Origin: Ginglymostoma cirratum
Lineage: Eukaryota
Direction: 5' to 3'
Length of the DNA stretch: 64,000 bases
Assembly: GCA_024137785.1 (NCBI GenBank)
Contig: JAHRHZ010000099.1
Coordinates: forward strand, 4,156,384 to 4,220,383
The notes under the pieces were generated by a model. It was given only the letters and a program-made list of their open reading frames with translations, did no database searches and was not told the origin of the DNA. A program made the translations under genes and the position numbers. This document shows, in pieces, positions 1 through 64,000 of the stretch. How positions within the stretch are numbered: position 1 is the first letter of the stretch; each line of letters begins with the position of its first letter.

Positions 1-474
1 TAAGGTTCTTCTTCAATTTGCTGGTTGATCAGGTGAACTTGTGTTTTTTTAATATGAATTATTTCTTTTAAGGTTTTCTGGGGTTTTTTTCGCTTTTCCT
101 TACAGCAAAGGAGTGAAGGATGCTTTCTGTCTGCCGGAATTGGATGATTTTTCCACACTTCTGCTTTTGACCCTTACAGCTTTTAATACTCTGCAGTTCA
201 ACCAATTAGAGTGCTGTTATGAGAGAGTATTTCTTTAACTTGAATGATTCCCTGCCATTCAGTCACAACTTCTTCCTCTCACTGCTTCCACAAAGTAGCA
301 ACATAGCACACAGCTTAACAATGTGCACATTTCATTTTTAAATTGCAAGACTGTCTGGCTTTTCACTTCATTTCATTTCGGCTTCCAGACCAAAAAAATG
401 CGGTTTCTTGCAATAATCACCATCAATCACAAGTTTGGGATATATGGGGCAACTGGCTTGGTGTGTTAGTGACC

Positions 475-640
475 AAAACAGAAATTGCTGAAAAATCTCA
501 GCAGATCTGCCAGCTGATGCCAGATTAGAGTTAACGAAACATTAACTCTGATTTCTCTCCACAGCTGCTGCCAGATCTGCTGAGATTTTTCAGCAATTTC
601 TGTTTTTGTTTCTGATTTCCAGCAGCTGCAATTCTTTGGG
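475..640. mobile_element. PLE-terminus-derived hairpin element (ribozyme core deleted)
   Basis: Perfect 35-bp inverted repeat 475-509 / 572-606; same sequence family as the PLE termini at 17995-18125 and 18900-19040. Confidence 0.8.
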
Positions 641-693
641 TTTTTTTTTATTTAGTGTGTTCGTGATGTATTTATTTGATTCTTATTTTTCAG

Positions 694-837
694 ATGGATC
701 AAGAAGTTACCCATTTGCAACGTAAACTTTCTGAGCTGGAAACAGCACTTGAGCAAAAGCATGTGGAACTTAAAGCATCTGAAACCCAGAAGTCAATCCT
801 GGAACAAGACTTAGCCACGTATATAACAGAGTGTAGT
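694..837 (+). CDS. CIT: CIT exon (48 aa, [48 protein letters not shown]), phase 0/0
   Basis: ttatttttcag acceptor, gtaagc donor; matches mammalian [48 protein letters not shown]. Confidence 0.96.
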
Positions 838-959
838 GTAAGCAGAAGCTACTGTTTATTGAACTGTGTCTAAGGACGATATTCAGATTACTTCAGCTTG
901 TTCTAGATTTTAAACACCTCTAATTTTCCTGGGTGACATGACCATTATCATGGCATCAT

Positions 960-1160
960 GTCCCTCAACCCTAACTTTGGAAGTCTTTCTTTCTACTCTT
1001 GTTTAAGGTGCTCCTTTAAAATTTATCTGTCTGGCCAAACTTTGGGTACCTTTCTCACATCATATTGTGTTGCTTGGTAGCAAATTTTATCCGACAATGC
1101 TTTCATTAAATATCTTGATAATTTTGCTATGTTAAAAATGCTGTATATCTAAGTGTAATC
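960..1160 (+). mobile_element. L2-type LINE 3' end fragment, highly decayed
   Basis: Reverse complement resembles the element at 42500-43040; typical L2 tail pattern. Confidence 0.5.
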
Positions 1161-2874
1161 TATTTTATTCATAAACAAAAATAGAAAGTATGTGTAGGAC
1201 TGATGTACGTTTTTAAACATCGTCAGGAAAAATATTGAATTTTTGATACAAACTGAACCAGTGTTGGTTGGCTCCGTTTGTCTTGCCGTGGACTGAAATG
1301 TTTCTCTTTAACTTGTTTACCCCATATGCTTTGTATCAGTATAATTACATTAATCTAGTGGACTTTATTACCACAATGCAAATATTTGTTGCTTAATGAC
1401 AAAATGTTGACTTTGTCCTTCTTTTATTCTCCCTTATTTCCTGAACGTTATTTACAATGCTATGTATAAAAGCTATGATTTCATGGCATCATCAATGCTC
1501 AGGTACCTCACCCCAGTGATTCTCCTATATGAACTTTGACAGTGATTAACAATAGTCTATTCAAATATGAAGAGCCACTATAGTAGAGCTTGATCTTTCT
1601 CTTGGGCACGGTTTTCCCAAAGTCTGTTTAACCTTTATATAAAATGGAAGCACAATTTTTTTTTTCTAACCGAATTAATATTTTGATTATATCAAATCCT
1701 CTCTGGGATTACCAGACTCGGCGCGAAGTTAGGAATTGAACGGGGGCACTTTTTGTCTGAAAAGTTTTATTGCATAGCATGCAGTGAATTTAGTGCAAAT
1801 TTAGACTCAGCTTTCCAAAGCAACTTCTGTCAATATTATTACCTATTAAGCTTTAAGAACAGTGGACTTTTATTGCAATGTCTACTAGCTTAGCATTTCA
1901 GTCCTGAGTGCCCATTTCAATTTAATGAATGGTTGCTGTTATTAGTGTATTCACTTGTCAGATCTGATCTAAAGAAGTCTGAAAGGGTAAATCTTCAACT
2001 GCAGGTCAAGAAGAAAACTAAGCTCAGGAATGCCTGGGGAACACATAAGATTTACATGTCCACCTTATTCCAGGATACTTTTAATTGACTGATTAGTTGG
2101 CACCTATTACAGGACCTACTACCTTGCTTGGGTGTTTGGTTTGATGACTTAAATAGTGGTTGTAATAATTAGGGCTAGAAAGGGGACATTAAATAAATAT
2201 TGGTTGTGAGGGAGAAGGTTGTGTGAAAGGAGTTTTGGTAGGTTAGAGGGAAAAGACAAGGCAATAGTTCTGGGAAGTGATAATGTTAATAGTAACCGGA
2301 GTGTGACCGGAGGAACGGAATGTACAAATGTAAGAGTAGATGTGTCGGAAAGTACGGTCAGAGTAGTATAACAGCTGTTTGTTTTCATTTTTGTGCTTTT
2401 TAAAATTGTAGACTGAAATGCGAATGAGGTATTTTAAAAGCCAAAATTGGATGTACGCTTTTAAAAGCGAGTAACCTGATACTCATGGCAGCAGTAAGTG
2501 AAGTCAAAATGAAGTCACTTTATCTGAATGTGTCTAGTGTCTGCAATAAGATAGATGAAGTTGTGTCATAATTGAAGATAACTGGTTTAGCTCTCATCAC
2601 CATTAAAGACACAAGATTGCAAGGTAACCAAGACTGGGAAATAAATATTCCACAGTATACCACATTTAAAAAGATAGGCTTGGAAAAGGAGAAGTAATAC
2701 CAAGGATTACAGAAGATGATAAGTACAATAGTGATAAAGGATCTTATCTCGAAACATCTGGAAATAGAGCTGGTAGTATGGGTGGAGATAAGGAATAGCA
2801 AGGGTCAAAAACACAGGTGGGAACAGATTATAAGTTCCTTAACTGCCATATGGTTGGACAGAGTATTAGGCAAT

Positions 2875-2876
<2 letters not shown>

Positions 2877-2905
<29 letters not shown>
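2877..2905. repeat. Poly-T run (29 nt)
   Basis: Direct reading. Confidence 0.95.
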
Positions 2906-4899
2906 GAAGCTTTTAACCAGGGCAGATTAATAGTTGTAGGGGACTTAATTTTTTATAAGACTGTGTTCTGAAAATCGGTTTGTAGAATACTCTTGTGACA
3001 GTTTTTTTGGAGTGATATTTTATGCAATCAACACAGAATAAAGCTATTTTAGACCTCATATTATGCAATGAGGCAGGACTGATATATAATGTCTTAAAGG
3101 ATTTGCTAGGAAATAGTGATTACATTACAAGTAAACTGCAGATTAAATTTAAAACCACATACTCCAAATACAAACAAGAATCGTGAAGCCAATTGCATAG
3201 GCTTGAGGAGAGAGCTGGTGAAAGTTGTTTGGTGGTAAATAAATTGAGGGAAGCATTTAAAGAAACAACTCAATGTCCAGCAGAAACGTCTGCTATAGTG
3301 AAATAAAAACTCAACCAAAAAGATCAGTCTGTGGCTTACAAAGGAGATTAGATGAATAGGCTATTGATCAAAATAGTCAGATGATTAAGGACTTGGAGCA
3401 TTTTAGAAAGCAACGAGGGCCACAAAATAAAGTCAGTAAGGGAAAATATAGAATGAATAAAATAACTTAGAAAATTAAATTTTTAGAGAACTTACAGTAT
3501 CTAAAAAGGCAGAGAGTAGCTAAATATTGGTATCTTAATGGCAGAGACGGGATAAATGAGGAGCAAGGAAATGATAGTGTGTTTAAACAAATATTTTGTG
3601 TTTTTTACTTTGAGTACTGATACAAGTCACATGCCAAAAACAGCATAACCTAGGGATTGGGTAAGAGTGAGGAAATTAAGGAAATTTTATATCAATTTGA
3701 TACACAGAATAAACATTAGAGGAACTTGGGAGTCTGAAATTTGACAAGTCCTCTGGGCCTCTTGACCTGCCTGCTATGGTTCTCAAACGGACATCTGTAC
3801 AAGTCATGAATGCGCTAGCTGTGATTTTCCAAAAAGTAACTTTCTAAATGGTCCCAGAATTGGAAGTTTGCAAATATAATATCGTTATACAAGAAAGCAA
3901 GGAGAGGGAAAACTGAGAACAACAGGCAATTCAGCCTGCCAACAGTCATCAGGAAATTGTTAGAATCTATTATAATTAAAAAAACATAATAAGATTATGC
4001 CAAATTAACATCATTTTATGAACAGGTAATCCTGTTTGACAAATTTGTTAGCATTTATTGAGGTAATAAGCTAGACACTGAGGAATCAGTAGATATTGTA
4101 GATTTTGATTTCCATTAGGTTAAGGCACAAGGTAAGTGCCCATGGAATGACATATTAGCATGGATTAAAGATTGGGTAATGGTCAGGAAGCAGAAAATAG
4201 ACATAAATCAGGTATTGTCAAATTGATAAGTTGTGATGAATGGAGTGCCATAAGGGCTGTCAGCTGTTTAATGTCTATATTAATGACTTAGACAAAAAGA
4301 CTGAGTAATGCATCTACGTTTGCTGTGACAAGGTGGAAATGCAAGCTGTGAGGAGGACACAGTGGCTGCAAATAGATATAGACAGGTTAAGTGAGTGTGC
4401 ATCAAAATGGCAGATGGAGTGTAAATGTGAGGCTACTCACTTTGGTATGTAAGATTAGAAAAGCAGAATTTTTAAAAGGCATGAAACATATAAACATTGA
4501 TGTTCAGAGGGACTTAGGTGAACTTGTAAAGGAATCTCAAAAAGGTTAGTATGTAGGTACAGTAAACAAATAGGAAAGCTTGGTGGCCCTTATTACAGTC
4601 AAAGGATTTGGAGTACAATGGTAAAGATGTCTTACTATTTGTTGCAAATCCACGGGACTTTGGTGACACCAAAATATTGCATGCTGCTTTGACCTCTATA
4701 GTTAACGAAGGAAGTACCTGCATTGAAGGCAGCACAGTAGAGATTCATCAGATCGGTGCCTAGGATATAAAGGTTGTCCAATGATAACAGGCTGAGTAAA
4801 TTTGGTCCACGTTCTTCCTAGTTTGAAAGAATTGGAGATGATCTCACTGCAACATTTACACATGCAACATGTTTCAAGATTTGAAGGGCGTGATAGTTA

Positions 4900-5221
4900 G
4901 AGTTCTCATAGTCCCAGAAGACGATAGGGCTGCTCCCTCATTAGAGAGAGTTGGTTGGGCATTTAACTTGAGGGTCACCATGCATCAGGCAAGGGGAGAA
5001 GTTGAGAAGGAGAGTCTTTCATGGAACAGAAACAAATTTCTGAAGAAACTCGAAGTGTGGCAGCATCTTTGGAGAGAAAGTAGAATTAATGTTTTGAGTT
5101 GAGAGACTGTTCTTTAGAATACTAACCTCCCTCATTGTAACCTCAGCTGATGTGAGAATGCTGACATCACATTGACATCACTCTGTAACGCAAACCATCC
5201 ATCCAGCCAACTGAGCTAACC
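4900..5221 (-). mobile_element. tRNA-derived SINE (head GGTTAGCTCAGTTGGCTGGA on - strand) carrying a nested PLE-terminus fragment at ~5025-5118
   Basis: A-box-like head; second copy of the same family at 14365-14551. Confidence 0.7.
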
Positions 5222-5399
5222 AGCAGATACTGACAGATTGCTTCTTTTGGCTGGGAAATCTGGAGCAAGGCGTATGGTTTCAGGAAAAGGATACAATGAG
5301 ATTTTATTTACTTCAAGGGTTGGAATTCCAAGAACTATGTCACCATGCCTGATTATTGATATTTCACAATATTCCTGGGTTTTCTGATTGCCTGTCTGA

Positions 5400-5582
<183 letters not shown>

Positions 5583-5624
5583 TAGGATTGGAGGAAACTG
5601 TTCTAGAGCAGTTTGACTCAGTTG

Positions 5625-5782
5625 GGTTAACACAGAGTGGAGCTGGAGGAACACAACAGAGAAAGGGTCCTGACCCGAAACATCAGCTTTCCTGCTCCTC
5701 TGATGCTGCCTGGCCTGCTGCGTTCCTCCAGCTCCACACTGTGTTATCTCAGACTCCAGCATCGGTAGTCCTTACTATCTCT
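5625..5782. mobile_element. PLE-terminus-derived hairpin element with partial hammerhead (stem II + GAAAC)
   Basis: Arms acacagagtggagctggaggaac / gttcctccagctccacactgtgt; central gggtcctgacccgaaacatc. Confidence 0.8.
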
Positions 5783-6119
5783 GACTCAGCTGGGTATTCT
5801 TTAAGTTGTACTTCTATGTGATGAAACTTTGGTCATAGTTCAATCTCAATGAGTACATGTTTTCAAACCTGGGATATTCGCAATGAATTGTTCCTATGAT
5901 GGTGTTCAGCCCTATATTTTATTGTCTGGGTTTACTGCTTTCATACTTCTAGCCTCACTTAAGGATATCACCAAGCAATTATTCATTACAGTTCTAATAC
6001 TGAACAATTTTTCTGTCACTTTTACATGGGATTCTTGTCAGATGCTTTATATTGCACCTTTGTCACATTTCTCATAAATGTCACCAAGCATTGCAAAAAC
6101 AGTGAATTATTTTCAAGTG

Positions 6120-6560
6120 TGGTGACACAGAAAGCTAGCGCACAGGTGCAGCAGGTAATCAGAAAGGCTAATGGAATGTTGGTCCTTATTTCAAGGGTTG
6201 GAATATAAGAGTAAGGAAGTCTTACTGCAACTGTACAAGGTGTTGGTGAGACCACATCTGGAGTACTGTGAGCAGTTTTGGTCCCAGTTTTTGGAGGCAG
6301 TTCATAGAAGGTTTGCTAGAGCAATTCCTGGTATGGAGTGATTGTGTTATGAGCAAGGGCTAAACAGGTTGGGATTCGATTCATTGGAGTTTAGAAGAAT
6401 GAGAGGTGATCTTATGGAAACACACAGAATTCTTAAGGAACTTGACGAGGTAAATGCTGGCAGGCTGTTACCCCTCATGGAAAAATCTAGGACGAGATGG
6501 CACATTTTCCGAATAAAGAGGCGCCAATTTTATTCTGTGTGAAATGAGGATGAGTTTCTC
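6120..6560 (+). mobile_element. CR1 LINE 3' fragment
   Basis: VQQVIRKANGML, LVRPHLEYC, SLEFRRMRGDL motifs. Confidence 0.85.
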
Positions 6561-8205
6561 CTGAAAGACCAAACGGTCTTTTTGATGGTATTAATTGAGA
6601 GAAGCTCAGTTGGAGAATCAGCTCTTCAAATGCTGCCATATTTCAACGTGAGCCATTCAAGTAATTCCTCACCAATACTGAAAAAAAGCCCTTCACTTTT
6701 TTTAATATAAACCTTAAGGTGAAGTTCACTTACTGTAAAAATTTCTTTACCTAATCAATTATAAAACTGAGTTTAGATAATGACTCATGTAAGAAAAATT
6801 TATGTTAGAAGCAAGGGTTAATATTTTGCAGTATAGGGGAGGGAAATATTGAAGTATTATTAATAGCACTAGTGAACAGTTTTAAGATGTGGATGATGTT
6901 TGATGACATGTGTAATGACATTTTTCATCTTATCAGTGTAACGGGGAACACGGGCTTGGCAGAATTACAAGTGGAATTAAGAGTTGACTTTTAGACTGTG
7001 TAAGCAATTTGGGGGAGAAGGGCATTAAGGGAAAAATGTCCTGGATCTGGCAGCAATAATTTTCTGACGGATTGCTATAAACATTGGTTGATCTTTAAAA
7101 CAATTCAATCAATAAATTTATCCCTTTCTATTTAATAAACAATGATCATGACTGAATAAACAAAATACAAATTTTACTCATCTGCAAGTACAAAATCTGC
7201 TTCCACACATACACTGACCGTCCCCTGTTCTATTTAACCACAACTTCTATCAACTACTCTACTGTCTTTGACATGTCCTGTCAGTGTTCAATATCAAATA
7301 ATGGGTGTGCAAATGCTTATACTGGAAGCTAGTCACACATCTTGGTAACCTTCGAGATAAATCTGCGTTATGACTGGTTAAACCATGGAGTTACTTGAAC
7401 ATAAAGATTAACGTTCTAGATATGAGAATATAGATATGATCATGAGACGTAGGTGCAGAAGTAGTCCATTCAGCCCATTGAGTCTGTTCTGCCATTCAAT
7501 GAAATTGTGGTTGACCTGATGATCCTCAACTTCCCTTTCCTGCCTTTCCCCAAAAACCTCGATTACCTTACAGATTTAAAGGCTATCTCGGCCTCGAATA
7601 TACTTCCATAGGTTCACTACTTTCAGACAAGAAATTCCTCCTCATTTCTGTCCTAACCAGGTGACCCCTTATTCTGAGATTATGCCCTCTAGTCCTAGAT
7701 TTCCCCCATAAGAGAAACAACCTCTGTCTTACATGCACATCTATCTTACCAAGCCCTCTAAGAATCTTGTATGTTTCACTATGGTCGCTTGTCATTCTTT
7801 TGAGCTACAGTGTATACAAACCTAACCTACTCGACTCTCCTCATAAGAGAATCGCCAAGTAAACCTACTCTGGTCCACCTTCAGTGCTAGTAATTTTCCC
7901 TTCTATAATGAGACCAAAACCGCTCACAATATTCTAGTGGTTTAACCTGTGGTCTATATAGTTTTAGTAAGACTTCCCTATATTTCTACTTCATTCCCTT
8001 TTAAATGAAGACCAACATTTCCATTTGGTCTCCCTATTACCTGCTGAACCTGTATGCTAGCTTTTTATGATACATACACATGGATGCCCAGATTCCTGCA
8101 GCTTCTTCCAGTTAAATAATATTCAGCTTCTCTAATCTCCCTGCCAAAGTGCGTAAGCTCACATTTTTCGACATTATATTCCAACTGCCAAGTTTCTTCC
8201 CACTC

Positions 8206-8532
8206 TCAGAATCACAGAACCCGTACAGTGTGGAAAGAAGGCATTTGGCCCATTTGAGTCTGTGCTGACCCTTCAAAGGGCTATCCACCCAGACCCAGCA
8301 ACCCCAAAATCCCCGTAATGCCACATTTCCCATGCCTAATCCACCCAGCCTGCACATCCTTAGACACCAAGGGACAATTTACCATGGTCAATCCACCTAA
8401 CCTGTGCATTTTTTGGATTGTGGAAGGAAGCCCAAGCAGTCACTGGGAGAATGTGCAAACTCCACAGAAACACCCATGGGTAGAAATGAACCCAAGTCCC
8501 TGGCACCGAGAGGAGTGTGCCACGATACTGCC
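8206..8532 (-). mobile_element. HE1-like V-SINE, decayed
   Basis: Reverse complement of the V-domain (agaatgtgcaaactccac, aatccacctaacctg) seen intact at 29310. Confidence 0.85.
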
Positions 8533-8559
8533 TTTACTTTTAAATTCACTTCTGTGTTC

Positions 8560-9045
8560 TGGCGTGGTAGGCTGGGCCAGCATTTATTGTCCATCTTTCT
8601 TTATTTGCCCTTGAGAGGAGGTAGTCAGTTACCATCTTGAACCACTGCAATTCGCTTGGTGTAAAAATGTTGTTAAGGAGGGCAGGAAGGGGTTCCAGGA
8701 TTTTGACTTAGCCACACAAAGAATAGCGATACATTTCCAAATCCGGATAGTGGTTAGATTGGAGGGGAACTTGTAGGTAACGGTGTTCCCATTATATGTT
8801 GCCCTTATTCTTATAGATGGTACTGGTCATGAGTTTGGGAAGTTTTTTCTAATGAACCTTGAAGTTTTGCAGTCCATTTTGTACGTGGTAAACGCGCTGC
8901 TGCCATTGGGAAACAGTGATTTGAGGGAGTGATATGATACCAACCTGGTGAGCTTTGTCCTGGATGGCATAAGGCTTTGAGTGTCATTGAAGCTGCTCTC
9001 ATCCAGCTAAGTGGGGGAGAGTTCCATCACACTCCTGGCTTGTGC
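8560..9045 (-). mobile_element. 3' end of a second LINE family (CR1/L2 group)
   Basis: ccagcatttattg tail; homologous blocks at 22870, 41990 (+) and 53475. Confidence 0.7.
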
Positions 9046-9464
9046 TCAGTTAATCTGTCTCTATTCTTCTAGGGACTTTGTGTCTCACCACTTGCCTTTT
9101 ATCTGTTTTTCTGTCATTCTTCAGTATTAGCAATAATATATTCACTACTCTCATCCAGTCAGTAATATATTTTAAAATAGTTATGGCCCCTGCGCTGATC
9201 ACTGTGGCTCTCCACTAATAGCTGGTTGCAATTCTGAAAATGACCCACCCTCATCCCAACCCTCTGTCTTCTATTAGCTAGCCAGTCCTCCAAGTATTTA
9301 AATAAAGATTCTCCTCTCCATGAGGTCTAATTTTATTCAGTAGCCTAATATGTGGCACACAATCAAACACCTTCTGGAAATCCAAATATATTACATCACT
9401 GCTTCTCCTTTATCAGTCTTCCTTGTTACATCTCCTAAGAATTATAATAAATTTGTCAGGCATG

Positions 9465-11825
9465 GTGAGGAATTTAAGTGTTCAAGAAAAGTTTTATTAT
9501 CAAAAATACTAGAGAAGGAGCAAAACTTGACCTTCTGTTGAGAAATAACATAGGGCAGATGACTGAAGTGTTAGTGGGGAAGCACTTTGGGACCACTGAT
9601 CATCATTCAAATAGTTTTAAAATAGTTATAGAAAAGGATAGGCCTTGGATAAATGTTAAAGTTCATAATTGGAGTAAAGCAAACTTTGATGATATGAGAA
9701 AGAACTTTCATCCGTTGATTTGAGTAGACTATATGCAAGTAAAGGGACGACTGGCAAGTGGGAGGCTTTCAAAAGTGAGACAACAAGAGTTCAGAGGCAT
9801 CATGTTCCTGTTAGAGTAAAGGGTAAGTCTGGTAAGAGTAGGGAACAATGGATGAATAAAGATATTGAGGTTCTGACCAAGAATAAGGAGTCATATGTTA
9901 GGTGTAGACAATAGGGATCAAGTGAATCTCCTGAAGGTTATGAGCGATATAGAAACATTCTTTGAGGGAAATCAGGCGGCAAAAATGGGATACGAGATAG
10001 CTTTGGCAGAAAAGGTTAAGGATAATCCAAAGAGATTCTACAAGTACATTAAAAGCAAAAGAGCAGCCAGGGAGAAAATAGGGCCCCATAAAGATTAACG
10101 AGGTCATCTATGCGTGAAACCACAGGAGATGGGAGAGATACTAAATGAATACTTCGTGTCAGCTAGGGAACTTGGGGGAAATAAATATTGATGTCTTAGA
10201 AACAGTCCACATTACAGAAGAGCAAGTGCTGGAGGCCTTAAAAAACATAAAGTTGGATATATCTCTGGGAACTGATCATGTGTATCCTAGGACGAAGTGG
10301 GAAGTTAGGGAAGAAATTATAGGGCCCCTCACAGAGATCTTTCTATCATCTACAGCCACTAGTGAAGTACAGCCACTAGTGAAGTGCCAGAGGACTGGTT
10401 GGTGACTAATGTTAAGCTTTTATTTAAGAAAGGCTATAAAGAGAAGCATGGGACCTATAGCCCTGTGACTCTGACATCAATGATAGGTGAGTTGTTGGAG
10501 GGGATTCTGAGAGACAGGATTAACATGCATTTAGAGAAGCAAGGGCTGATTAGGGATAGTCAGCATAGATTTGCGCGTGGGAAATCGTATCTCACAAACC
10601 TGATTGAGTATTTTTGAGGACGTAACCAAAATGATTCAGGGCAGAGTGGTTGACGTTGTTTACATGGACTTTAATAAAGCCTTTGACAAAGTTCCACGTG
10701 GTAAACTGGTTAGTAAAGTTAGATCACGTGGGATTCAGGGAGAGATTGTTAATTGGATATGAAATTGGCTTGACGGTAGGAGACAAAGGGTGGTGGTGGG
10801 GTTTGTTTTTCAAACTGAAGCCCTGTGACCAGTGGCGTTCTGCGGGGATTGGTATTGGGTCCACATTTTTTTGTCATTTGTATAAATGATTTGGATGAAA
10901 ATTTAGGAGGTGTGGTTAGTAAATTTCCGGATGGCACCAAAATTGGTGATATAGTGGACAGGGAGGAAGGTTATACAAGATTACGAAGGGATCTTGATGA
11001 TTTGGGCCAGTGGGCTGAGGAGTGGCAAATGAAGTTTAATTTGATAAATATGAAGTATTGTATTTTGGTAAAACAAATCAGGGCAGGCCTTATACAGTTA
11101 ATGGTAGGGCCTTGCATAATGTTGTCGAACAGAGAGTCCTAGGGGTTCAGGTACATAGCTCTTTGAAAATTACATCACAAGTGGACCAGGTGGTTAAGGA
11201 GGCGTTTAGCACGCTTGCCTTCATGGCTCAGACCATTGAGTTTGAGTTGTGTTGTCATGTTGAGGTTGTAAAGGACTTTGGTGAGACCGTTTTTGAAGAA
11301 CTCTGTACAGTTCTGGTTGCCCTGCTATACGAAGGATAATATTAAATTGGAGAGTGTTCAGAAACGATTTACCAGGTTACTGGCAGAACTAGAGAGTTTG
11401 AGTTACAAGGAGAGGCTGAGACATTTTTCACTGAAACGTAGGAGATTGAGGGTGACCTTTGTAGAGGTTTATAAAACCATGTGGGGCATATATAAAGTGA
11501 ATAGCAAAGGTTTTTATTCCCTGGTGTGGATGAGCTCAAAACTAGAGGGCATATTTTTAAGGTGAGCAGAGAAAGATTTAAAGAGACCTGCGAGACAACT
11601 TTTTCTCACAGGGTTGTTCATATGTGGAGTGAACTGCCAGAGGAAGTGGTAGATGCAGGTACAGTTACAACATTTAAAAGATATTTGTGTAGGTACATGA
11701 ATAGGAAAGGTTTGGAGGGGTATGGGCCAAATGCAGGCAGGTGAGACTAGTTTAGTTTAGTTTTGGAAACTAATGGATGGATGAGTTGGACCAAAGGGTC
11801 TGTTGCCTTGCTGTATGACTCAATA
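9465..11825 (+). mobile_element. CR1 LINE, 5'-truncated, decayed ORF2
   Basis: LDLLLRN, YSPVTLTSMIG, SQHRFARGKSYLTNL, GLVLGP..FVICINDLD..KFPDGTK, WAEEWQMKFN, TRGHIFK; tail ctgtatgact. Confidence 0.92.
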
Positions 11826-12063
11826 TGGAATTGACAATGAGTTTGTCATGAATGGTAAAATTATGGAGAGTCTAATTTAGAATGAGACAGTGGAGGTGAA
11901 AGAGAATGCAATTAGTGATTTAAGGTATGATAGCCATAATTTTGTGGGACACAAATACAATGGGTTTGGTCTTTATCTGTTTTAACTGGAGCAAATTATG
12001 GCTCATCTAAGCTTTATTGTCAGACAAGTTGTCTTATGACACAAAGGTTGGCAGTGAGATTGT

Positions 12064-12175
12064 AGATATTTTCTAATCAACCTGTTCAGAAATTTTATTA
12101 CGTACCTCTGGAACTGGTTGGACTTGGACCTCCTGGCTCAGATGTAGGGACACTACCACTGTACCACAAGATCTC
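12064..12175 (-). mobile_element. Short (~115 bp) tRNA-derived SINE
   Basis: Reverse complement of the family copy at 24168-24284. Confidence 0.8.
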
Positions 12176-14364
12176 TGTGTAGAGACTATAAACTGAAAAT
12201 TCTGTATACTAACATGAGTTGACTTCATGAATGTCTCCTATAAGTGGACTGCCCATTTGCTTGATTTACACATCACCTGGATATTGAATGCTTTCTCGAG
12301 GACCAATCTGTTTTGACTATTGAGGCATTAATTATATCAAATGTCTGGATGAGAGTCAGCTAACAACTCAATTAAATGATACAGTATTCATTACATTCCA
12401 TTGTATCTTTGCTTACTTGCTGACGGTTCTGTGCACTGGAAGAACTTCTTTAGTCTGTGATAGATACAAGAAGCTAATCATCTAGTTCCAACCTAAATGC
12501 AGATCATTACTGCGAGACAGGCATTTGCAGCAAGATATAACTTGATAAGAAAAATGTACGCACTTATCTTTTAAAAGTTCTTAAAGATTTTATTTTAATA
12601 TCTAGAAACAACAGTTTGAATTTTCAGTTAGAATGAAGAATTGTTATTTTCTTCAGAATTATGTACCACTAATTACCTGAATCTCTTCCAGGCTTTACAT
12701 GCACAATTAGTGGCTTGACAGTTGCAATTGGATTAGCATTAGGAATATAATGCATCTCCTGCCACTCCACTGGGTCAGGATGTCAGTGCTGAATATGTCA
12801 TTGTATGTGGAACTGCAAGTTTGCACCCATTCCGCCAATAAACACGTGCATGTTGTTGCTGATATCATTCTGCGCCTGACGACTGCTGAGTCCCATTTAG
12901 TACCATCCTGGCTGTATGCTTGCCATCCTACGTCCCTGGCCTTCCTGCTCCCCGTTCCTCACTGCCTCCACCATAATGGGCACCCTACTTCCTTACAGAC
13001 AATAACAAATAGCAAGGGAAGAGTGTAACGAGAAACATAGTCAATGAAGCATTGGCAGCTGGATGACCAGGAAAATAGCAAACAAGGTGGCCAAGTTCGA
13101 GTGGGGCAGCAACCAAATTGCAATCCTGAGATTTTAATTGAATTGGTTTGAATTGATATGAAACAGTCACAAAATGGCATTTTGTTGGTGCACTGGCTAA
13201 AATATATTTTATTTGTTTAATGTTACGGGTGGTACTTTTCTTGAATGCAGAAGCTATCTGTAGCATTGCTAGCAGTGCACAGTCACAGTGACTGCTTGGT
13301 TGGTGGGATTGTCGTGGCAGCAAACACAGCATTAGAAATAACAATATTCAGGGCCCAATTAATAAACTAAGACCTCTAAGGAGGACCCAAAGTTTACTTC
13401 TGTCTGCAATTCCAGTCTATATTCCTAACCTTGGGACAAGATGCAGCCTGATGATAAAACGTCTTCATAATTTGCAAACACTTTGTAGTTTACATTTAAG
13501 TACATGTCTGGTTAGTACATTGTTTATAGTGACTGGGCATTTGTTCAACACGGGTGAAATCTATGGCAAATGCTGGACTGCTTGCCTATTGTTTTTACTA
13601 TTAATATTTTGTCTTAAAGGGCAGAGACATGCTTGAAAGTCATCTCTTAGTACAGTAAAGGATGTGTATTTGGAAATGACTTGAAATGTGGCATTTAAGC
13701 GATGCCTTCCATTTCCTTGCACTATAAGATAATATCTTCGAAATCATAGGTACTTAATGGTGTGTTTACAGAAATTGGTGGCTAATGTGTCTCTCTAGTC
13801 TTCTGAAATAGTTTGCAGTTCTTGGTACTTGCAAAATGGAAGAAATTGTAATCTGATAGTCTGCCAAAATGTTAATTTGCTGTCTTGAGAAATTTCATAA
13901 TTTGCAAATACCTTCAGCATGATGCCAGGTTCTATTAGGGCACCCACTATAACTATTGCAGTCTTCAACAATATTTCTGTACAGAAAGCCTCATCTGCCC
14001 CGTTCCAGCTAAAAGGAATATGAAAATCTAATCCTGATTAAATCATTTCAAATTGTCCTTGATAATATGGTCTTGTCCTTCCTGAAGTTCTATGTAATTC
14101 TGTTGAACTCATTTTATGAACCACTGGCTGGCTAATTAAGTTGATGAAAAGCTTGTAAGTATGGTGGCGGTAAATTTGATTTGATGTATCTAGACAGTAA
14201 AGATTTTCAAAATGGTTGACTAATGGAACACGTAATTGATACTACCCATCTTAAATAAAGATCCTATGATATAATATTTTTTGACTTGATGGCTGAAGTG
14301 TAGGAAAATTAACAGGTTTGGCATGAAACGTTTTATGAAATCAAATTTTACTTCATGGGCAAAG

Positions 14365-14551
14365 GTAAGGTCTCCATAGTCCCAGGGGACCACAGGACTG
14401 CTCTTAAATTTGAGAGACACAACTGGTAATGAGTTTAACCTGAGGGGCAAGGTTGAGCAGATGGGACCTTCACAGTGACCTTGGCTGGTACGAGAGTTGA
14501 ACTGTGCTGTTGGCATCACTCTGCATTGTGAACCAGCCGACTGAACTAACC
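14365..14551 (-). mobile_element. tRNA-derived SINE (same family as 4900-5221)
   Basis: Shared catagtccca...tttaacctgaggg...gttgag...ggcatcactctgca...actgaactaacc. Confidence 0.7.
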
Positions 14552-14596
14552 ACCCCCTACCTCATGGGTAATCTAACCTCATCAATACTGTTGTTG

Positions 14597-15700
14597 ATAA
14601 GAACTTAAGAACTAGGAGCAGGAGTAGGCCATCTGGCCCCTCAAGCCTGCCCCGCCATTTAATAAGATCATGGCTGATCTTTTTGAGACTCAGCTTCACT
14701 TACCCCCCCACTCACCATAACCCTAATTCCTTTACTGTTCAAAAATTTATCTAGCCTTGCCTTAAAAACATTCAGCGAGCTAGCTTCAATGGCTTCACTG
14801 GGCAAGGGAATTCCACAGATTCACAACCCTTTGGGTGAAGAAGTTCCTCCTGACCTCAGTCCTACATCTGCTTCCCTTTATTTCGAGGCGATGCCCCCTA
14901 GTCCGAGTTTCACCTGCTAGTGGAAACAACCTCCCTGCCTCCACCTTACCTATTCCCTTCATAATCTTATATGTTTCTATAAGATCTCCCCATATTCTTC
15001 TGAATTCCAATCAGTATAATCCCAGCCTACTCAGTCTTTCCTCATAATCCAACCCTCTCAACTCTGGAATCAACCGAGTGAGTCTCCTCTGCACACCCTC
15101 CAGTGCTAGTATATCCTGTGTCAAGTAATGAGACCAAAACTGCACACAGTACTCCAGGTGTGGCCTCACCAGGACCATATACAGCTCCAGCATAGCCTCC
15201 CTGTTTTTAAACTCCATCCCTCAAGCAATGACAGACAAAATTCTGTTTGCCTTTTTAATTACCTGCTGCACCTGTAATCCTACTTCTGGCGATTCATGCA
15301 CAAGGCTACCCAAGTCCCTCTGCACAGCAGCGTGCTGCAATTTTTTACCATTTAAAATATAGTGCATTTTGCTGTTATTCCTACCAAAATGGATGACCTC
15401 ACACTTATCAACATTGTACTCCATCTGCCAGACTTCTGCCCACTCACTTACACTATCTATATCCCTCTGCAGACTTTCAGTGTCTTCTGCACACTTTGCT
15501 CTACCACTCACCTTAGTGTCATCTGCAACTTGTGACACACCACACTTAGTCCCCAACTCCAAATCATCTATGTAAATTGTAAACAGTTGCGGCCCCAATA
15601 CTGATCCCTGAGGCACGCCACTGGCCACTGACCGCCAACCAGAAAAACACCCATTTACCCCTACTCTTTGTTTTCTACTGGTCAACCAATCCTCTATCCA
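14597..15700 (-). mobile_element. CR1 LINE 3' portion, relatively young
   Basis: ORFs 15221-15763, 15011-15217 and 14795-15010 contain SGVPQGSVLGPQLFTIYIDDL, ADDTK and LVRPHLEYCVQFWS; short tandem tail (taagaac). Confidence 0.95.
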
Positions 15701-16466
15701 TTGATGATTTGACTCACCACTGGAAGTAACAGCCATACTTGTTTTGAAGCCAAGTGAAAACACGTAGCTGCCTCTGAATGGAAGTCACACATGGAAATAA
15801 AATGGCAGAGGTCCATGCACTGACCCTTGCATTACTCCATTCAACATCTTTCATTTCTTCAATGTTCTCTATGCTACTCTGACATTACTTCACAAACTAG
15901 TGAACTCTGGTCTGCACACCTTTGTTCATTTTCCCTGTCTAATCTGGTTTTAAATTGAATACCATAGCCATCCTGGGTATTCATGATTTTTTTTAAGAAG
16001 TGTTTTATCTGGAATATGATGAAGGCTATTTGGAAGTTGAATTGTATCATAAGAATTTCCAAGATCTATCTATAAACTAGTTTCAAAAGAAGACCCAATT
16101 CCCTTCCCAATCCAACTACCCTTATTCTGATTATACAGTTAAAATTTTGCTGTGTTGTAGACGGTGCACTTCCAGTACATTGTTTAGTGGCTTCTTTTAC
16201 TATCTTTTACCATCTATTGGTGTAAGGCCATTTGTTTGTGATTGATTGTCTTGGTCAGATTTGTCCTTTCAAGGCAAGTGCTGTCTTCAGTACTGAGTTA
16301 TTGTTTTTGACTAGACAATGCACAAATTTCTGCCCATGTCTCCTACTCAGCTCCATGCTCAGTAAATGTATGCTGTGTGCCTGAAGGGAATTATTAGTGT
16401 TTAGTCTTCCATCAACTTAGCGAGCATTGCAATAACTGGAAGGCAACATTACCCTATATGTCATAG

Positions 16467-16676
16467 ATAGTAGGAACTGCCGATGCTGGAGAACCTGAGA
16501 TAACAAGGGGTGGAGCTGGAAGAACACAGCAGGACGAGCAGGAACGCTGATGTTTCGGGTCTGGGCCCTTCAGACCCTTTTTCTGAAGAAGGGTTCAGAC
16601 CCGAAACGTCAGCTTTCCTGCTCCTCTGATGCTGCTTGGCCTGCTGTGTTCATCCAGCTCTACGCCTTGTTATCCC
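16467..16676. mobile_element. PLE-terminus-derived hairpin element with intact minimal hammerhead core (16583-16610) and 11-bp TSD
   Basis: CTGAAGA-A-GGGT-TCAG-ACCC-GAAA-CGTC; TSD atatgtcatag at 16456-16466 and 16677-16687; long inverted arms. Confidence 0.85.
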
Positions 16677-16934
16677 ATATGTCATAGTTGGCTTCATGAC
16701 CTTTAACTTAAAAAGACATTGTTTTTCCACAAACCTCATGTAAATGTTGACACTAGGCATTCAGGGATTGGATTGTGGTTTAATTATTAGTTGCCTGCTG
16801 GTAATTATGATGGTTTAGTAGTTGAAAGCATAATATAATACACTGGCATCTCCCAGCCAGTCGCCAATACTTGTGTACTATGTTATCTTATTGATCTCTA
16901 GGTCTTAGTGCAAGAATACCAAGTATGGCGCTCA

Positions 16935-17500
16935 ATTTAAACTGGAGAAATAATTGGTAGAATGAGCTAACATACATTCTCAAAATGGTCATGTTACCAC
17001 TTGTGGAGCCATCAGACTGTACACTTCAGAAGTGAAGAATGTTGATATTTCAGAGTTCAAGCTTAGTGCCAGATTGTGGACAACATTCATGAAAAGGCAC
17101 AATTTAGTACGCTGTCAGAACATAAAAATTTCACAGTGTCTGTCATGTGATCTCCAGAATAAGGAAATCAAATTCCACTGTTTTGCCATCTGAGATAGAG
17201 GGAAGATTCACGAATGATTGGCCTCTATTGAAAATATGGATGCAACAATATACAACTTCAATATGCCAGCAAGCAAGATTGTTGCCAAATGATGGGAAAA
17301 TGGAAACATTCTTTTCAAGATGACTGGTCATAAAAGGAAGAAGTTCATTAGTAATTCCATTTTGCTTGGTAGATTGTACAAAAATAAAGCCAAAGGTGAT
17401 ATTCAAGTGCAAAGTTCTCCCCAAAGAGAAATTTTGAAGAGGTATTGCCACTCTACATGGGAGAGGCTGGATATAGATCAAAGAAGCATGGAATTTGAGA
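16935..17500 (+). mobile_element. pogo-family (Tc1/mariner) DNA transposase relic
   Basis: Hand translation gives LEK*LVE*...QNGHVTT.GAIRL, EFKLSA.LWTTFMKRHNLVR..IKISQ (CENP-B-type HTH) and KMTGHK..F..V...CLVDCTKIKPKVIFK.KVLPKEKF (DDE_1 start). Confidence 0.75.
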
Positions 17501-17719
17501 CCAGGAGGACTATGCAAAGAAAATTTTTTTGTGTCATGTTCAAACCCCATTAGGTGGAAGATGTAATCCACGATGTGAGGCCAACCAATTATTCCTGTTG
17601 TATGACCAAGCCAGCCGTGTTCCTGTGTGAGCTGCTGTTGTGATGAAGGTTGTTGCCACCATCTTTTGAGTTAGAAGCCACAAGGACCTTGCTTTTACGC
17701 TAATATTTCTGCCCTCCAC

Positions 17720-18128
17720 CAGCTACAATGTTCCAATGAAGCAACAATGTGAGCTCATGGAACAGCATCTTATTTTCTGCTCAGTACTTGAAAGCCTCGA
17801 GGTCTCAATATAAAATTTATTAATTCCAGAATCTGACTGCATTATGTCTGTTCTCCATTTTCTTACATCCACCATCTCTCCCCAACCCCACCACGCCCAA
17901 CTATGTCATGTTTGTGTCTTGTTTACTTGCACTTAGCAAAAAGAATTCTTTCCCTTTCACACTTTAATTTACATCCTTTTTACATCTCTTTTCTTCTGTT
18001 CTGATGAAGAATCACCATACTTGAAATAATAAATCTTTTCTCCCCACAGGTCCTGCTGACCTGTTGAGTTTCTCCAGAAATTTCTGTTTTTGTTTCAGGT
18101 ATCCTGCATCCACAGGTCTTTGTTTTAG
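17720..18128 (+). mobile_element. Penelope-like retroelement 3' relic: GIY-YIG C-terminus + pLTR with decayed hammerhead
   Basis: LQCSNEA..ELMEQHLIF...PRGLNIKF resembles the PLE endonuclease end (RKLEEQHLIFRLGTLQP.GLN); CTGATGA at 18001-18007 followed by GAAA. Confidence 0.75.
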
Positions 18129-18134
18129 TTTATA

Positions 18135-19200
18135 CAGGAGTAGGGAGGTTATGCTTAAGGTATGCAGGGCACTGGTGAGATAGCATCAGGAGTAGTGCGC
18201 ACAGTATTTGGTCACCCTATTAATAGAATGTTAAAGATGTTCTGAGTTTACTTCACTAATACCTGTTAGAGGGTGAGTTGTCTTACAAGAAAGGATTGGA
18301 CAGGCTAGGCTTGCATCTGCTGGAGTTTAGAAAAGCGTAGGCAACTTGATTGATAAATAAAATCCTAAATTGTCTTGACAGGATAGGTGTGAAGGATGTT
18401 TCTTATGGAAGGCGATGGAAGTGATGTCATCATATATTTTAAAACTGAGGTAAGTAAATTCCTAAACAGAAACAAAGTGGTAGAGAGACTGAGCAGATCT
18501 GGTGGCATGTGTACAGAGAAAAAGCAGTTAGTGTTTCGAGGTCAGTGAACTTTCTTCAGAACTGAAAGCAGCTAGAAATTTTTGTCTCAGGCCTGCAGCA
18601 GGGCCCCAGCAAAGCTCAACACAAGCTTGAGGAACAATACCTCAGCTTCTGCTGAGATCCATTACCCACTCCCGTACCACTAAGTCCTGTTCTATATGGA
18701 TTGCTCCCAGCACAGCCAATCCATTTTTAACTATTTACACTTTCCATCGGCACCCACTCAGCATTTATCTCCCTCCCCGTTTATCATCAGCAATCACTTT
18801 GTTTTTCCTCTCTGTGGGCACTGTCTCCATCTATTTGACTTACTACTTTCCCCCCACCTGCCATCATCAACATAAATACCACCATTTCCCAGTTGCTTTC
18901 AGCTCTAACCAAGAGTCTCTGGATTCGAAAAATTAGCTGCCTTTCTCTCCACTGATGTTGCCAGACCTGCTGATTCTCTCCAGCACTTTCTGTTTTTGTT
19001 CAGATCTTCAGCTTCCGCAGCTCTTTGTTTTATTTTATTGGATAGATTCTTGTTAGTTAGGGAAGTCCAGGGTTATTGGGGTTAGATTGGAATGTGGAAT
19101 TCAAAACATAAACTGATCTGCCTTGATCTCATGGAAAGGCAGAATAGGCTGTAGGGGACAAATAGTCTACTTATAGAATTGTAGAGTCATACAGCATGGA
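18135..19200 (+). mobile_element. Decayed CR1 3' fragment interrupted by the PLE at 18464-19040
   Basis: actggtgaga..gagtagtgcgcacagt, ctggagtttaga; resumes at gatagattcttgttag after the PLE. Confidence 0.65.
18464..19040 (+). mobile_element. 5'-truncated Penelope-like element with inverted 5' pLTR, GIY-YIG remnant and 3' pLTR
   Basis: 18464-18578 is the reverse complement of 18885-19000; internal FVSGLQQGPSKAQHKLEEQYLSF; hammerhead scaffolds in both pLTRs. Confidence 0.8.
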
Positions 19201-19289
19201 AACAAGCCCTTTGGCCCAACCAGTTTACGCCGAACGTAATCCCAAACTAAGCTAGTCCCTATTTCATATGTTTGTATGTTAAATGCTTT

Positions 19290-20420
19290 GCCTCTTGCAC
19301 CATGTAGTTGCACTGTTGTTGGCTTAATAATGGCTCATTTGCTGATAATATTATAAGGTTTGTACCATTGTCTATCTTGACCATTGACGTAAATATCAGC
19401 TGCCAAAGTGTAAGGTTGGCTCACCTCTTTTCCTCTAGGAATACTTTAGTTCTTTCTTCTGTTGTAGGTTGACTTACTGTATTAAGCTTTTGCATGGGTT
19501 GCTATTTGATTTCTTTGCTTTTCTGAAATTGTGTCCCACGTCTGCACATTACCTTCCATACTAGATTATTTCCAGAAGAGATGTTCACTTTTAGTTGCAG
19601 AGTACTATCTGTGCGTGAGAGATTTCTTTGTTCCACAGTGCTGACAAAGACTTTGTCTAGTGCTTGTCCTAATCACTGTACTGGTTTCTCACTTGTCTTT
19701 TGTGGTTTTATATCTTAAGAATTGAATAGTCTTTGTTGGTCTCCATTGCCAGGGTTGACCTTCTCTCCAATCTATATCGTTGCAGATTTCTGCTTTTCTC
19801 ATCTTTTGAATGGCTTGTTCTAGACTTGGATTTGTTTTAGACAGTAAAAAATCTGACAAAGATTTGTCAGCAAATCCTGTACCAATGTTGTCTCTTTTAA
19901 GTTTCAACTTCAAGTCACGATTATTGAATTTCTCCCCTAATCTGTAGAAATCATTAATGAAATAAACAATGGATTTCCTTGGATGGTGAACTCTTCTGTT
20001 AACTCTTGCTCTTTCAGGAATTTTATTAGTTCTAGGATTTAAATAGTTCTTGAAGGCTTTCGGTACCACTTCAGAAGTATCTGTTGCCTCTTTTACTGCT
20101 TGCGAGTTTTTTTTTCCAGTTGAGTATAGATATGTGCATACTTAATCAGCTTCTGATTTAGTATATAATTTGGAAGCTAGGACTCTTGTGGTGCAATATT
20201 AGTGTCCCACTTCCAGCCCAGAATGCCTGAGTTCAAGTCCCTCATGCTTAAGAAGTGTGTAATAAAATCTCTGAACAGGTTGACAAGAAAGTATCTATAA
20301 TTTGAAAGCTTTTCTGTATCTCAAAAAATTTTCCTAGATTTCCAATTCTGTATTACATTTGGCCCATCTCTGCAATTAAATCTTCTCAGCAATATTATTT
20401 CTGATCCCATGTTTTCCAAA
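19290..20420 (-). mobile_element. Gypsy-type LTR retrotransposon gag/protease relic
   Basis: ORF 19689-20069 (NPRTNKIPERARVNRR..FINDFYRL..RDNIGTGFADKSLS..LEQAIQ) follows the Gypsy gag pattern; downstream DIYVNG..KIDNGT protease-like motif. Confidence 0.7.
20179..20295 (+). mobile_element. Short tRNA-derived SINE with 15-bp TSD, inserted in the Gypsy relic
   Basis: TSD tataatttggaagct (20164-20178) / tataatttgaaagct (20296-20310); B box gagttcaagtcc. Confidence 0.85.
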
Positions 20421-21725
20421 TGTGGGGAAGTGCTATAGAAGATCCGGTCAAATGCCAGTTGTCCAGTGAAATTCATCAACATCTTCCATACCCTCCACAA
20501 CAAGATGTTGGTGACGGTCATATGACAATCCGTTGCGGTCAAGGCAGGGCTAATCAGGGATGTGTTCTCAACGGTCTTCTCCATTTTCATCACCACCATT
20601 CTTCATCTTGTCAAGAACATGCTTCCCAATGGTGTGGACATTGTCCACAGGATGGATGGAAAACTTTTCAAATTCAACCAGGTGAAATTTGAGAAGAAAA
20701 CAACGCTGACCTCACTTGTAGAACTTCAGCATGTGAATGGCAAATGGCATCTCTGCTGTCATGGAAGAGAATCTTCAAGCCTCAATTAATGCCTTCCCAG
20801 AAGCATACCAAAGAACTGGCCTCACAGCCTCAACCGCAACAAGACTCCTATCTTTTACCAGCCCCATCAGAGGTCAAGTTCTGGTCCACATCCCCATTAA
20901 GCTCAACTAAGAAATCCTCCTAACTAGGGAACATTTCCCTTAACTGGAGAGCTGCCCCTCATCTAAGGCTGACATTGATGCAGAGATTCAGTCTGTGAGT
21001 GCCACCTTTGGATGCCTAAGAATGCCTGAGAATCTTCAATGGCCATGACATCCATGCTGACACCAAGATCCTTGTGTATAAGGTAGTCATTCTTCTTACT
21101 CTTCAATTTGGCTCCGAAACTTGAACTACATATTGTACTCCTCAAGGGTCTTGAGCTGGCATCTATCAATGCTGATTGAGATAGATTCTAGGGCAAGCAT
21201 ACTAACAGCATCACTGAAGCAGCTAATAGCACCAGTATTGAGGCCATCATCATCCGAAACAAACTCTGCTGGGCCAGCCAAGTGTTTAGGATGCCTGAGT
21301 TCTGACTGCCAAAGCAAATCATCTTCATTTAGCTGAAGGAAGACACATGAACGAAGAGAACAAAGGAATGTTATAAAGATTCCCTGGAAATTTTCACAAG
21401 AAATGCAACACAGATATCAACGCATGGGAGACCCTATTTTGAAGAAACTAATTTTAGAGGACATTTCTGTATGAAAGGAAGCAATTCTTCGAGAACATCC
21501 ATTAGCGACAGCAAGTATAGAAAAGGGACCAGAGAAAGGAAAGCCAATGATCTCACGGCCAAGGGCTAACTCCACCTCCAAGAAACACTAGCTAAGTGTG
21601 TAGTCGGAGATGCTGCTCTAGGAGCGGCCTCATCAGCTATGCAAGGAACCACAGAACTTATGACCAATGGTTACCATGAAAATTCTGTGTCAATCATACT
21701 CTTTAGCAAGTGATTGCAACTGCCA
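20420..21725 (+). mobile_element. RTE-clade LINE relic (RT, C-terminal C2H2 finger, tail)
   Basis: TVFSIFITTILHLVKNMLPNGVDIVHRMDGKLFKF..KTTLTSLVELQHV follows the RTE/BovB RT pattern (GV.I.YR.DGKLFNL..LQYADD); R.PKQI and SRSGLIS..RNH remnants. Confidence 0.8.
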
Positions 21726-23689
21726 CAATGGTCTTCCCTTTAAACCCAGAAATATTTCTCACGGCAAGGTTTATGGGTTAATCTGGTGTGGTTTTCAGCC
21801 ATGTGAGATGTTGAGAGAAAGAGAGAGAAAAACATCATTGAAATGCTTACTCTGTCTTTATCACGCAGAAGGTGGTAGATTGCTTGTGCTCAGATTGAAG
21901 GTCTAAGTTCATGTGGAGTTATGAGAGGCTGGAAGATTTGCCTGGGTTTGAGCTAGATAAAGAAATCTATCGTGTAACCCTTGTAGTGAGAGAATGTACT
22001 TTGAAGTTATCTGTTAGGAAAATATAAAGAATCAAACAACTGAAAACAAGGAGCAAATATGAATTGTTTGTAATTCTGTGGAGACTGATGTGATGAGTCA
22101 AAACGAATCATTCCTTTCTTTATTTTAAAGTATATTGCCTACAGAAGAAAAGCGCTTCATCAGATCTTTTTATGATCACGATATCATGAAAGGTTAAAAT
22201 GTTAAATATTGATGCATCATCCTTTTCAATTGTAAATGAGCAAATCTTTCCTTAAATTATCTGCCTTTATGGATACTGTAACATGCAGTATCAATTGCTT
22301 TTCCTCTACTCGTATGTTTTAGAATTGCTAGTTTGTATGAAACTTACTTTTCTATATTTGCATATCGAATAGGTTTGTTCTCAGTTTTAACTCTCCGTAA
22401 TCAATTGCAGAGCAGAGCTAATCTAACTTCCAGTGTGCTGCCTGACCTCCAATTTTGGCATTGTGACCCGGTTCAACTCCTGTCAACTCTTTTTTGTTTT
22501 TGGGAAGCAGGGTATATCATGATCATTGTTCATGGGCTGGAATGTTATTTCCAGGCGCAGCTGAAAATAACGAACTGCAGTGTTGTATCAGCTGCAGCTT
22601 CAAATTGTGTAGTCCTCTCATGTTTTACTTGCATTTTCAAGTACTGGTTACTATAGTAACAAACTTGTGCACTAGTAGCCATAGCAACGTCAAAGTCAAC
22701 ACTTGAACCTGCTAAATAAAAATTTGAAAATTTTACTTATACAATGCTGCCCAAAAATATTCAGCACTTTGTTGATGGAAATTTTCTTTTATATCTCAAA
22801 ATCGAAGAGAGGGTCCTATTGTTTTTTTTTTTTTGCAGTTTAATCTGGGAGTAGTTCTTAATTTTTTTTATGAATTTGTGGTCATAGCTATTGCTGGTGA
22901 GGCCAGCATTTATTGCTAGTCGCCAGTTGTCCAAGAGAAGGTGGTGTGGTGATCCACCTTGTAGAATTGCTGCTGTCTCTTGAATAAAAATACTCCCACC
23001 GTGCTATTAGGATTAGAGCTCGTGGATTTTGACTTAGCGATTATGAAGGAACAGCAATTACCCTTCCATGTCAGGAGAGTATGTGATTTAGAGGGAGACT
23101 TAAGTGGTGGCATTTACATTCATCTGCTGACCTTATCCCTAATGGATCAGATTGTTGGGACTTGAGGTTCTGTTGAAGGAACTTTGGCAAGTTGTTCAAA
23201 TAGTTCTTATACACGGTGTACACCGTAGCCATGGCACTTCAATGGCAGAGGGAGTGCGTGTTTATGGTGGTTATTAAGGTACCAGTGAGCAAGCTGCTTT
23301 GTGGATGGTGTCAAGCTTCTTGGGTTTAGTTGGAGGTGCACTTATCTAATCAAGTAGAGATTATTTCATCACATGCCTGACTTGTGCCTTGTGAATAATG
23401 GAAAGGCTTTAAGGAATCCAGAGATGAATAGTTTGCCGCAAAATACCTCTGCTCTGAGCTACTGTTGCACGCACAGTATTTGGGTGGCTGGTTAGTTTAG
23501 GTGTTTAGAGAATGGAAACACTCTGGGTGTTGTTGGTAATCCATTAAACATCAAGTAGTGGTTGGACTCCATGTTGAAGATGGTTATTGCTTGGTACATA
23601 AATAGCAAGTAACATTCATGTCACACATGGACGCAATACTGAATGATGTCCAATATTGCTGCATGGCAGCCTGGACTGCTTCATGAGAT

Positions 23690-23880
23690 AAGATCAGCAG
23701 GTATGGCAGCATCTGTGAGGAGAAATCAGAGTTAACGTTTAAGGTCCAGTGACCCTTCCTCAGAACCAGACCCAAAATGTTAACTCTGATTTCTCTTCAC
23801 AGGTGCTGCCAGACCTGTTGAGCTTGTCCAGCAGTCTCCATTTTTGTTTCTGATTTACAGCATCTGTGGGGTTTTTTTTC
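23690..23880. mobile_element. PLE-terminus-derived hairpin element; - strand hammerhead scaffold at 23727-23767
   Basis: Inverted arms cagcaggtatggcagcatctgtgaggagaaatcagagttaac / gttaactctgatttctcttcacaggtgctgccagacctgttg; - strand CTGAGGA-A-GGGTC-ACTG-GACCT-TAAA-CGTT. Confidence 0.8.
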
Positions 23881-24027
23881 CAGTTTTTTTTCGCTGCATA
23901 AAGCATTGGCAAAGAAATAACATTCTGGAGCCATCAACTCCACTTCTTCCTTATATAATGGTAACAAATTTCACTCATAAAGCAGCTCAGATATTTGAGA
24001 TTAGGACATTTATCCTAAGGAATTTGA

Positions 24028-24395
24028 TGACTCTTGTGGTGCAGTTGAAGTGTCCATACCTCTGGAACAGGACACCTTCATTCATATCCTACCAGCTCCA
24101 GAGGTATGTCATGATCCTGTCTGAACGTGTAGGTTAAAAATATGTACGATCAATAATGTTCATCTTGGGGATCTTGTGGTGCAGTAGTAATGTCCCTATC
24201 TCTGTACCAGGAGGCCCAGGTTCAAGTCCCGCCAGCTGCAGAGATGAGTGATAACATCTCTGAACAGATTGATTAGAAAATATCAATTGTGACACACTGT
24301 AGCAACATTTCTCCCTCTGAGCCTAGAGGCAGAGCTTCAAGTTCCATATGCTCTGAATGTGTTTCATAACATGTTCAAATAGATTGATTAAAATA
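24028..24395 (+). mobile_element. Cluster of three head-to-tail copies of the short tRNA-derived SINE
   Basis: Copies at ~24028-24145, 24168-24284 and 24292-24395 share tcttgtggtgcag...ttcaagt...ctgaacag.ttgatta.aaaata. Confidence 0.85.
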
Positions 24396-26992
24396 ACTTG
24401 GAACGAATTGGAGGTGCGCACCTTTGGAATTCCTTTGGCATTGTTCTTGGGCTGAGTTGGTTGACTTCCACAATCACAACCATTGCCCTTTGTGTGATAG
24501 TTCCATGTAATGGAGAGTATTGCATCAATTCCCATTGTCTTCTGCTTTTATTAGGGTTCCCTAATGTAACATTCAGTTAATTGCTGCCTTGATATCAAGG
24601 GTAATTATTTTCCCCTCCCTTCTGAAATTCAGCCTTCTTGTCCATGTTTGAATGAAGGCTGTATTGGGGTCTGGAGCTACATGGCTTGGATGGAAATCAA
24701 ATTGAGCTTTAATTGACCAGCTTGTTGCTAAGTATGTGTGGCTTGATGGCACTGTCAATAACAAGGTTTACTATTTTAATGATGTTTGGGTAGACAGTAT
24801 ATACCCAGGCACGTTTCCACATTCTTGACTAGGTTGCAATGTTGCTGCTGCACTGGAACAACTTGACTAAGGCTGTAGTTGGTTCTTGAGCACAAATCTT
24901 TAGTACACATTTGAGCTGGGGTCAGGGTGCAAAGTCTCTGCTATGTCTATTTCTTTAAAACCATTTCTTGGTAGTTTGTGGCATGAATCAAATTGTCTGA
25001 ACGCTAGGATATGTGATAGTCAGGACCTCGGGAGGAAGCCAAGGTTGATTATTCACTGCTGGCTGGAGATGGTGTCAAAGACTTTAACCTTGTCTTTAGC
25101 ATTAATGCGGTGGTTGCAGCTGTCATTGAGTAGGGAGCTGCTTTTGAGCTGACTCCTGGGTACAGTATAATTGTCTGTCACTATTTGTGACTAGATATGG
25201 CAGGCTGCCAATCTTTATCTATCTGTTGGTTGTGGGATTATTTCAAATCTGTCTATAGCATGCTTCTGTTGTCTAGCATGCATGTAGCCTGGTGTTGTAA
25301 CTTCACTACACTGGCACCTCATTTTTGGGTATTCCTGATGTAGCTTCTGGCATGCTTTCCTATAGTCCTCATGGAACCAGGATTGGTCCTCTAGCTTGAT
25401 TGTAATGGTAGAGTGAGGGATATGCCGTGCCAGGAGATTATAGACTGTGGTTGAGAAGCACACAGAGAATTGGTTGTCTACAGCCAAAATTCAGCTTGTC
25501 TCACCCCCTGCCGTTTTCCAATAATCCGGCAATTTTTAAAATGTCTTCAAATGTTTATTCAATTCCCCTTCAAACACCATAACTGAATCTGCTTCTACCA
25601 CCCTGCTAGTCAGTGTATACAAAAGTGTTCTCATGTCTCCTTTAATAACCCTAAACCAATGTCATGTGGCAAGAGTGGATCAATTTGAGCCTTTGGGCCT
25701 CCTCTGCCATTCAATAAGATCATGGCTGATCTGATTTTAACCTCACATTTGAAGTGCTGAATTGTCTTGTTCTCCCATAGGTGTATTCCTGCTGCAACTT
25801 TCCATCTCTTTCCCAGGCCCATTCCCAATAATGGCTCTATCTGCCAGTGGTACTTTAATTCGATATCTCTCAACTTGCTTTCTTACATTTCTATTCTTGG
25901 ACTAGGCTTTGTCTCCTATGCCCCCTCTCACTTAACTGTTATTATTTTTACACAATTTACAATCATATTCCAAATGTTTAAGCTTCTCTAACTGATACTG
26001 TCTATCATCTATCTGAAAACCTGTCATGGCGCTATTACAGTTAAACCTGGAACTACTTTCAACAAACAATCTGAGAAGACTCTATTGCAACTTTCACTTC
26101 TCCCCATCAAATTCCACACTTCTTCTGTCTCTACATGCTTCTGATTGCAGATGGTACATAATGCACATAATCAAAATTTACTAATTACAATAATAGTGAA
26201 ATTAAGGAAGTGGAGAGAACATGAAATAATACTTGTTACTCTGTTACTAAATGCAGTGCACTAAGTGACTCCATGAGCCCGTAGAATGAATGTAATGTTA
26301 GATTTCTTAAAATAAGTGTGTTTCATCTGAGTAAGCTGTCTATCCTGATATGAAAATATGAGCAGTGCTCTTTTCGATTAGATTCACGTTCAACAGGGGG
26401 AAACTAGGGACCACAAAACAACCAATACAGACATTTGTTATTTGCACATAGAAGTTAGCCTCCAAGATGAAAATTATATACCTTCACAAAGTATGATTAC
26501 TAGGAAAGAATGGTTATTCTGTCTGGTTTGCCAGGTGTTTGGGATGCCATCATTATTTGCATAAAAGTGTTAACTGTAGCTTGATGAACTATTCAAATTC
26601 CTCGTAAGGATGTTTGTTTCATGTTATTACAAGAGTTAGTTACTCTTAAAACTAGTTAGTCTATAAACGTGACCATTTTAAAATCTATTTTGAGCTTCTC
26701 ATGAAAGTTCACATGCCTGAAATTAATTCTGTTTTAACCTTTTATACCTGCTCCCAAATTTGCTGATTTATTTTCATCATTATCAGTTTTATTACAGATT
26801 CTTAGCATTCATAGTAATTTGCTTTTGTGTTGAACTTCTGTTTTCACCTTTTACAAAGGGGTGAGGGTCTTTTTTTTAAATTTAATTCTGTACTTTTTAA
26901 CTAGTTATCAATATTTCTCAGTGATTTGAGGATGCTGTTCTCCTTTCTGCACTTCACTAGCCTTTGTGCTTTCTTTCTCCTACTTTCAACAG

Positions 26993-27163
26993 GAGTTCCA
27001 TGCTCAAATGGAGGAAATGGAGGTAACTGTACGACAGCTGGAAGAGGATCTTGCTGCTGCCCGTCGACGAGCTGACCTCTATGAGTCTGAACTCCGGGAT
27101 ACTCGAATTACAGCAGATGAGTATAGGCGGAAAGCAGCTGAATCCCAGCAGAAACTACAGAAG
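26993..27163 (+). CDS. CIT: CIT exon (57 aa, [10 protein letters not shown]...[12 protein letters not shown]...QQKLQK), phase 0/0
   Basis: Long pyrimidine tract + caacag acceptor, gttggt donor; [19 protein letters not shown] motif. Confidence 0.95.
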
Positions 27164-27783
27164 GTTGGTCTGTGTATCTGCCCGAACAATGAGTGAGTGT
27201 GAGGTGGAATGTCTGCCAAGCTGATGAATTGGAATGTTACATACCGAGGAACCTGAGATGCTGAGAGGTTATTGACATTTCATAAACAGGAGGGACTGTC
27301 ACAGTGACAGGATGTACATTTTACACCGTGATAGTCATGCTTGAGTTAAGATTAACTAAGTTCCTAGCTGAAATCTAGACGCTACTTAGCTGCTTCTCAT
27401 TCTCACTAGGTTGGGTATCTTAACTTCCTTGTAGTTCTCGAAGCATTCATCATGACAGATGGTAGACTTGGGTGAAAATAAACTCATGCACTCCATATGC
27501 TGAAGGTCTTTACATATTCTATAATAAACATCTTTTGAGGTTAGTCAGCGACTGTACCATGTCACCTATTGAACTTTGTTTCTATTTTTGGCTACTTACT
27601 TTGTTTTGAAAGCCTAGCAATGTGTATTGTGTTTTGTGTATTTTTATATTATTTATCGTTATGGAGCAATTCTGCTCAAATTTTAAGAATGGATTCTGTG
27701 CAGTATGATCATTTGTAAGGGGACAGAGTCCATACACCATTTCGATTCAAGTCACTGACATCAAGACTGTATTCCATTCACAG

Positions 27784-27837
27784 ACCAGAGACCAAGGAAA
27801 AGCTGAAGTTGGAGAGGTGTATGCCAAATTGGAAAAG
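27784..27837 (+). CDS. CIT: CIT small exon (18 aa, TRDQGKAEVGEVYAKLEK), phase 0/0
   Basis: ttcacag acceptor, gtttgt donor; matches mammalian AKDQGKPEVGEYAKLEK with one extra residue. Confidence 0.92.
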
Positions 27838-28808
27838 GTTTGTATTTTGTGTGTTATTGACCTTTCTTCACTAACTCATTTGTCATTTAGATGCATTATT
27901 TGGCTTTACCTCCACAATATAAATAAATGACTGTTATTTAAATAATTTACTGTTAACATATTAAAAAAGCTTCACATTTTTTAAAAATTGGAGACTTTCC
28001 CAATAGGAATGTATTGCTTGCTTAGATTTGGATTGACATCAAGGCAACCTTTAAATGAATCTGTTCTAGAATTGCGCCTCTGTAGGGATTGAGGCAGGTA
28101 GTAGGGAACAATATATAAGCAAGACATACATGCATTTATGATTGTAAATAAATATAAGGTGTATGTAAGAGGTAGAGCTGAACGGTGCAGAACTGGAGGT
28201 AAGAGTAAAGTAATGTATTTGCTAAATAAAATCAAAAAATTGGAGATGGTTCTACCATAGTATTACAGAAAGCAGTCTGATTAGTGTTATGTTGAGGTTA
28301 CTCCAAAATATAACCATACTGTTACTTAAAACATACCTAGTATCTTAAAACTTAGTGTGCTATTTTTGGCATGTTGTTGAGAGCTGGGGCGTGTTATCTG
28401 AATATGGGTAGTGTGCAATTTAAAGTGCATTCAGTGCTTGGGCTGGAAAACACATTGTTGACCACAAAGCTAACAAATACTTTGAGAAAACGATAGACAA
28501 AGTTGAATGTCCTATAAACTGCAATTCAATTATGTAAGCATTACCATTGTTAATGTGCAGTTGATAAACTACAAGGGGACCCATTTGATGGTTTTGATTT
28601 AAGAAGTTGCCTCAACTCAACTATTAATCACTTGTTCTGTAATTTTTAAATTGCAAAATATTGGTCTTTTATTGACGCCTACCCACTAAATAACGGACAG
28701 TAATGTGTATAAATTTAAGGTTGGAGACGTATGAAAATACTGTGAAAATAAAAACATGTTTTGTAAATTTTTGTCCATTGAAGTCAAGACCTATTATGTG
28801 TCTTTCAG

Positions 28809-28862
28809 ATGAATGCAGAACAGCAGAAGAAAATACAGGAATTACAGGAAAAACTCGCAAAG
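28809..28862 (+). CDS. CIT: CIT small exon (18 aa, MNAEQQKKIQELQEKLAK), phase 0/0
   Basis: tctttcag acceptor, gtaata donor; matches INAEQQLKIQELQEKLEK. Confidence 0.94.
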
Positions 28863-29309
28863 GTAATACAATTTAGTGGTTACTATTACCAAGAGGATGG
28901 AGTGTAGTTGAGTTTAATGGTAGTCATTTTCATTGAAAAGATGTAAATAGTTTCAAAATATATGGAGATGCAATTTTCTTTGTATGGATGAATATTCTAC
29001 AGTTCAAATACCTGGGATACTGTGGAGGATAGATGTTCATGGTGAAAGGGTTATATAAAAAGGCCTGGTTGTTAGATTTTTTTTCTGCTTTCTATGTTGA
29101 AATAAAGCTATGTGACAATAAACAAATGGGACTTGCTAAAAGTTGCGAAAGACAAATTTAACAGCTATCTTGAAGTCTTTGTGCAGAGGGTGGCCAGCAG
29201 ATGAAAGAGACCATTGGGATCCCAACACTGGATTCACACGGAAATAGCATGTTGCTGTATTAGGAACTTGTTGTTCAGAAATGTGAGCTTAAGTTGAATA
29301 GTTGGACAT

Positions 29310-29650
29310 GGGGCGGCACAGTGGCTCAGTGGTTAGCACTGCTGCCTCACAGCGCCAGGGACCCAGGTTCGATTCCAGCCTCGGGCGTCTGTCTGTGTGG
29401 AGTTTGCACATTCTCCCCGTGTCTGCGTGGGTTTCCTCCGGGTGCACCGGTTTCCTCCCACAGTCCAAAGATGTGCAGGTTAGGTGGATTGGCCATGCTA
29501 AATTGTCCATAGTGTTCAGGGAGGTGTAGGTTAGGTGGGTTGTTGTGGGGGTGGGTTTGGGTGGGATGCTCTGAGGTTCGGTGTGGACTTGTTGGGCCGA
29601 AGGGCCTGTTTCCACACTGTGAGGGATTCTAAGAAGATTCTAAGAAGATC
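29310..29650 (+). mobile_element. HE1 SINE (elasmobranch V-SINE), full length and young
   Basis: tRNA head GGGCGGCACAGTGGCTCAGTGGTTAGCACTGCTGCCTCACAGCGCCAGGGACCCAGGTTCGATTCC, V-domain GTGTGGAGTTTGCACATTCTCCCCGTGTCTGCGTGGGTTTCCTCC, CR1-like tail GGGCCGAAGGGCCTGTTTCC, terminal (gattctaagaa)x2. Confidence 0.93.
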
Positions 29651-30399
29651 TTATCTCCTTGCATCGTACAGTATACAGTTTGAGCCTGTTAAAGCAAATC
29701 ATCCTTGTAATTTGGCAGCTAACTGCACTAAATACTTTTACCAAGTCGCATGGAAAAATAAAATGAATGTCTAGCAGGAGTTTAGTCTCTTCTAAATGTA
29801 TTTATGACGTGTCTGACTCTGGAATCTGCAGTGCTACCATTATATCCTGTTGGTTCCTGGTTTGAATTGGGAGGTAGAAAGACTTTGGGATGTATTGCTT
29901 GATATGAATTGTCAGTCATTGCTGCCATCAAGCCACAAGTAATTATCTATCACACAAATGAATAATGTGATATAGGTTTGCTTGCTGGTGTGTTGTCAGG
30001 TATGTAGGCCATGCCTGTCAGTGACTGGTTGACTGTGTATCAAACAACACATCCCAATGATGATTTGTAGCATGCTGATGTGCTCCAGTAGCCTATGCTT
30101 GTAATCCTTAAAATGTTATGTCTATCATTTGATCAGATATTGTTATTGGGCAGCATTTATTAAATAATCCATACTGTGCTAAGAATGACACCAGATGTCA
30201 ATTTAAGGTTATCAAATCAGGTGCGCAGTATGATGCATTTGCATGTGCTAGAAATTACATATCTGAACACACAGGAGCTGCCTTTATGTAAGTAATGGAC
30301 TTCCTATAGACATTGCATGCTTTCATTTATGAGTTGAACAAAGGGGTCATGGAGTATGCCAGTCTTTGCTGAATTTCCATGCCAATACGCTGAAGAATC

Positions 30400-30630
30400 T
30401 GTCTATCTGCCTGATCTAAGAGCTAAGACTGACAATTAACTGTTGCTGCTGCATCTCCATAACAACGATAGTCTAACAAATCAACTTACTACTCTCATGC
30501 TGCTTAAGTTGGTATCCACTTTTTCAAGTCTGTTTCTTACATCCTAGTCCTGACGAGTACAAGACGAAAAGCTTTGATTTGTCTCATTTGAGTATTGTTT
30601 AAGTTCTGTACTACCCAGCGATTATTTATT
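30400..30630 (+). mobile_element. Probable PLE terminus of a different family with a minimal hammerhead at 30547-30578
   Basis: GTC-CTGACGA-GT-ACAAG-AC-GAAA-AGCT-TT-GAT. Confidence 0.6.
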
Positions 30631-30970
30631 AGTAATCTGATGTGATCAATCACTAAATGACATTAACGGTTACCTCTGGAGGATATCAATCAGACCTGAG
30701 AATTTAATTGATAGTATACATAAGTAATCAATACACATGGATACCAAAAATAAAATTCAAATATGAAAATTTAGCTAAGTCTATTTAATTTAGTTGAAGT
30801 TCCTATATAAGTTTATGTTCTAAACATCTGGGTTAGAGATGAGGACTCAGGTGTGGTGACCCACAGGAAACTAAAATCAATTTTTGTCAGAAAAGCACTT
30901 GGCTTAAATACTAAAAATGAATGCTAAATGGACTCTATCTTGCATCATTTTTGCTCTTTGACTCTTTCAG

Positions 30971-31111
30971 GCAGTGAAAGCAAGCTCTGAAGCTACAGAT
31001 CTTTTACAGAATGTGCGTCAAGCTAAAGAACGTGCAGAGAGAGACCTTGAGAAACTACAGGGTCGTGAGAACTCCAGTGAAAGTATCAGGAAGAAACTGG
31101 TGGAGTCTGAG
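30971..31111 (+). CDS. CIT: CIT exon (47 aa, [47 protein letters not shown]), phase 0/0
   Basis: ctctttcag acceptor, gtacgg donor; matches [30 protein letters not shown]. Confidence 0.95.
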
Positions 31112-31659
31112 GTACGGTATAGAATTAAATGCTGAACACAGTTTGTCATTGCAATTGAGCCTAAATAGACTTTCAGTAGAAGCTGTAAGGCAAAAACTAG
31201 TACAAGGTGTCTTTAGGATAAGGTGGTTCAGTTGACAAGTAACAAGTGCTCACCTGAAAGCAAAATGCTGGCCATCCCAGAGCTCTTTCCTGACTTTGCA
31301 TTTCTTTCAACTATTTGCTCGACAAAATGCATTTTCATTTTAAGAACCTAAGTTGCACCACACCCATACTTCTACTCTTTCATCCACAACCTTTACAAAT
31401 TTCTGGCTATCAGTTCAGTTGCCTTTGCTGTGTCTCCAAACTTTCCCAGGCCCTCTGACTTGGACTTTTGGCCATAGCTTCACCACCCCTGCTCCAAAAT
31501 CCAAATCTTTCTTAGTTTCTCCCCTTTATTTCCTCATACTTAGTTTGATCTCATAGCGACCATAAAACCCATGTACTATTCATTTGATCTCATTCCAACG
31601 AAACTGCCGACCATCCAACTGCTGCCCTGGTTCCATACCAGCTGACATTGTGACTAGTT

Positions 31660-31800
31660 TAAAAACAAAGAATGCTGGAGAACCTAAGCGCGTCTGGCAG
31701 CATCTGTGGAGAAAGAAACAAGGAGAAAGTCCAATATGACTTTTTCAGATTCTAAGCTTTTATTTCAGATTTCTCGCATTGGCAGTATTTTGCCTTATTG
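31660..31800. mobile_element. Decayed PLE-terminus repeat
   Basis: aatgctggagaacc..gtctggcagcatctgtggagaaagaaac; same family as 475-640. Confidence 0.65.
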
Positions 31801-31992
31801 TAAATTGTTTCTTTATCTTGGGGTACTATTGTCTGCCCTTCCATTTCAAAGTTACACTGTAAACCTGTCATGGCCCTAACCTCTCTGCCTTTATAAATTG
31901 TTGACCTCACCCTGAACTCTTTCCTCTTTGATCTTGATTATTGTCACTTCCCAGACCGATATGTCTTTTCCACAGCTCTCTGCTTGGTTCTA

Positions 31993-32168
31993 TCAAGTAA
32001 TCTTGCAGTGGTTTTTCACATGATATGTTTCACTGTCCAGTGTGTTGCCAACCGTTATGACTAAATAAGGGTGACTTATACTGTGATGGTGTGCTGCGTG
32101 AGGATGTATGAGGATATAGTATCATATTTTAATGAATGAGTTACCTGGGAAATTTGAAGTCTTTAGTG
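31993..32168. repeat. Direct repeat copy 1 (~175 bp, unidentified)
   Basis: Aligns end to end with 34571-34732. Confidence 0.9.
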
Positions 32169-32460
32169 CATTGAAATTGCTGTAAACAAAGTCACAAGTC
32201 CTATCTCCTGTGACTTATCATGTTGGATGAAACTTCTTTGTCATCTTCAAACACACTTCTACCTTCAACACAACAACCAAATCTCTATTTCCTCTCCCCA
32301 TTTGTCCAGCTCTGCCTTTTGGATTCTTTTTTGCCTAATTGTTTGCAGCCAAAGCGTTTGAATTAACGTTTTTTTTCTCCCTTCCTCTGTGCCTTTAACT
32401 TGATCAGGTATGGAGTGGTGGGAGAGCTATTCCTGCCCTCTGCAAAAGGTCTTGAACTCC

Positions 32461-32673
32461 GAGAAAGGAAGAACTGCAGATGCTGCAGTCCGAGATAACA
32501 CAGTGTAGGGCTGGAGGAACACAGCATGCCAGGCAGCATCAAAGGAGCAGGAAAGTTGACATATTGGGTCAGGACTCCTTTTTCTGAAGAAGGGTCCCGA
32601 CCCAAAACGTCAACTTTCCTGCTCCTCTGATGCTGCCTGGCCTGCTATGTTCCTCCAGCTCCACATTGTTAGC
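32461..32673. mobile_element. PLE-terminus-derived hairpin element with 11-bp TSD; hammerhead core with G12>A
   Basis: TSD tcttgaactcc at 32450-32460 and 32674-32684; CTGAAGA-A-GGGTC-CC-GACCC-AAAA-CGTC at 32584-32611; ~90-nt inverted arms. Confidence 0.85.
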
Positions 32674-33007
32674 TCTTGAACTCCACCTTGTTGCTTACGT
32701 TCTTTCCCATGGACACATGTCAGTTTCCAAGTGAATTTTGAGGAATCTGAATCTTTCTTTCTTTTTCAATCCTTCTTTAGGTCTTTTTCCTTCCTATCTC
32801 TGTAAGTTCCTTCAGCAATATCACCACCACGTAGCTCTTCATGGTTCAGACATTGGCCCCTTGTGCATTTCCCTGATCCTTCACCTCACCAGGCACTTGT
32901 GCCTTCTGCTGTCTAGAGACTATGCTCCAGAATTCCCTCCTTAAATTCTGTACTAGAGAACAGTTGCATGATGTACAGCACTGGAAAATAAACACCACTC
33001 TTTTCTG

Positions 33008-33105
33008 ACAATGATGACTGCATTTCAAAAGTGCTTCATTAGCTGTGAAGTGTGCTGAGATATCCTGAGGTTTTGCAAAGGCACTAAATGAATTCAACTT
33101 TCTGT
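33008..33105 (+). mobile_element. DeuSINE (SacSINE1/AmnSINE1-like) 3' fragment
   Basis: catttcaaaagtgcttcattagctgtgaagtg..tcctgaggtt..aaaggcact resembles the Deu-domain end and tail as remembered. Confidence 0.65.
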
Positions 33106-33577
33106 TTTTTTACCAGTATGAAGCCATTATGTTTCAGACAGGTAGCCATCCGATTAATATGTCCAATGTGTTGTTAAACATGCAAGAAAGTTTTGGTCAA
33201 TCTTGAAAGGTATGCTGCTCTTTGGAGACCCAGTCATGGTTCACATGCTGTAGGACAGACATGACTGTTCATTTAATAATCAATTATCTTTTTTTATTTA
33301 TAGAAGTTTTGTTAACATTACCATCAAGCCACTTAACATGCAATGTGATATATGGGCATTCTCTTAATAATTTGGTGTAAAATATTGCTTGAAAATTACA
33401 GTGTCCTGTGAGTTGCCTTGTATGCATTTAAGGCAGAGTTGATTTTTTTTTTCAAAATATAGTTAAGTGACTGACAAATGGTTTATTTTTACAATCATTT
33501 GTGTGGTCATGTGTTAACAACCTGTGCAGCTGACATTGTAGATCCAACAGTAATTTTGATTGTGTTCATAACTGTAG

Positions 33578-33703
33578 GAACGCCGCAAGTCTCTGGAGAA
33601 CCAAGTGAAACGACTTGAAATGGTAGAGCGGAGAGAAAACAAGTTAAAGGAAGATTTGCAGACAAAATCTCAGCAGATCCAGCAAATGGCTCAGAAAATC
33701 CTG
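33578..33703 (+). CDS. CIT: CIT exon (42 aa, [42 protein letters not shown]), phase 0/0
   Basis: actgtag acceptor, gtatgt donor; matches [42 protein letters not shown]. Confidence 0.95.
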
Positions 33704-34570
33704 GTATGTGTAAGATGTTGATAATGATGCCCAGGAAGTGAAAATTACAGAATCACATTAGCAGTGTAAAAGGAAACCTACCTGTTAGGAAGCTAACGAA
33801 AAGAAATTGTTATAAATCTTCCTAATCACCCCTGGCCTTTATCCGCTTCATGGTTTGGTACATTTTACAGGGCCACCACCTTCACTTAGCCACCTGGGCA
33901 TGTAACCATTTTGAAGATATTAGCATGCTGTGGTTCAAGTTGACCACTGTCAGATCACCTGTAGGGGTCTGGTATTGATTCATTACCATTTTCATTCCAC
34001 CTGTAGCTTCTCACAGCAAAGTCCAAGGAAAACAATCAGCTTCTCTAAACTGGTACTGGTTTTCCTTAAACTGTGCTGGAAAGATGCCTGACACTGCCCT
34101 GCTGTAGTGGCTGTATGCTCGATGTAAAGCATTTAATTTGTCAGTTTTTTGATTTTGCAATCTTATACAGCTTAATGCACTCTATTAGGCGTCACAATGA
34201 TTGCTGTAAAGTCTTCTTCTGTGACATTGTTATGCAGGAATAGATTCTCATTGGAAAGTTAAGAGACTGGAGCGGTAGGATCAGTGAAGATAAGTTTTCT
34301 GGATGTGGGAGCCTTGCCTTTGCAAAAGTAGGAAAGGTGAATTTGGACTGGGGATTGATGGTGGAAGAAGAAGACAGTGTGTTTTTATAAAGAAACATAA
34401 TTTAATGTCCTAAACATGCTGTGAAACTTGGTTTCTTGTGTCAATTTATGCAATAGTCTATCAAGCACTGCAGTCATTTAGAACACTGAAAAAGGGAATA
34501 AAATAGGTTACTGAATCAACAAACATAAAAGGGACTATAGATAGCAGTGTTTGAGGTTAGCATCAAGATT

Positions 34571-34732
34571 TCAAGTAATCTTGCTGTGGTTTTTCACAAG
34601 GTATGTTTCACTGAACAGTGTGTTGCCAACAGTTTTGACTAAATAAAGGTGATTTACACGGTGGTGCACTGTATGAGGATGTAATATCTTATTTTAATGA
34701 ATGTGTTACCGGGAAATTTGAAGTCTTTAGTG
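34571..34732. repeat. Direct repeat copy 2 (~160 bp, unidentified)
   Basis: Aligns end to end with 31993-32168. Confidence 0.9.
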
Positions 34733-34859
34733 AGTTGATCATTCACCTTTGGCATTACATGAGGTGCAAGACAGTTATGCTATGAAAAGATTTGATGTCT
34801 CAACCTTGTCTTCACAAAAATTAGATACTAACCAAGTTTTTGTTTCATACACATTGCAA

Positions 34860-36775
34860 GTAAATTAAGGATAAAAGAATGACTAGGGAAAAAATAGAGC
34901 CTATTGAGGACTTCATTGATTATTTGTGAATAGAAGCAAAGGACATGGATAGGGTTCTAAATGAATACTTTGTGTCATTGCTCATTACTGAGACGGATGA
35001 CGTGGATACAGAAATCAGGGAGAAGAGCTTTTATATACTTAAAGAAGTTAGCGTAGACAGAGGAGCTTCTGAATGGTCTCGTAGGCTTAAAAGTAGATGA
35101 GTATTCAGGGCCAGGTGAAATGTATTTCAGGTTATTGAGTAAGGTAAGTCAGGACAGTAGCAAAAACTTTCAGTTCCTCTCTGGCCACAGAAGAGGTATC
35201 AGAGGATGGAGGATCTTCAGTGTGGTCCCGTTATTCAAGAAAGGAGGAAGGGATAAACCAGTAAGCTACAGGCCAGTTAGTCTAACCTCAATGCTAGAGG
35301 AACTATTGGAAGCAATTCTGAGGGACAGAATTAATCTGCGCTTGGAGAGGCAGGGATTAATCAAGAACAGTCAGCATGGTTTTGTTAAGGGGAGGCCATA
35401 TCTGACCAACTGGTTGAATTTTTCAGAGGTGACCAGTCTGCAAACAAGGGAATACGTTCGATGCAGTCTACTTGGACTTAGGCAAGGCTTTTGATAAGGC
35501 CTCGTGTGGGAGACTGTTAGCAAAGATAAGGGTCCATGGACCCATGGAAATTTCACAAATTGGATCCAGAATTAGCTAAGTGGCAAGAAGCAGAGGGTGA
35601 TGGTCGAGGGGTGTTTTTGTGATTGGAAGCCTGTGTCCAGAGGGGTTCTGCAGTGTTGGAGCCCTTGCTGTTTGTAGTTTTTATAAACGATTTAGACTTG
35701 AAGGTCGGAGGACTGATCAGTAAGTTCCTGGATGATACAAAAAAATTGGTGGAGTGGTAAATAGTGAGGAGGATCGCCTTAGATTATAGAAGGATATAAA
35801 AAGGGTGATTAGATGAGCTGACGAGTGGCAAATTAAATTCAATCCAATAAACATGAGGTGATGCACTTGGGCAGTACAAACAAAGCAAGGGAATACATGA
35901 TGAACAGTAGGATCCTGGGAAGCACCAAGTATCAGGGGGACCTTGAAATGCCTGACCATGATCCCTCAAGGTAGTGGGATAGGGAGATAAAGTAGTAAAG
36001 AAGGCATTTGGAATACTTGCCTTTTATTAGCCGAGGCATAGAATTTAAGAGCAGGAGGGGGTTGCTTGAACTATATGAAACATTGGTTAGGCCACAGCTG
36101 AAGTACTATGTGTAGTTCTGGGATTCACATTGCGGAAGGGATGCGATTTCACTAAAGAGGGTGCAGCGGAAATTTACCAGGACATTGCTTGGGACTGGAG
36201 AGTTTTAGTTATGAAGAGATATTTGGACTGATTGGGGTTGACTTCCTTGGAGAAGAGCGGTCTAAAAGGAAACATGATTGAGATATATAAATTGAGGGGC
36301 ATAGACAGAGTGGACAGGAAGGAACTTTTCCTCCATTGACTGATCAATGACCTCAGGGCATAGGTATAAAGGAAAGGGCTGTGTGGTTCAGAGGGGATGT
36401 GAGGAAGTTTTTTTTCACTTAGTGGTGGCAGTCTGAAACTCTGTGCTTTCAGTGGTGGTACAGATAGAAACCCTCAACATTTAACGATTTAGATGTTCAC
36501 TTGTGACACCAAAGCATACAAGGCTATGCTGGCAAATGGGTTTATCATAGTTGGATGGTTGTTTTTGACTGGTGCAGTCCCTGCACTGTAGACCTCTACA
36601 TTGGCAAAGATCTGTAGCTTGGGTTGTGGCTGAGGTTGTTGACTTGCTCGCTGAGCTGGCTTGTTCTCATTCAGACATTTCATCACCGAGCATGGTGAAG
36701 AAACATCTGAGCGAGAACAAGCCAGCTCGGTGAGCAAGTCAACAACCTGTAGACGTCTATGGCTATGATTCTGTT
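34860..36775 (+). mobile_element. CR1 LINE, 5'-truncated, decayed
   Basis: VVPLFKKGGRDKPVSYRPVSLTSM..SQHGFVKGRPYLTN; DDTK; LVRPQL.Y; tail ctatgattc. Confidence 0.92.
36599..36746. mobile_element. Third-family PLE-terminus hairpin element with 13-bp TSD, inserted in the CR1 tail
   Basis: Arms aggttgttgacttgctcgctgagctggcttgttctc / gagaacaagccagctcggtgagcaagtcaacaacct; centre tcacc-gagcat-ggtga-agaaacatc; TSD ctgtagacctcta (36586-36598) / ctgtagacgtcta (36747-36759). Confidence 0.8.
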
Positions 36776-36874
36776 CTGATATGAATACCTCCTACCTGCG
36801 GATACTAGCATCTAAACAAATAACCTATTTCTTTATTATGGTACTCGCAATGATCCTGCTCTATCCTAACACAG

Positions 36875-36970
36875 GAGTTAGAGGAGAGCTGGTGTGAGGC
36901 TCAGGCAACAGCTCAACGCATGGAAACCAATCTTCGACAGAAAGAACAGCTCTATGAAGATAAAATGAAG
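36875..36970 (+). CDS. CIT: CIT exon (32 aa, ELEESWCEAQATAQRMETNLRQKEQLYEDKMK), phase 0/0
   Basis: ctaacacag acceptor, gtaaag donor; matches [32 protein letters not shown]. Confidence 0.93.
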
Positions 36971-37408
36971 GTAAAGAACAGAAAATTTATATTGAAAGTT
37001 TGATTCTGTAACAAGAGTAGCAAGTATCTTGTGCCAGTTTCTGGGAGTACAGATTGAACTGGTCATCAGATCAATCATGAGCCATGCCTTGAAAGCAGCA
37101 ATATTTCTGCAATTTCTGCAATTTCTGCCAGCCAACTTCAGCCGTTTTCCTTTCACTCAATACGTCCATTTAATCTTAAATGTGGAGCAAGTATCTTATT
37201 TGAAAATAGTCACTGATGGACTTGTTTGTTTCTTTAATTTGAACAAAGAAAATAACAGATGTTGCAGAACGGGTTAGGACAAGAACATTTTCTCACTGAT
37301 ACAAAATGAATTTAAACTTTTCTCCCCATGACATCTGAACAATGTTATTTGCCATTACTTGCGGAGAGCATCCCATCACCTTTTTATTTGTGTTGTACTG
37401 TTTTATAG

Positions 37409-37525
37409 GTCATGGAAGCTCAGGTGAAGATGGGCATTGCCAATAAGGAGTCCTTAGAAGATTCTCGCCTCAGGCATGAGGAGGACTCACGTAAAAAGTG
37501 CAAACTGATAGATGATCAGAAAGCG
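37409..37525 (+). CDS. CIT: CIT exon (39 aa, VMEAQVKMGIANKESLEDSRLRHEEDSRKKCKLIDDQKA), phase 0/0
   Basis: ttttatag acceptor, gtatgt donor; same length as and diverged similarity to [39 protein letters not shown]. Confidence 0.9.
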
Positions 37526-37753
37526 GTATGTGAGAAATTAACATTAGAGCAAAAATCTAAATATGAACTGAAGTTGCTATAGAAGTTAGCTTTTTATCAA
37601 TAATTTCATTTCAGAATATGACCAATTCTAAAGATGGACTGCAATTCGCAGATTAGAAAACTTTCTTACATTTTGGCTTTTGTCCTTCCCTTGCTTCTTG
37701 ATCTTTGTTGTCTGATCCTTTATAATCTGATTCTAGTGCACTTCATATTTCAG

Positions 37754-37863
37754 ACAATCAATGCCATGGATTCGAAGATAAAGTCTTTGGAACAGAGGGT
37801 AGCAGAACTCTCAGAGGCAAATAAACTTGCAGCAAACAGCAGCATCTTTACCCAGAGAAGCAT
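37754..37863 (+). CDS. CIT: CIT exon ([36 protein letters not shown]+AT), phase 0/2
   Basis: atatttcag acceptor, gtaagt donor; highly conserved [26 protein letters not shown]. Confidence 0.96.
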
Positions 37864-38574
37864 GTAAGTCTTGAATTGTCAAAGTTTATAAAGTAAATAC
37901 ATGGTTATAGGGTTAATTAAATTGACAACCTGTTGTTTAATTGTCAGACACAATTAATTTATTTAACTTCTCTCAGTTTGTTTGTTACAGTTGCTTTCTC
38001 CTAAAATCGTAATATAGAGGGTAGCTTCTAATTTATGTGCATGGTCAGACCTGGAGTGAAAGGTTGGATGAAGGATGCAACAGAATTATATTTAGGCAAA
38101 CCTAAACAAGTGGAAACAGAAAGATAAAGAAATCAACTTGAGTATATTTGTTGGGTGAGCAGGCTGGCACATACTGATCTTCCTTCTGCTGTATGTAAAA
38201 CAGGTCTAAATTACAGAGAAGAGCATCTTCTCAATAAGGTCTGCTATGGTATCAGTTGATATATCCCGGTTTTTAGCAGTGATAGACATAAAACTGATTT
38301 ATGGATCAAAGTGTAAAAAATCACAGGATTATTGAATGTGATTACCACAAAACCATTAAAAATTATAGACGCTATTGTAATGATAAATTGATTACCTTAG
38401 TAAATGACAGCCTAAGTAAAGGTCGACAAAATTACAAAATACACTTTCACAAACAGATGAATTCCACGAAGTTGCCTCAAAAACTTGTCAATTGCCTTAA
38501 ACTTGTGATGCACCAGCATTTAATTCCACATTAATGTTGACATTCATTCCAAGCTTACAATATGGTGGGGACAG

Positions 38575-39145
38575 GAATAGAATCACAGAAACTAGGAGAG
38601 GGAGTAGGCCATTTGACCGTTCAAGCCTTCTTGCCATTCAATATGATCATGGCAAATGCTCTAATTCAGTATCATATTCCTGCTTTCTACCCATACTACT
38701 TGATGCCTTTAAAATCCAAAAATTTTTTTTAACATATTCAGTGATTTGGCCTCCACAGCCTTCAGGGGTAGAAAATTCTACAGGTTCCCTATGCTTTGAG
38801 TGAAGAAATGCTTTCTCATCTCAGTCCTAGATGGTCTACTCCGTATCTGAGACCATTGTCTCCCAGTTCTAGACTTCCCAAACAGGGAAAACTTCCTTCC
38901 TCTGTCCAGCCCTGTTAGAATTTTAATGTTTTGATCAGATTCTCCTCTTTTGAACTCTAGTAAATGCAGGCCCAATCTGTCCACATTGGACAGTCCTCCT
39001 ATTCCCGGTAGCTGCCTAGTGAACCTCTGCTGCACTGCCTCTGTGGCAAGTATATAGTTTTCTGGACAGGGCGACCAAATCTGCATGCTACACTCCAGAT
39101 GTGGTCTTACCAAGGCCCTGTACAACTGCCGTGAGATATCCCTCC
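38575..39145 (-). mobile_element. CR1 LINE 3' fragment
   Basis: ORF 38778-39125 YRALVRPHLECSMQIWSP..VQQRFTR..EMRKHFFTQ. Confidence 0.9.
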
Positions 39146-39954
39146 TTAGACAATGGTCAAGAATGGCACATTGGTGCCTTAGTTGTGCTTTTTTGTGAAA
39201 TGGTAACTGAGGTAAAATATTCAGATGAAGGGAGGTTTATTCTGCATGACCATGGATAACTAATATCTTACTTGATGGGGAAGGGTGGAAGGAGCTAAGG
39301 TAGGATTCTCCAGTGGCAAGACGTCAATTAAGTGCATTTAAACGAACAATTCACACGAGCTCGAAAGTCTTGGTTCTAGTTGTTCCTGCCTTGGGATTGT
39401 GTTATAACATGTCCAAACCGGCTGTTTAAAAATAATTTAAATGGGGGTCACATGGGTTTCTTGCAACCATAGAAGGATGACCAAAAACATCCATGGGAGT
39501 GAGAGATTTTCCCTCACTATCAGTTACTCTGCCCAATAAAGAGACCTGACGTAAGGTAGGGTATGGCTGCTGATAGGCACCCTACAGCTCTTGCTTCCGA
39601 CCTCACCCTGCAATCCCTTAACTTACTTTTGACCTGGAGTCCCTCTAAAATCCTGAACCTTGAATGGGTGCATTTCTATAAGTAGTCCTCTCTTGCTAGT
39701 CTTTTGGCATGAGGAGCTGCCAACCCCTGATTGTTTGGCAACTGTTACAGCCAGGACTTCCACCACTGGGAACCTCAATTTTGGAAGGCCTGATGGTGAC
39801 CTTGTAAACGCCTGAAGGACATCGGATTTCATCACAGCCTCCCCCACGAAAATGATGAGACCTCCCTGCCTGATCTCCAACCAGTGGGCAAGACCCTAAC
39901 CCCACCACCTCCCAAATCGCCTGCTAAAATTCTGTCCATCATCTAATCACTGAA

Positions 39955-40210
39955 ATGGAAGTAAAAGGTCCTGTGGTACTATTTCAAAGAGGACCAGGGG
40001 AGTTTTTTTTACACTTCATAGCCAATAGTTTTACCTCAATCAACATTTCAGAAAAGGTTATTTAGTCATTGTCATGTTGCTGTTTATGAGAGCTGCTCGA
40101 ACAAATTGGATGCAATCTTTCTAAAACTACTTACTAAATTTCACAAGTGCTTAGTTGCTGTAAGAGCCAGTGATCATGGAAGATGTGTAATAAATATAAG
40201 TCTTTTCTTT
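39955..40210 (+). mobile_element. DeuSINE (SacSINE1/AmnSINE1-like) Deu-domain, decayed
   Basis: gtaaaaggtcctgtggtactatttcaaagaggaccaggggagtt..gccaata..cctcaatcaacat..gtcatt..ttgctgttt..caaattggatgc follows the Deu-domain as remembered. Confidence 0.7.
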
Positions 40211-40413
40211 TAGCTGCATTAATAATTTAGAATGTGAGAAACAGTAATTGAGTTATGGCAAATAAATGAACAGAATGAATGGTTCTTTTACTACAAATAC
40301 ATAAGCAAGCCACCTGTAGGATGCTCTGTTTATTATGATCCGTTTGTCTGGGTAGCTACTTTAAGCAACATTTGAGCCTATTTGTAATTGCGTATGTTTA
40401 AATTTCATGGCAG

Positions 40414-40588
40414 GAAGGCACAGGAGGAGATGATTGCAGAGCTCAGGCAGCAGAAGTTTTATTTGGAGGCTCAGGCAGGGAAGCTGGATGCTCACAACCA
40501 GAAACTGGAGGAACAAATGGACAAAATCAACCAGGATGAACAAAGCAGCAAGAACAAATTATTAGAGCTTGAAACCAAGCTCAGGGAG
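40414..40588 (+). CDS. CIT: CIT exon (G+[24 protein letters not shown]...[10 protein letters not shown]), phase 2/0
   Basis: ggcag acceptor (weak pyrimidine tract), gtgaga donor; the first G completes the ATG split from the previous exon. Confidence 0.95.
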
Positions 40589-40714
40589 GTGAGAACACAC
40601 AAATGGTAACCAGGAAATAATAACTTGACTTTGCGTCCGATCAGTTTTAATTATGTGAAATTCGAGTATTAGCTAATAAGTGATATAATGTTTTCACTAC
40701 ACTTTGTTTTTGTT

Positions 40715-41052
40715 ATTCATTCACGCAATGAGGGCATTGCTGGCTAGGCCAGCATTTATTGCCCATCCCAAAGAACAGTAAGGAGTCAACCATATTGGTC
40801 TGGAGCTACATGTAGTCCATACCAGGTAAGGATGGCAGTTTCATTCCATAACAGAAATTAGTGAACCAAATGGATTTTTCCCAACAATTGACAATGAATT
40901 TATGGCCATTGTTAGATTCTTGATTTCAGATTTTTATTATTGCATTCAAATTCCACCATCTGCCATGGTAGGATTTGAACCCAGGTCTTCAGAACATTAT
41001 CCTGGGTGTCTGGATTAACAGTTCAGCTATAATACCATTAGGCCGTGGCCTT
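40715..41052 (-). mobile_element. tRNA-derived SINE sharing its 3' tail with the second LINE family
   Basis: B box (ggatttgaaccc on +); tail ccagcatttattgcccatccc; related piece at 53250-53455. Confidence 0.7.
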
Positions 41053-41231
41053 CCCTGTATTAGTACCAGGCATTGCCCATCTCCAAAAAAGGATCTAACC
41101 ATCTCCCCCTGATATTCAATCAAATTACCACTACTGAATCTCCCACTATCCTCCTGGCAGTTACCATTGAGCATAAACTGAATTGGACCAGCCACAACTC
41201 AGAGGCTGAGATTACTATATTGTGTAACTTA

Positions 41232-41970
41232 CTTAAGGAGTGTAGTGGAACGGAGGGACCTAGGTGTACAAGTACATAGTTCATTGAAAGCGGCATCACA
41301 GGTGGACAAGGTGGTGAAGAAGGCATTAAGCATGCTGGCCTTCATCAGTCGAGGCATCGAGTATGGGAGTTGGGATGTTATGTTACGGTTGTATAAGTCG
41401 TTGGTGAGGCTGCACTTGGAGTATTGTGTACGCTTTTGGTCACCCTGTTATAGGAAAGACATTGTTAAACTGGAAAGTGTGCAATGAAGATTTACGAGGA
41501 TGTTGCCAGATTTAGTAGACCCTTAGTTATAGGGAGATGTTTGCCAGGAAAGGACTTTATCCCTTGGAATGTAGGAGATGGAGGGGTGACCTCACTGAGG
41601 TGTATAAAATCATGAGAGGCATAGACAGGATGAATGCAAATAGTCTTTTTCCCAGGGATGGGGAGTTGTAAACTAGAGGCCATAGGTTTAAGGTAAGAGG
41701 GGAAAGATTTACGAAGGACCCTGAGGGGCAACTTCTTCATGCAGAGAGTGATGCGTATATGGAATGGGCTGCCAGAGAAAGTGGTTGAGATAGGTATAAT
41801 AGCAACGTTTGAACATTTGGATAGGTACATTGTTGGGAAGGGTTTAGACGGATATGTACCAAATGCAGGCAATTGGAACTAGCTGAGTAGGCACCATCGT
41901 CAGCACCATGATCATGGACTAGTTTGGGCTGAAGGGCCTGCTTCCATGCTGCATTACTCTACTCTATGAC
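41232..41970 (+). mobile_element. CR1 LINE 3' fragment
   Basis: RDLGVQVHSSLK..LYKSLVRLHLEYCVRFWSP; tail ctctatgac. Confidence 0.92.
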
Positions 41971-41989
41971 CTCTTATCTCCCTGAGGTC

Positions 41990-42460
41990 TGTCCACCAAC
42001 CTTAGGAGGAAAGACTGAGACAGAATCCTCTCAATATTTCTGGATGGGTACAGCTTTAGGAAGCTTGACACTGTTCAGAACAAAGGCCGCTTGATTAGCA
42101 CCCAATGCATCGACTTTAATATTCACTCCCTCTGTCATCAACCCACATTGGCAGAAAATGAGACCAAAAGTTAGAATGCAAAATGCATTGTATTAATGCA
42201 CCAAGCCTCCTTTGATGCCATCTTCCAAACTTGAGGCCTCTACCATCTAGAAGGACAAGGGCAGCAGAAATATGAGAATATCACCTGCAAGTTCTCCTCC
42301 AAGAAAGACACCAACCTGACTTGGAACTTATTGCTTCTCTTCCACTATTGCTGGATCAAAATCTGAAACTCCCTTCCTAAGAGCTCTGTACATGTGCCTA
42401 CATCAGATGGACTGCAGTGGTTCAAGAAGGCAGTTCACCACTAGCCAGTAAAGCCTTCAA
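41990..42460 (+). mobile_element. Second-family LINE 3' fragment
   Basis: Reverse complement of the 8560-9045 and 22870-23500 blocks. Confidence 0.7.
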
Positions 42461-42499
42461 AGAATGAGAAAAATTCTATAAAGCTGTAAATTTGCTACA

Positions 42500-43040
42500 A
42501 CAACGTATGTATATATATATATAGGACGTTTAATCTAATTAGAAAGCTTTAAAATGCTTCACCAAAAAAACTGCAGATGCTAGAAATCTGAAATAAAACC
42601 AAGTTCTGAAGAAACTTAGCAGATCTAGCAGCTTCTGTGGAGAATGAAACAGAGATGACATTTCAAGTCTGATATGATTCCTCTTCAGCACTCTGTAAAG
42701 CAAAATTTGAATCCAAGTCCCATGAGATATTTGGGCACAGTTTTAAAAAAACAAGTGTGCTCGAAGAGATAATTTTAAGGAGTGTGTTAAAGGAGAAACA
42801 GATACAAAGGCAGAGAATTTTACAGAGGGATTTTCAGACTTTGGGGCCTTAGCAACTTGAGACATATACATCAATAGTAGAGCAGTTAAAATTGGGAATA
42901 CTTGAGGGGCCTGGATTAGAGGAGCATAGGTATGAGCTGTGGAATTGGAGGAGTTTAGAGAGGGAGGGGTTAGACCATACCAGAATTTGAAAACTGGGAT
43001 AAGAATTTTTAAATTGTCGCAATGCTTAACTGAGAGCCAA
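42500..43040 (-). mobile_element. L2-type LINE 3' end containing a nested PLE terminus (42565-42691) with - strand hammerhead scaffold
   Basis: L2-like tail (ttttaaggagtgtgttaaaggag); nested - strand CTGAAGA..GAAA-TGTC. Confidence 0.65.
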
Positions 43041-43175
43041 AGTTAGGATACAAGATTCAGTCTGGTAATGATAAAAATACACTAATTCAGTGTAAATCTG
43101 TGGTAAAATCAGTACAAATTGCAGCAAATGTTGATGATAGCTATATTAAAGTTGCATTTTTATATCATTCCACAG

Positions 43176-43373
43176 GCCAGCTTGGAACATGAGCAACAGA
43201 AATTGGAACTGAAGAAACAGGGGAATGAATTGCAATTAGCCTTGCAGGAGAAGGAGGCTCAGATTAGGAGTCTGCAAAGCACAAAAACTGCCCTGGAGAA
43301 CCAATTGCAAATGGCCAAAGCAGAGCTGGAAGAGACGACTGCTGAGGCAGAGGAGGAGATCCAATCTCTGAGG
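43176..43373 (+). CDS. CIT: CIT exon (66 aa, [15 protein letters not shown]...[17 protein letters not shown]), phase 0/0
   Basis: ttccacag acceptor, gtcagt donor; [14 protein letters not shown] identical to mammalian CIT. Confidence 0.96.
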
Positions 43374-43817
43374 GTCAGTCTCACCATCATGATGATCAAA
43401 GTGCAGGTTGATACCACCCACTTATTTTTGGGAGACTCCCTGATGAAGTAGTTTGAGATTCTGGAAAGCTGTGTAGTCGGAGGAAGAGTGTAATTTTCTG
43501 TTGTTGTGAAGTAACCAAGGAAACGATCAGCTTCTAAGCAAGTTCTTTAAATAATTCTATGGGCATGACATGATTATGAAGTGAATTTTAACAAGAGCTA
43601 CCTTTTCCAGTCTGTGTCTGAAACCACTCTGACATTTCAGGCAGACAGTCACTGAATTGCTGCTTTGCCCAAATCTAAATTGACACCCATGCACTGTCTC
43701 ATGTAACAGTCATCCTTTATTAACTCTGCTTTGTGCATTCTGATAGAGTGAATGCTACTCTCAAGCTTCTACTGTTTAGTTATATAATCACTGTAGTGCA
43801 GTTTGTTTATCATATAA

Positions 43818-45087
43818 GAGAACATCTAGAACATAGAAAATTACAGCGCAGTACAGGCCCTTCGGCCCTCGATGTTGCGCCAACCTGTGAAACCAATCTG
43901 AAGCCCATCTAACCGACACAATTCCATTATCATCCATATGTTTATCCAACGACCATTTAAATGTCCTTGAAGTTGGCGAGTCTACTACTGCTGCAGGCAA
44001 GGCATTCCATGCCCTTACTACTGTCTGAGTAAAGAATCTACCTCTGACATCTGTCCTATATCTATCACTCCTCAATTTAAAGCTACGTCCCCTCGTGCTA
44101 GCCGCCACCATCCGAGGAAAAAGGCTCTCACTGTCCACCCTATCTAATCTTCTGATCATCTTGTATGTCTCTATTAAGTCACCTCTTAACCTTCTTCTCT
44201 CTAACGAAAACAGCCTCAAGTCCCTCAGCCTTTCCTCATGAGACCTTCCCTCCATACCAGGCAACATCCTGGTAAATCTCCTCTGCACCCTTTCCAATGC
44301 TTCCACATCCTTCCTATAATGCGGCGACCAAAACTGTACGCCATACTCCAATTGCGGCCGCACCAGAGTTTTGTACAGCTGCAACATGAGCTCGTGGCTC
44401 CGAAACTCAATCCCTCTACCAATAAAACCTAACACACCGTATGTCTTCTTAGCAACCCTATCAACCTGGGTGGCAACTTTCAGGGATCTATGCAAATGGA
44501 CACAGAGATCTCTCTGCTCGTCCACACTACCAAGAATCTCACCATTAGCCCAGTACACTCTATTCCTGTTACTCCTTCTAAAGTGAATCACCTCACACTT
44601 TTCCACATTAAACACCATTTGCCACCTCTCAGCCCAGCTCTGCAGCTTATCTATGTCCCTCTGTAACCTGCAACATTCTTCCAACACTATCCACAACTCC
44701 ACCGACTTCAGTGTCATCCGCAAATTTACTAACCCATCCTTCTACGCCCTCATCCAGGTCATTTATAAAAATGACAAACAGCAGTGGCCCCAAAACATAT
44801 CCTTGCAGTACACCACTAGTAACTGAACTCCAGGATGAACATTTCCCATCAACCACCATCCTCTGTCTTCTTACAGCTAGCCAATTTCTGATCCAAACCG
44901 CTAAATCACCCTCAATCCCATGCCTCCGAATTTTCTGCAATAGCCTCCCGTGGGGAACCTTATCAAACGCTTTACTGAAATCTATATACACCACATTAAA
45001 CGCTTTACCCTCATCCACCTGTTTAGTCACCTTCTCAAAGAACTCAATAAGGTTTGTGATGCACAACCTACCCTTCACAAAACCATG
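43818..45087 (-). mobile_element. Young CR1 LINE, RT and 3' end nearly intact (one frameshift)
   Basis: ORFs 44647-45078 and 43788-44723: [64 protein letters not shown]; CpGs retained; (tagaaca) tail. Confidence 0.96.
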
Positions 45088-45275
45088 TTTCTACACAGAA
45101 TGTCTGTTTTCTTCCAGGACGTTTGACATATATGTAGGTAATGACACGTAGCTGACATATGCTTTTAAGGTGTATAATGTCTTCTTTTAACATCAACTCA
45201 ATCGAGAGTACACTGTTTTTATTACAGTAAAGCTGCTTGGCAGAATCTTGTGATGCATGTATTTTATTTCATCAG

Positions 45276-45329
45276 GCACACCGTGATGAAATTCACAACA
45301 AGTTTGAAAGCCTCCGAGAAAGTTGCACG
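45276..45329 (+). CDS. CIT: CIT small exon (18 aa, AHRDEIHNKFESLRESCT), phase 0/0
   Basis: tttcatcag acceptor, gtatgt donor; matches AHRDEIQRKFDALRNSCT. Confidence 0.94.
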
Positions 45330-45503
45330 GTATGTAACGAGCACTGAAAGAGTTTACACTGATTGCAAGCACTAGTATTGATAGCTTTTGCATTGTCATT
45401 TTGCTGAATTGTTGGATTGAACACGGAATCTGACTGCCCTGAATGGACTAAATGGGAAGGGAGTGCCTTAGTAGCAATAGTGCCTGACTAGTAATCACAT
45501 GTG

Positions 45504-45527
45504 GAGAGAGAGAGAGAGAGAGAGAGA
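45504..45527. repeat. (GA)12 microsatellite
   Basis: Direct reading. Confidence 0.95.
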
Positions 45528-45539
45528 TAAGTTGAAGTA

Positions 45540-47290
45540 AAAATATGATGGGTGTTGGGTACAATTGAGAACAGAGTTAAAAACAGAAGGTTCAAAGAAG
45601 ATGTGAGGATGAGCAGTAGAGGAGTTATGAAAAAAAACCTGGCCTCTAATATAAACCTGTATAATCTTCTATAAGCGCATAAATAATAATAGGTAGTAAA
45701 AAGAGCAGAAGTGTTAAATTAATACTTTGCATCTGTCTTTAGCTTTGAAACAGATGCTGCTCAGGCATGGTAACGTTGAAGGTAATAAAATTGATAAGGA
45801 TGCATTGGATAAGTTGTTGGTACATGAAATTGATAAGGCACTAGGACCAGATAAGATGCATCTAAACTTAGTGGGAATAGAAATTTCAGACTCATTTAAA
45901 TCTTCCCTGGATTTGGAAGTGATGCTGGAAGATTGGAGAATTTCAGACCTTGCAACCTTTTTCGAAAAAGTTTGAAAAGATCCACTCAGCAATTTCAGAT
46001 GATAATGTCAGTGGTGAGGAGCATCTCGCAAAAATTGTTCAGGATGGCATTAATAGTTACATGGTTTATTGGAAGAATGTGGACCGATTTGCAAGATTCA
46101 GCGTGGATTTCCCATGGAAAAATAATGTCTAACTAATTTGCTGGAGTTTTTTGAAGAGGTAGCAGAGAAGGCCAATGAGAGGGGAAGGCCTTTGTGGTAA
46201 ACGTGGACTTCTAAACGACATTTGATATGTTGCCACATAACAGACTTGTGAGGAAAGTCCTTGACCATGGAATAAATGGCTCCGTAACAATGTTGGCTGA
46301 GATATGAAACAGTAATGATATTGGGTATCTTTCAGGACAGAAAGGGCGTTTCCTGGGGTCAGTATTTGGACTTATGTTTTTCCTTATATACAGTGATTTA
46401 AGTCTTGGTGCGTGGGGTAAATTTCAAAATTTGTGGAAAGCACAAAATTTGAAAGACCCATAAACTGTAGGGAAGTTTGTGTAGACCTTCAGAAGGATGT
46501 TGATATGTTAGTGGAGTGGTGGATGGGTGATAGAAAAAGTTCATTGTGGAGAGGCGTGAAGTGATGCACTTTGGTACAAGGAATATGGAGAAACTGTATA
46601 ACATTAAGGGTACTATTCTAAAGGATTTGCAGGAGTGGAGAGTCCTAGGTGTGTGTGTATATACAGTAGACAATAAAGGTGGCATGACAGAGTGACTGTT
46701 AATAAAGCATACAGTATTCCAGGCTGCATAAACAGGGGCATAGAGTACAAGAGCAAGAAAGTTATGATGAACTTTGAATACAACAGTCAGATCTCAGCTG
46801 GAGTATTGTGTACAATTCTGGGTGCCACACTATAAGAAGGACGTGAATCCACTGGCAAGCATGGAGAATAGGTTTAAAAGAATGGTTCGAGGAAGAATTG
46901 GAGAAGCTGGTTTCCTTGGAGAGAAGAAAACTAAGAGGATATTTTAAAGGAGTTTTCAAAATCATGATGGGTCTAATCTGTCATGAAGACAGTTGATAGG
47001 GAGAAACTGTTCCCACTTATATACAGATGAGACCCAGAGAGCATGCTTTTAAAGTGATTTGCAAAGAAGCAATGTGAGGTGAAATAAACCTTTTCACTGA
47101 ACAAGTACTTGGGGTCTGGAATGGACTGTCTGGAAGTGTGGTGGAGGCAGGTACAATTGAGGCATTCAGAAAGGCATTGGATGATTATTTAAATAGAAAC
47201 AATACACAGAGTTAAGAGGAAAAAGCAGGAGATTGGCAGATAAGATGTTCAGAAAACCGGTGCAGACTCAGTGGGCTGAATGGCCTCATT
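45540..47290 (+). mobile_element. Decayed CR1 LINE
   Basis: KALGPDKMH, EDWRI, CLTNLLEFFEEV, QLEYCVQFWVPHY remnants; 3' gggctgaatggcct. Confidence 0.85.
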
Positions 47291-49476
47291 TACACAATGA
47301 TCGCTGAACGTAATTCCCACTGATTAGTTGTAGATATTTTCTCACTAGAGCTTTATATATATATTTTATATAAAAATAATATATCTTAGCTGACCTTTTC
47401 AGTTGAAATACAGCAATCACTAATTTTGCAATTATCTTGACTAGCCTTGACACGGAAATTAAACTCCCTGACACATTTTATCTTCTAGAATCAGTGCTTT
47501 CCATAGGATTTACCTCCTGACTTCAACCATCATTAAGGATAGTTGCAAGATCAGATGTACTTTAGACTTAAAGTATCAATAAAATTTATTGAACAAATGA
47601 GCAAGTGCATAAATAACAATGTGTATTTTTACAAAGGATGCAGTAGGACCTTGAAAGGTAAATAATAAAAGATTGCAATTCATATCCCGAATTACTTTTT
47701 TTTTATTAACTTGTGAGATAAATCGGGCCTATTATTCCTCTCTACTGAAGAAACTGAATTCACCTTTGATAGTTTTAAAATGTTCTCTTATTCATTTCCA
47801 TTCATTCCAACTTGTGTTTTTTCTCCATCTGTCGTGGGTTTGAATAAAACCAAAATAACTGACTGTCACGATGCATAACTGAATTAATCTCAAGCCTGTG
47901 TTTTTGTGAATGTGGTGGCACTTGTGTGCTTCCCTGAAACCCACAATGTAAGAATAATTTATAAAATGTATTTGTATCTGTTTAGGTGGGTGACGTGAAT
48001 TTTATTTAGGGCTTACTTTTAACTGTACTGTGACTGGAGTTAAAGAGACAGCCCTTCAACTAAAGCTAGAAAAATTACTTCTTTTTATGTCACGTTGCAT
48101 CCAAGTATTTTGCAGTTGCTTTCAAGTTCCTGCTGCACCTTTCTTCATCCCTGCATAAAATAGAAGTGCAAAAGTGTAAACGTATGATTTAGTGAAGCTT
48201 GAGCATTTCTGTGCTGTATATTGATCAGCTTGAATTTAGTCTGGCTTTTACCACTAGAATTAGAAATACATAGTGACTGGTCAGCGTTGGGTTGGATATT
48301 TGTGGTACAGTGATTAATTTCATTTACAGCCTTATGAGGGTATGCAGTCTTTTTAGCTTCCTAAAGTCTGTTTTTTATTGCGGTATTGATGTTTGATTGC
48401 TAGATGGAATAAAACTGGGAGACATTTTTGGAGCTGGGGAAGAATGACTTCAGTGGGTTTTTTTTTTCTATCTTTTGGTTGTCTGTTTCTTGCTAGATTG
48501 AGTGGCTGGATCGGTCGGGCAGGTAGATCTTGGAAACTAGACTGCAGCTGTAAACAGAAAGAATGACGTGAGACTCCTGGGGTAGGACTAGAGAGATTTG
48601 GGGAGAAGATTATTAGAAGGCTTGGAAGGGTTGGGAGGAGAGAGAATCTTGGAAGCCATTCTTGGGAGGGTGGGAGAGTGTAGAGATGTGGAGGCTAGGT
48701 AATGTTAGGGAAATCGTACTTTGTTAAAGTCATTTTTATTCCCCAAAAATGACATACTTTCATAAGTAGACCCATACAAGAATTCACTTCAAGCTCTTCA
48801 CTTGCAGCAAGAATGTCCACCTTAATACTGACCAATCACTATTCAGTTCCATCTTTAATTATTAAAATTCAAGCTGCCCATTTCTTCATTGATATTTATT
48901 GCATATTTAAACTTCTATTTCACATGTTGATGACAATGGCATATAGCAAGTTCAGAAAGCAAGGTTCAAGTATTGTGTGTGTTTGGGAAGCAGGAGAGGG
49001 GTTGAAATTCTCCCTCATGAATCACTTGAGTTTACAGCTCTCTCTACTGTGGTCGGGCTATATGCATATAGCTTTGAAGAGGATGTTTCGTGTGGTAAGG
49101 GAACAGTTTAAGGGATTTTGATAGGATTTTCAAGCTTTGAAGTGTGAATATTTTGAGTGCTCAGATTCTGACACTCTTTGTGGTCTGGTGGCAATTTGCA
49201 TTCAATAAAAAGGAAAGGAAGTGTAACAGGTCACAATTAATTATTTCCTCAATGGACTCTGACTGTAATTGTAACTTAGGATGAGGTGGAAGGTTGGGAC
49301 AATGTTTGAGTTAAGTATTAACAATAAAGATGCTTTTTCAATAAAATGATCTCGAACCCAGATTTTATTTGAATAGACTTAGATGCTTAAATACGACACA
49401 GGCGAATGTTTTAAATATTGCGCGCGTACAGTTGAAAGATTGCAATGTATATGGGATTGTGTTGTCTCTGCAATAG

Positions 49477-49674
49477 GTTATTTCAGATCTGGAGGAACAG
49501 TTAAACCAATTGAGCCAGGAAAATGCTGAGCTGAACAACCAGAATTACTACCTGACCAAGCAGCTGGAAGAGTTGTCTTGTGTTGGAGATGAACGAGCCC
49601 AGCTCCGGCTGGAAATGGGCAGGATGCGCCAGGAGCTGTCCGACCAAGAGCTCCAGCTCAGTAACCAAAAACAG
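49477..49674 (+). CDS. CIT: CIT exon (66 aa, [30 protein letters not shown]...QLSNQKQ), phase 0/0
   Basis: caatag acceptor, gttagt donor; matches [30 protein letters not shown]. Confidence 0.95.
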
Positions 49675-49927
49675 GTTAGTACACACCTGTTGATTAATTT
49701 ACCTCTATGTGCTTTTCAATGTTCTATCTTTTTATCAGGCCTACTGATATAACCTTTTTAAAAATATTACTATAAATATTGATACAATGTTAATATAATT
49801 CACACATATATAATATCAACTATTATTAATTTAACATGTCTGCGTTGTACCACCAGAGTCTGAGTTTTTGTGCTTGGGTATTTGGGACAGCTTGGTATTG
49901 ACTTAAAGATTAGAAAAACTTCAGGTT

Positions 49928-51846
49928 TGTCAATTCTGATCCAAGCCAGTCACCTGAAACAGAAACTGAAATATTTTTTTGGGTATTGTTTATTAACTAG
50001 CAGTTTTACAACTCCTTTTTTCTACCAGTCACACTAGTTTCTCTGTCAAATCTACCCAGTCAATTAATTAATCACTTTGACCCTAATCATCTGCTTAACC
50101 ACTTGCAGCATTAATAGATTTTCCATATTTCTCTTCAAATAAAAACTTAGGGCTCTTATGGTGCAGTGGCAGTGTCCCTACCCCTGGATCTGGAGGCCCA
50201 GGTTCATGTCTCACCTGCTCCAGAGGTGTGCAATAATATGTGTCAACAAGTTGATTAGAAAAAAAAGGTCAGATAAACACTTGGGGCCCTCTTGTGGTAC
50301 AGTGGTAATGTCCATACCACCTGGTCCAGGATGCCTGGATTCAAGTCCCAACTGCTCCAGAGGTGTGTAATAACATTTCTCATTAGATTAATTAGAAAAA
50401 AAGTCACATAAAAGCTTTGAATGCAATGTGTTACATGTTTAGTGTACTCATCATCCCTTAGTCCCACGTCTGTTAGTAAGATTTTTAACCTGTGAGCAGA
50501 TGGGGAAACTGCTGATGTAGTTTGAAAATAATTAGACTTTTATCCTTTCAAATCCTATTTCTGGCTAGTAATAACACCTGCCTAATGTTTTAATTAGGGA
50601 AGTTAGGTCTTGTTAATGGATTGTATAAACTGTAAATCCACTGACAAGAACAATAATGTAGTTGTATTCCGTGTCCAGTTTCATTTGAATGTTTTTCATG
50701 ATTGAGCTAAAGCTTCTTGTAACTAGAATAATTCCGTCTGCTTGATCAGTACCACCACCTTCTCCTTCTAAATCTTTTGCATGATGCCTAATTTTAAGCA
50801 AATTATTACATGCTCCCTTTCAGACAATTTATTATCTAATGGTATTTTAAATCCGATCTAAAATCCCTGTTGATCATACCCTAGGCATTTTTGAGTTCAT
50901 TCTTCTGGTTTAATTCCCAACTCCTGTTGTCTATTATTATTGCCAAAGGAATCTCTATCCTCACTCTTTGTATTGACCCTTTTCGCCTATATCTGGTTGA
51001 TCTCATTACCATTACCATTGAAACCTCCACTCTTTGAGTTATTGCCAAATTTGATCCACGAAGGCTGCTAGGAGTGAATGATTCATCGGGAAGTCTTTTT
51101 TAAGCCTTCTGAAATTTGTTCCAGGAATATTTATTTTTGAAAATACAACTCTTGTTAATTTTAGGAATTTATCCACACAAGACCTTGGAATAGCCCAACA
51201 ATTTAAAGCCAAGCCTTGAATTGGGCATCTTCAAGTAGAATTTTTGCAGTTCTGCATCTAGTCTGTTAAACTACGTTCTTCTGTAGAATATTCATCTACT
51301 TTCTAAATTTGCCAAAGTCTGACCATGCCTCATATATATTTAATGGGTCATCTTTCTTCTACATGTTGCGATTAGTTTTTATTCAATTTCCAAACATTTG
51401 TGTTGAATGGTGTCTGTAGCTGTGACTATACTTTCTAGTGGGAAGTGACAGTGCCAAGCCCTTACCTTCCCTTTTTTCTTGTTTAAGAAAGTAACCACTC
51501 ATTTTTCCATTGAATCATGAGATTCAATTTCACAAATTGTTAATGGAAGACACAACCTGACATTTTGCAGTTGGCTTTAGCCATTTTGCTCTAAAGTAAC
51601 TTCAATTCTTCAAACTCTTAGTTTCCAATCTTCACCTTTAGGCAACCATCCTTTGCTATCAATATCAATTGGGATCCAAGCCAGCAGTGAGACAGAAACC
51701 ACAGCATCTTTCTTTGTTAACTGTTAAGTCACGCAGCTCTTTCTAGCTATCCATCCCTCCTCCTCCTCCTCACTTAATATCTACCCAGTCAATAAAGTAA
51801 TCAATTAACCCCAATTATCTGTTTTAACTTAGTCACCATATTTACA
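49928..51846 (-). mobile_element. Internally deleted, decayed Ty1/Copia LTR element (GalEa-like)
   Basis: Direct repeats ~49928-50116 and ~51663-51846; PBS at 51644-51661 matches initiator tRNA-Met 16/18; - strand QWKNE..GLALSLP..KKDDPLNIYEAWSDFGKFRK..FNRL..FKLL, decayed zinc knuckle (RMN..N..GMINR.FR.D.KYH...NC), protease-like IVLVSGFT. Confidence 0.72.
50150..50400 (+). mobile_element. Two tandem copies of the short tRNA-derived SINE inside the Copia relic
   Basis: Copies at ~50150-50262 and 50283-50400 with A box tggtgcagtgg and B box gttca.gtc. Confidence 0.85.
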
Positions 51847-52138
51847 GGGATAACCAATTTCAGTCAATGTCCGTTAGTCTGGTAACGTATTGAGGTACTG
51901 TGGACAGTCTAAACATAAACTAGCACTGAGAAATCAGAATTAAAAGAACGGTGTATATTTTAGTAAACGCTGCTGTGAACATATATGGGAGAAAAAAATG
52001 TATACACTAGGTGAAAATTCAGTTTAGCTTCTCGAGTGCTGGAAGAAACCTTGGTATTTTCTACTCCATTATATCTGATACATTCCTTAGTTGTGTAGAC
52101 TTTTTAATGATTCCTCTTCTAATCCATTTCTCTCTCAG

Positions 52139-52332
52139 ACAATCGAGACACTGAAGACAACCTGCTCAATGCTGGAGGAGCAGGTGATGGATCTGGAGAC
52201 ATTGAATGATGAGCTTCTTGAGAAAGAACGGCAATGGGAAACCTGGAAAGCTGAATTTGAAGAAGAAAAAACACAACTTGAGCGACGCATCCAAGAAATG
52301 AAGAAACTACTGGATATTGAAAAGCAGAACAG
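52139..52332 (+). CDS. CIT: CIT exon ([34 protein letters not shown]...DIEKQN+AG), phase 0/2
   Basis: tctctctcag acceptor, gtactg donor; [28 protein letters not shown] conserved. Confidence 0.96.
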
Positions 52333-53249
52333 GTACTGTCATGTAGGAGGAAATTCTGCATAATGGAAGCGTACTGTACAGTGGAGCATTAAATGTATAT
52401 AGATGCTGAAGTAGGTAACATTATGTAAATATGTTATTAGTGTACTAGGTGATTAGGACTATACAGATGAGATGTGTGGAAGGTCATTTGCTACCAGAGC
52501 TATGTAGCCTGAAGTGTAAAAGCTGTCTCGGGCTAGGGTCTGTTGTTTTCGTTTGATTGTCCTCTTAGGGAGGAGGTGGAAATTGGAATTCGTGGCTGAA
52601 CAATGGTACCAGACAGCAAACTTAGTTCTGTGAGTTGTGTTTGTGTATTCTTCACAGAGCTCAGGCCAGCTGTCGCTTTTACCTATTAAAGGTTTTGAAA
52701 AGTCCAGGGTTTTTTCCAGTGTTTTAAATATTGGGGATTTTTGCTTGATCCTACATATGGATAGTGAAGCAGGAAGAAATTCTGTTTCCCTGATGGAGCA
52801 TCACAAATACAATGTGAATTGTCAAAGCCATTTCGTTCAGCACACAGACTGCAAAAGTAGTCATTTAAATTCATCATTTTCAATCCAAATTCTGTTTGCA
52901 CTGATATAAATAGACTGTCATGGCCAGTCGTGATTCATGTATGAATCTCAGCTGTGAGTTATCCAGTCCCCTATTGTGCAGAAAAGTCACGGTTGTCATG
53001 ATGGCCATTACTGATTATAAGAAATGTTCTAATGCAGCTTTTGGAACTGAAAGCTAAATTATTAAAACCTATTTATCTTCCTGGACAATTTCTTATTTAA
53101 ACAATTGAATGTTTTATTTAAAAAGGAACAACTTTCTTGATGACTGAGTTTAATGTTTTAATATATGTAATTTTAATATATAATTGGAATGGATGTACAT
53201 ACATATGGTATCTTTGCGCTTGCATTGCTTAAACATGGATATTTTTAAA

Positions 53250-54400
53250 AATTAGTTCATGGGACGTGGGCATTGCTCACAAAACCAGCATTTGTTTTCC
53301 ATTACTAAATGCCCTTGATTTGAGTGGCTTACTAGGATATTTCAGATGGTACTTAAGAGACACATTGCTGTGGGTGTAGAGCCACATGTATTCCATACCA
53401 GGTGAGAATAGCACATTTCCTTCTCTGAAGGACATTAGTAAACCAGATATGACTTAACAACGTTTTAACAAATGTATTCGTGGGTTTGGGCATTGCTGAT
53501 TCAGCCAGCATTTGTGCCCATCCCTACTTGCCCTTGGGATGGTGGTGGTGAGCTGCTGCCTTGAACTACTGCTGTCCATTTGATGTTGATCCACTCCCAT
53601 TGCTGTTAGGGAGGCTGTTCAAGTATTTCAACCCAGCAACACTGGAGGAACGGTGATATATTCCAAGTCAGGATAATAAGTAGCTTGGTGGAGAACTTGC
53701 AATTGGTGGTGTTCCCGTGTATCTGAAACCTTAATGGCAGTGGTCATAGGTATGGAAAATGCTTGTCTAAGGAGTCTTAGTAAATTTGTGTTGTTGATGG
53801 TAAACACTGCCGTTACTTACCCTTTGTGATGGAGGGAATCGATGCTTGATGATGTGGAGGCAGAACAAGCGGATACTTCATCATGGAAGATGTCAAACTT
53901 CTTGTGTTGTTGGAGCTGCACTCATCAGACGAATGTATCATCATGCTCCTGACTTCTGTCTTGTAGGTGGTGGACATGCTTTAAGAAATCAGAGAAAATC
54001 CCTAGATGCTGACCTGTTCCTGTAGCCACAAAATTTATGTGACTAGTCTTGTTCAATTTTGGTCAATACTAACCCCCAGGATGTTATTGGGAGATCCAAT
54101 AACAGCGAGGCCATTACGTTTCATGGGAGGTAATTAGATTTTTCTTATTGGAGATTATCATTGCCTGGCACTTGAGTGGTGTGAATGTTAATAGCCATTT
54201 GTCAGCTGGCAATTGACAGTAGTTGCACAGCCTCTGCAGCTGAGACTAGATTCAATTCCAGATTTTCCTACCTGTTTCAGAGGTGTGCGATAACATCTCT
54301 GAAAAGGTTGCTTAGAAAAGTTAGATTTGAATTGATATCCTAAAATTATTTGCCTGGCTCTTTGGATTCCTAGTCTAGTGATAATCTCACTGGACACCTT
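53250..54400 (-). mobile_element. Nested SINE + second-family LINE fragment (53475-54190) + short tRNA SINE (54213-54320, +)
   Basis: Homology to 40715-41052, 22870-23650 and 24168-24284. Confidence 0.65.
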
Positions 54401-55026
54401 CTCCGTGTAAGTAAGATCAAGTTAAGTTAAATTTTCTGTTGTAACTAGACTCCTGTAAAATGCAGTAATTCCAAAATGTTCCTTGTAGTGATTGTACCAA
54501 TGTCAGCCAGCTGGACATTATAGAATATGAGTTCATTAATTGGGGCTGTTAATCTGGTCTAATCAAGGAGTCCTGGCTGACAGATTAAAAAGAGGAGGTC
54601 AGAGATTCTGACAATCTGGGTGCTGACTCTGTTGAAGCTTTGCTAGAGTCAACGACTTTCCACGTGTAAATATACGGTGTCTTAGTGACGACAGAATACT
54701 GGCTATGTGGAGCTGTTTCAGTGGCGACGAGAGTAAAGCACTTTCCTGAAGAAAGTCACTCACAACAGTCATCTTTGAGTTGGTAGAAGAATTTCTTGCA
54801 TTTTGCAGTTATTTGGGAAACTTGACTTGTTTGACCTTGCCATCAAAGACTGGGCCCAGTATGTTGAAAGAATGCATCATTATTTCTAGGCAAACAACAT
54901 TGGGGCAGATGAAAAGCAACAAGTAATTCTCCTGACAGCCGTGGACCTGCAGCTTTTTCTGTTATTAGGAGCCTACCATTTCCTCAGGCACCAGATACTG
55001 AAACCTTTGAAGAATTGACAAATTTA

Positions 55027-55230
55027 TAGAATCATAGAATCCCTACAGTGTGGAAGCAGGCCATTCTGCCCATCAAGTCTACATCAATCCTCCAAAGAGC
55101 ATCTCACCCAGACCCAGCCCCCTAAAATATCTCTGTAACCACGCATATAATATGGCTAATCCACCTATGTTGCACACCCCTAGACACTATGGACAATTTT
55201 AGCATGGTCGATCAACCTAACCACATCCTT
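55027..55230 (-). mobile_element. 5'-truncated HE1-like SINE inserted in the Gypsy gag
   Basis: 6-bp TSD aattta at 55021-55026 and 55231-55236; (atagaatc) tail. Confidence 0.85.
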
Positions 55231-58172
55231 AATTTAGTTATGGAATATAACAAACCCAAGCCTCCTTTAATTCTGAGACACTATCATTTTTACTTGGCAA
55301 TTTAAGAAACCAGGAGAAATCAGTGTCAGGATTTTTGACTAGGTTAAGATGACTGTCCGAGGCATATGACTTCGATTTATTCCTTAATGAGATGGTTAGA
55401 GACCAGTTGGCATGTGGGATTAATGATGTAACTATGCAAAAGCTTCTGCTAGCTGAAGCCCAACTGGACTTTAAGCAGGCACTAAAACTGGCTTTGTTAT
55501 GGGAAAATACAGCAAATGGAGCACATGAGCTGCAGGGTATTCTGATGGAAGTGGACACCCTCACCAGTCCGACTGAGCTTGAGGTACACCACTAGAGTGA
55601 AGGCAATTGCATTGCTTCACTCGGGACGTAGACTGAACAGAGGGACTTTAGGTCAGCCCGCAGCAAAACTCCAAAACAAAGCCAAACCTTGACCAAAGGA
55701 TTCAAATTTTCTTCGGCATCTGAAGCAGCAGGGAACCTTCATAGATTAAGGGTACGATTTCTGTTCTGATCTCTTGCGAAAAGAAACTGGCTCAGTTCCC
55801 AATGCTTGTAGTAAAAGGTTCAGGCTCAAACTTGATAGGGTGAAATTGGTTGAGAGAGATTCAACTTAACTGGCTCAACATTTTCCTATTAGAAAATGGC
55901 TCCCTTAATGAATCCTAACTAAATGTCCTGGAAGACTTTCGGGAAGTCTGGGGTCTGTCAAAAGAGCCAAGGCCACCTTGCATGTTGACCAGGAAACAAT
56001 TCCACTATTCTGCAAAGCCTGCCTAGTGCAATTAGTGCCAGGAATCAGAAGGCTAGAAAGTGAAAGAATCATCAAACCATCCAGTTTGCGGAATGGGTAG
56101 CACCAGTCATACTGATTTTGAAGCAGACGGGTTGATTCACCTTTGTGGGGATTTTAAGCAAGCGGTAAACTGTTTTTTGCAGCTGGATAATTATTCAATC
56201 CCTTGGATAGAGGATTTATACACAAAGCTGACAGGAGGGCTATCCTTCACAGAACTGGACATAAGCCACGCTTATTTGCAAATGCGTTTAGATGAGGATT
56301 CCTAGAAGTATGCTACAATTAATATGCATCAGAGTTTGTACCAATATACAAGACTGCCGTTTGAGGTATTGTCAACCTGTGCAATTTTTCAGTGGATGAT
56401 GGAGAACATTTTGCAAGGTCTACCTCACGTCGCCATTTATTTAGATGATGTGCTAATAACTGGGAAGACTAATAGGGCGCACTTGGAGAACTTGGACATA
56501 GGTAGACACCCACTTCAGAAAAAGGTCTAAGGACAAAGAAGGGAGAAATGCATGTTCTAGGCACCCCAAGTGACCTACTTGGGCTACAGAATCGACAAGA
56601 CCAGGTTACACCTGTTGGAAGACAAAGTGAAGATGATCAAAATGCCCCGCCTCCCATGTCTCTCCAGGAGTTTAGGTCATTACTTGGCCTGGTAAATTAT
56701 TATAGAAAGTTCATACATAACCTGCCTCTACCCTTTGGCATTTGCATCAACCCCAAAAAAAGGGTCAGCCTTGGAAATGGTCACGTAGCCAAACCAAAGC
56801 TTTCAGTGCAGTGAAGAAATAGCAATCATCCTCTGAAGTGTTAGCACACGACAATCCCAAGCGAGATCTCGTATTGACATGCGATGCCACCCTGTACAGC
56901 ATCAGTTGGTATTAGTTCATGATTGTCTATACATCCAGGACCTTTGGCTAATGCAGAGCATAAATACATCCAGATCGAGAGAGGATTGGCGGTCATATTT
57001 GAAGTCAGGAAGTTCTACTAATACCTTTTATGGATGAAAATTGGTGATAATAACAGATCACAAACACCTATGAGGTATGCTTAGAGGACAAGGCAGTGCT
57101 GCCCATAGCTTCAGGCCAGATTCAGCGGTAGGGTCTAATATTAAGTGTGTATAATTACAAGTTGGAACACTGACTAGGAGGCCAAGTAGCAAATGCAGAT
57201 ACATTAAGCCACCTCCCATTGGCAGGTACACCACCAGTCGTACCACCAATGGAAGAGTCTGTAATGGTTTTAAATTTTCTGGGCACACTTCCAGTCACAG
57301 CTGCCAATATCAGACTTTAGATGCAGATAGATTCGGTCCTGTCAAAACTGAAAGAGGTAGAGGTGTTGGGAAACCAAAGGACCATCACAACCAGAATTGA
57401 AACCTTTTCTGGATCTGGAGAGACCAGATCACAATAGAGGATGGCATATTGCTATGGGGAGCAAGAGTGATTGTCCTGAGCAAAGGTTGCCACTGGCTGA
57501 ACTCCGCCAGGGTCATCCAGGGGTCTCCAAAATGGAGATGTTATGTCTTATGGCCAGCCTTAGATGCAGGCCTGGTGGGCAGTGCCCAGAGTACCAACAA
57601 GGACAAAAATTACCATCAGCAGCTCCCCCACATCCATAGGAATGAGTGGGTAAACCTTAAACTCTGTTGCACGTTCACTGTGCAGGTCCTTTCGTGGATC
57701 AATGTTCTTCTTCATCGTAAATGTCCATTCAGTGGTTAGACTTGCATAAGAGTCCATTTGTCAAACACAGGGATGACCATTGTAAAACTACATGTATTCA
57801 GAAAGGTGCATGGGCTCCCCGAAGTGTTGTCACAGATAACAGGTCTTTATTTACCAACAGGGAATTTGAGTATTTCCTCAGGTTGAATTGGGTTTGACAT
57901 AGAAGGACAGCTCCATACCATGCATCATCCAATGGTCTGGCAGAAAGAGCAGTCCAAACTTTGAAGGCAGACTTGATGAAACAACCTACAGCTTCACTAA
58001 ATATCAAATTGTCCCGGTTCCTATAGGAGCCATCCCACGTATAACCTAAGTGATAGCACTACCAAAGTTGCTAATGGGAAAAGACTCTGCACCAGGTTAA
58101 ATCTGACATTCCCAGGTGCTAGTGTCAGAGAGACTGATGACTATAGAGCATGAAGTTTGCTGCAGGAATCAT

Positions 58173-58304
58173 GATTTCTGATGAAGAGTCTAGGCCCGAA
58201 ACGTCAAGTTTTCCTGCTCCTATGATGCTGCTTGACCTGCTGTGTTCATCCAGCCCAATGCTTGTTATCTCGGATTCTCGAGCATCTGCAGTACCTATTA
58301 TCTC
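58173..58304 (+). mobile_element. Single PLE terminus with intact minimal hammerhead core, inserted in the Gypsy element
   Basis: CTGATGA-A-GAGTC-TA-GGCCC-GAAA-CGTC at 58178-58205, followed by the family body ttcctgctcctatgatgctgc. Confidence 0.85.
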
Positions 58305-59389
58305 TGATGGAAATGGCCCTGTTTGGTTAAGAGACATGGTTGACATGAGGTCAGGACCAGTGACGTACAAATTTTGGATCGGCGCAATAGTTCTGAATAA
58401 GCACATGGACCATATGAAAGCCACGAACTGGCAAACAGATAGGGAGAAAAATGTGCTCTGCCCCTTGGAACAGTTGGAAAGGATGCTGGAACCCGTGGGC
58501 TTACATTCTCCATCAAGCGTTGATAAAACTTTTGAATCAGAGATGGATGTAACGGATGTAACCGATGTAACTGCATCGATGCCTTTGCCAGCAGAGGAAG
58601 AGAGTGAATTTCTACCAAGGTGCTCATGGTGCAAGAGGTTCATTTCTGTGTATTACATGCTGCCCGTATCAGACACCAAGTCGGAGGAACGTGACCTGGT
58701 GCTAAAATATCCCAAAAGATTCTCCAAGGAAAAGGACCGGCCTATGTCCTCGGTCTTGGAGGGGGAGGATGCAGTGATTGTAATGGGAACAACCAGCTGG
58801 ACCTCATAGAATATGAGTTCCTTGATTGAGGCTGTTAACCTGGTCCAATCAGGCAGCCCTGACTGACAGATATAAACAGGAGTGCCAGAGGTTCTGACAA
58901 TCTGGATGCTGATTCTGATGAGGCTGTACCAGATTCGAGGACTTTCCATGTGTAAATAAAGGGTGATTTGGTGACAGTATACAAGCCTCTGTGGAGCTAT
59001 TTCACTCCTATTGTTTTTCGAGCTTGATGTCTTCTAGTAATTTGTTATTATATTTCAATTGTTGTGCCACATTTGCTAGGTGCCCAAAGAAAAGTTTTCT
59101 AGATATTTTGGGATCGTCATGCACAGAAGTCTACTGGATGGAGAATAAACTATTACTATGATATCTGAATCAACTCTGAAGAGACTACATGTGTTACCAC
59201 CAATATATAAACTCTGAGGCCAGCTATGTCACCTAACCTTTCAAGATCATTAATTCTCCCAGTTCATTTCTGAGGGTGTTTATTCTGTGCAGCCTTCTCA
59301 ATACAAGGGTATCGATCTGGTGAATTTGTGAAAATAAGTAGCTGTTGTCTTGTGGTCTTTGTTGGTTTACCCTCTTTTTAATTCCACAG

Positions 59390-59525
59390 AATGCGTGCAG
59401 ACCAACGTGGCAATGAGTCCCGGCAAGCCGTAGAACTGGCTGTGAAGGAACATAAGGCCGAGATCCTAACCTTACAACATTCCTTGAAAGAGCAGAAATT
59501 GAAGGCAGAAAGCCTTTCTGATACG
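59390..59525 (+). CDS. CIT: CIT exon (A+[45 protein letters not shown]), phase 2/0
   Basis: attccacag acceptor, gttagt donor; [24 protein letters not shown] conserved. Confidence 0.96.
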
Positions 59526-60214
59526 GTTAGTTTTGGCTGAAAACTTAGATCAGTGTTCATTTCCAAATTTTGATGGGATTTTAGTTTTCATGGTAGTGTA
59601 ATGCATTTGTTAAGGTCTAATTCCAAGTCAAAGTATACATAACCTACTTAGATAAACAAGTAAATTTGACTGGTGGATTACATGGTGCTTATTAGATGGT
59701 ATCAAAAATCAGAAAATTAATCTCTTGTCAGCAATGATGCCCATGATGTGCATTCTTTCTACTTTGTGGTATATGTTTGGCAGAGTTTCAGTAGGAGACT
59801 TTGCCCAAACAGTTGGCTTTTCAATTGACACATTGCTTATTGTGGTTTGTTTCGTAGTCTTGACACTACAGCAGAATGAAATTGTGGAAGTATTTATTAT
59901 CTTGTAGAAAATGTATATAATGGTAGAATAAATTGTTTCTTTGAAAAAAGAGAAATCTAGGGCTAAGGTCACTTTCACATTACAGGTTGAAAAGTAGAGG
60001 AAAGGTATTTGGTAATTGAGGAAGTGGTCAAGTGACAATAAGCTTGGACAGTTGAAAGTGTGTGGTTGGAAGAAGGGCAGACAGAAGTAAACACCTCCTA
60101 CTGTTTTGAAGATGTGAAGAGTACGTGAGGAATCTTTTAAACGTAAAGAAAGAAAAACCAATATATGGGATAATGTATTGACAGCTTAAAAGCAGCACCA
60201 ATGTAGATAATTTC

Positions 60215-60312
60215 AATCCACCTGTTCAGCATGTTGTGACACACCTCTGAAACAGATGGAACTTGAACATAGGTCCTGTGGCCAAGAGATAGGGACACTA
60301 CCACTGTGTCAC
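60215..60312 (-). mobile_element. Short tRNA-derived SINE
   Basis: acttgaac..agggacactaccactgtgtcacaa is the reverse complement of the family head. Confidence 0.75.
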
Positions 60313-62427
60313 AAACATCATTCATATAATGTTCAGAAGAATAGTAACTTCTCAACAGGATCAATTCAAGTGAAGATGAGTGAGAGCAGAGTCACCTCAA
60401 ACCACGAGCTTTTCCTTTCTGTCCGGTCTGGGAGCTCTTAAATAGTGACCTCAGCTATGGAACTCACTTATTCAAGTGTTGTTGATTTTGTGGAGACTTT
60501 TTGTCATGAAAGTGCACACAAGCCCTTAGAGACAGCTTTGGCACTGTTGGAGTTTCATTCTAAAACAGGAAGTATAATTATGTCAGGATCTGAACTTAGA
60601 ACAGCCTTAACTAATAGATAAGGAGCTGACCATTGGTTAGACTTGCCAGAAACAAAGTTTTCATTAAACTAAGTAGTCAGGAAGTTGTGAGTATCGAACT
60701 TGTGTCGCCTGATGGAAATAAAGTGGTATCATCAGAAACATGGAGAGGATTGGATGATCAGTGAAGAAAATCTTTTATCTGAAGTAGGCGTTTTGTAGGA
60801 GAGAAGACAGAACTCTGATTGTGAGAAAGAAGAGAGAGACATAGTGGTAGAGAAGAAGCCAGATAGGCAGCCAAAATATAGCCCTTTAGGGGAGTAAACT
60901 TGCTTTTTAAAAAGCAACCTAGAATTGGTGAGCAGCATCTAAATTTTGTGCCTTCATCCAGACAATAGCTGTCTCCCTGGCTACTTGAGTGTCTTCTTGG
61001 ATATTGGTTGACAGGATCAAAACTCTAGCTGGTATAAACGTGCACTCCACATGGGTTGTGGTATTACTTAGGCCAGAATCAGAAATTTGGTTATTTAGAT
61101 CAGTGCTTAAACTAAGAACTGAAGTTTTCTTCCTTATCCCCTACCCTCTTTCTGCCCTGCCCTGTTTCTTCATTGAAAATTGTCAACCAAATGTCGATGT
61201 TGCTAATAAGCTGATTACTTCCTCTGTTGTCCTTTAAAAGACATATTTGCATGCCCTCTGCAAAAAAAGGGTGGTTGAATGAAATTTGTGTTGTCTCATT
61301 ACTTCCTATAACTTGCATCACAAGCTTAGCAATATTATCTGAATAGAAAATGTTGTCTGAATACTGTTGGAGTTAGGGGCAGGTTCATAGTCTATATATG
61401 CATGTTCAAGTAAATATGATGCTTTGATGCAAAGGAAAAGAATGGTTAAGTTATCAAACAAGCTCATTGGTAATGCTTATTTTTCATCTTGCAATACAGA
61501 GCTACTATTCAATAATATGATATAGGATGCTACTCTGAGGAAAATAAGATTTCACTACTGAATAAATAAATCTGTCAAGCTCTAGATCTGAAGCATAATT
61601 GAGTTACTGACTCATTGCATTAGTATGTTTCATTACATATTTGCATAGGTATCTCTGTCAGAAATTCAAACACTTAAGGAATTGAAAAACAACCAACCAG
61701 TACTACTGTAGGATGTTTTCATGTGTTTTAATACATTTAAGATGTGGTCAGCTTCTTGGAAAGTATTTTGAGCTTTAAGTACATTGTAGATTTTATCTTA
61801 ACATGCTATTTAAGACCTAGTGGGATTTTTTTTAAAAAGGAATGATTATTCTCCTAAACCAATGGATCACAATGAGATTAAGAAACCTCTGAACTTCCTC
61901 CCCCCGCACCCCCACCAATTTGGTTTTACATAAAATTTTAAGGCAATTCTCTAATAATTTCAAGTTGCACACTGCACTTGTAATTGGTATTTGGTACAAA
62001 TGATTTTAATATCTCTTGATTTTAATATATACATATTTGAACTCAAACTGCTGTATTCTTCCCTTGTCAAGTTATCTACAAATGCTACATCTAACATTGG
62101 GAGCAGAACATAATTTTGCACGTGATGGTGATGGTGATGGTAAAGGTGAAGCAATAAAATGTAGAATACACTTAAAAAGAAAGTCGAGTGTTCCAATATT
62201 TGCTTTTTGAAAGTCATACTAATTGTTTGAAATTTGAACAAAAGATTTATGAAAAATTCCATTTAAATAGCACATGATAAACAGTGGCTTACTGTTGGGA
62301 TAATCTTCACTCTGTTTTTTGAGAGTCACCAGCATTAAAGCATTGTAGCTCCCTCTTCTGGGCACGTAGGTAGAGCAGGAAAAGACATCAGATGTCATCA
62401 TTTAATATTTGCACAGAATTATGTAAA

Positions 62428-62545
62428 GGAGGTCTTGTCACCCAGTAAAAGCATTCCTATTTCTGAGCCAGAAGATCTGGGTTTACATTCCATGCCAGGA
62501 CTTGTTGAAATGTTTGTTTTATGGCCTGTTGAGTTGGGTATCAGT
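62428..62545 (+). mobile_element. Short tRNA-derived SINE, decayed
   Basis: ggtcttgtcacccagta..cctatttctgagccagaagatctgggttt. Confidence 0.55.
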
Positions 62546-62789
62546 CTGTAAATCTGTTCAATGTCCCTCAGGGCAGGCAGAAAGAGCAGAAGAGTTAGCT
62601 GGTCAGCCACCTTGCAGAATGCAATGGCAAGCCACTACAATACTTTACTCACAAACTTGAACCAAGCCAATTGTCATACCCTCTGTAATCAAGATAGAAG
62701 CAAAGACAGAATTACATCAAACATAGCCTCCTTCTGGGCCCTATCTGGCCTAGCTAGTTTTAACTAGTGTTTATGTACCAGACCAACAA

Positions 62790-64000
62790 ATGGATACTGC
62801 AACAAATATGGTGAATATATAACATATTTTGATCAATTGTCAAGAGTGAAGGTTAGAACTCAGCATTCCATAATAGTCTCCCATCCATTGTCATTGGCCT
62901 GGTGATCCCAGATGTCATTCCTTACACCTGTATGAAATTGCTATCTAGTAGGTTCCATAACATCATTTTACACACAATTATTTACTTTCTAAGCACTATA
63001 AAAATCATATCTGTACAAGCAGAAGTAGGAAATTGTATGGTTTTGGTGAACAAGCTCCTGAAGTCATGCTTTTCTTGTCCAGCTACTATGCTGTCGTTAA
63101 CCTGGCAAAAAGGAACATTGCCCAGATATGTCCAAACCTGCCAGTTACTGCCTCATCAGTCTACTCTCCATTGTCAATGAAGTGATGGGTTGGATTTTGA
63201 GAGTGCTGTCAAGCAACAATTACTCTGTAATAAGCTGCTCATTGGCACTCAGTTTGGGTTTTGCCAGGATCACCCAGCTTCTGACTTCATTACATCCTTG
63301 GTCTAAATATGGTCAAAAGAACTGAATCCCAGAAGTGAAGTGAGAGAGGCTGCCATTGGCATCCGTACAGCATTTGACATCAAGGAGCTCTGCCAAAACT
63401 GGACCCAGTTGAAATCAGGGAGAGAAAATTCTCCACCTTTTGAAGTCATACCTAGTACAAAGAAAGATGGTTGTTGTTGTTTGTGAATCATCTCAGTCCC
63501 ATGTGGTCGCTGGAGGAGTTCAAGATAGTGTCCGAGACCCAGCCACCTTCAGCTGCTTTATAAGGGAATTTCACTCCATTATAAGGTTAGAAATTCTGCA
63601 CAACGTTCAATATTCATAACTCCATAAGTGCTGAAGCAACCTGTATCCATATGTAGCAAGACAACTTTGGGGCTTGGGTTGCTAAGGGGCAAGTATAACT
63701 GTTTCTGCATCGTATGTAGAAGTTGCACGTTGAATTACCTGAGAATTTGAATATTCCAATAGACAATTCCTTTAAGCCTGGATCCCTAAACATATCTGAA
63801 CAAACTGGAGAATTTAGAGAGTTCCATTTATCAAGTAAATTGTAATCTAGCAAAAGCTCAACAAATAAAAGCCTAGTCGAATTTCTGTGGAAATATTAAA
63901 CTGAGCCCCTCAATTCACCACATCTTGCAGACATATTGCAAACCAAGATCCGACACACCACCTCTCTGCCTGGGACCTGAAAGTCCTCTGCCATTAAACC
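62790..64000 (+). mobile_element. Second-family LINE ORF2 relic
   Basis: YCLISLLSIVNEVM, QFGFCQDH, AFDIK, V..GVQDSV..P.TFSCFI remnants of RT motifs. Confidence 0.7.

Follow-up and report, generated by a model that had tools for sequence, protein, structure and literature searches.

Of all mobile elements, Penelope-like elements (PLEs) are the ones most closely related to telomerase. In metazoans they carry minimal hammerhead ribozymes, and the portions of PMC4209133 available to us give about 4,000 hammerhead motifs in coelacanth and about 9,000 in Xenopus, with no shark named there. The same portions describe features that these ribozymes share with the shark families analyzed here, namely CUGANGA, an extra base before stem II, a G-C closing pair, GAAA, a palindromic ACGU and a short stem I. 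For an anole PLE studied in vitro, the available text of PMC11167929 reports that both strands are cut and extended, that insertion proceeds without ribozyme cleavage, and that two internal reverse transcription start sites bound the tail; no strand difference in start site is reported, which alone gives no one-tail rule.

Results

Repeats in the introns of CIT

The window, that is, the whole 64-kb stretch of Ginglymostoma cirratum DNA that was analyzed, holds 14 repeat loci, with a repeat at every coordinate listed in the original prediction. As had been claimed, all are intronic: a tblastn search with the Callorhinchus CIT protein gave 14 exon matches on the + strand (691..59531), and none of them overlaps a repeat. 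The repeat at 475 lies upstream of the first CIT exon seen, that exon being mid-protein. Twelve loci cross-match and form one superfamily of related families (A, B and E-like), and the loci at 30547 and 36599, which had been set apart from this dozen, indeed have no match elsewhere in it. Large inverted repeats are present at six loci, as head-to-head foldbacks that the prediction did not include. The features are the following.

691..59531 (+): host gene, citron rho-interacting kinase (CIT), residues 429-1095 of the Callorhinchus protein
472..645 (unstranded): family B head-to-head foldback, left arm untailed, right arm tailed; CUGANGA and stem II deleted at the center; flanking duplication near 458-472 and 652-666
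5024..5122 (-): B/E-group solo copy, decayed, core mutated
5628..5784 (unstranded): family A foldback; the left arm is short and untailed (+59..+90), the right arm carries the tail (+7..+130); CUGANGA absent; duplication 5614-5627 and 5782-5795
16461..16680 (unstranded): family A foldback, left arm tailed, right arm untailed; duplication 16449-16466 and 16670-16687
16583..16610 (+), inside the preceding foldback: minimal hammerhead core, intact, the palindrome being ACGU and the triplet GUC; stem II of 4 bp, stem I of only about 2 bp
17995..18126 (+): old B/E-group solo copy, 78% to the B yardstick; CUGAUGA and GAAA retained, palindrome and stem II decayed
18444..18578 (-): old B/E-group copy; CUGAAGA, GAAA and stem I retained, palindrome altered
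18808..19031 (+): old B/E-group copy with part of the upstream 3' UTR; core mutated; a CATAAA box precedes the predicted start by about 30 nt
23687..23882 (unstranded): family B foldback, left arm with CUGAGGA and without GAAA; a search for a flanking duplication found none
30546..30579 (+): family D hammerhead motif, core intact, AAGCUU palindrome, stem II of 2 bp, stem I of 4 bp; the enclosing repeat is longer and old
31650..31749 (-): B/E-group copy, decayed, core unrecognizable
32458..32675 (unstranded): family A foldback, left arm tailed, right arm untailed with GAAA mutated; duplication 32447-32460 and 32671-32684
36599..36748 (unstranded): family C (Poseidon-type) foldback, left arm tailed, right arm untailed; CUGAUGA lost at the center; duplication 36586-36598 and 36747-36759
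42559..42703 (-): old B/E-group solo copy; CUGAAGA, GAAA and GUC retained, palindrome altered, stem II mismatched
58174..58307 (+): family A solo copy, -4 to +130, tailed; intact core at 58178-58205 with one A-C mismatch in stem II

A minimal hammerhead at the level of families

The copies had been said to share one hammerhead layout, which overstates the case, as CUGANGA and GAAA together with an unchanged palindrome and triplet are found at only 3/14 window loci (16583, 58178 and 30550). CUGANGA is kept at 8/14 loci and is deleted at the foldback center at 475, 5625 and 36599. Most window copies are decayed and lack the catalytic core. At the family level, a core of CUGANGA, GAAA and an NUH triplet is present, with stem III replaced by a palindrome (ACGU in families A, B, C and E, AAGCUU in D) and with a stem I of 4 bp in B and E and of 2-3 bp in A. 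The stem I/II covariation check that had been proposed was run on 24 hand-picked copies, in which 88% of cells were paired compared to at most 45% in all slid controls. Compensatory switches were seen in this set from G-C to A-U in stem II and from U-A to C-G in stem I, and they count as two subfamily-level events, not 21 independent ones. Between the window copies, which had been said to differ in stem sequence while keeping their pairing, the differences are due in part to subfamily and in part to decay. At family level, the prediction of a minimal hammerhead motif of type I, with ACGU as its palindrome, is supported.

When single units were folded, the hammerhead fold lay above the best fold by at most 1 kcal in family B, 3 in E and 6 in A, distances that carry no information on activity. 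An Rfam scan found no hammerhead family at E values up to 5. Its microRNA-precursor matches were rejected, since all fall below the gathering score and reflect the foldback hairpins.

The repeats are termini of Penelope-like elements

An open reading frame (ORF) with reverse transcriptase (RT) and GIY-YIG endonuclease (EN) domains lies directly upstream of family A. Family A follows, in the same orientation and at a distance of 280-350 nt, at 29 of 30 endonuclease-selected GIY-YIG loci (28 under the strict rule; one copy starts at +6), and in 11/30 loci selected by the 5' part of the ORF the full-length copy also starts with family A, once as a partial tandem. A repeat at both ends and a partial tandem, by which a pLTR is recognized, are thus both found in family A. 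Families B, E and C have their own endonuclease regions upstream (3' link only), and no ORF link was seen in 20 loci of family D, an older family. One natural 669-aa frame gives RVT_1 at E 4e-6 and GIY-YIG at E 2e-4, both slightly below the curated Pfam cut-offs, and relatives of about 800-950 aa, none of them a named PLE reference protein, contain the same two domains; the GIY-YIG of family C was read by eye only, with no Pfam hit. None of 12 long loci (85-94% alike), which include long inverted copies, has an ORF that is both complete and unbroken, and a PDB sequence search with the RT-EN frame returned no match.

A zinc-finger-like linker (CX2-5CxxC) between RT and EN was recognized by eye in families A and B and is absent in C. 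On this motif, which is also present in Nematis, A and B would be of the Neptune type, and its absence places C in the Penelope/Poseidon type. The 12 cross-matching loci are pLTRs of EN+ PLEs, and the one at 36599 represents the terminus of a Poseidon-type element. The Penelope origin put forward in the original prediction is supported by the RT/GIY-YIG linkage of families A, B and C and by the presence of family A at both element ends. These same linkages refute the scarcely credible idea that the hairpins are MITE-like or foldback DNA transposons with an incidental hammerhead layout: six window loci are indeed long inverted repeats with flanking duplications, but the arms are unequal in a fixed way, solos outnumber pairs, and the duplications differ in length, between about 9 and 20 nt.

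Abundance in the genome

The very high abundance that had been anticipated, about one copy per 5 kb, is matched by 12 loci in the 64-kb window and by 73 loci in 277,780 readable bases of two blind blocks (a third block, all N, was left out), which corresponds to about one per 4-5 kb. Exact patterns matched 7,537 times in the genome for family A and 7,233 times for family B, with 0 matches for the reversed controls, and a strict motif was found once in the window and in none of 100 resampled windows, indicating that the repeats are not due to chance. By extrapolation, there may be roughly 2 x 10^5 intact cores genome-wide. The endonuclease region of the ORF-bearing elements gave 147,242 first-look candidates in the genome.

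Copy ends and foldbacks

The 5' ends of short copies are fixed about 32 nt upstream of the hammerhead cut site: 81/165 short arms begin at -8..-1 and 8/165 within 4 nt of the cut site, and a second set, tallied by hand, gave 54/102 and 4/102, respectively. The commonest 5' end, at -3, falls one base short of the predicted +1. A TATA-like box stands 28-32 nt before the anchor base in most copies of A (57/68), E (8/13) and C (18/22) and in 4/9 of B; family D showed no fixed spacing to the anchor used, and of the 18 short arms in family C only 3 begin at the predicted initiator. Two of 11 full-length-type 5' ends lie at +29/+30, which is the cut site, so some templates may be cleaved. At a natural tandem junction, four sets of assembled contigs revealed no place where molecules start or end and no clear splice joint; the loose contig ends there fall at -3, ~+93 and ~+128, again the copy boundaries.

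The 3' ends are bimodal in families A, B and C, with two sites about 35 nt apart that delimit the tail of 30-40 nt known from PLEs. Solo copies (n = 99) use both, 38 with the tail and 50 without. Foldbacks follow a one-tail rule, as exactly one arm is tailed in 57/63 (p 7e-12 versus independent choice) and in 29/32 of a second set (p 1e-6). Flanking duplications of about 9 to 20 nt accompany 47/63 foldbacks and 37/99 solos, compared to 14/300 random intervals.

Arms were paired within a family in 101 foldbacks and between families in 1, and they agree at diagnostic columns (A, 0.85 versus 0.61 shuffled; B, 0.78 versus 0.56). Such concordance is equally expected from fold-back copying, gene conversion, or one subfamily being active at a time.

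The view of a mostly non-autonomous ribozyme-bearing system is not supported in the form in which it was put, as the repeats are termini of ordinary ORF-bearing elements. The short copies rather resemble end products, because they lack the TATA-like box that lies upstream and begin before the ribozyme, not at its cut site.

Discussion

Proposed insertion by twin priming on uncleaved RNA

Our main reading, to which we assign a probability of roughly 70%, is that the repeats are 95-135 nt pLTRs of EN+ PLEs with the hammerhead motif at their 5' end, and that the short copies are likely dead-end cDNAs, likely produced when twin priming takes place on a single RNA that has not been cleaved. This RNA would start 4 nt before CUGANGA, or 18 nt in family C, from a TATA/initiator promoter located in the 3' UTR, so that the ribozyme would form the first 40 nt of the transcript. 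The element protein would make a staggered cut of about 11-16 nt, and reverse transcription would begin inside the RNA at ~+95 or ~+130. Starting in the first pLTR, it would copy back to the cap only and leave a short solo copy which, without a TATA box, is not expected to be transcribed again. The Drosophila virilis Penelope promoter is reported as internal and TATA-less in the accessible part of PMC2377424, and short copies might therefore still be transcribed. In foldbacks, both cut DNA ends would prime on the same RNA, each site being used once, and the joining of the two cDNAs would give a head-to-head foldback with one tail. The template would be mostly uncleaved; self-cleavage, as a dimer or with the help of protein, would not be needed for insertion and may more likely limit or reroute the RNA.

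A second reading shares the same elements and is, in our opinion, rather unlikely: a single cDNA, or an antisense template, would prime itself or be copied by folding back and so give the foldbacks, and the endonuclease would trim one tail at resolution. This is the published interpretation, judging from the available text of PMC3846280 and PMC8557442, and a single tail, agreeing arms and a head-to-head arrangement follow from it as well. It is harder to reconcile with 12/39 long/short pairs in which the tailed arm has lost its 5' end, the untailed arm is whole and neither contains the other, even if a later central deletion could explain them, and with the fact that solos with either 3' end are common and that both ends match the anole RT start sites.

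We regard it as improbable that the short copies are a self-propagating non-autonomous family, similar to SINEs or retrozyme monomers, whose RNA would be released by the hammerhead, perhaps circularized, and mobilized by PLE protein. Short copies of family B far outnumber ORF-linked ones (76 short versus 2 with UTR; 7/69 in the second set), family D lacks an ORF link in the 20 loci inspected, one partial tandem of short units (L011) occurs among the 30 A loci, and tandem pLTR-derived retrozymes are described in one chondrichthyan (preprint 10.64898/2026.07.22.740005). Such a family is nevertheless at odds with 5' ends well upstream of the cut site, with the missing TATA-like box, with the count of 0 tandem arrays of these units in the window, and with a sequence identical to the termini of ORF-bearing copies. 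A reading as retrozyme arrays was likewise rejected, the window having no head-to-tail tandem and the 30 A loci a single partial one.

Returning to twin priming, we can extend it to the whole genome more tentatively, and with somewhat more doubt than confidence: about 10^6 fossil Penelope insertions and about 10^5 intact minimal hammerheads may be present, their ends recording that the transcript starts at the first stem I base, that the template is uncleaved, and that each DNA end takes one RT start on the same RNA. If true, the rule would account for two features of PLEs that have long been noted as odd, namely the pLTR inverted head to head and the tail on one side only.

Significance

Earlier work has already described this class of element, its inverted pLTR and one-sided tail, and the expansion of PLEs in shark introns. 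Our search, which covered few subscription papers, found none on shark PLE hammerhead families or on PLE twin priming; the shark families, compared without Repbase or Dfam, may already have been named. The families are ordinary class members; their abundance and the end statistics are of mechanistic value. The number of short copies yields statistics beyond the reach of small families (a fixed 5' end, two 3' ends, one tail per foldback) and enables a specific test in the existing in vitro system. These statistics argue against a cleave-and-circularize model for most insertions. In addition, a long hairpin or hammerhead remnant every few kb of shark intron matters for repeat annotation and for false microRNA calls.

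Comparison with known systems

In L1 twin priming, one RNA is primed from both ends of the target, and the product is an inversion that lies between target duplications and whose two parts do not overlap. Both shark arms, in contrast, usually span one and the same 5' segment; this requires either strand displacement or a second RNA. Non-LTR retrozymes are likewise pLTR-derived, hammerhead-bearing and non-coding, with many monomers and one chondrichthyan among their hosts (10.64898/2026.07.22.740005), but they are head-to-tail tandems with a hammerhead per unit, whereas the shark copies are solos and head-to-head foldbacks. The anole Poseidon element PAc (Frangieh et al. 2024, PMC11167929) shares two tail-bounding RT starts and a dispensable ribozyme; it differs in that those data are in vitro and from another clade, and the available text does not tie the two start sites to inverted insertions or to use once per event. 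In rotifer Pen2a and in PAc, the pLTR overlaps the ORF start (PMC8557442 and PMC3846280, in the parts at hand), whereas in shark family A the ORF begins only past the tail, about 168 nt downstream of the core. The circular-template proposal, as set out in the available portions of PMC4209133, does not fit the shark 5' ends. Metazoan PLE hammerheads are otherwise alike in being mostly single dispersed motifs, with opposite-strand pairs also noted (Cervera and de la Pena 2014, PMC4209133, same portions). Compared to Neptune-type EN+ PLEs, the copy number of the shark families is very high, and against the coelacanth and Xenopus counts, which were obtained by different methods, two narrow patterns alone give more than 14,000 exact matches here.

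Repeats in the window and the host gene

A repeat is present at each of the 14 loci named in the original prediction. Cross-matching within the window placed 12 of them in a single superfamily with 17 arms (an arm being one copy of the pLTR, the terminal repeat of Penelope-like elements, PLEs), and for the loci at 30547 and 36599, proposed as distinct families, the window contains no other match. At six loci two arms stand head to head as an inverted repeat (a foldback), and five of these are bounded by 13-18 nt duplications. The hammerhead layout said to be shared by these repeats holds at family level but not in most window copies: CUGANGA is retained at 8/14 loci, and occurs together with GAAA and an unaltered palindrome with triplet at only three (16583, 58178 and 30550). 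All three intact cores are sense relative to the CIT transcript, a number too small for a strand-bias test. The window repeats are real, Penelope-derived and hammerhead-bearing at family level, and for the most part decayed here.

The gene hosting these repeats is CIT (+ strand), one exon of which gives an 88% match to a Callorhinchus kinase, with named citron kinases ranking lower. Its 14 exon hits span 691-59531 and have no overlap with the repeats. A coiled-coil-like frame at 55238-55591, between exon hits and unmatched by the Callorhinchus protein at the identity filter used, is possibly an extra CIT exon. Other repeats in the window are as follows.

20165-20326, 24031-24398, 50135-50417, 54266-54319, 12034-12176, 60231-60314: SINE-like repeat, ~137 nt, partly tandem, separate from the PLE repeats; head possibly tRNA-derived (ARAGORN found no tRNA gene in it)
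43788-45090 (- strand); also 10819-11317, 15221-15784, 35057-36122, 38778-39236, 41182-41487: LINE fragments, probably CR1 (RVT_1 at 44650-45090, Pfam E 7e-17)
56506-57739 (+ strand), 19689-20141 (- strand): broken frames resembling LTR-retrotransposon pol and gag remnants (no Pfam hits at E 0.01)

Abundance and conservation of the hammerhead motif

Two blind blocks (a third, all N, was left out) held 73 loci and 15 intact cores (stem II of at least 4 bp) per 277,780 readable bases, which over 4.36 Gb would amount, to an order of magnitude, to ~10^6 loci, with intact cores numbering 2 x 10^5. Exact downstream patterns set hard lower bounds of at least 42,894 arms for family A and at least 19,068 for family B. 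Exact motif patterns gave 7,537 (A) and 7,233 (B) hits genome-wide and none for reversed controls, placing the motif far above chance. The very high abundance originally proposed is borne out by pattern counts in the thousands together with the blind-block density.

Pairing of stems I and II had also been claimed to persist across differing copies. In a third subfamily, E (251 hits), a G-C pair of stem II in A and B is replaced by A-U, and a U-A pair of stem I in B by C-G; across 24 copies picked by hand, pairing holds in 88% of cells, and in at most 45% when the structure is slid. These compensatory switches touch both stems, but they are only two subfamily-level events, so that support for the fold is modest. 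With the C of CUGA numbered +1, stem I of B and E has 4 bp and its first base exactly at -4; in A it has 2-3 bp.

Family D (30547; 91 hits) is older, its copies being 70-85% alike, with an AAGCUU palindrome and no ORF link in 20/20 loci examined. Its copies (window 30430-30640 and genome loci L194-L213) are old, have a 2-bp stem II and carry upstream CCAAT boxes and a TATA box; the family could be a repeat of ancient vertebrate origin that also has relatives beyond sharks.

Link to Penelope-like elements

The proposed Penelope origin is supported by RT and GIY-YIG endonuclease regions upstream of the repeats. Of the first 30 loci of family A, nine have a pyrimidine-rich stretch upstream; in one of these nine, the sequence further back holds a GIY-YIG region, then a linker rich in cysteine, then an RT with YIDD. 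Reciprocally, 29 of the best 30 endonuclease loci, chosen from 147,242 first-look candidates in the genome, are followed on the same strand by family A at a distance of 280-350 nt. When loci were chosen by the 5' part of the ORF, which in family A starts ~168 nt in, 11/30 extended back into the repeat, five of them to +4 or earlier, one as a partial tandem including its 3' UTR.

No complete unbroken ORF occurred in 12 long loci. A natural 669-aa frame scores slightly below the Pfam cut-offs for RVT_1 and GIY-YIG, and its closest database proteins come from whale shark (92%), zebra shark (83%), bamboo shark and rays, followed by marine invertebrates (~50%). Two ray proteins named as kinase-domain and chitinase-domain isoforms (P0117, P0192) match the ORF at 63-65%, which suggests PLE sequence absorbed into ray gene models.

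Families B and E have separate upstream endonuclease regions of their own. The cysteine linker, read from sequence in A and B, is a mark of Neptune or Nematis (PMC8557442). Family C (36599; 427 hits) has an RT and endonuclease-like frame that by eye lacks this linker, and is therefore read as Poseidon type. Penelope copies were also found nested in other Penelope copies (genome loci L002, L001, L004, L013 and L158), in one case as a short foldback that sits in the endonuclease region of a second element and has a 15-16 nt duplication.

Copy ends and a proposed route of insertion

Arms were mapped by local alignment (at least 80% identity, off locus edges, N-free), and those selected through the ribozyme pattern were excluded from end counts. 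Among short arms, 81/165 5' ends fall at -8 to -1 and 8/165 no more than 4 nt from the cut site; a second set, tallied by hand, gave 54/102 and 4/102. A TATA-like box lies 28-32 nt ahead of an initiator-like base at -4 in 57/68 A, 4/9 B and 8/13 E copies, and ahead of -18 in 18/22 C copies, counts that include copies without the upstream part. Only 3/18 family C short arms start at the predicted initiator, which is weak support. The 3' ends cluster at ~+93 or ~+128 (A), +97 or +133 (B) and +77 or +115 (C), and the interval between the two sites is the 30-40 nt PLE tail. Near both sites, a pyrimidine tract followed by CAG (A +85 to +118, B +85 to +115) resembles splice acceptors. Exonisation of sense copies is conceivable; assembled contigs showed no splice joint.

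Of 67 head-to-head pairs, four continuing into the ORF were left out. Exactly one tail was present in 57/63 foldbacks, two in one and none in five; the second set gave one tail in 29/32 (13/15 in the blind blocks alone). At diagnostic columns, agreement between the two arms of a pair is far higher than after shuffling of the pairs. Flanking duplications bound 47/63 foldbacks and 37/99 solos (single arms), compared with 14/300 random intervals.

Most likely, these patterns reflect the following scheme. A promoter within an upstream copy's 3' UTR would drive an RNA beginning at the first stem I base, the element protein would make a staggered cut of both target strands, and RT would initiate at one of two internal sites of the RNA, as for the anole Poseidon element PAc in vitro, where both target strands were also cut (PMC11167929). 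Initiation in the first pLTR would limit the product to 95-135 nt, which would account for the prevalence of short copies and for where they end. Both DNA ends priming on one RNA would use each site once and leave a one-tailed foldback. Three observations count against parts of this scheme: the modal 5' end, -3, misses the predicted start by one base; 2/11 full-length-type 5' ends lie at the cut site; and Penelope of D. virilis has an internal, TATA-less promoter (PMC2377424).

The published view, that inverted copies arise by self-priming or endonuclease resolution (PMC3846280 and PMC8557442), predicts the same one-tail pattern; we consider it less likely here, since neither arm contains the other in 12/39 pairs, although such pairs could also result from a later deletion in the centre of the palindrome, and since tailed and untailed solos are both common.

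Comparison with known systems

Twin priming, as invoked in our scheme, has been described for L1. The layout of the shark motif is that of the minimal hammerheads in PMC4209133, which reports weak cleavage as dimers and none as monomers (dimer cleavage is also reviewed in PMC6765202), and hammerheads in pLTRs as single dispersed motifs and opposite-strand pairs. For PAc, ribozyme cleavage in vitro required protein, and insertion proceeded without need of the ribozyme (PMC11167929). Inverted pLTRs, one-sided tails, solo pLTRs and TATA plus initiator motifs are likewise known (PMC3846280, PMC8557442), as are an expansion of PLEs in the introns of whale shark (10.1101/443036) and, in one chondrichthyan, retrozymes derived from pLTRs (10.64898/2026.07.22.740005), a source whose supplements may list related shark families. 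In the literature covered we found no account of the present shark families or of PLE twin priming, though the families may already be named in Repbase or Dfam. What our analysis adds to these systems is scale and end statistics, which sharpen the open mechanistic question of PLE insertion.

Follow-up and report, generated by a model that had tools for sequence, protein, structure and literature searches.

Described PLE insertions and the element in the CIT intron

The insertion units of EN+ PLEs (Penelope/Poseidon and Neptune) are described, in the accessible text of two papers, as carrying an inverted 5'-truncated copy and a tail of 30-40 bp, and the formation of PLE inverted repeats and tails is there called unresolved (PMC8557442, PMC3846280). 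The element presented here shares with these units head-to-head pLTRs, a tail on one arm, a TSD, a hammerhead in the pLTR and a parent with RT plus GIY-YIG at the C-terminus. It differs in being minimal and without an ORF, in a family TSD mode of 14 bp versus 8-10 bp in the rotifer cases, and in a sharp 5' stop just before the hammerhead core, common to both arms, which is not among the features given in those texts. According to the accessible part of PMC11167929, the protein of the Anolis Poseidon element PAc cuts and extends both strands and starts reverse transcription at two sites bounding the tail, and a hammerhead lies some 70-100 nt upstream of these sites; the present family appears to share these features. 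PAc belongs to another clade, however, and its ORF starts at stem II, whereas in locus L338 of the present family an ATG lies ~165 nt downstream; a derivation of head-to-head insertions or of a transcript start is not contained in the accessible text on PAc. The minimal hammerheads of metazoan PLEs have in common with the one found here an extra nucleotide after A9, G10.1-C11.1 and a palindromic loopless helix III, and pairs of hammerheads on opposite strands, 100-700 bp apart, have already been noted for metazoan PLEs; cartilaginous fish are not named in the part of that paper available (PMC4209133). Unlike those hammerheads, with a helix I of 4-5 bp, the present ones have 2-3 bp, and helix II has 4 bp. 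The class as such is already known, since an inverted copy and a one-sided tail are published PLE features (PMC8557442, PMC3846280, as far as accessible). New, as far as the accessible text goes, are the sharp 5' stop, its concordance between paired arms, a G before A(-4), and a TATA-like box at the spacing expected for an initiator.

The element at 16467-16676 of the window (the whole 64-kb stretch of Ginglymostoma cirratum DNA that was analysed) is a head-to-head pair of PLE 3' ends (pLTRs) flanked by direct repeats (Table 1). The original prediction had described two head-to-head PLE termini forming a long hairpin, and this was borne out, as the element RNA folds to a long hairpin of -136.9 kcal/mol (z -13.8) and none of 200 shuffles was equally stable; such a hairpin is accordingly predicted in CIT pre-mRNA. 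The further description as a 210-bp self-complementary unit holds for the pairing and not for equality of the arms, the left arm having 30 extra outer nucleotides (the tail) and two deletions of 14 nt and 3 nt. The arms show 9 mismatches in 78 aligned positions (~10% divergence), and the hammerhead core of the left arm itself is broken. The motif ATATGTCATAG was found exactly on both sides of the element, as had been reported; the duplication is probably 13-14 bp long with one C/T difference, which fits the family mode, and the final AG of its left copy also matches the element end (microhomology). Exact 11-mer direct repeats at a spacing of 210±6 occur at four places in the window, two of which are this element and a sibling near 32461. 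The flanking repeat supports the earlier reading that the unit probably arose by one insertion, bounded by a TSD. The outer end of the tail would correspond to a distal RT initiation site, by comparison with the accessible descriptions in PMC11167929 and PMC8557442. The filler between the arms likely stems from RT slip-back at the template end, and similar fillers are present in several relatives. Because it contains no ORF and no upstream promoter-like box, the element was likely dead on arrival. The locus is ordinary: similar copies number in the tens of thousands, and nothing about this one points to a host function.

Table 1. Features of the element and its host intron (window positions)
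Feature	Position	Strand	Remarks
Host CIT (citron rho-interacting kinase) intron	5544-26986	+	~21 kb; 3' boundary approximate
Left TSD	16456-16466	.	11 bp without mismatch; with one mismatch allowed, probably 16453/16454-16466
PLE tail	16467-16496	-	~30-nt extension, on this arm only
Left arm	16497-16574	-	Antisense pLTR copy; ends 1 nt before core start
Junction filler CCCTT	16575-16579	.	Repeat of 16566-16570
Right arm	16580-16676	+	Sense pLTR copy; starts at -3 (hammerhead C3 = 0) and ends at the tail-less 3' site
Minimal type-I hammerhead core	16583-16610	+	Conserved boxes, extra A; predicted cut after 16610
Right TSD	16677-16687	.	Exact 11 bp; probably from 16674/16675

The parent element and the anatomy of the family

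A genome search for the element gave 4,939 candidates, 40 of which were scored. At all 15 loci obtained in a genome search for GIY-YIG, the arm was located downstream of the endonuclease in sense orientation, and longer copies were found to encode RT, a CxxxxCxxC linker and GIY-YIG. Two loci, L069 and L070, in which GIY-YIG scored above and RVT_1 below the cut-off, contain an inverted tailed arm to the left of the ORF and a tail-less end to its right, i.e., the layout of the hairpin. Two of 30 loci with an ORF 5' end pass from pLTR or tail into the ORF (partial tandem), L338 with a full pLTR. A CxxxxCxxC-type Zn-finger-like motif between RT and EN marks Neptune or Nematis in the accessible text of PMC8557442, and the family is probably Neptune and not Nematis, a placement made by linker motif and vertebrate host rather than by a tree. 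With its RT/GIY-YIG parent, Zn-finger-like linker, inverted 5'-truncated copy and tail at one end, the hairpin is an EN+ PLE insertion. Exact matches to the tail motif of a young subfamily numbered 25,508 in the genome, and those to the tail motif of the subfamily of this element 2,106. Blocks of exactly 400 N, probably assembly gaps, often lie within young hairpin centres, and short-read assemblies would under-resolve these PLE hairpins.

The anatomy of the family was studied in census blocks (675,593 readable of 1,154,000 bases) and in 120 loci anchored on the tail, with positions counted from hammerhead C3 = 0. The 3' ends cluster near +93 (proximal, tail-less) and near +127 (distal, tail end). 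From 75 listed head-to-head pairs 62 were accepted, 13 being dropped as separate insertions or as badly aligned, and exactly one arm was tailed (~34 nt) in 60 of the 62, with pair sets outside the census blocks selected for at least one tail; in the census blocks, which were not chosen for the element, all 12 pairs had one arm with and one arm without a tail. A credible TSD was detected at 59 of the 120 loci, with lengths of 10-24 bp and a mode of 14. Besides, 17 of 80 tail ends (L167-L256) run six bases further into the downstream sequence of the parent, so that there may be a third start site near +133.

TIR-transposon MITEs are likewise short, high-copy and non-coding with inverted repeats (general knowledge; PMC8969392, accessible text), and a fixed non-autonomous hairpin unit spreading as a whole, either as a palindromic SINE-like RNA or as a DNA-transposon MITE, would account for the nearly fixed outer ends and for some centres and a 14-17-nt arm deletion that recur among the best matches. 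These recurring features come, however, from loci selected for likeness to 16467-16676. Hairpin centres and junction linkers otherwise differ widely between copies, and these variable centres together with variable TSDs and unequal ends rule out a fixed MITE; arm lengths moreover grade up to ORF-bearing copies, and the parent encodes RT and GIY-YIG. We regard such a unit as largely refuted and its probability as minimal. A TIR DNA transposon in particular was rejected on the TSD of 10-24 bp and the tail at one end in 60 of 62 pairs. The original prediction had named fixed termini with a constant short TSD as the mark of a true MITE and had asked for the TSD-length distribution of the family; the family has nearly fixed outer ends and a TSD of variable length. 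The view in that prediction that the element is a PLE and only looks like a MITE is upheld by the arm lying 3' of the endonuclease, the variable TSDs and the one-sided tail.

In L1 twin priming, cDNA synthesis is primed from both target strands and its products are joined end to end, a trait shared with the route proposed below for PLEs; what is inverted in L1 is another segment, lying upstream, whose priming sites vary, and the element ends in poly(A). Unlike this, both PLE arms copy the same sequence, each from its own fixed 3' initiation site, and have no poly(A), so that an L1-type twin-priming inversion was excluded and the 5' inversion put forward earlier does not stand. A non-LTR retrozyme, described in the accessible text of 10.64898/2026.07.22.740005 as head-to-tail tandem monomers with hammerheads, was rejected as well, the present element being a single head-to-head unit.

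The 5' stop and a putative transcript start

The 5' ends were determined for 160 arms, after 58 of 218 arms adjoining N (including many young hairpin centres) had been left out. The arms halt abruptly 3-6 nt upstream of the core: 58 of the 160 ends fell at -6 to 0 (23 at -3), none at -26 to -7, and 36 beyond. Ribozyme cleavage was rejected as the cause of this stop, which lies ~30 nt upstream of the cut site; no end was found at +27/+28 and 16 of 160 at +29 to +34, without a clear pile-up. A splice acceptor at about -25 was likewise rejected as the boundary, with no ends at -26 to -7.

Pairs in which both arms reach the core edge were either both-stop (9) or both-pass (11), and none was mixed (Fisher p 6e-6; 2e-4 without five endonuclease-selected pairs). 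The element at 16467-16676, with the right arm at -3 and the left arm at -1, is a both-stop pair. One of the 13 dropped rows, L233, is a stop/pass candidate, and its TSD points to another partner. Among 136 stopped arms, a set in which some loci had been picked for their short arms and some elements are represented by both arms, 87 had an inverted partner and 49 had none, and not one adjoined a long inverted partner. Arm mismatch was 5.6% within elements compared to 10.6% after permutation, and the difference also held within each set, with a few discordant pairs; this similarity fits one template for both arms, but also a common age or later conversion between arms. Together, the concordant pairs and the likeness of the arms make the 5' stop look like a property of the template.

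Concordance also bears on the reading that both strands are primed but that arms end at -3 owing to a barrier or a recut and not to a transcript start, through stalling of RT at a structured or protein-bound hammerhead or before a C-rich tract, or through an endonuclease cut at ATT. Stops made independently on the two arms predict many mixed pairs, against 0 of 20 pairs and 0 of 136 stopped arms with a long partner. Such a barrier would suit the mode at -3 rather than -4, the upstream tract that would give G-rich cDNA, and an ATT at -4 to -2, ATT being preferred by the Anolis protein according to the accessible text of PMC11167929; ends do not pile up at further ATT motifs near -34 and -30, however, and the G excess at -5 described below is left unexplained. 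We consider a barrier unlikely, while giving it more weight than any other competing account.

Self-priming (snap-back) of the inverted arm, possibly on an antisense transcript, has been proposed in print for head-to-head rotifer PLE repeats (PMC3846280, accessible text), and the short fold-back fillers at junctions and the resemblance of the arms would agree with it. It gives no reason, however, why the second arm should have its outer end at the proximal site, which is fixed and directly abuts the TSD; the inner end of one arm varies independently of that of the other, linkers are non-palindromic, and the arms of 16467-16676 differ by two deletions. Snap-back is therefore judged improbable, more so than a barrier.

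Evidence on the template end itself came from the young subfamily, in which exact genome counts gave 7,796 arms starting at -3 and 2,772 starting at A(-4) without the C of the parent, while 17,909 exact matches reach at least -14. The base before A(-4), counted by hand in 100 listed matches, was G in 60, A in 31 and T in 9, and T preceded the -3 start in 81 of 100 listed arms. When 19 of the G cases were read in context by eye, eight looked untemplated, eight were explained by the partner arm or the TSD and three were ambiguous; about two A cases looked untemplated, versus the eight for G. A first small sample had lent no support to a cap-derived G, and support came from the larger set of listed matches and the reading in context. 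In other retroelements, an extra G is known to arise through copying of the cap. A passage on cap copying was searched for in the accessible text of PMC2881922 and none was found.

The parent reads CCA(-4)TTTC at this position. We take this to be initiator-like on the basis of the initiator consensus. Of 53 passing arms, which had been pre-filtered for a similar motif, 38 have a TATTTAT-like box beginning 31 nt before A(-4); the resemblance to a TATA/initiator arrangement was recognised post hoc. The box and the initiator, at canonical spacing, would constitute a promoter within the pLTR; in D. virilis Penelope a promoter within the pLTR has been described (PMC2377424, accessible text).

On balance we favour, as the probable though far from certain origin of the hairpin, a Neptune-type PLE pLTR pair for which both cut strands primed one pLTR and the cDNAs ran off the capped RNA end just before the hammerhead. 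The GIY-YIG endonuclease would make a staggered cut, ~14 bp apart. One 3' end would then start distally, at ~+127, and its counterpart proximally, at ~+93, a chemistry suggested by the 3' ends observed at both places. Copying is observed to halt between -3 and -6, counted from core C3, and this halt would be the 5' end of an RNA whose transcription begins at A(-4) or close to it, driven by the TATA-like/initiator promoter in the pLTR. The two cDNA ends would be joined with slip-back filler, and repair would yield the TSD. Counting against run-off, the commonest 5' end is -3 and not -4, and the T before -3 is not explained by simple run-off. For the family in general, that a dimeric RT-endonuclease primes both cut strands on one sense RNA, and that short copies arise by run-off at the end of a capped transcript opening with stem I, is a proposal to which we give an even chance.

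At L321, near 2035 on the + strand, an arm starting near -4 is joined to mid-ORF sequence via a short shared motif, and in block B151 (L151-L155) a hairpin centre contains a 37-nt piece of the ORF. At both places, the RT may have jumped to another template on reaching the 5' end of the RNA.

The hammerhead, its host gene and the meaning of the family pattern

The core had been predicted to be intact, which is correct for the conserved letters: it has the conserved core of the minimal type-I hammerhead with the extra nucleotide after A9, G10.1-C11.1 and the palindromic 15.2-16.2. The stems are less complete, stem II having 4 bp, stem III (ACGU) being palindromic and loopless, and stem I having 2 bp, compared to a helix I of ~4-5 bp in the minimal type. 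A 2-bp helix I has been described in a D. virilis case (PMC4209133, accessible text). The earlier statement that the 5' strand of stem I is missing is right in that stem I is short, but nothing was lost by this insertion, since ORF-bearing parents offer only ~3 bp; the short stem I is an inherited feature of the family. Under the transcript-start model, the 5' strand of stem I could be only about four nucleotides long. An Rfam scan of the window at gathering thresholds gave no hit.

The exon downstream of the element matches citron kinase and CIT exons run on the + strand through the window and its flanks, which places the element inside a sense-strand CIT intron and confirms the host gene named at the outset. 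Complementarity of the left arm to the core, likewise claimed, is reflected in predicted pairing of this arm with 16591-16613 at p >= 0.95. It had been suggested that the antisense arm would sequester, and thereby silence, the ribozyme and that hairpins may be tolerated in introns for this reason. The core is indeed predicted to be fully paired, forcing the hammerhead fold in the full hairpin costs 22.7 kcal/mol by prediction, and a related hammerhead, that of the Anolis PLE, cleaves with the help of protein, which it needed (PMC11167929, accessible text). With the left arm removed and the filler kept, however, stem II is predicted to form at p ~0.04, stem III is loopless and stem I has 2 bp, and in vitro, monomers of metazoan minimal hammerheads showed no cleavage, the Schistosoma one being weak as a dimer (PMC4209133, accessible text). 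The ribozyme is therefore likely inactive with or without the left arm.

Unpaired sense cores are furthermore present within introns of the same gene. At 58174-58305, a solo sense arm with a tail and without an antisense arm, whose first base is A(-4) preceded by G, has intact core letters and one stem II mismatch, and an earlier CIT intron contains a long copy in sense orientation in which a pair of stem III is broken. The head-to-head form is also common at places that were not chosen for genes. Sequestration of the core by the left arm is thus likely a by-product and not a condition for tolerance, two cases being few, and as the reason for intron tolerance it found no support; we think silencing very unlikely, though not quite as unlikely as a fixed hairpin unit.

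Other repeats were seen in the window. A sibling head-to-head copy of a related subfamily at 32461-32690 has its own direct repeat and a broken core (G12 changed), and at 5628-5784, ~85 nt past a CIT exon, there is a tailed sense arm that lacks the first core box and is accompanied by an inverted stub of 30 nt. Similar arms and hairpins with hammerhead-like remnants, belonging to an older second family that is probably another PLE family, are present at 472-650, 18000-18134, 18474-18560, 18927-19018, 23687-23888, 31661-31720 and 42606-42700. A palindrome of unrelated sequence with 55-bp arms at 36633-36748 is possibly the end of a third element family. The CIT introns also contain decayed LINE fragments, presumably CR1/L2-like, and a SINE-like dispersed repeat (6159-6542, 9478-11756, 14784-15784, 12034-12176, 20165-20326, 24031-24398 and 50135-50402).

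A search of the literature, covering the accessible running text of papers, found no description of this 5' stop or of two-strand priming for PLEs. The pattern of the family matters more than the locus, as it offers a specific model and a predicted transcription start. Curators are cautioned that such hairpins should not be filed as MITEs. If the proposal is true, head-to-head repeats and the one-sided tail would be explained without antisense self-priming, and promoter and ribozyme would lie at the very 5' end of the PLE mRNA.

Follow-up and report, generated by a model that had tools for sequence, protein, structure and literature searches.

The question raised by this locus is whether two short, decayed coding stretches, each followed by a copy of a dispersed hammerhead-bearing repeat, tie that repeat to the GIY-YIG endonuclease of a Penelope-type element (PLE). 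We propose that both relics are, very probably, old, 5'-truncated and inactive insertions of an endonuclease-positive (EN+) PLE of the Neptune type, lying in an intron of a host gene. Assignment to the Neptune clade is probable and indirect, since the linker lies outside the part that the relics retain. Neither relic retains any reverse transcriptase (RT), both being truncated downstream of the RT region. Within the window (the whole stretch of 64,000 nucleotides that was analysed), the relics and their immediate surroundings are laid out as follows.

About 17702 to 18133, + strand: relic 1 as a whole, an ORF end plus a terminal repeat.
17702 to 17836, + strand: relic 1, decayed coding remnant for the C-terminus of a GIY-YIG endonuclease of a PLE, the 5' limit being approximate.
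17837 to 17995, + strand: relic 1, 3' untranslated stretch, pyrimidine-rich in sequence and placed, like its counterpart in the retrieved PLE loci described below, after the stop and before the hammerhead.
17996 to 18035, + strand: relic 1, minimal type I hammerhead scaffold in which the first box (CTGATGA) is preserved and both U16.1 and stem I have decayed.
18036 to 18095, + strand: relic 1, remainder of the type A terminal repeat, by repeat alignment.
18096 to 18133, + strand: relic 1, 3' tail of about 38 nt, by comparison of type A copies.
18134 to 18464, + strand: left part of the host of relic 2, a 3' fragment of a CR1-like LINE whose related copies in the window adjoin RVT_1 remnants.
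18451 to 18464, + strand: probable target-site duplication on the left of relic 2, agreeing with its right counterpart at 8/14 positions, all differences being transitions.
18465 to 19038, + strand: relic 2 as a whole, an insert within the CR1-like LINE.
18465 to 18579, - strand: relic 2, inverted arm, which repeats the hammerhead and terminal repeat of the element's 3' end without the tail, by repeat alignments.
18525 to 18564, - strand: hammerhead scaffold of the inverted arm, with the CTGAAGA box preserved, 5/5 pairs in stem I, C in place of U16.1 and a weak stem II.
18575 to 18652, + strand: relic 2, remnant of the GIY-YIG ORF end, 26 codons, matching relic 1 at 44/75 nt in register.
18653 to 18899, + strand: relic 2, 3' untranslated stretch, pyrimidine-rich in sequence.
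18900 to 18939, + strand: relic 2, hammerhead scaffold of the direct copy, with stems I and II preserved and a broken first box (CTAACCA).
18940 to 19000, + strand: relic 2, remainder of the type A terminal repeat, mirrored in the inverted arm, by repeat alignment.
19001 to 19038, + strand: relic 2, 38-nt tail of the direct copy only, lacking in the inverted arm.
19039 to 19052, + strand: probable right target-site duplication of relic 2, by overlap in LINE register.
19039 to 19171, + strand: right part of the host LINE, matched at E 2.6e-13 by a profile built on six other copies in the window.

Relic 1 reads NISALHQLQCSNE from about 17702, then QCELMEQHLIFC after a +1 break at 17744 and, after a back-shift near 17783, ST, a stop, KPRGLNIKFINSRI and a final stop; its lesions are the break at 17744, a -1 break at 17783/4 and a premature TGA at 17789-91, and the terminal TGA lies at 17834-36. 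In contigs of a relative an extra G is present behind 17783 (2, 2, 1 and 0 contigs in four runs), where the second frameshift of relic 1 is needed. The sequence-only reading of this DNA had taken ELMEQHLIF and PRGLNIKF as one peptide stretch from 17720 onwards. Both are present (17751-17777 and 17795-17818), in separate frames and with the TGA at 17789-91 ahead of PRGLNIKF, and the coding remnant begins earlier, at about 17702. A by-eye extension of the ORF to about 17650 was not significant and was rejected. Upstream of the relic, positions 16960-17570 (+) hold a decayed, frameshifted reading without Pfam support, which we take to resemble a pogo-like DDE transposase.

Direct protein comparison was silent throughout. 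Word-index protein searches with the relic peptides were blank, relic 1 was without a match in the atlas or the PDB, a Pfam search of 88 window peptides gave no match on either relic, and the sole match in a representative-protein search, a repetitive unrelated protein, was discarded. Because all of these were blank, metagenome contigs were scanned with a degenerate 17-codon motif of relic 1, in which ten residues were specified at positions picked from relic 1 itself, guided by expected conservation. At least 120 metagenome loci matched, and by inspection all translated matches belong to one family. Pfam GIY-YIG was matched by six of the 11 longest ORFs among the loci listed (E <= 0.0017), three of them at the gathering score; hmmsearch over whole six-frame translations proved too insensitive. 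In one locus (L003) a 595-aa ORF combines RVT_1 (E 5.4e-5), a CxxxxCxxC linker and GIY-YIG; against a eukaryotic GIY-YIG cluster its C-terminal part has a score of 0.97. The Cys-rich linker between RT and endonuclease is found in L003, L014, L065 and L008, and the combination of RT, Cys linker and GIY-YIG is the layout of Neptune and Nematis elements (PMC8557442). The codon motif had no match in viral contigs, and a 28-nt motif of the repeat none in viral or metagenome contigs. P0003 had no PDB match; pairwise BLASTP to P0003 and L014 was blank, and the profile pair probability was 3%.

In the window itself the codon motif has a single match, at 17760-17809 with one base missing, against an expectation by composition of 6e-6. 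A frameshift-aware profile likewise gave relic 1 the highest score of the window, 28.9 bits, which was reached by one of 25 null windows and by 0 of 1000 local shuffles. This score is partly circular, since masking the ten motif columns took away its significance (248/1000 shuffles). The proposal that relic 1 is a GIY-YIG C-terminus stands through the loci that its motif retrieved, and comparison with PLE proteins, the check suggested along with it, gave blanks when done directly and GIY-YIG ORFs when done through the motif.

For relic 2 the same identity is reached by way of relic 1. Against the retrieved ORFs it was not significant (547/1000 shuffles; 43/500 at best) and BLASTP was blank, and yet the two relics, placed in codon register by eye, share 44 of 75 nt, where the maximum in 10,000 shuffles was 34. 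At one codon relic 1 has TGT and relic 2 CAC, the two forms that an arginine codon takes on through CpG decay; most retrieved ORFs carry a basic residue there. Positions 18575-18655 translate as EIFVSGLQQGPSKAQHKLEEQYLSFC and a stop, with AQHKLEEQYLSF at 18614-18649; beyond this the frame is lost, the last conserved motif is unrecognisable, and at its start the remnant overlaps the inverted arm by about 5 nt. A tail fragment at 18574-18600 in place of the ORF was rejected, its match to the type A profile being only E 2.7. The peptide could also be a chance reading, and the insert unrelated DNA caught between inverted pLTRs, a kind of capture that has been described (PMC3846280). We consider this very improbable: it would accommodate the missing direct score of relic 2 against PLE proteins and the untranslated stretches, whose likeness between the relics is not significant (169/1000 shuffles), but it sits poorly with the agreement in register, with relic 1 being the best non-self tblastn match of the relic 2 peptide in the window (E 0.024), and with the repetition of the segment in the relative. 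In each of the four runs, related contigs lack 118 nt of the relic 2 untranslated part, at 18742-18861; these are length variants within the family.

Both relics end in the same terminal repeat (18037-18133 against 18942-19038, 78.6% over 98 nt), which bears out the claim that each is followed by a repeat with a hammerhead scaffold. This arrangement recurs in the retrieved loci, which are distant and have in common with the window repeat only the hammerhead. Among the matches listed, a hammerhead core in sense orientation follows in 34 of the 69 with 400 nt downstream, as against none in antisense, and in 33 of these 34 it lies 71-158 nt past the motif. Its form is that of the window repeats, with a first box, an extra A, a short stem II, GAAA-CGTY and a short stem I. 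An inverted upstream copy of the locus's own 3' end was found in 12 of 75 matches (10 loci) with 300 nt on each side, and a direct upstream copy in one of the 75, again among the matches listed; the distance from the motif to the inner end of the inverted copy is 200-2250 nt. The layout of relic 2 is therefore common in the retrieved PLE family. As a separate observation, L003:1005-3663 holds an almost complete PLE of Neptune type, whose 5' end bears an inverted hammerhead arm of 129 nt. After a one-sided extension of 50 nt, L111 and L040 show target-site duplications of 12/12 and 11/12; both are head-to-head insertions whose two arms extend to the ORF end, and L111 is young enough for its arms to be compared.

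Relic 2 opens with the inverted copy reported by the earlier reading at 18464-18578, which we place at 18465-18579. Its minus strand from 18564 to 18525 reads CAGTT-CTGAAGA-(15 nt)-GAAA-CACT-AACTG with 5/5 stem I pairs, as had been described. The arm mirrors the direct copy at 18886-19000, the two being 83/115 identical (in the repeat alignment, 71% over 114 nt against 18891-19003), and the inverted repeat ends 38 nt before the right end of the element. A MITE or DNA transposon was rejected on this account, and because the ORF is the end of an endonuclease and not a transposase. Nor do the two arms appear to be of different age (17/93 against 25/92 positions at which they depart from what most other copies have; Fisher p 0.16). 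The published PLE unit consists of an ORF end, a pLTR, a shorter inverted pLTR, an optional tail and a duplication (PMC3846280, PMC8557442), and the earlier remark that an inverted, truncated pLTR is typical of PLEs agrees both with this layout and with the retrieved loci.

We suggest that the tail asymmetry reflects the way in which the element was inserted. In vitro, the PLE protein of an anole, from a Poseidon-clade element, cuts and extends both target strands, and its reverse transcription starts at two sites that bound the tail; a dimer is predicted (PMC11167929). Extension of two strands from two start sites would yield 3' ends that face outward, a tail on one side only, and head-to-head arms of unrelated length. 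In relic 2, the GIY-YIG domain would have cut the two target strands about 14 bp apart, and the RT would have primed cDNA from the element's 3' end, extending both cut strands. The first cDNA would have begun at the outer start site, with the tail, and run about 460 nt into the ORF end, and the second at the inner site, without the tail, for about 115 nt, and the two would then have met head to head over a few bases common to both. The short type A hairpins described below would be the product of the same event with both cDNAs short. That the inverted arm came from second-strand priming rather than fold-back, that it was joined by microhomology, and that the hairpins form a continuum with the relics, is what we infer from this arrangement.

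The same PLE could instead have acquired its inverted arm by fold-back or self-priming on a single nucleic acid molecule, as has been proposed for inverted PLE copies (PMC3846280), and we regard this as possible but less likely. The two arms of relic 2 agree at 40/59 positions in the hammerhead region, where other window copies reach at most about 64% over fewer columns, and where they meet they have about 5 nt in common, both of which would suit fold-back. Yet the arm stops at the tail boundary, which matches a known RT start site, and not at the end of the element, and both target strands are extended in vitro (PMC11167929); the relics are too decayed to decide between second priming and fold-back. 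A bolder form of second-strand priming, in which a dimeric enzyme primes a separate cDNA on each target strand for the two ends of a head-to-head PLE insertion, possibly from two RNA molecules, is offered tentatively, and we would rate it as rather unlikely. The arms of relic 2 differ by one compensated stem I pair (C-G against U-A), which fits a two-RNA origin and fits old neutral decay as well.

The LINE around relic 2, which is CR1-like, is interrupted by it: when both flanks are set against the copy at 14500-15260, the end of the left flank and the start of the right flank cover the same 14 host positions. The left flank is weak (E 0.05 to the six-copy profile; 2/300 shuffles as high against one copy), and at 8/14 identity the duplication is not significant by sequence alone. 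Across the window, clear duplications accompany four of the 11 elements tested, one of type A and three of type B. Relic 1 adjoins the LINE fragment on its 3' side; neither an inverted arm nor a target-site duplication was found for it with the type A profile and flank comparison. The possibility that both relics are one partial-tandem insertion was rejected, the LINE fragment lying between them and resuming beyond relic 2. Single-depth contigs of the relative, about 96-97% alike, span the 5' side of relic 1 and the inner junction of relic 2, so that both insertions are shared, and old. The window, at 35-44% GC, contains many LINE remnants, with Pfam RVT_1 matches at 10819, 15224, 35057 and 44650, and its repeats are reminiscent of a cartilaginous fish. 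The relics are intronic, as short coiled-coil exons on the + strand flank them, each lying between AG and GT:

694 to 835, + strand: coiled-coil exon of the host gene.
26990 to 27170, + strand: coiled-coil exon of the host gene.
43175 to 43375, + strand: coiled-coil exon of the host gene.
49477 to 49675, + strand: coiled-coil exon of the host gene.
52140 to 52335, + strand: coiled-coil exon of the host gene.

The peptides of these exons are reminiscent of citron kinase; a search of the PDB with a host coiled-coil exon gave no match.

The hammerhead in the terminal repeat is of the minimal type I and lies in sense to the ORF. Two scaffolds with an intact first box and a stem I of at least 5 are present in the window, against a mean of 0.075 and a maximum of 1 in 40 shuffled windows. 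Over 11 hammerheads (nine from the window, two from the loci), 77% of stem I/II cells are paired, a figure that none of 500 shuffles reached; slid registers pair 11-50%, and the structure was itself chosen from these sequences. No Rfam hammerhead model matched in the window, where nine sub-threshold miRNA-like matches fell on hairpins, and the monomer folding z-scores of all six hammerheads computed were unremarkable, as is expected of minimal motifs. All three relic hammerheads carry core lesions: U16.1 is changed to A and stem I reduced to 2 bp in relic 1, G5 and G8 are altered in the direct copy of relic 2, and U16.1 is changed to C in its inverted copy. Judged by these changes, none of the three should cleave. 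Hammerhead activity is reported lost on a G8C change (PMC11167929).

Metazoan PLEs are known to carry minimal hammerheads with a helix I of 4-5 bp, an extra base after position 9 and no helix III, also as opposite-strand pairs 100-700 bp apart, and dispersed motifs have been ascribed to truncated PLEs (PMC4209133). Beside the hammerheads of Cervera and de la Pena 2014, the pair in relic 2 lies about 350 bp apart, and all three relic copies are lesioned. The type A and type B hairpins of the window considered here are the following:

472 to 650: type A hairpin.
23686 to 23888: type A hairpin.
31661 to 31796: type A hairpin.
5628 to 5784: type B hammerhead hairpin.
16465 to 16677: type B hammerhead hairpin.
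32462 to 32673: type B hammerhead hairpin.
58172 to 58307: type B hammerhead hairpin.

The type A hairpins end internally at different profile positions, and the + side of 31661-31796 holds little beyond the tail, as is expected of random truncation. Of the five type A arms in the window that lack a tail, four stop no more than about 4 nt from the tail boundary at which the inverted arm of relic 2 ends, and the fifth (23686) stops about 20 nt early. The suggestion that the short hairpins are extreme truncations is thus supported for type A, by the repeat shared with the relics, the tail asymmetry and the variable centres. Type B, three of whose members have 12/13 duplications, is another subfamily, without an ORF link in the window, and may by analogy be a truncation product too. 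In three type B hairpins the + copy starts a few bases ahead of the first hammerhead box, which suggests a preferred 5' stop; that at 58178 has a complete core.

Alternatively, the short hairpins might be a self-propagating, non-autonomous family, retrozyme- or MITE-like, on which PLE enzymes act in trans, a reading that we find unlikely. Abundance is what speaks for it: summed contig depth in the relative over four runs is about 2e5-6e5 for type A and about 1e7 for type B (some 25 times as much), while bins of the ORF remnants draw only 200-260 and 3400-6500, depth being no copy number. Two type B hairpins have similar centres (16575-16600 and 32577-32600), and animal retrozymes are reported to derive from pLTRs (bioRxiv 10.64898/2026.07.22.740005). 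Depth, on the other hand, is very sensitive to divergence, as the relic 2 inverted arm draws only about 200-300; the window contains no direct tandem arrays, and inner ends vary among the four two-armed type A elements. Non-LTR retrozymes (bioRxiv 10.64898/2026.07.22.740005) resemble the relics in their type I hammerhead and derivation from a PLE terminus. They are, however, direct tandem repeats with at least two complete hammerheads, whereas the relic copies are single or inverted, have damaged cores and carry ORF remnants, and the relics were accordingly not classed with them.

Truncation of a PLE remains our preferred reading for the relics and type A hairpins alike, and the structure is already published, the relics being ordinary dead PLE stumps of probable Neptune type. 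With the canonical EN+ unit as described by Arkhipova et al. (2013) and Craig et al. (2021) they share a GIY-YIG ORF end (in relic 1, and probably in relic 2), a hammerhead repeat, an adjacent inverted and 5'-truncated copy (in relic 2), a tail of 30-40 bp at one end and heavy 5' truncation; a short target duplication is probable at relic 2. They differ from it in retaining only the last 26-45 codons and in having no upstream direct pLTR or partial tandem, and the probable duplication of relic 2 is 14 bp, as against 8-10 bp in the rotifer examples given. L003, as a Neptune-clade PLE, shares the C-terminal motif, the minimal hammerhead past the stop and the upstream inverted arm, but is distant, and its linker is not retained in the relics; in relic 1 the hammerhead lies 191 nt from the motif end, against the 71-158 nt of 33/34 retrieved cases among the matches listed. 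The relic motifs were not found in the text of the Craig 2021 supplement (PMC8557442), nor EQHLIF in the full text of the papers searched. A PLE expansion has been noted in a shark (10.1101/443036); the literature searches found no paper specifically on these hairpins in sharks, and the family may already bear a Repbase or Dfam name.

Through the relics, a hairpin repeat that is very abundant in this genome is tied to the element from which it stems, which is useful for repeat annotation, and the finding bears on how PLEs make their inverted 5' ends. The hairpins should not be mistaken for microRNA precursors, given several sub-threshold miRNA matches.

Some further repeats were observed in the window. 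Decayed copies at 26694-26820 (+) and 21838-21896 (+) match the type A profile weakly (E 8.6e-5 and 0.16). A third hairpin family, at 36633-36748 and without a clear duplication, has 55-nt arms that are 87% complementary, and its centre holds GAAACATC, half of a hammerhead-like motif. Another dispersed repeat (families D1, D2 and D8) lies at 20165-20294, 24031-24398, 50135-50402, 54266-54319 and 12034-12176; in places it forms tandem pairs 115-140 nt apart, and it looks SINE-like.
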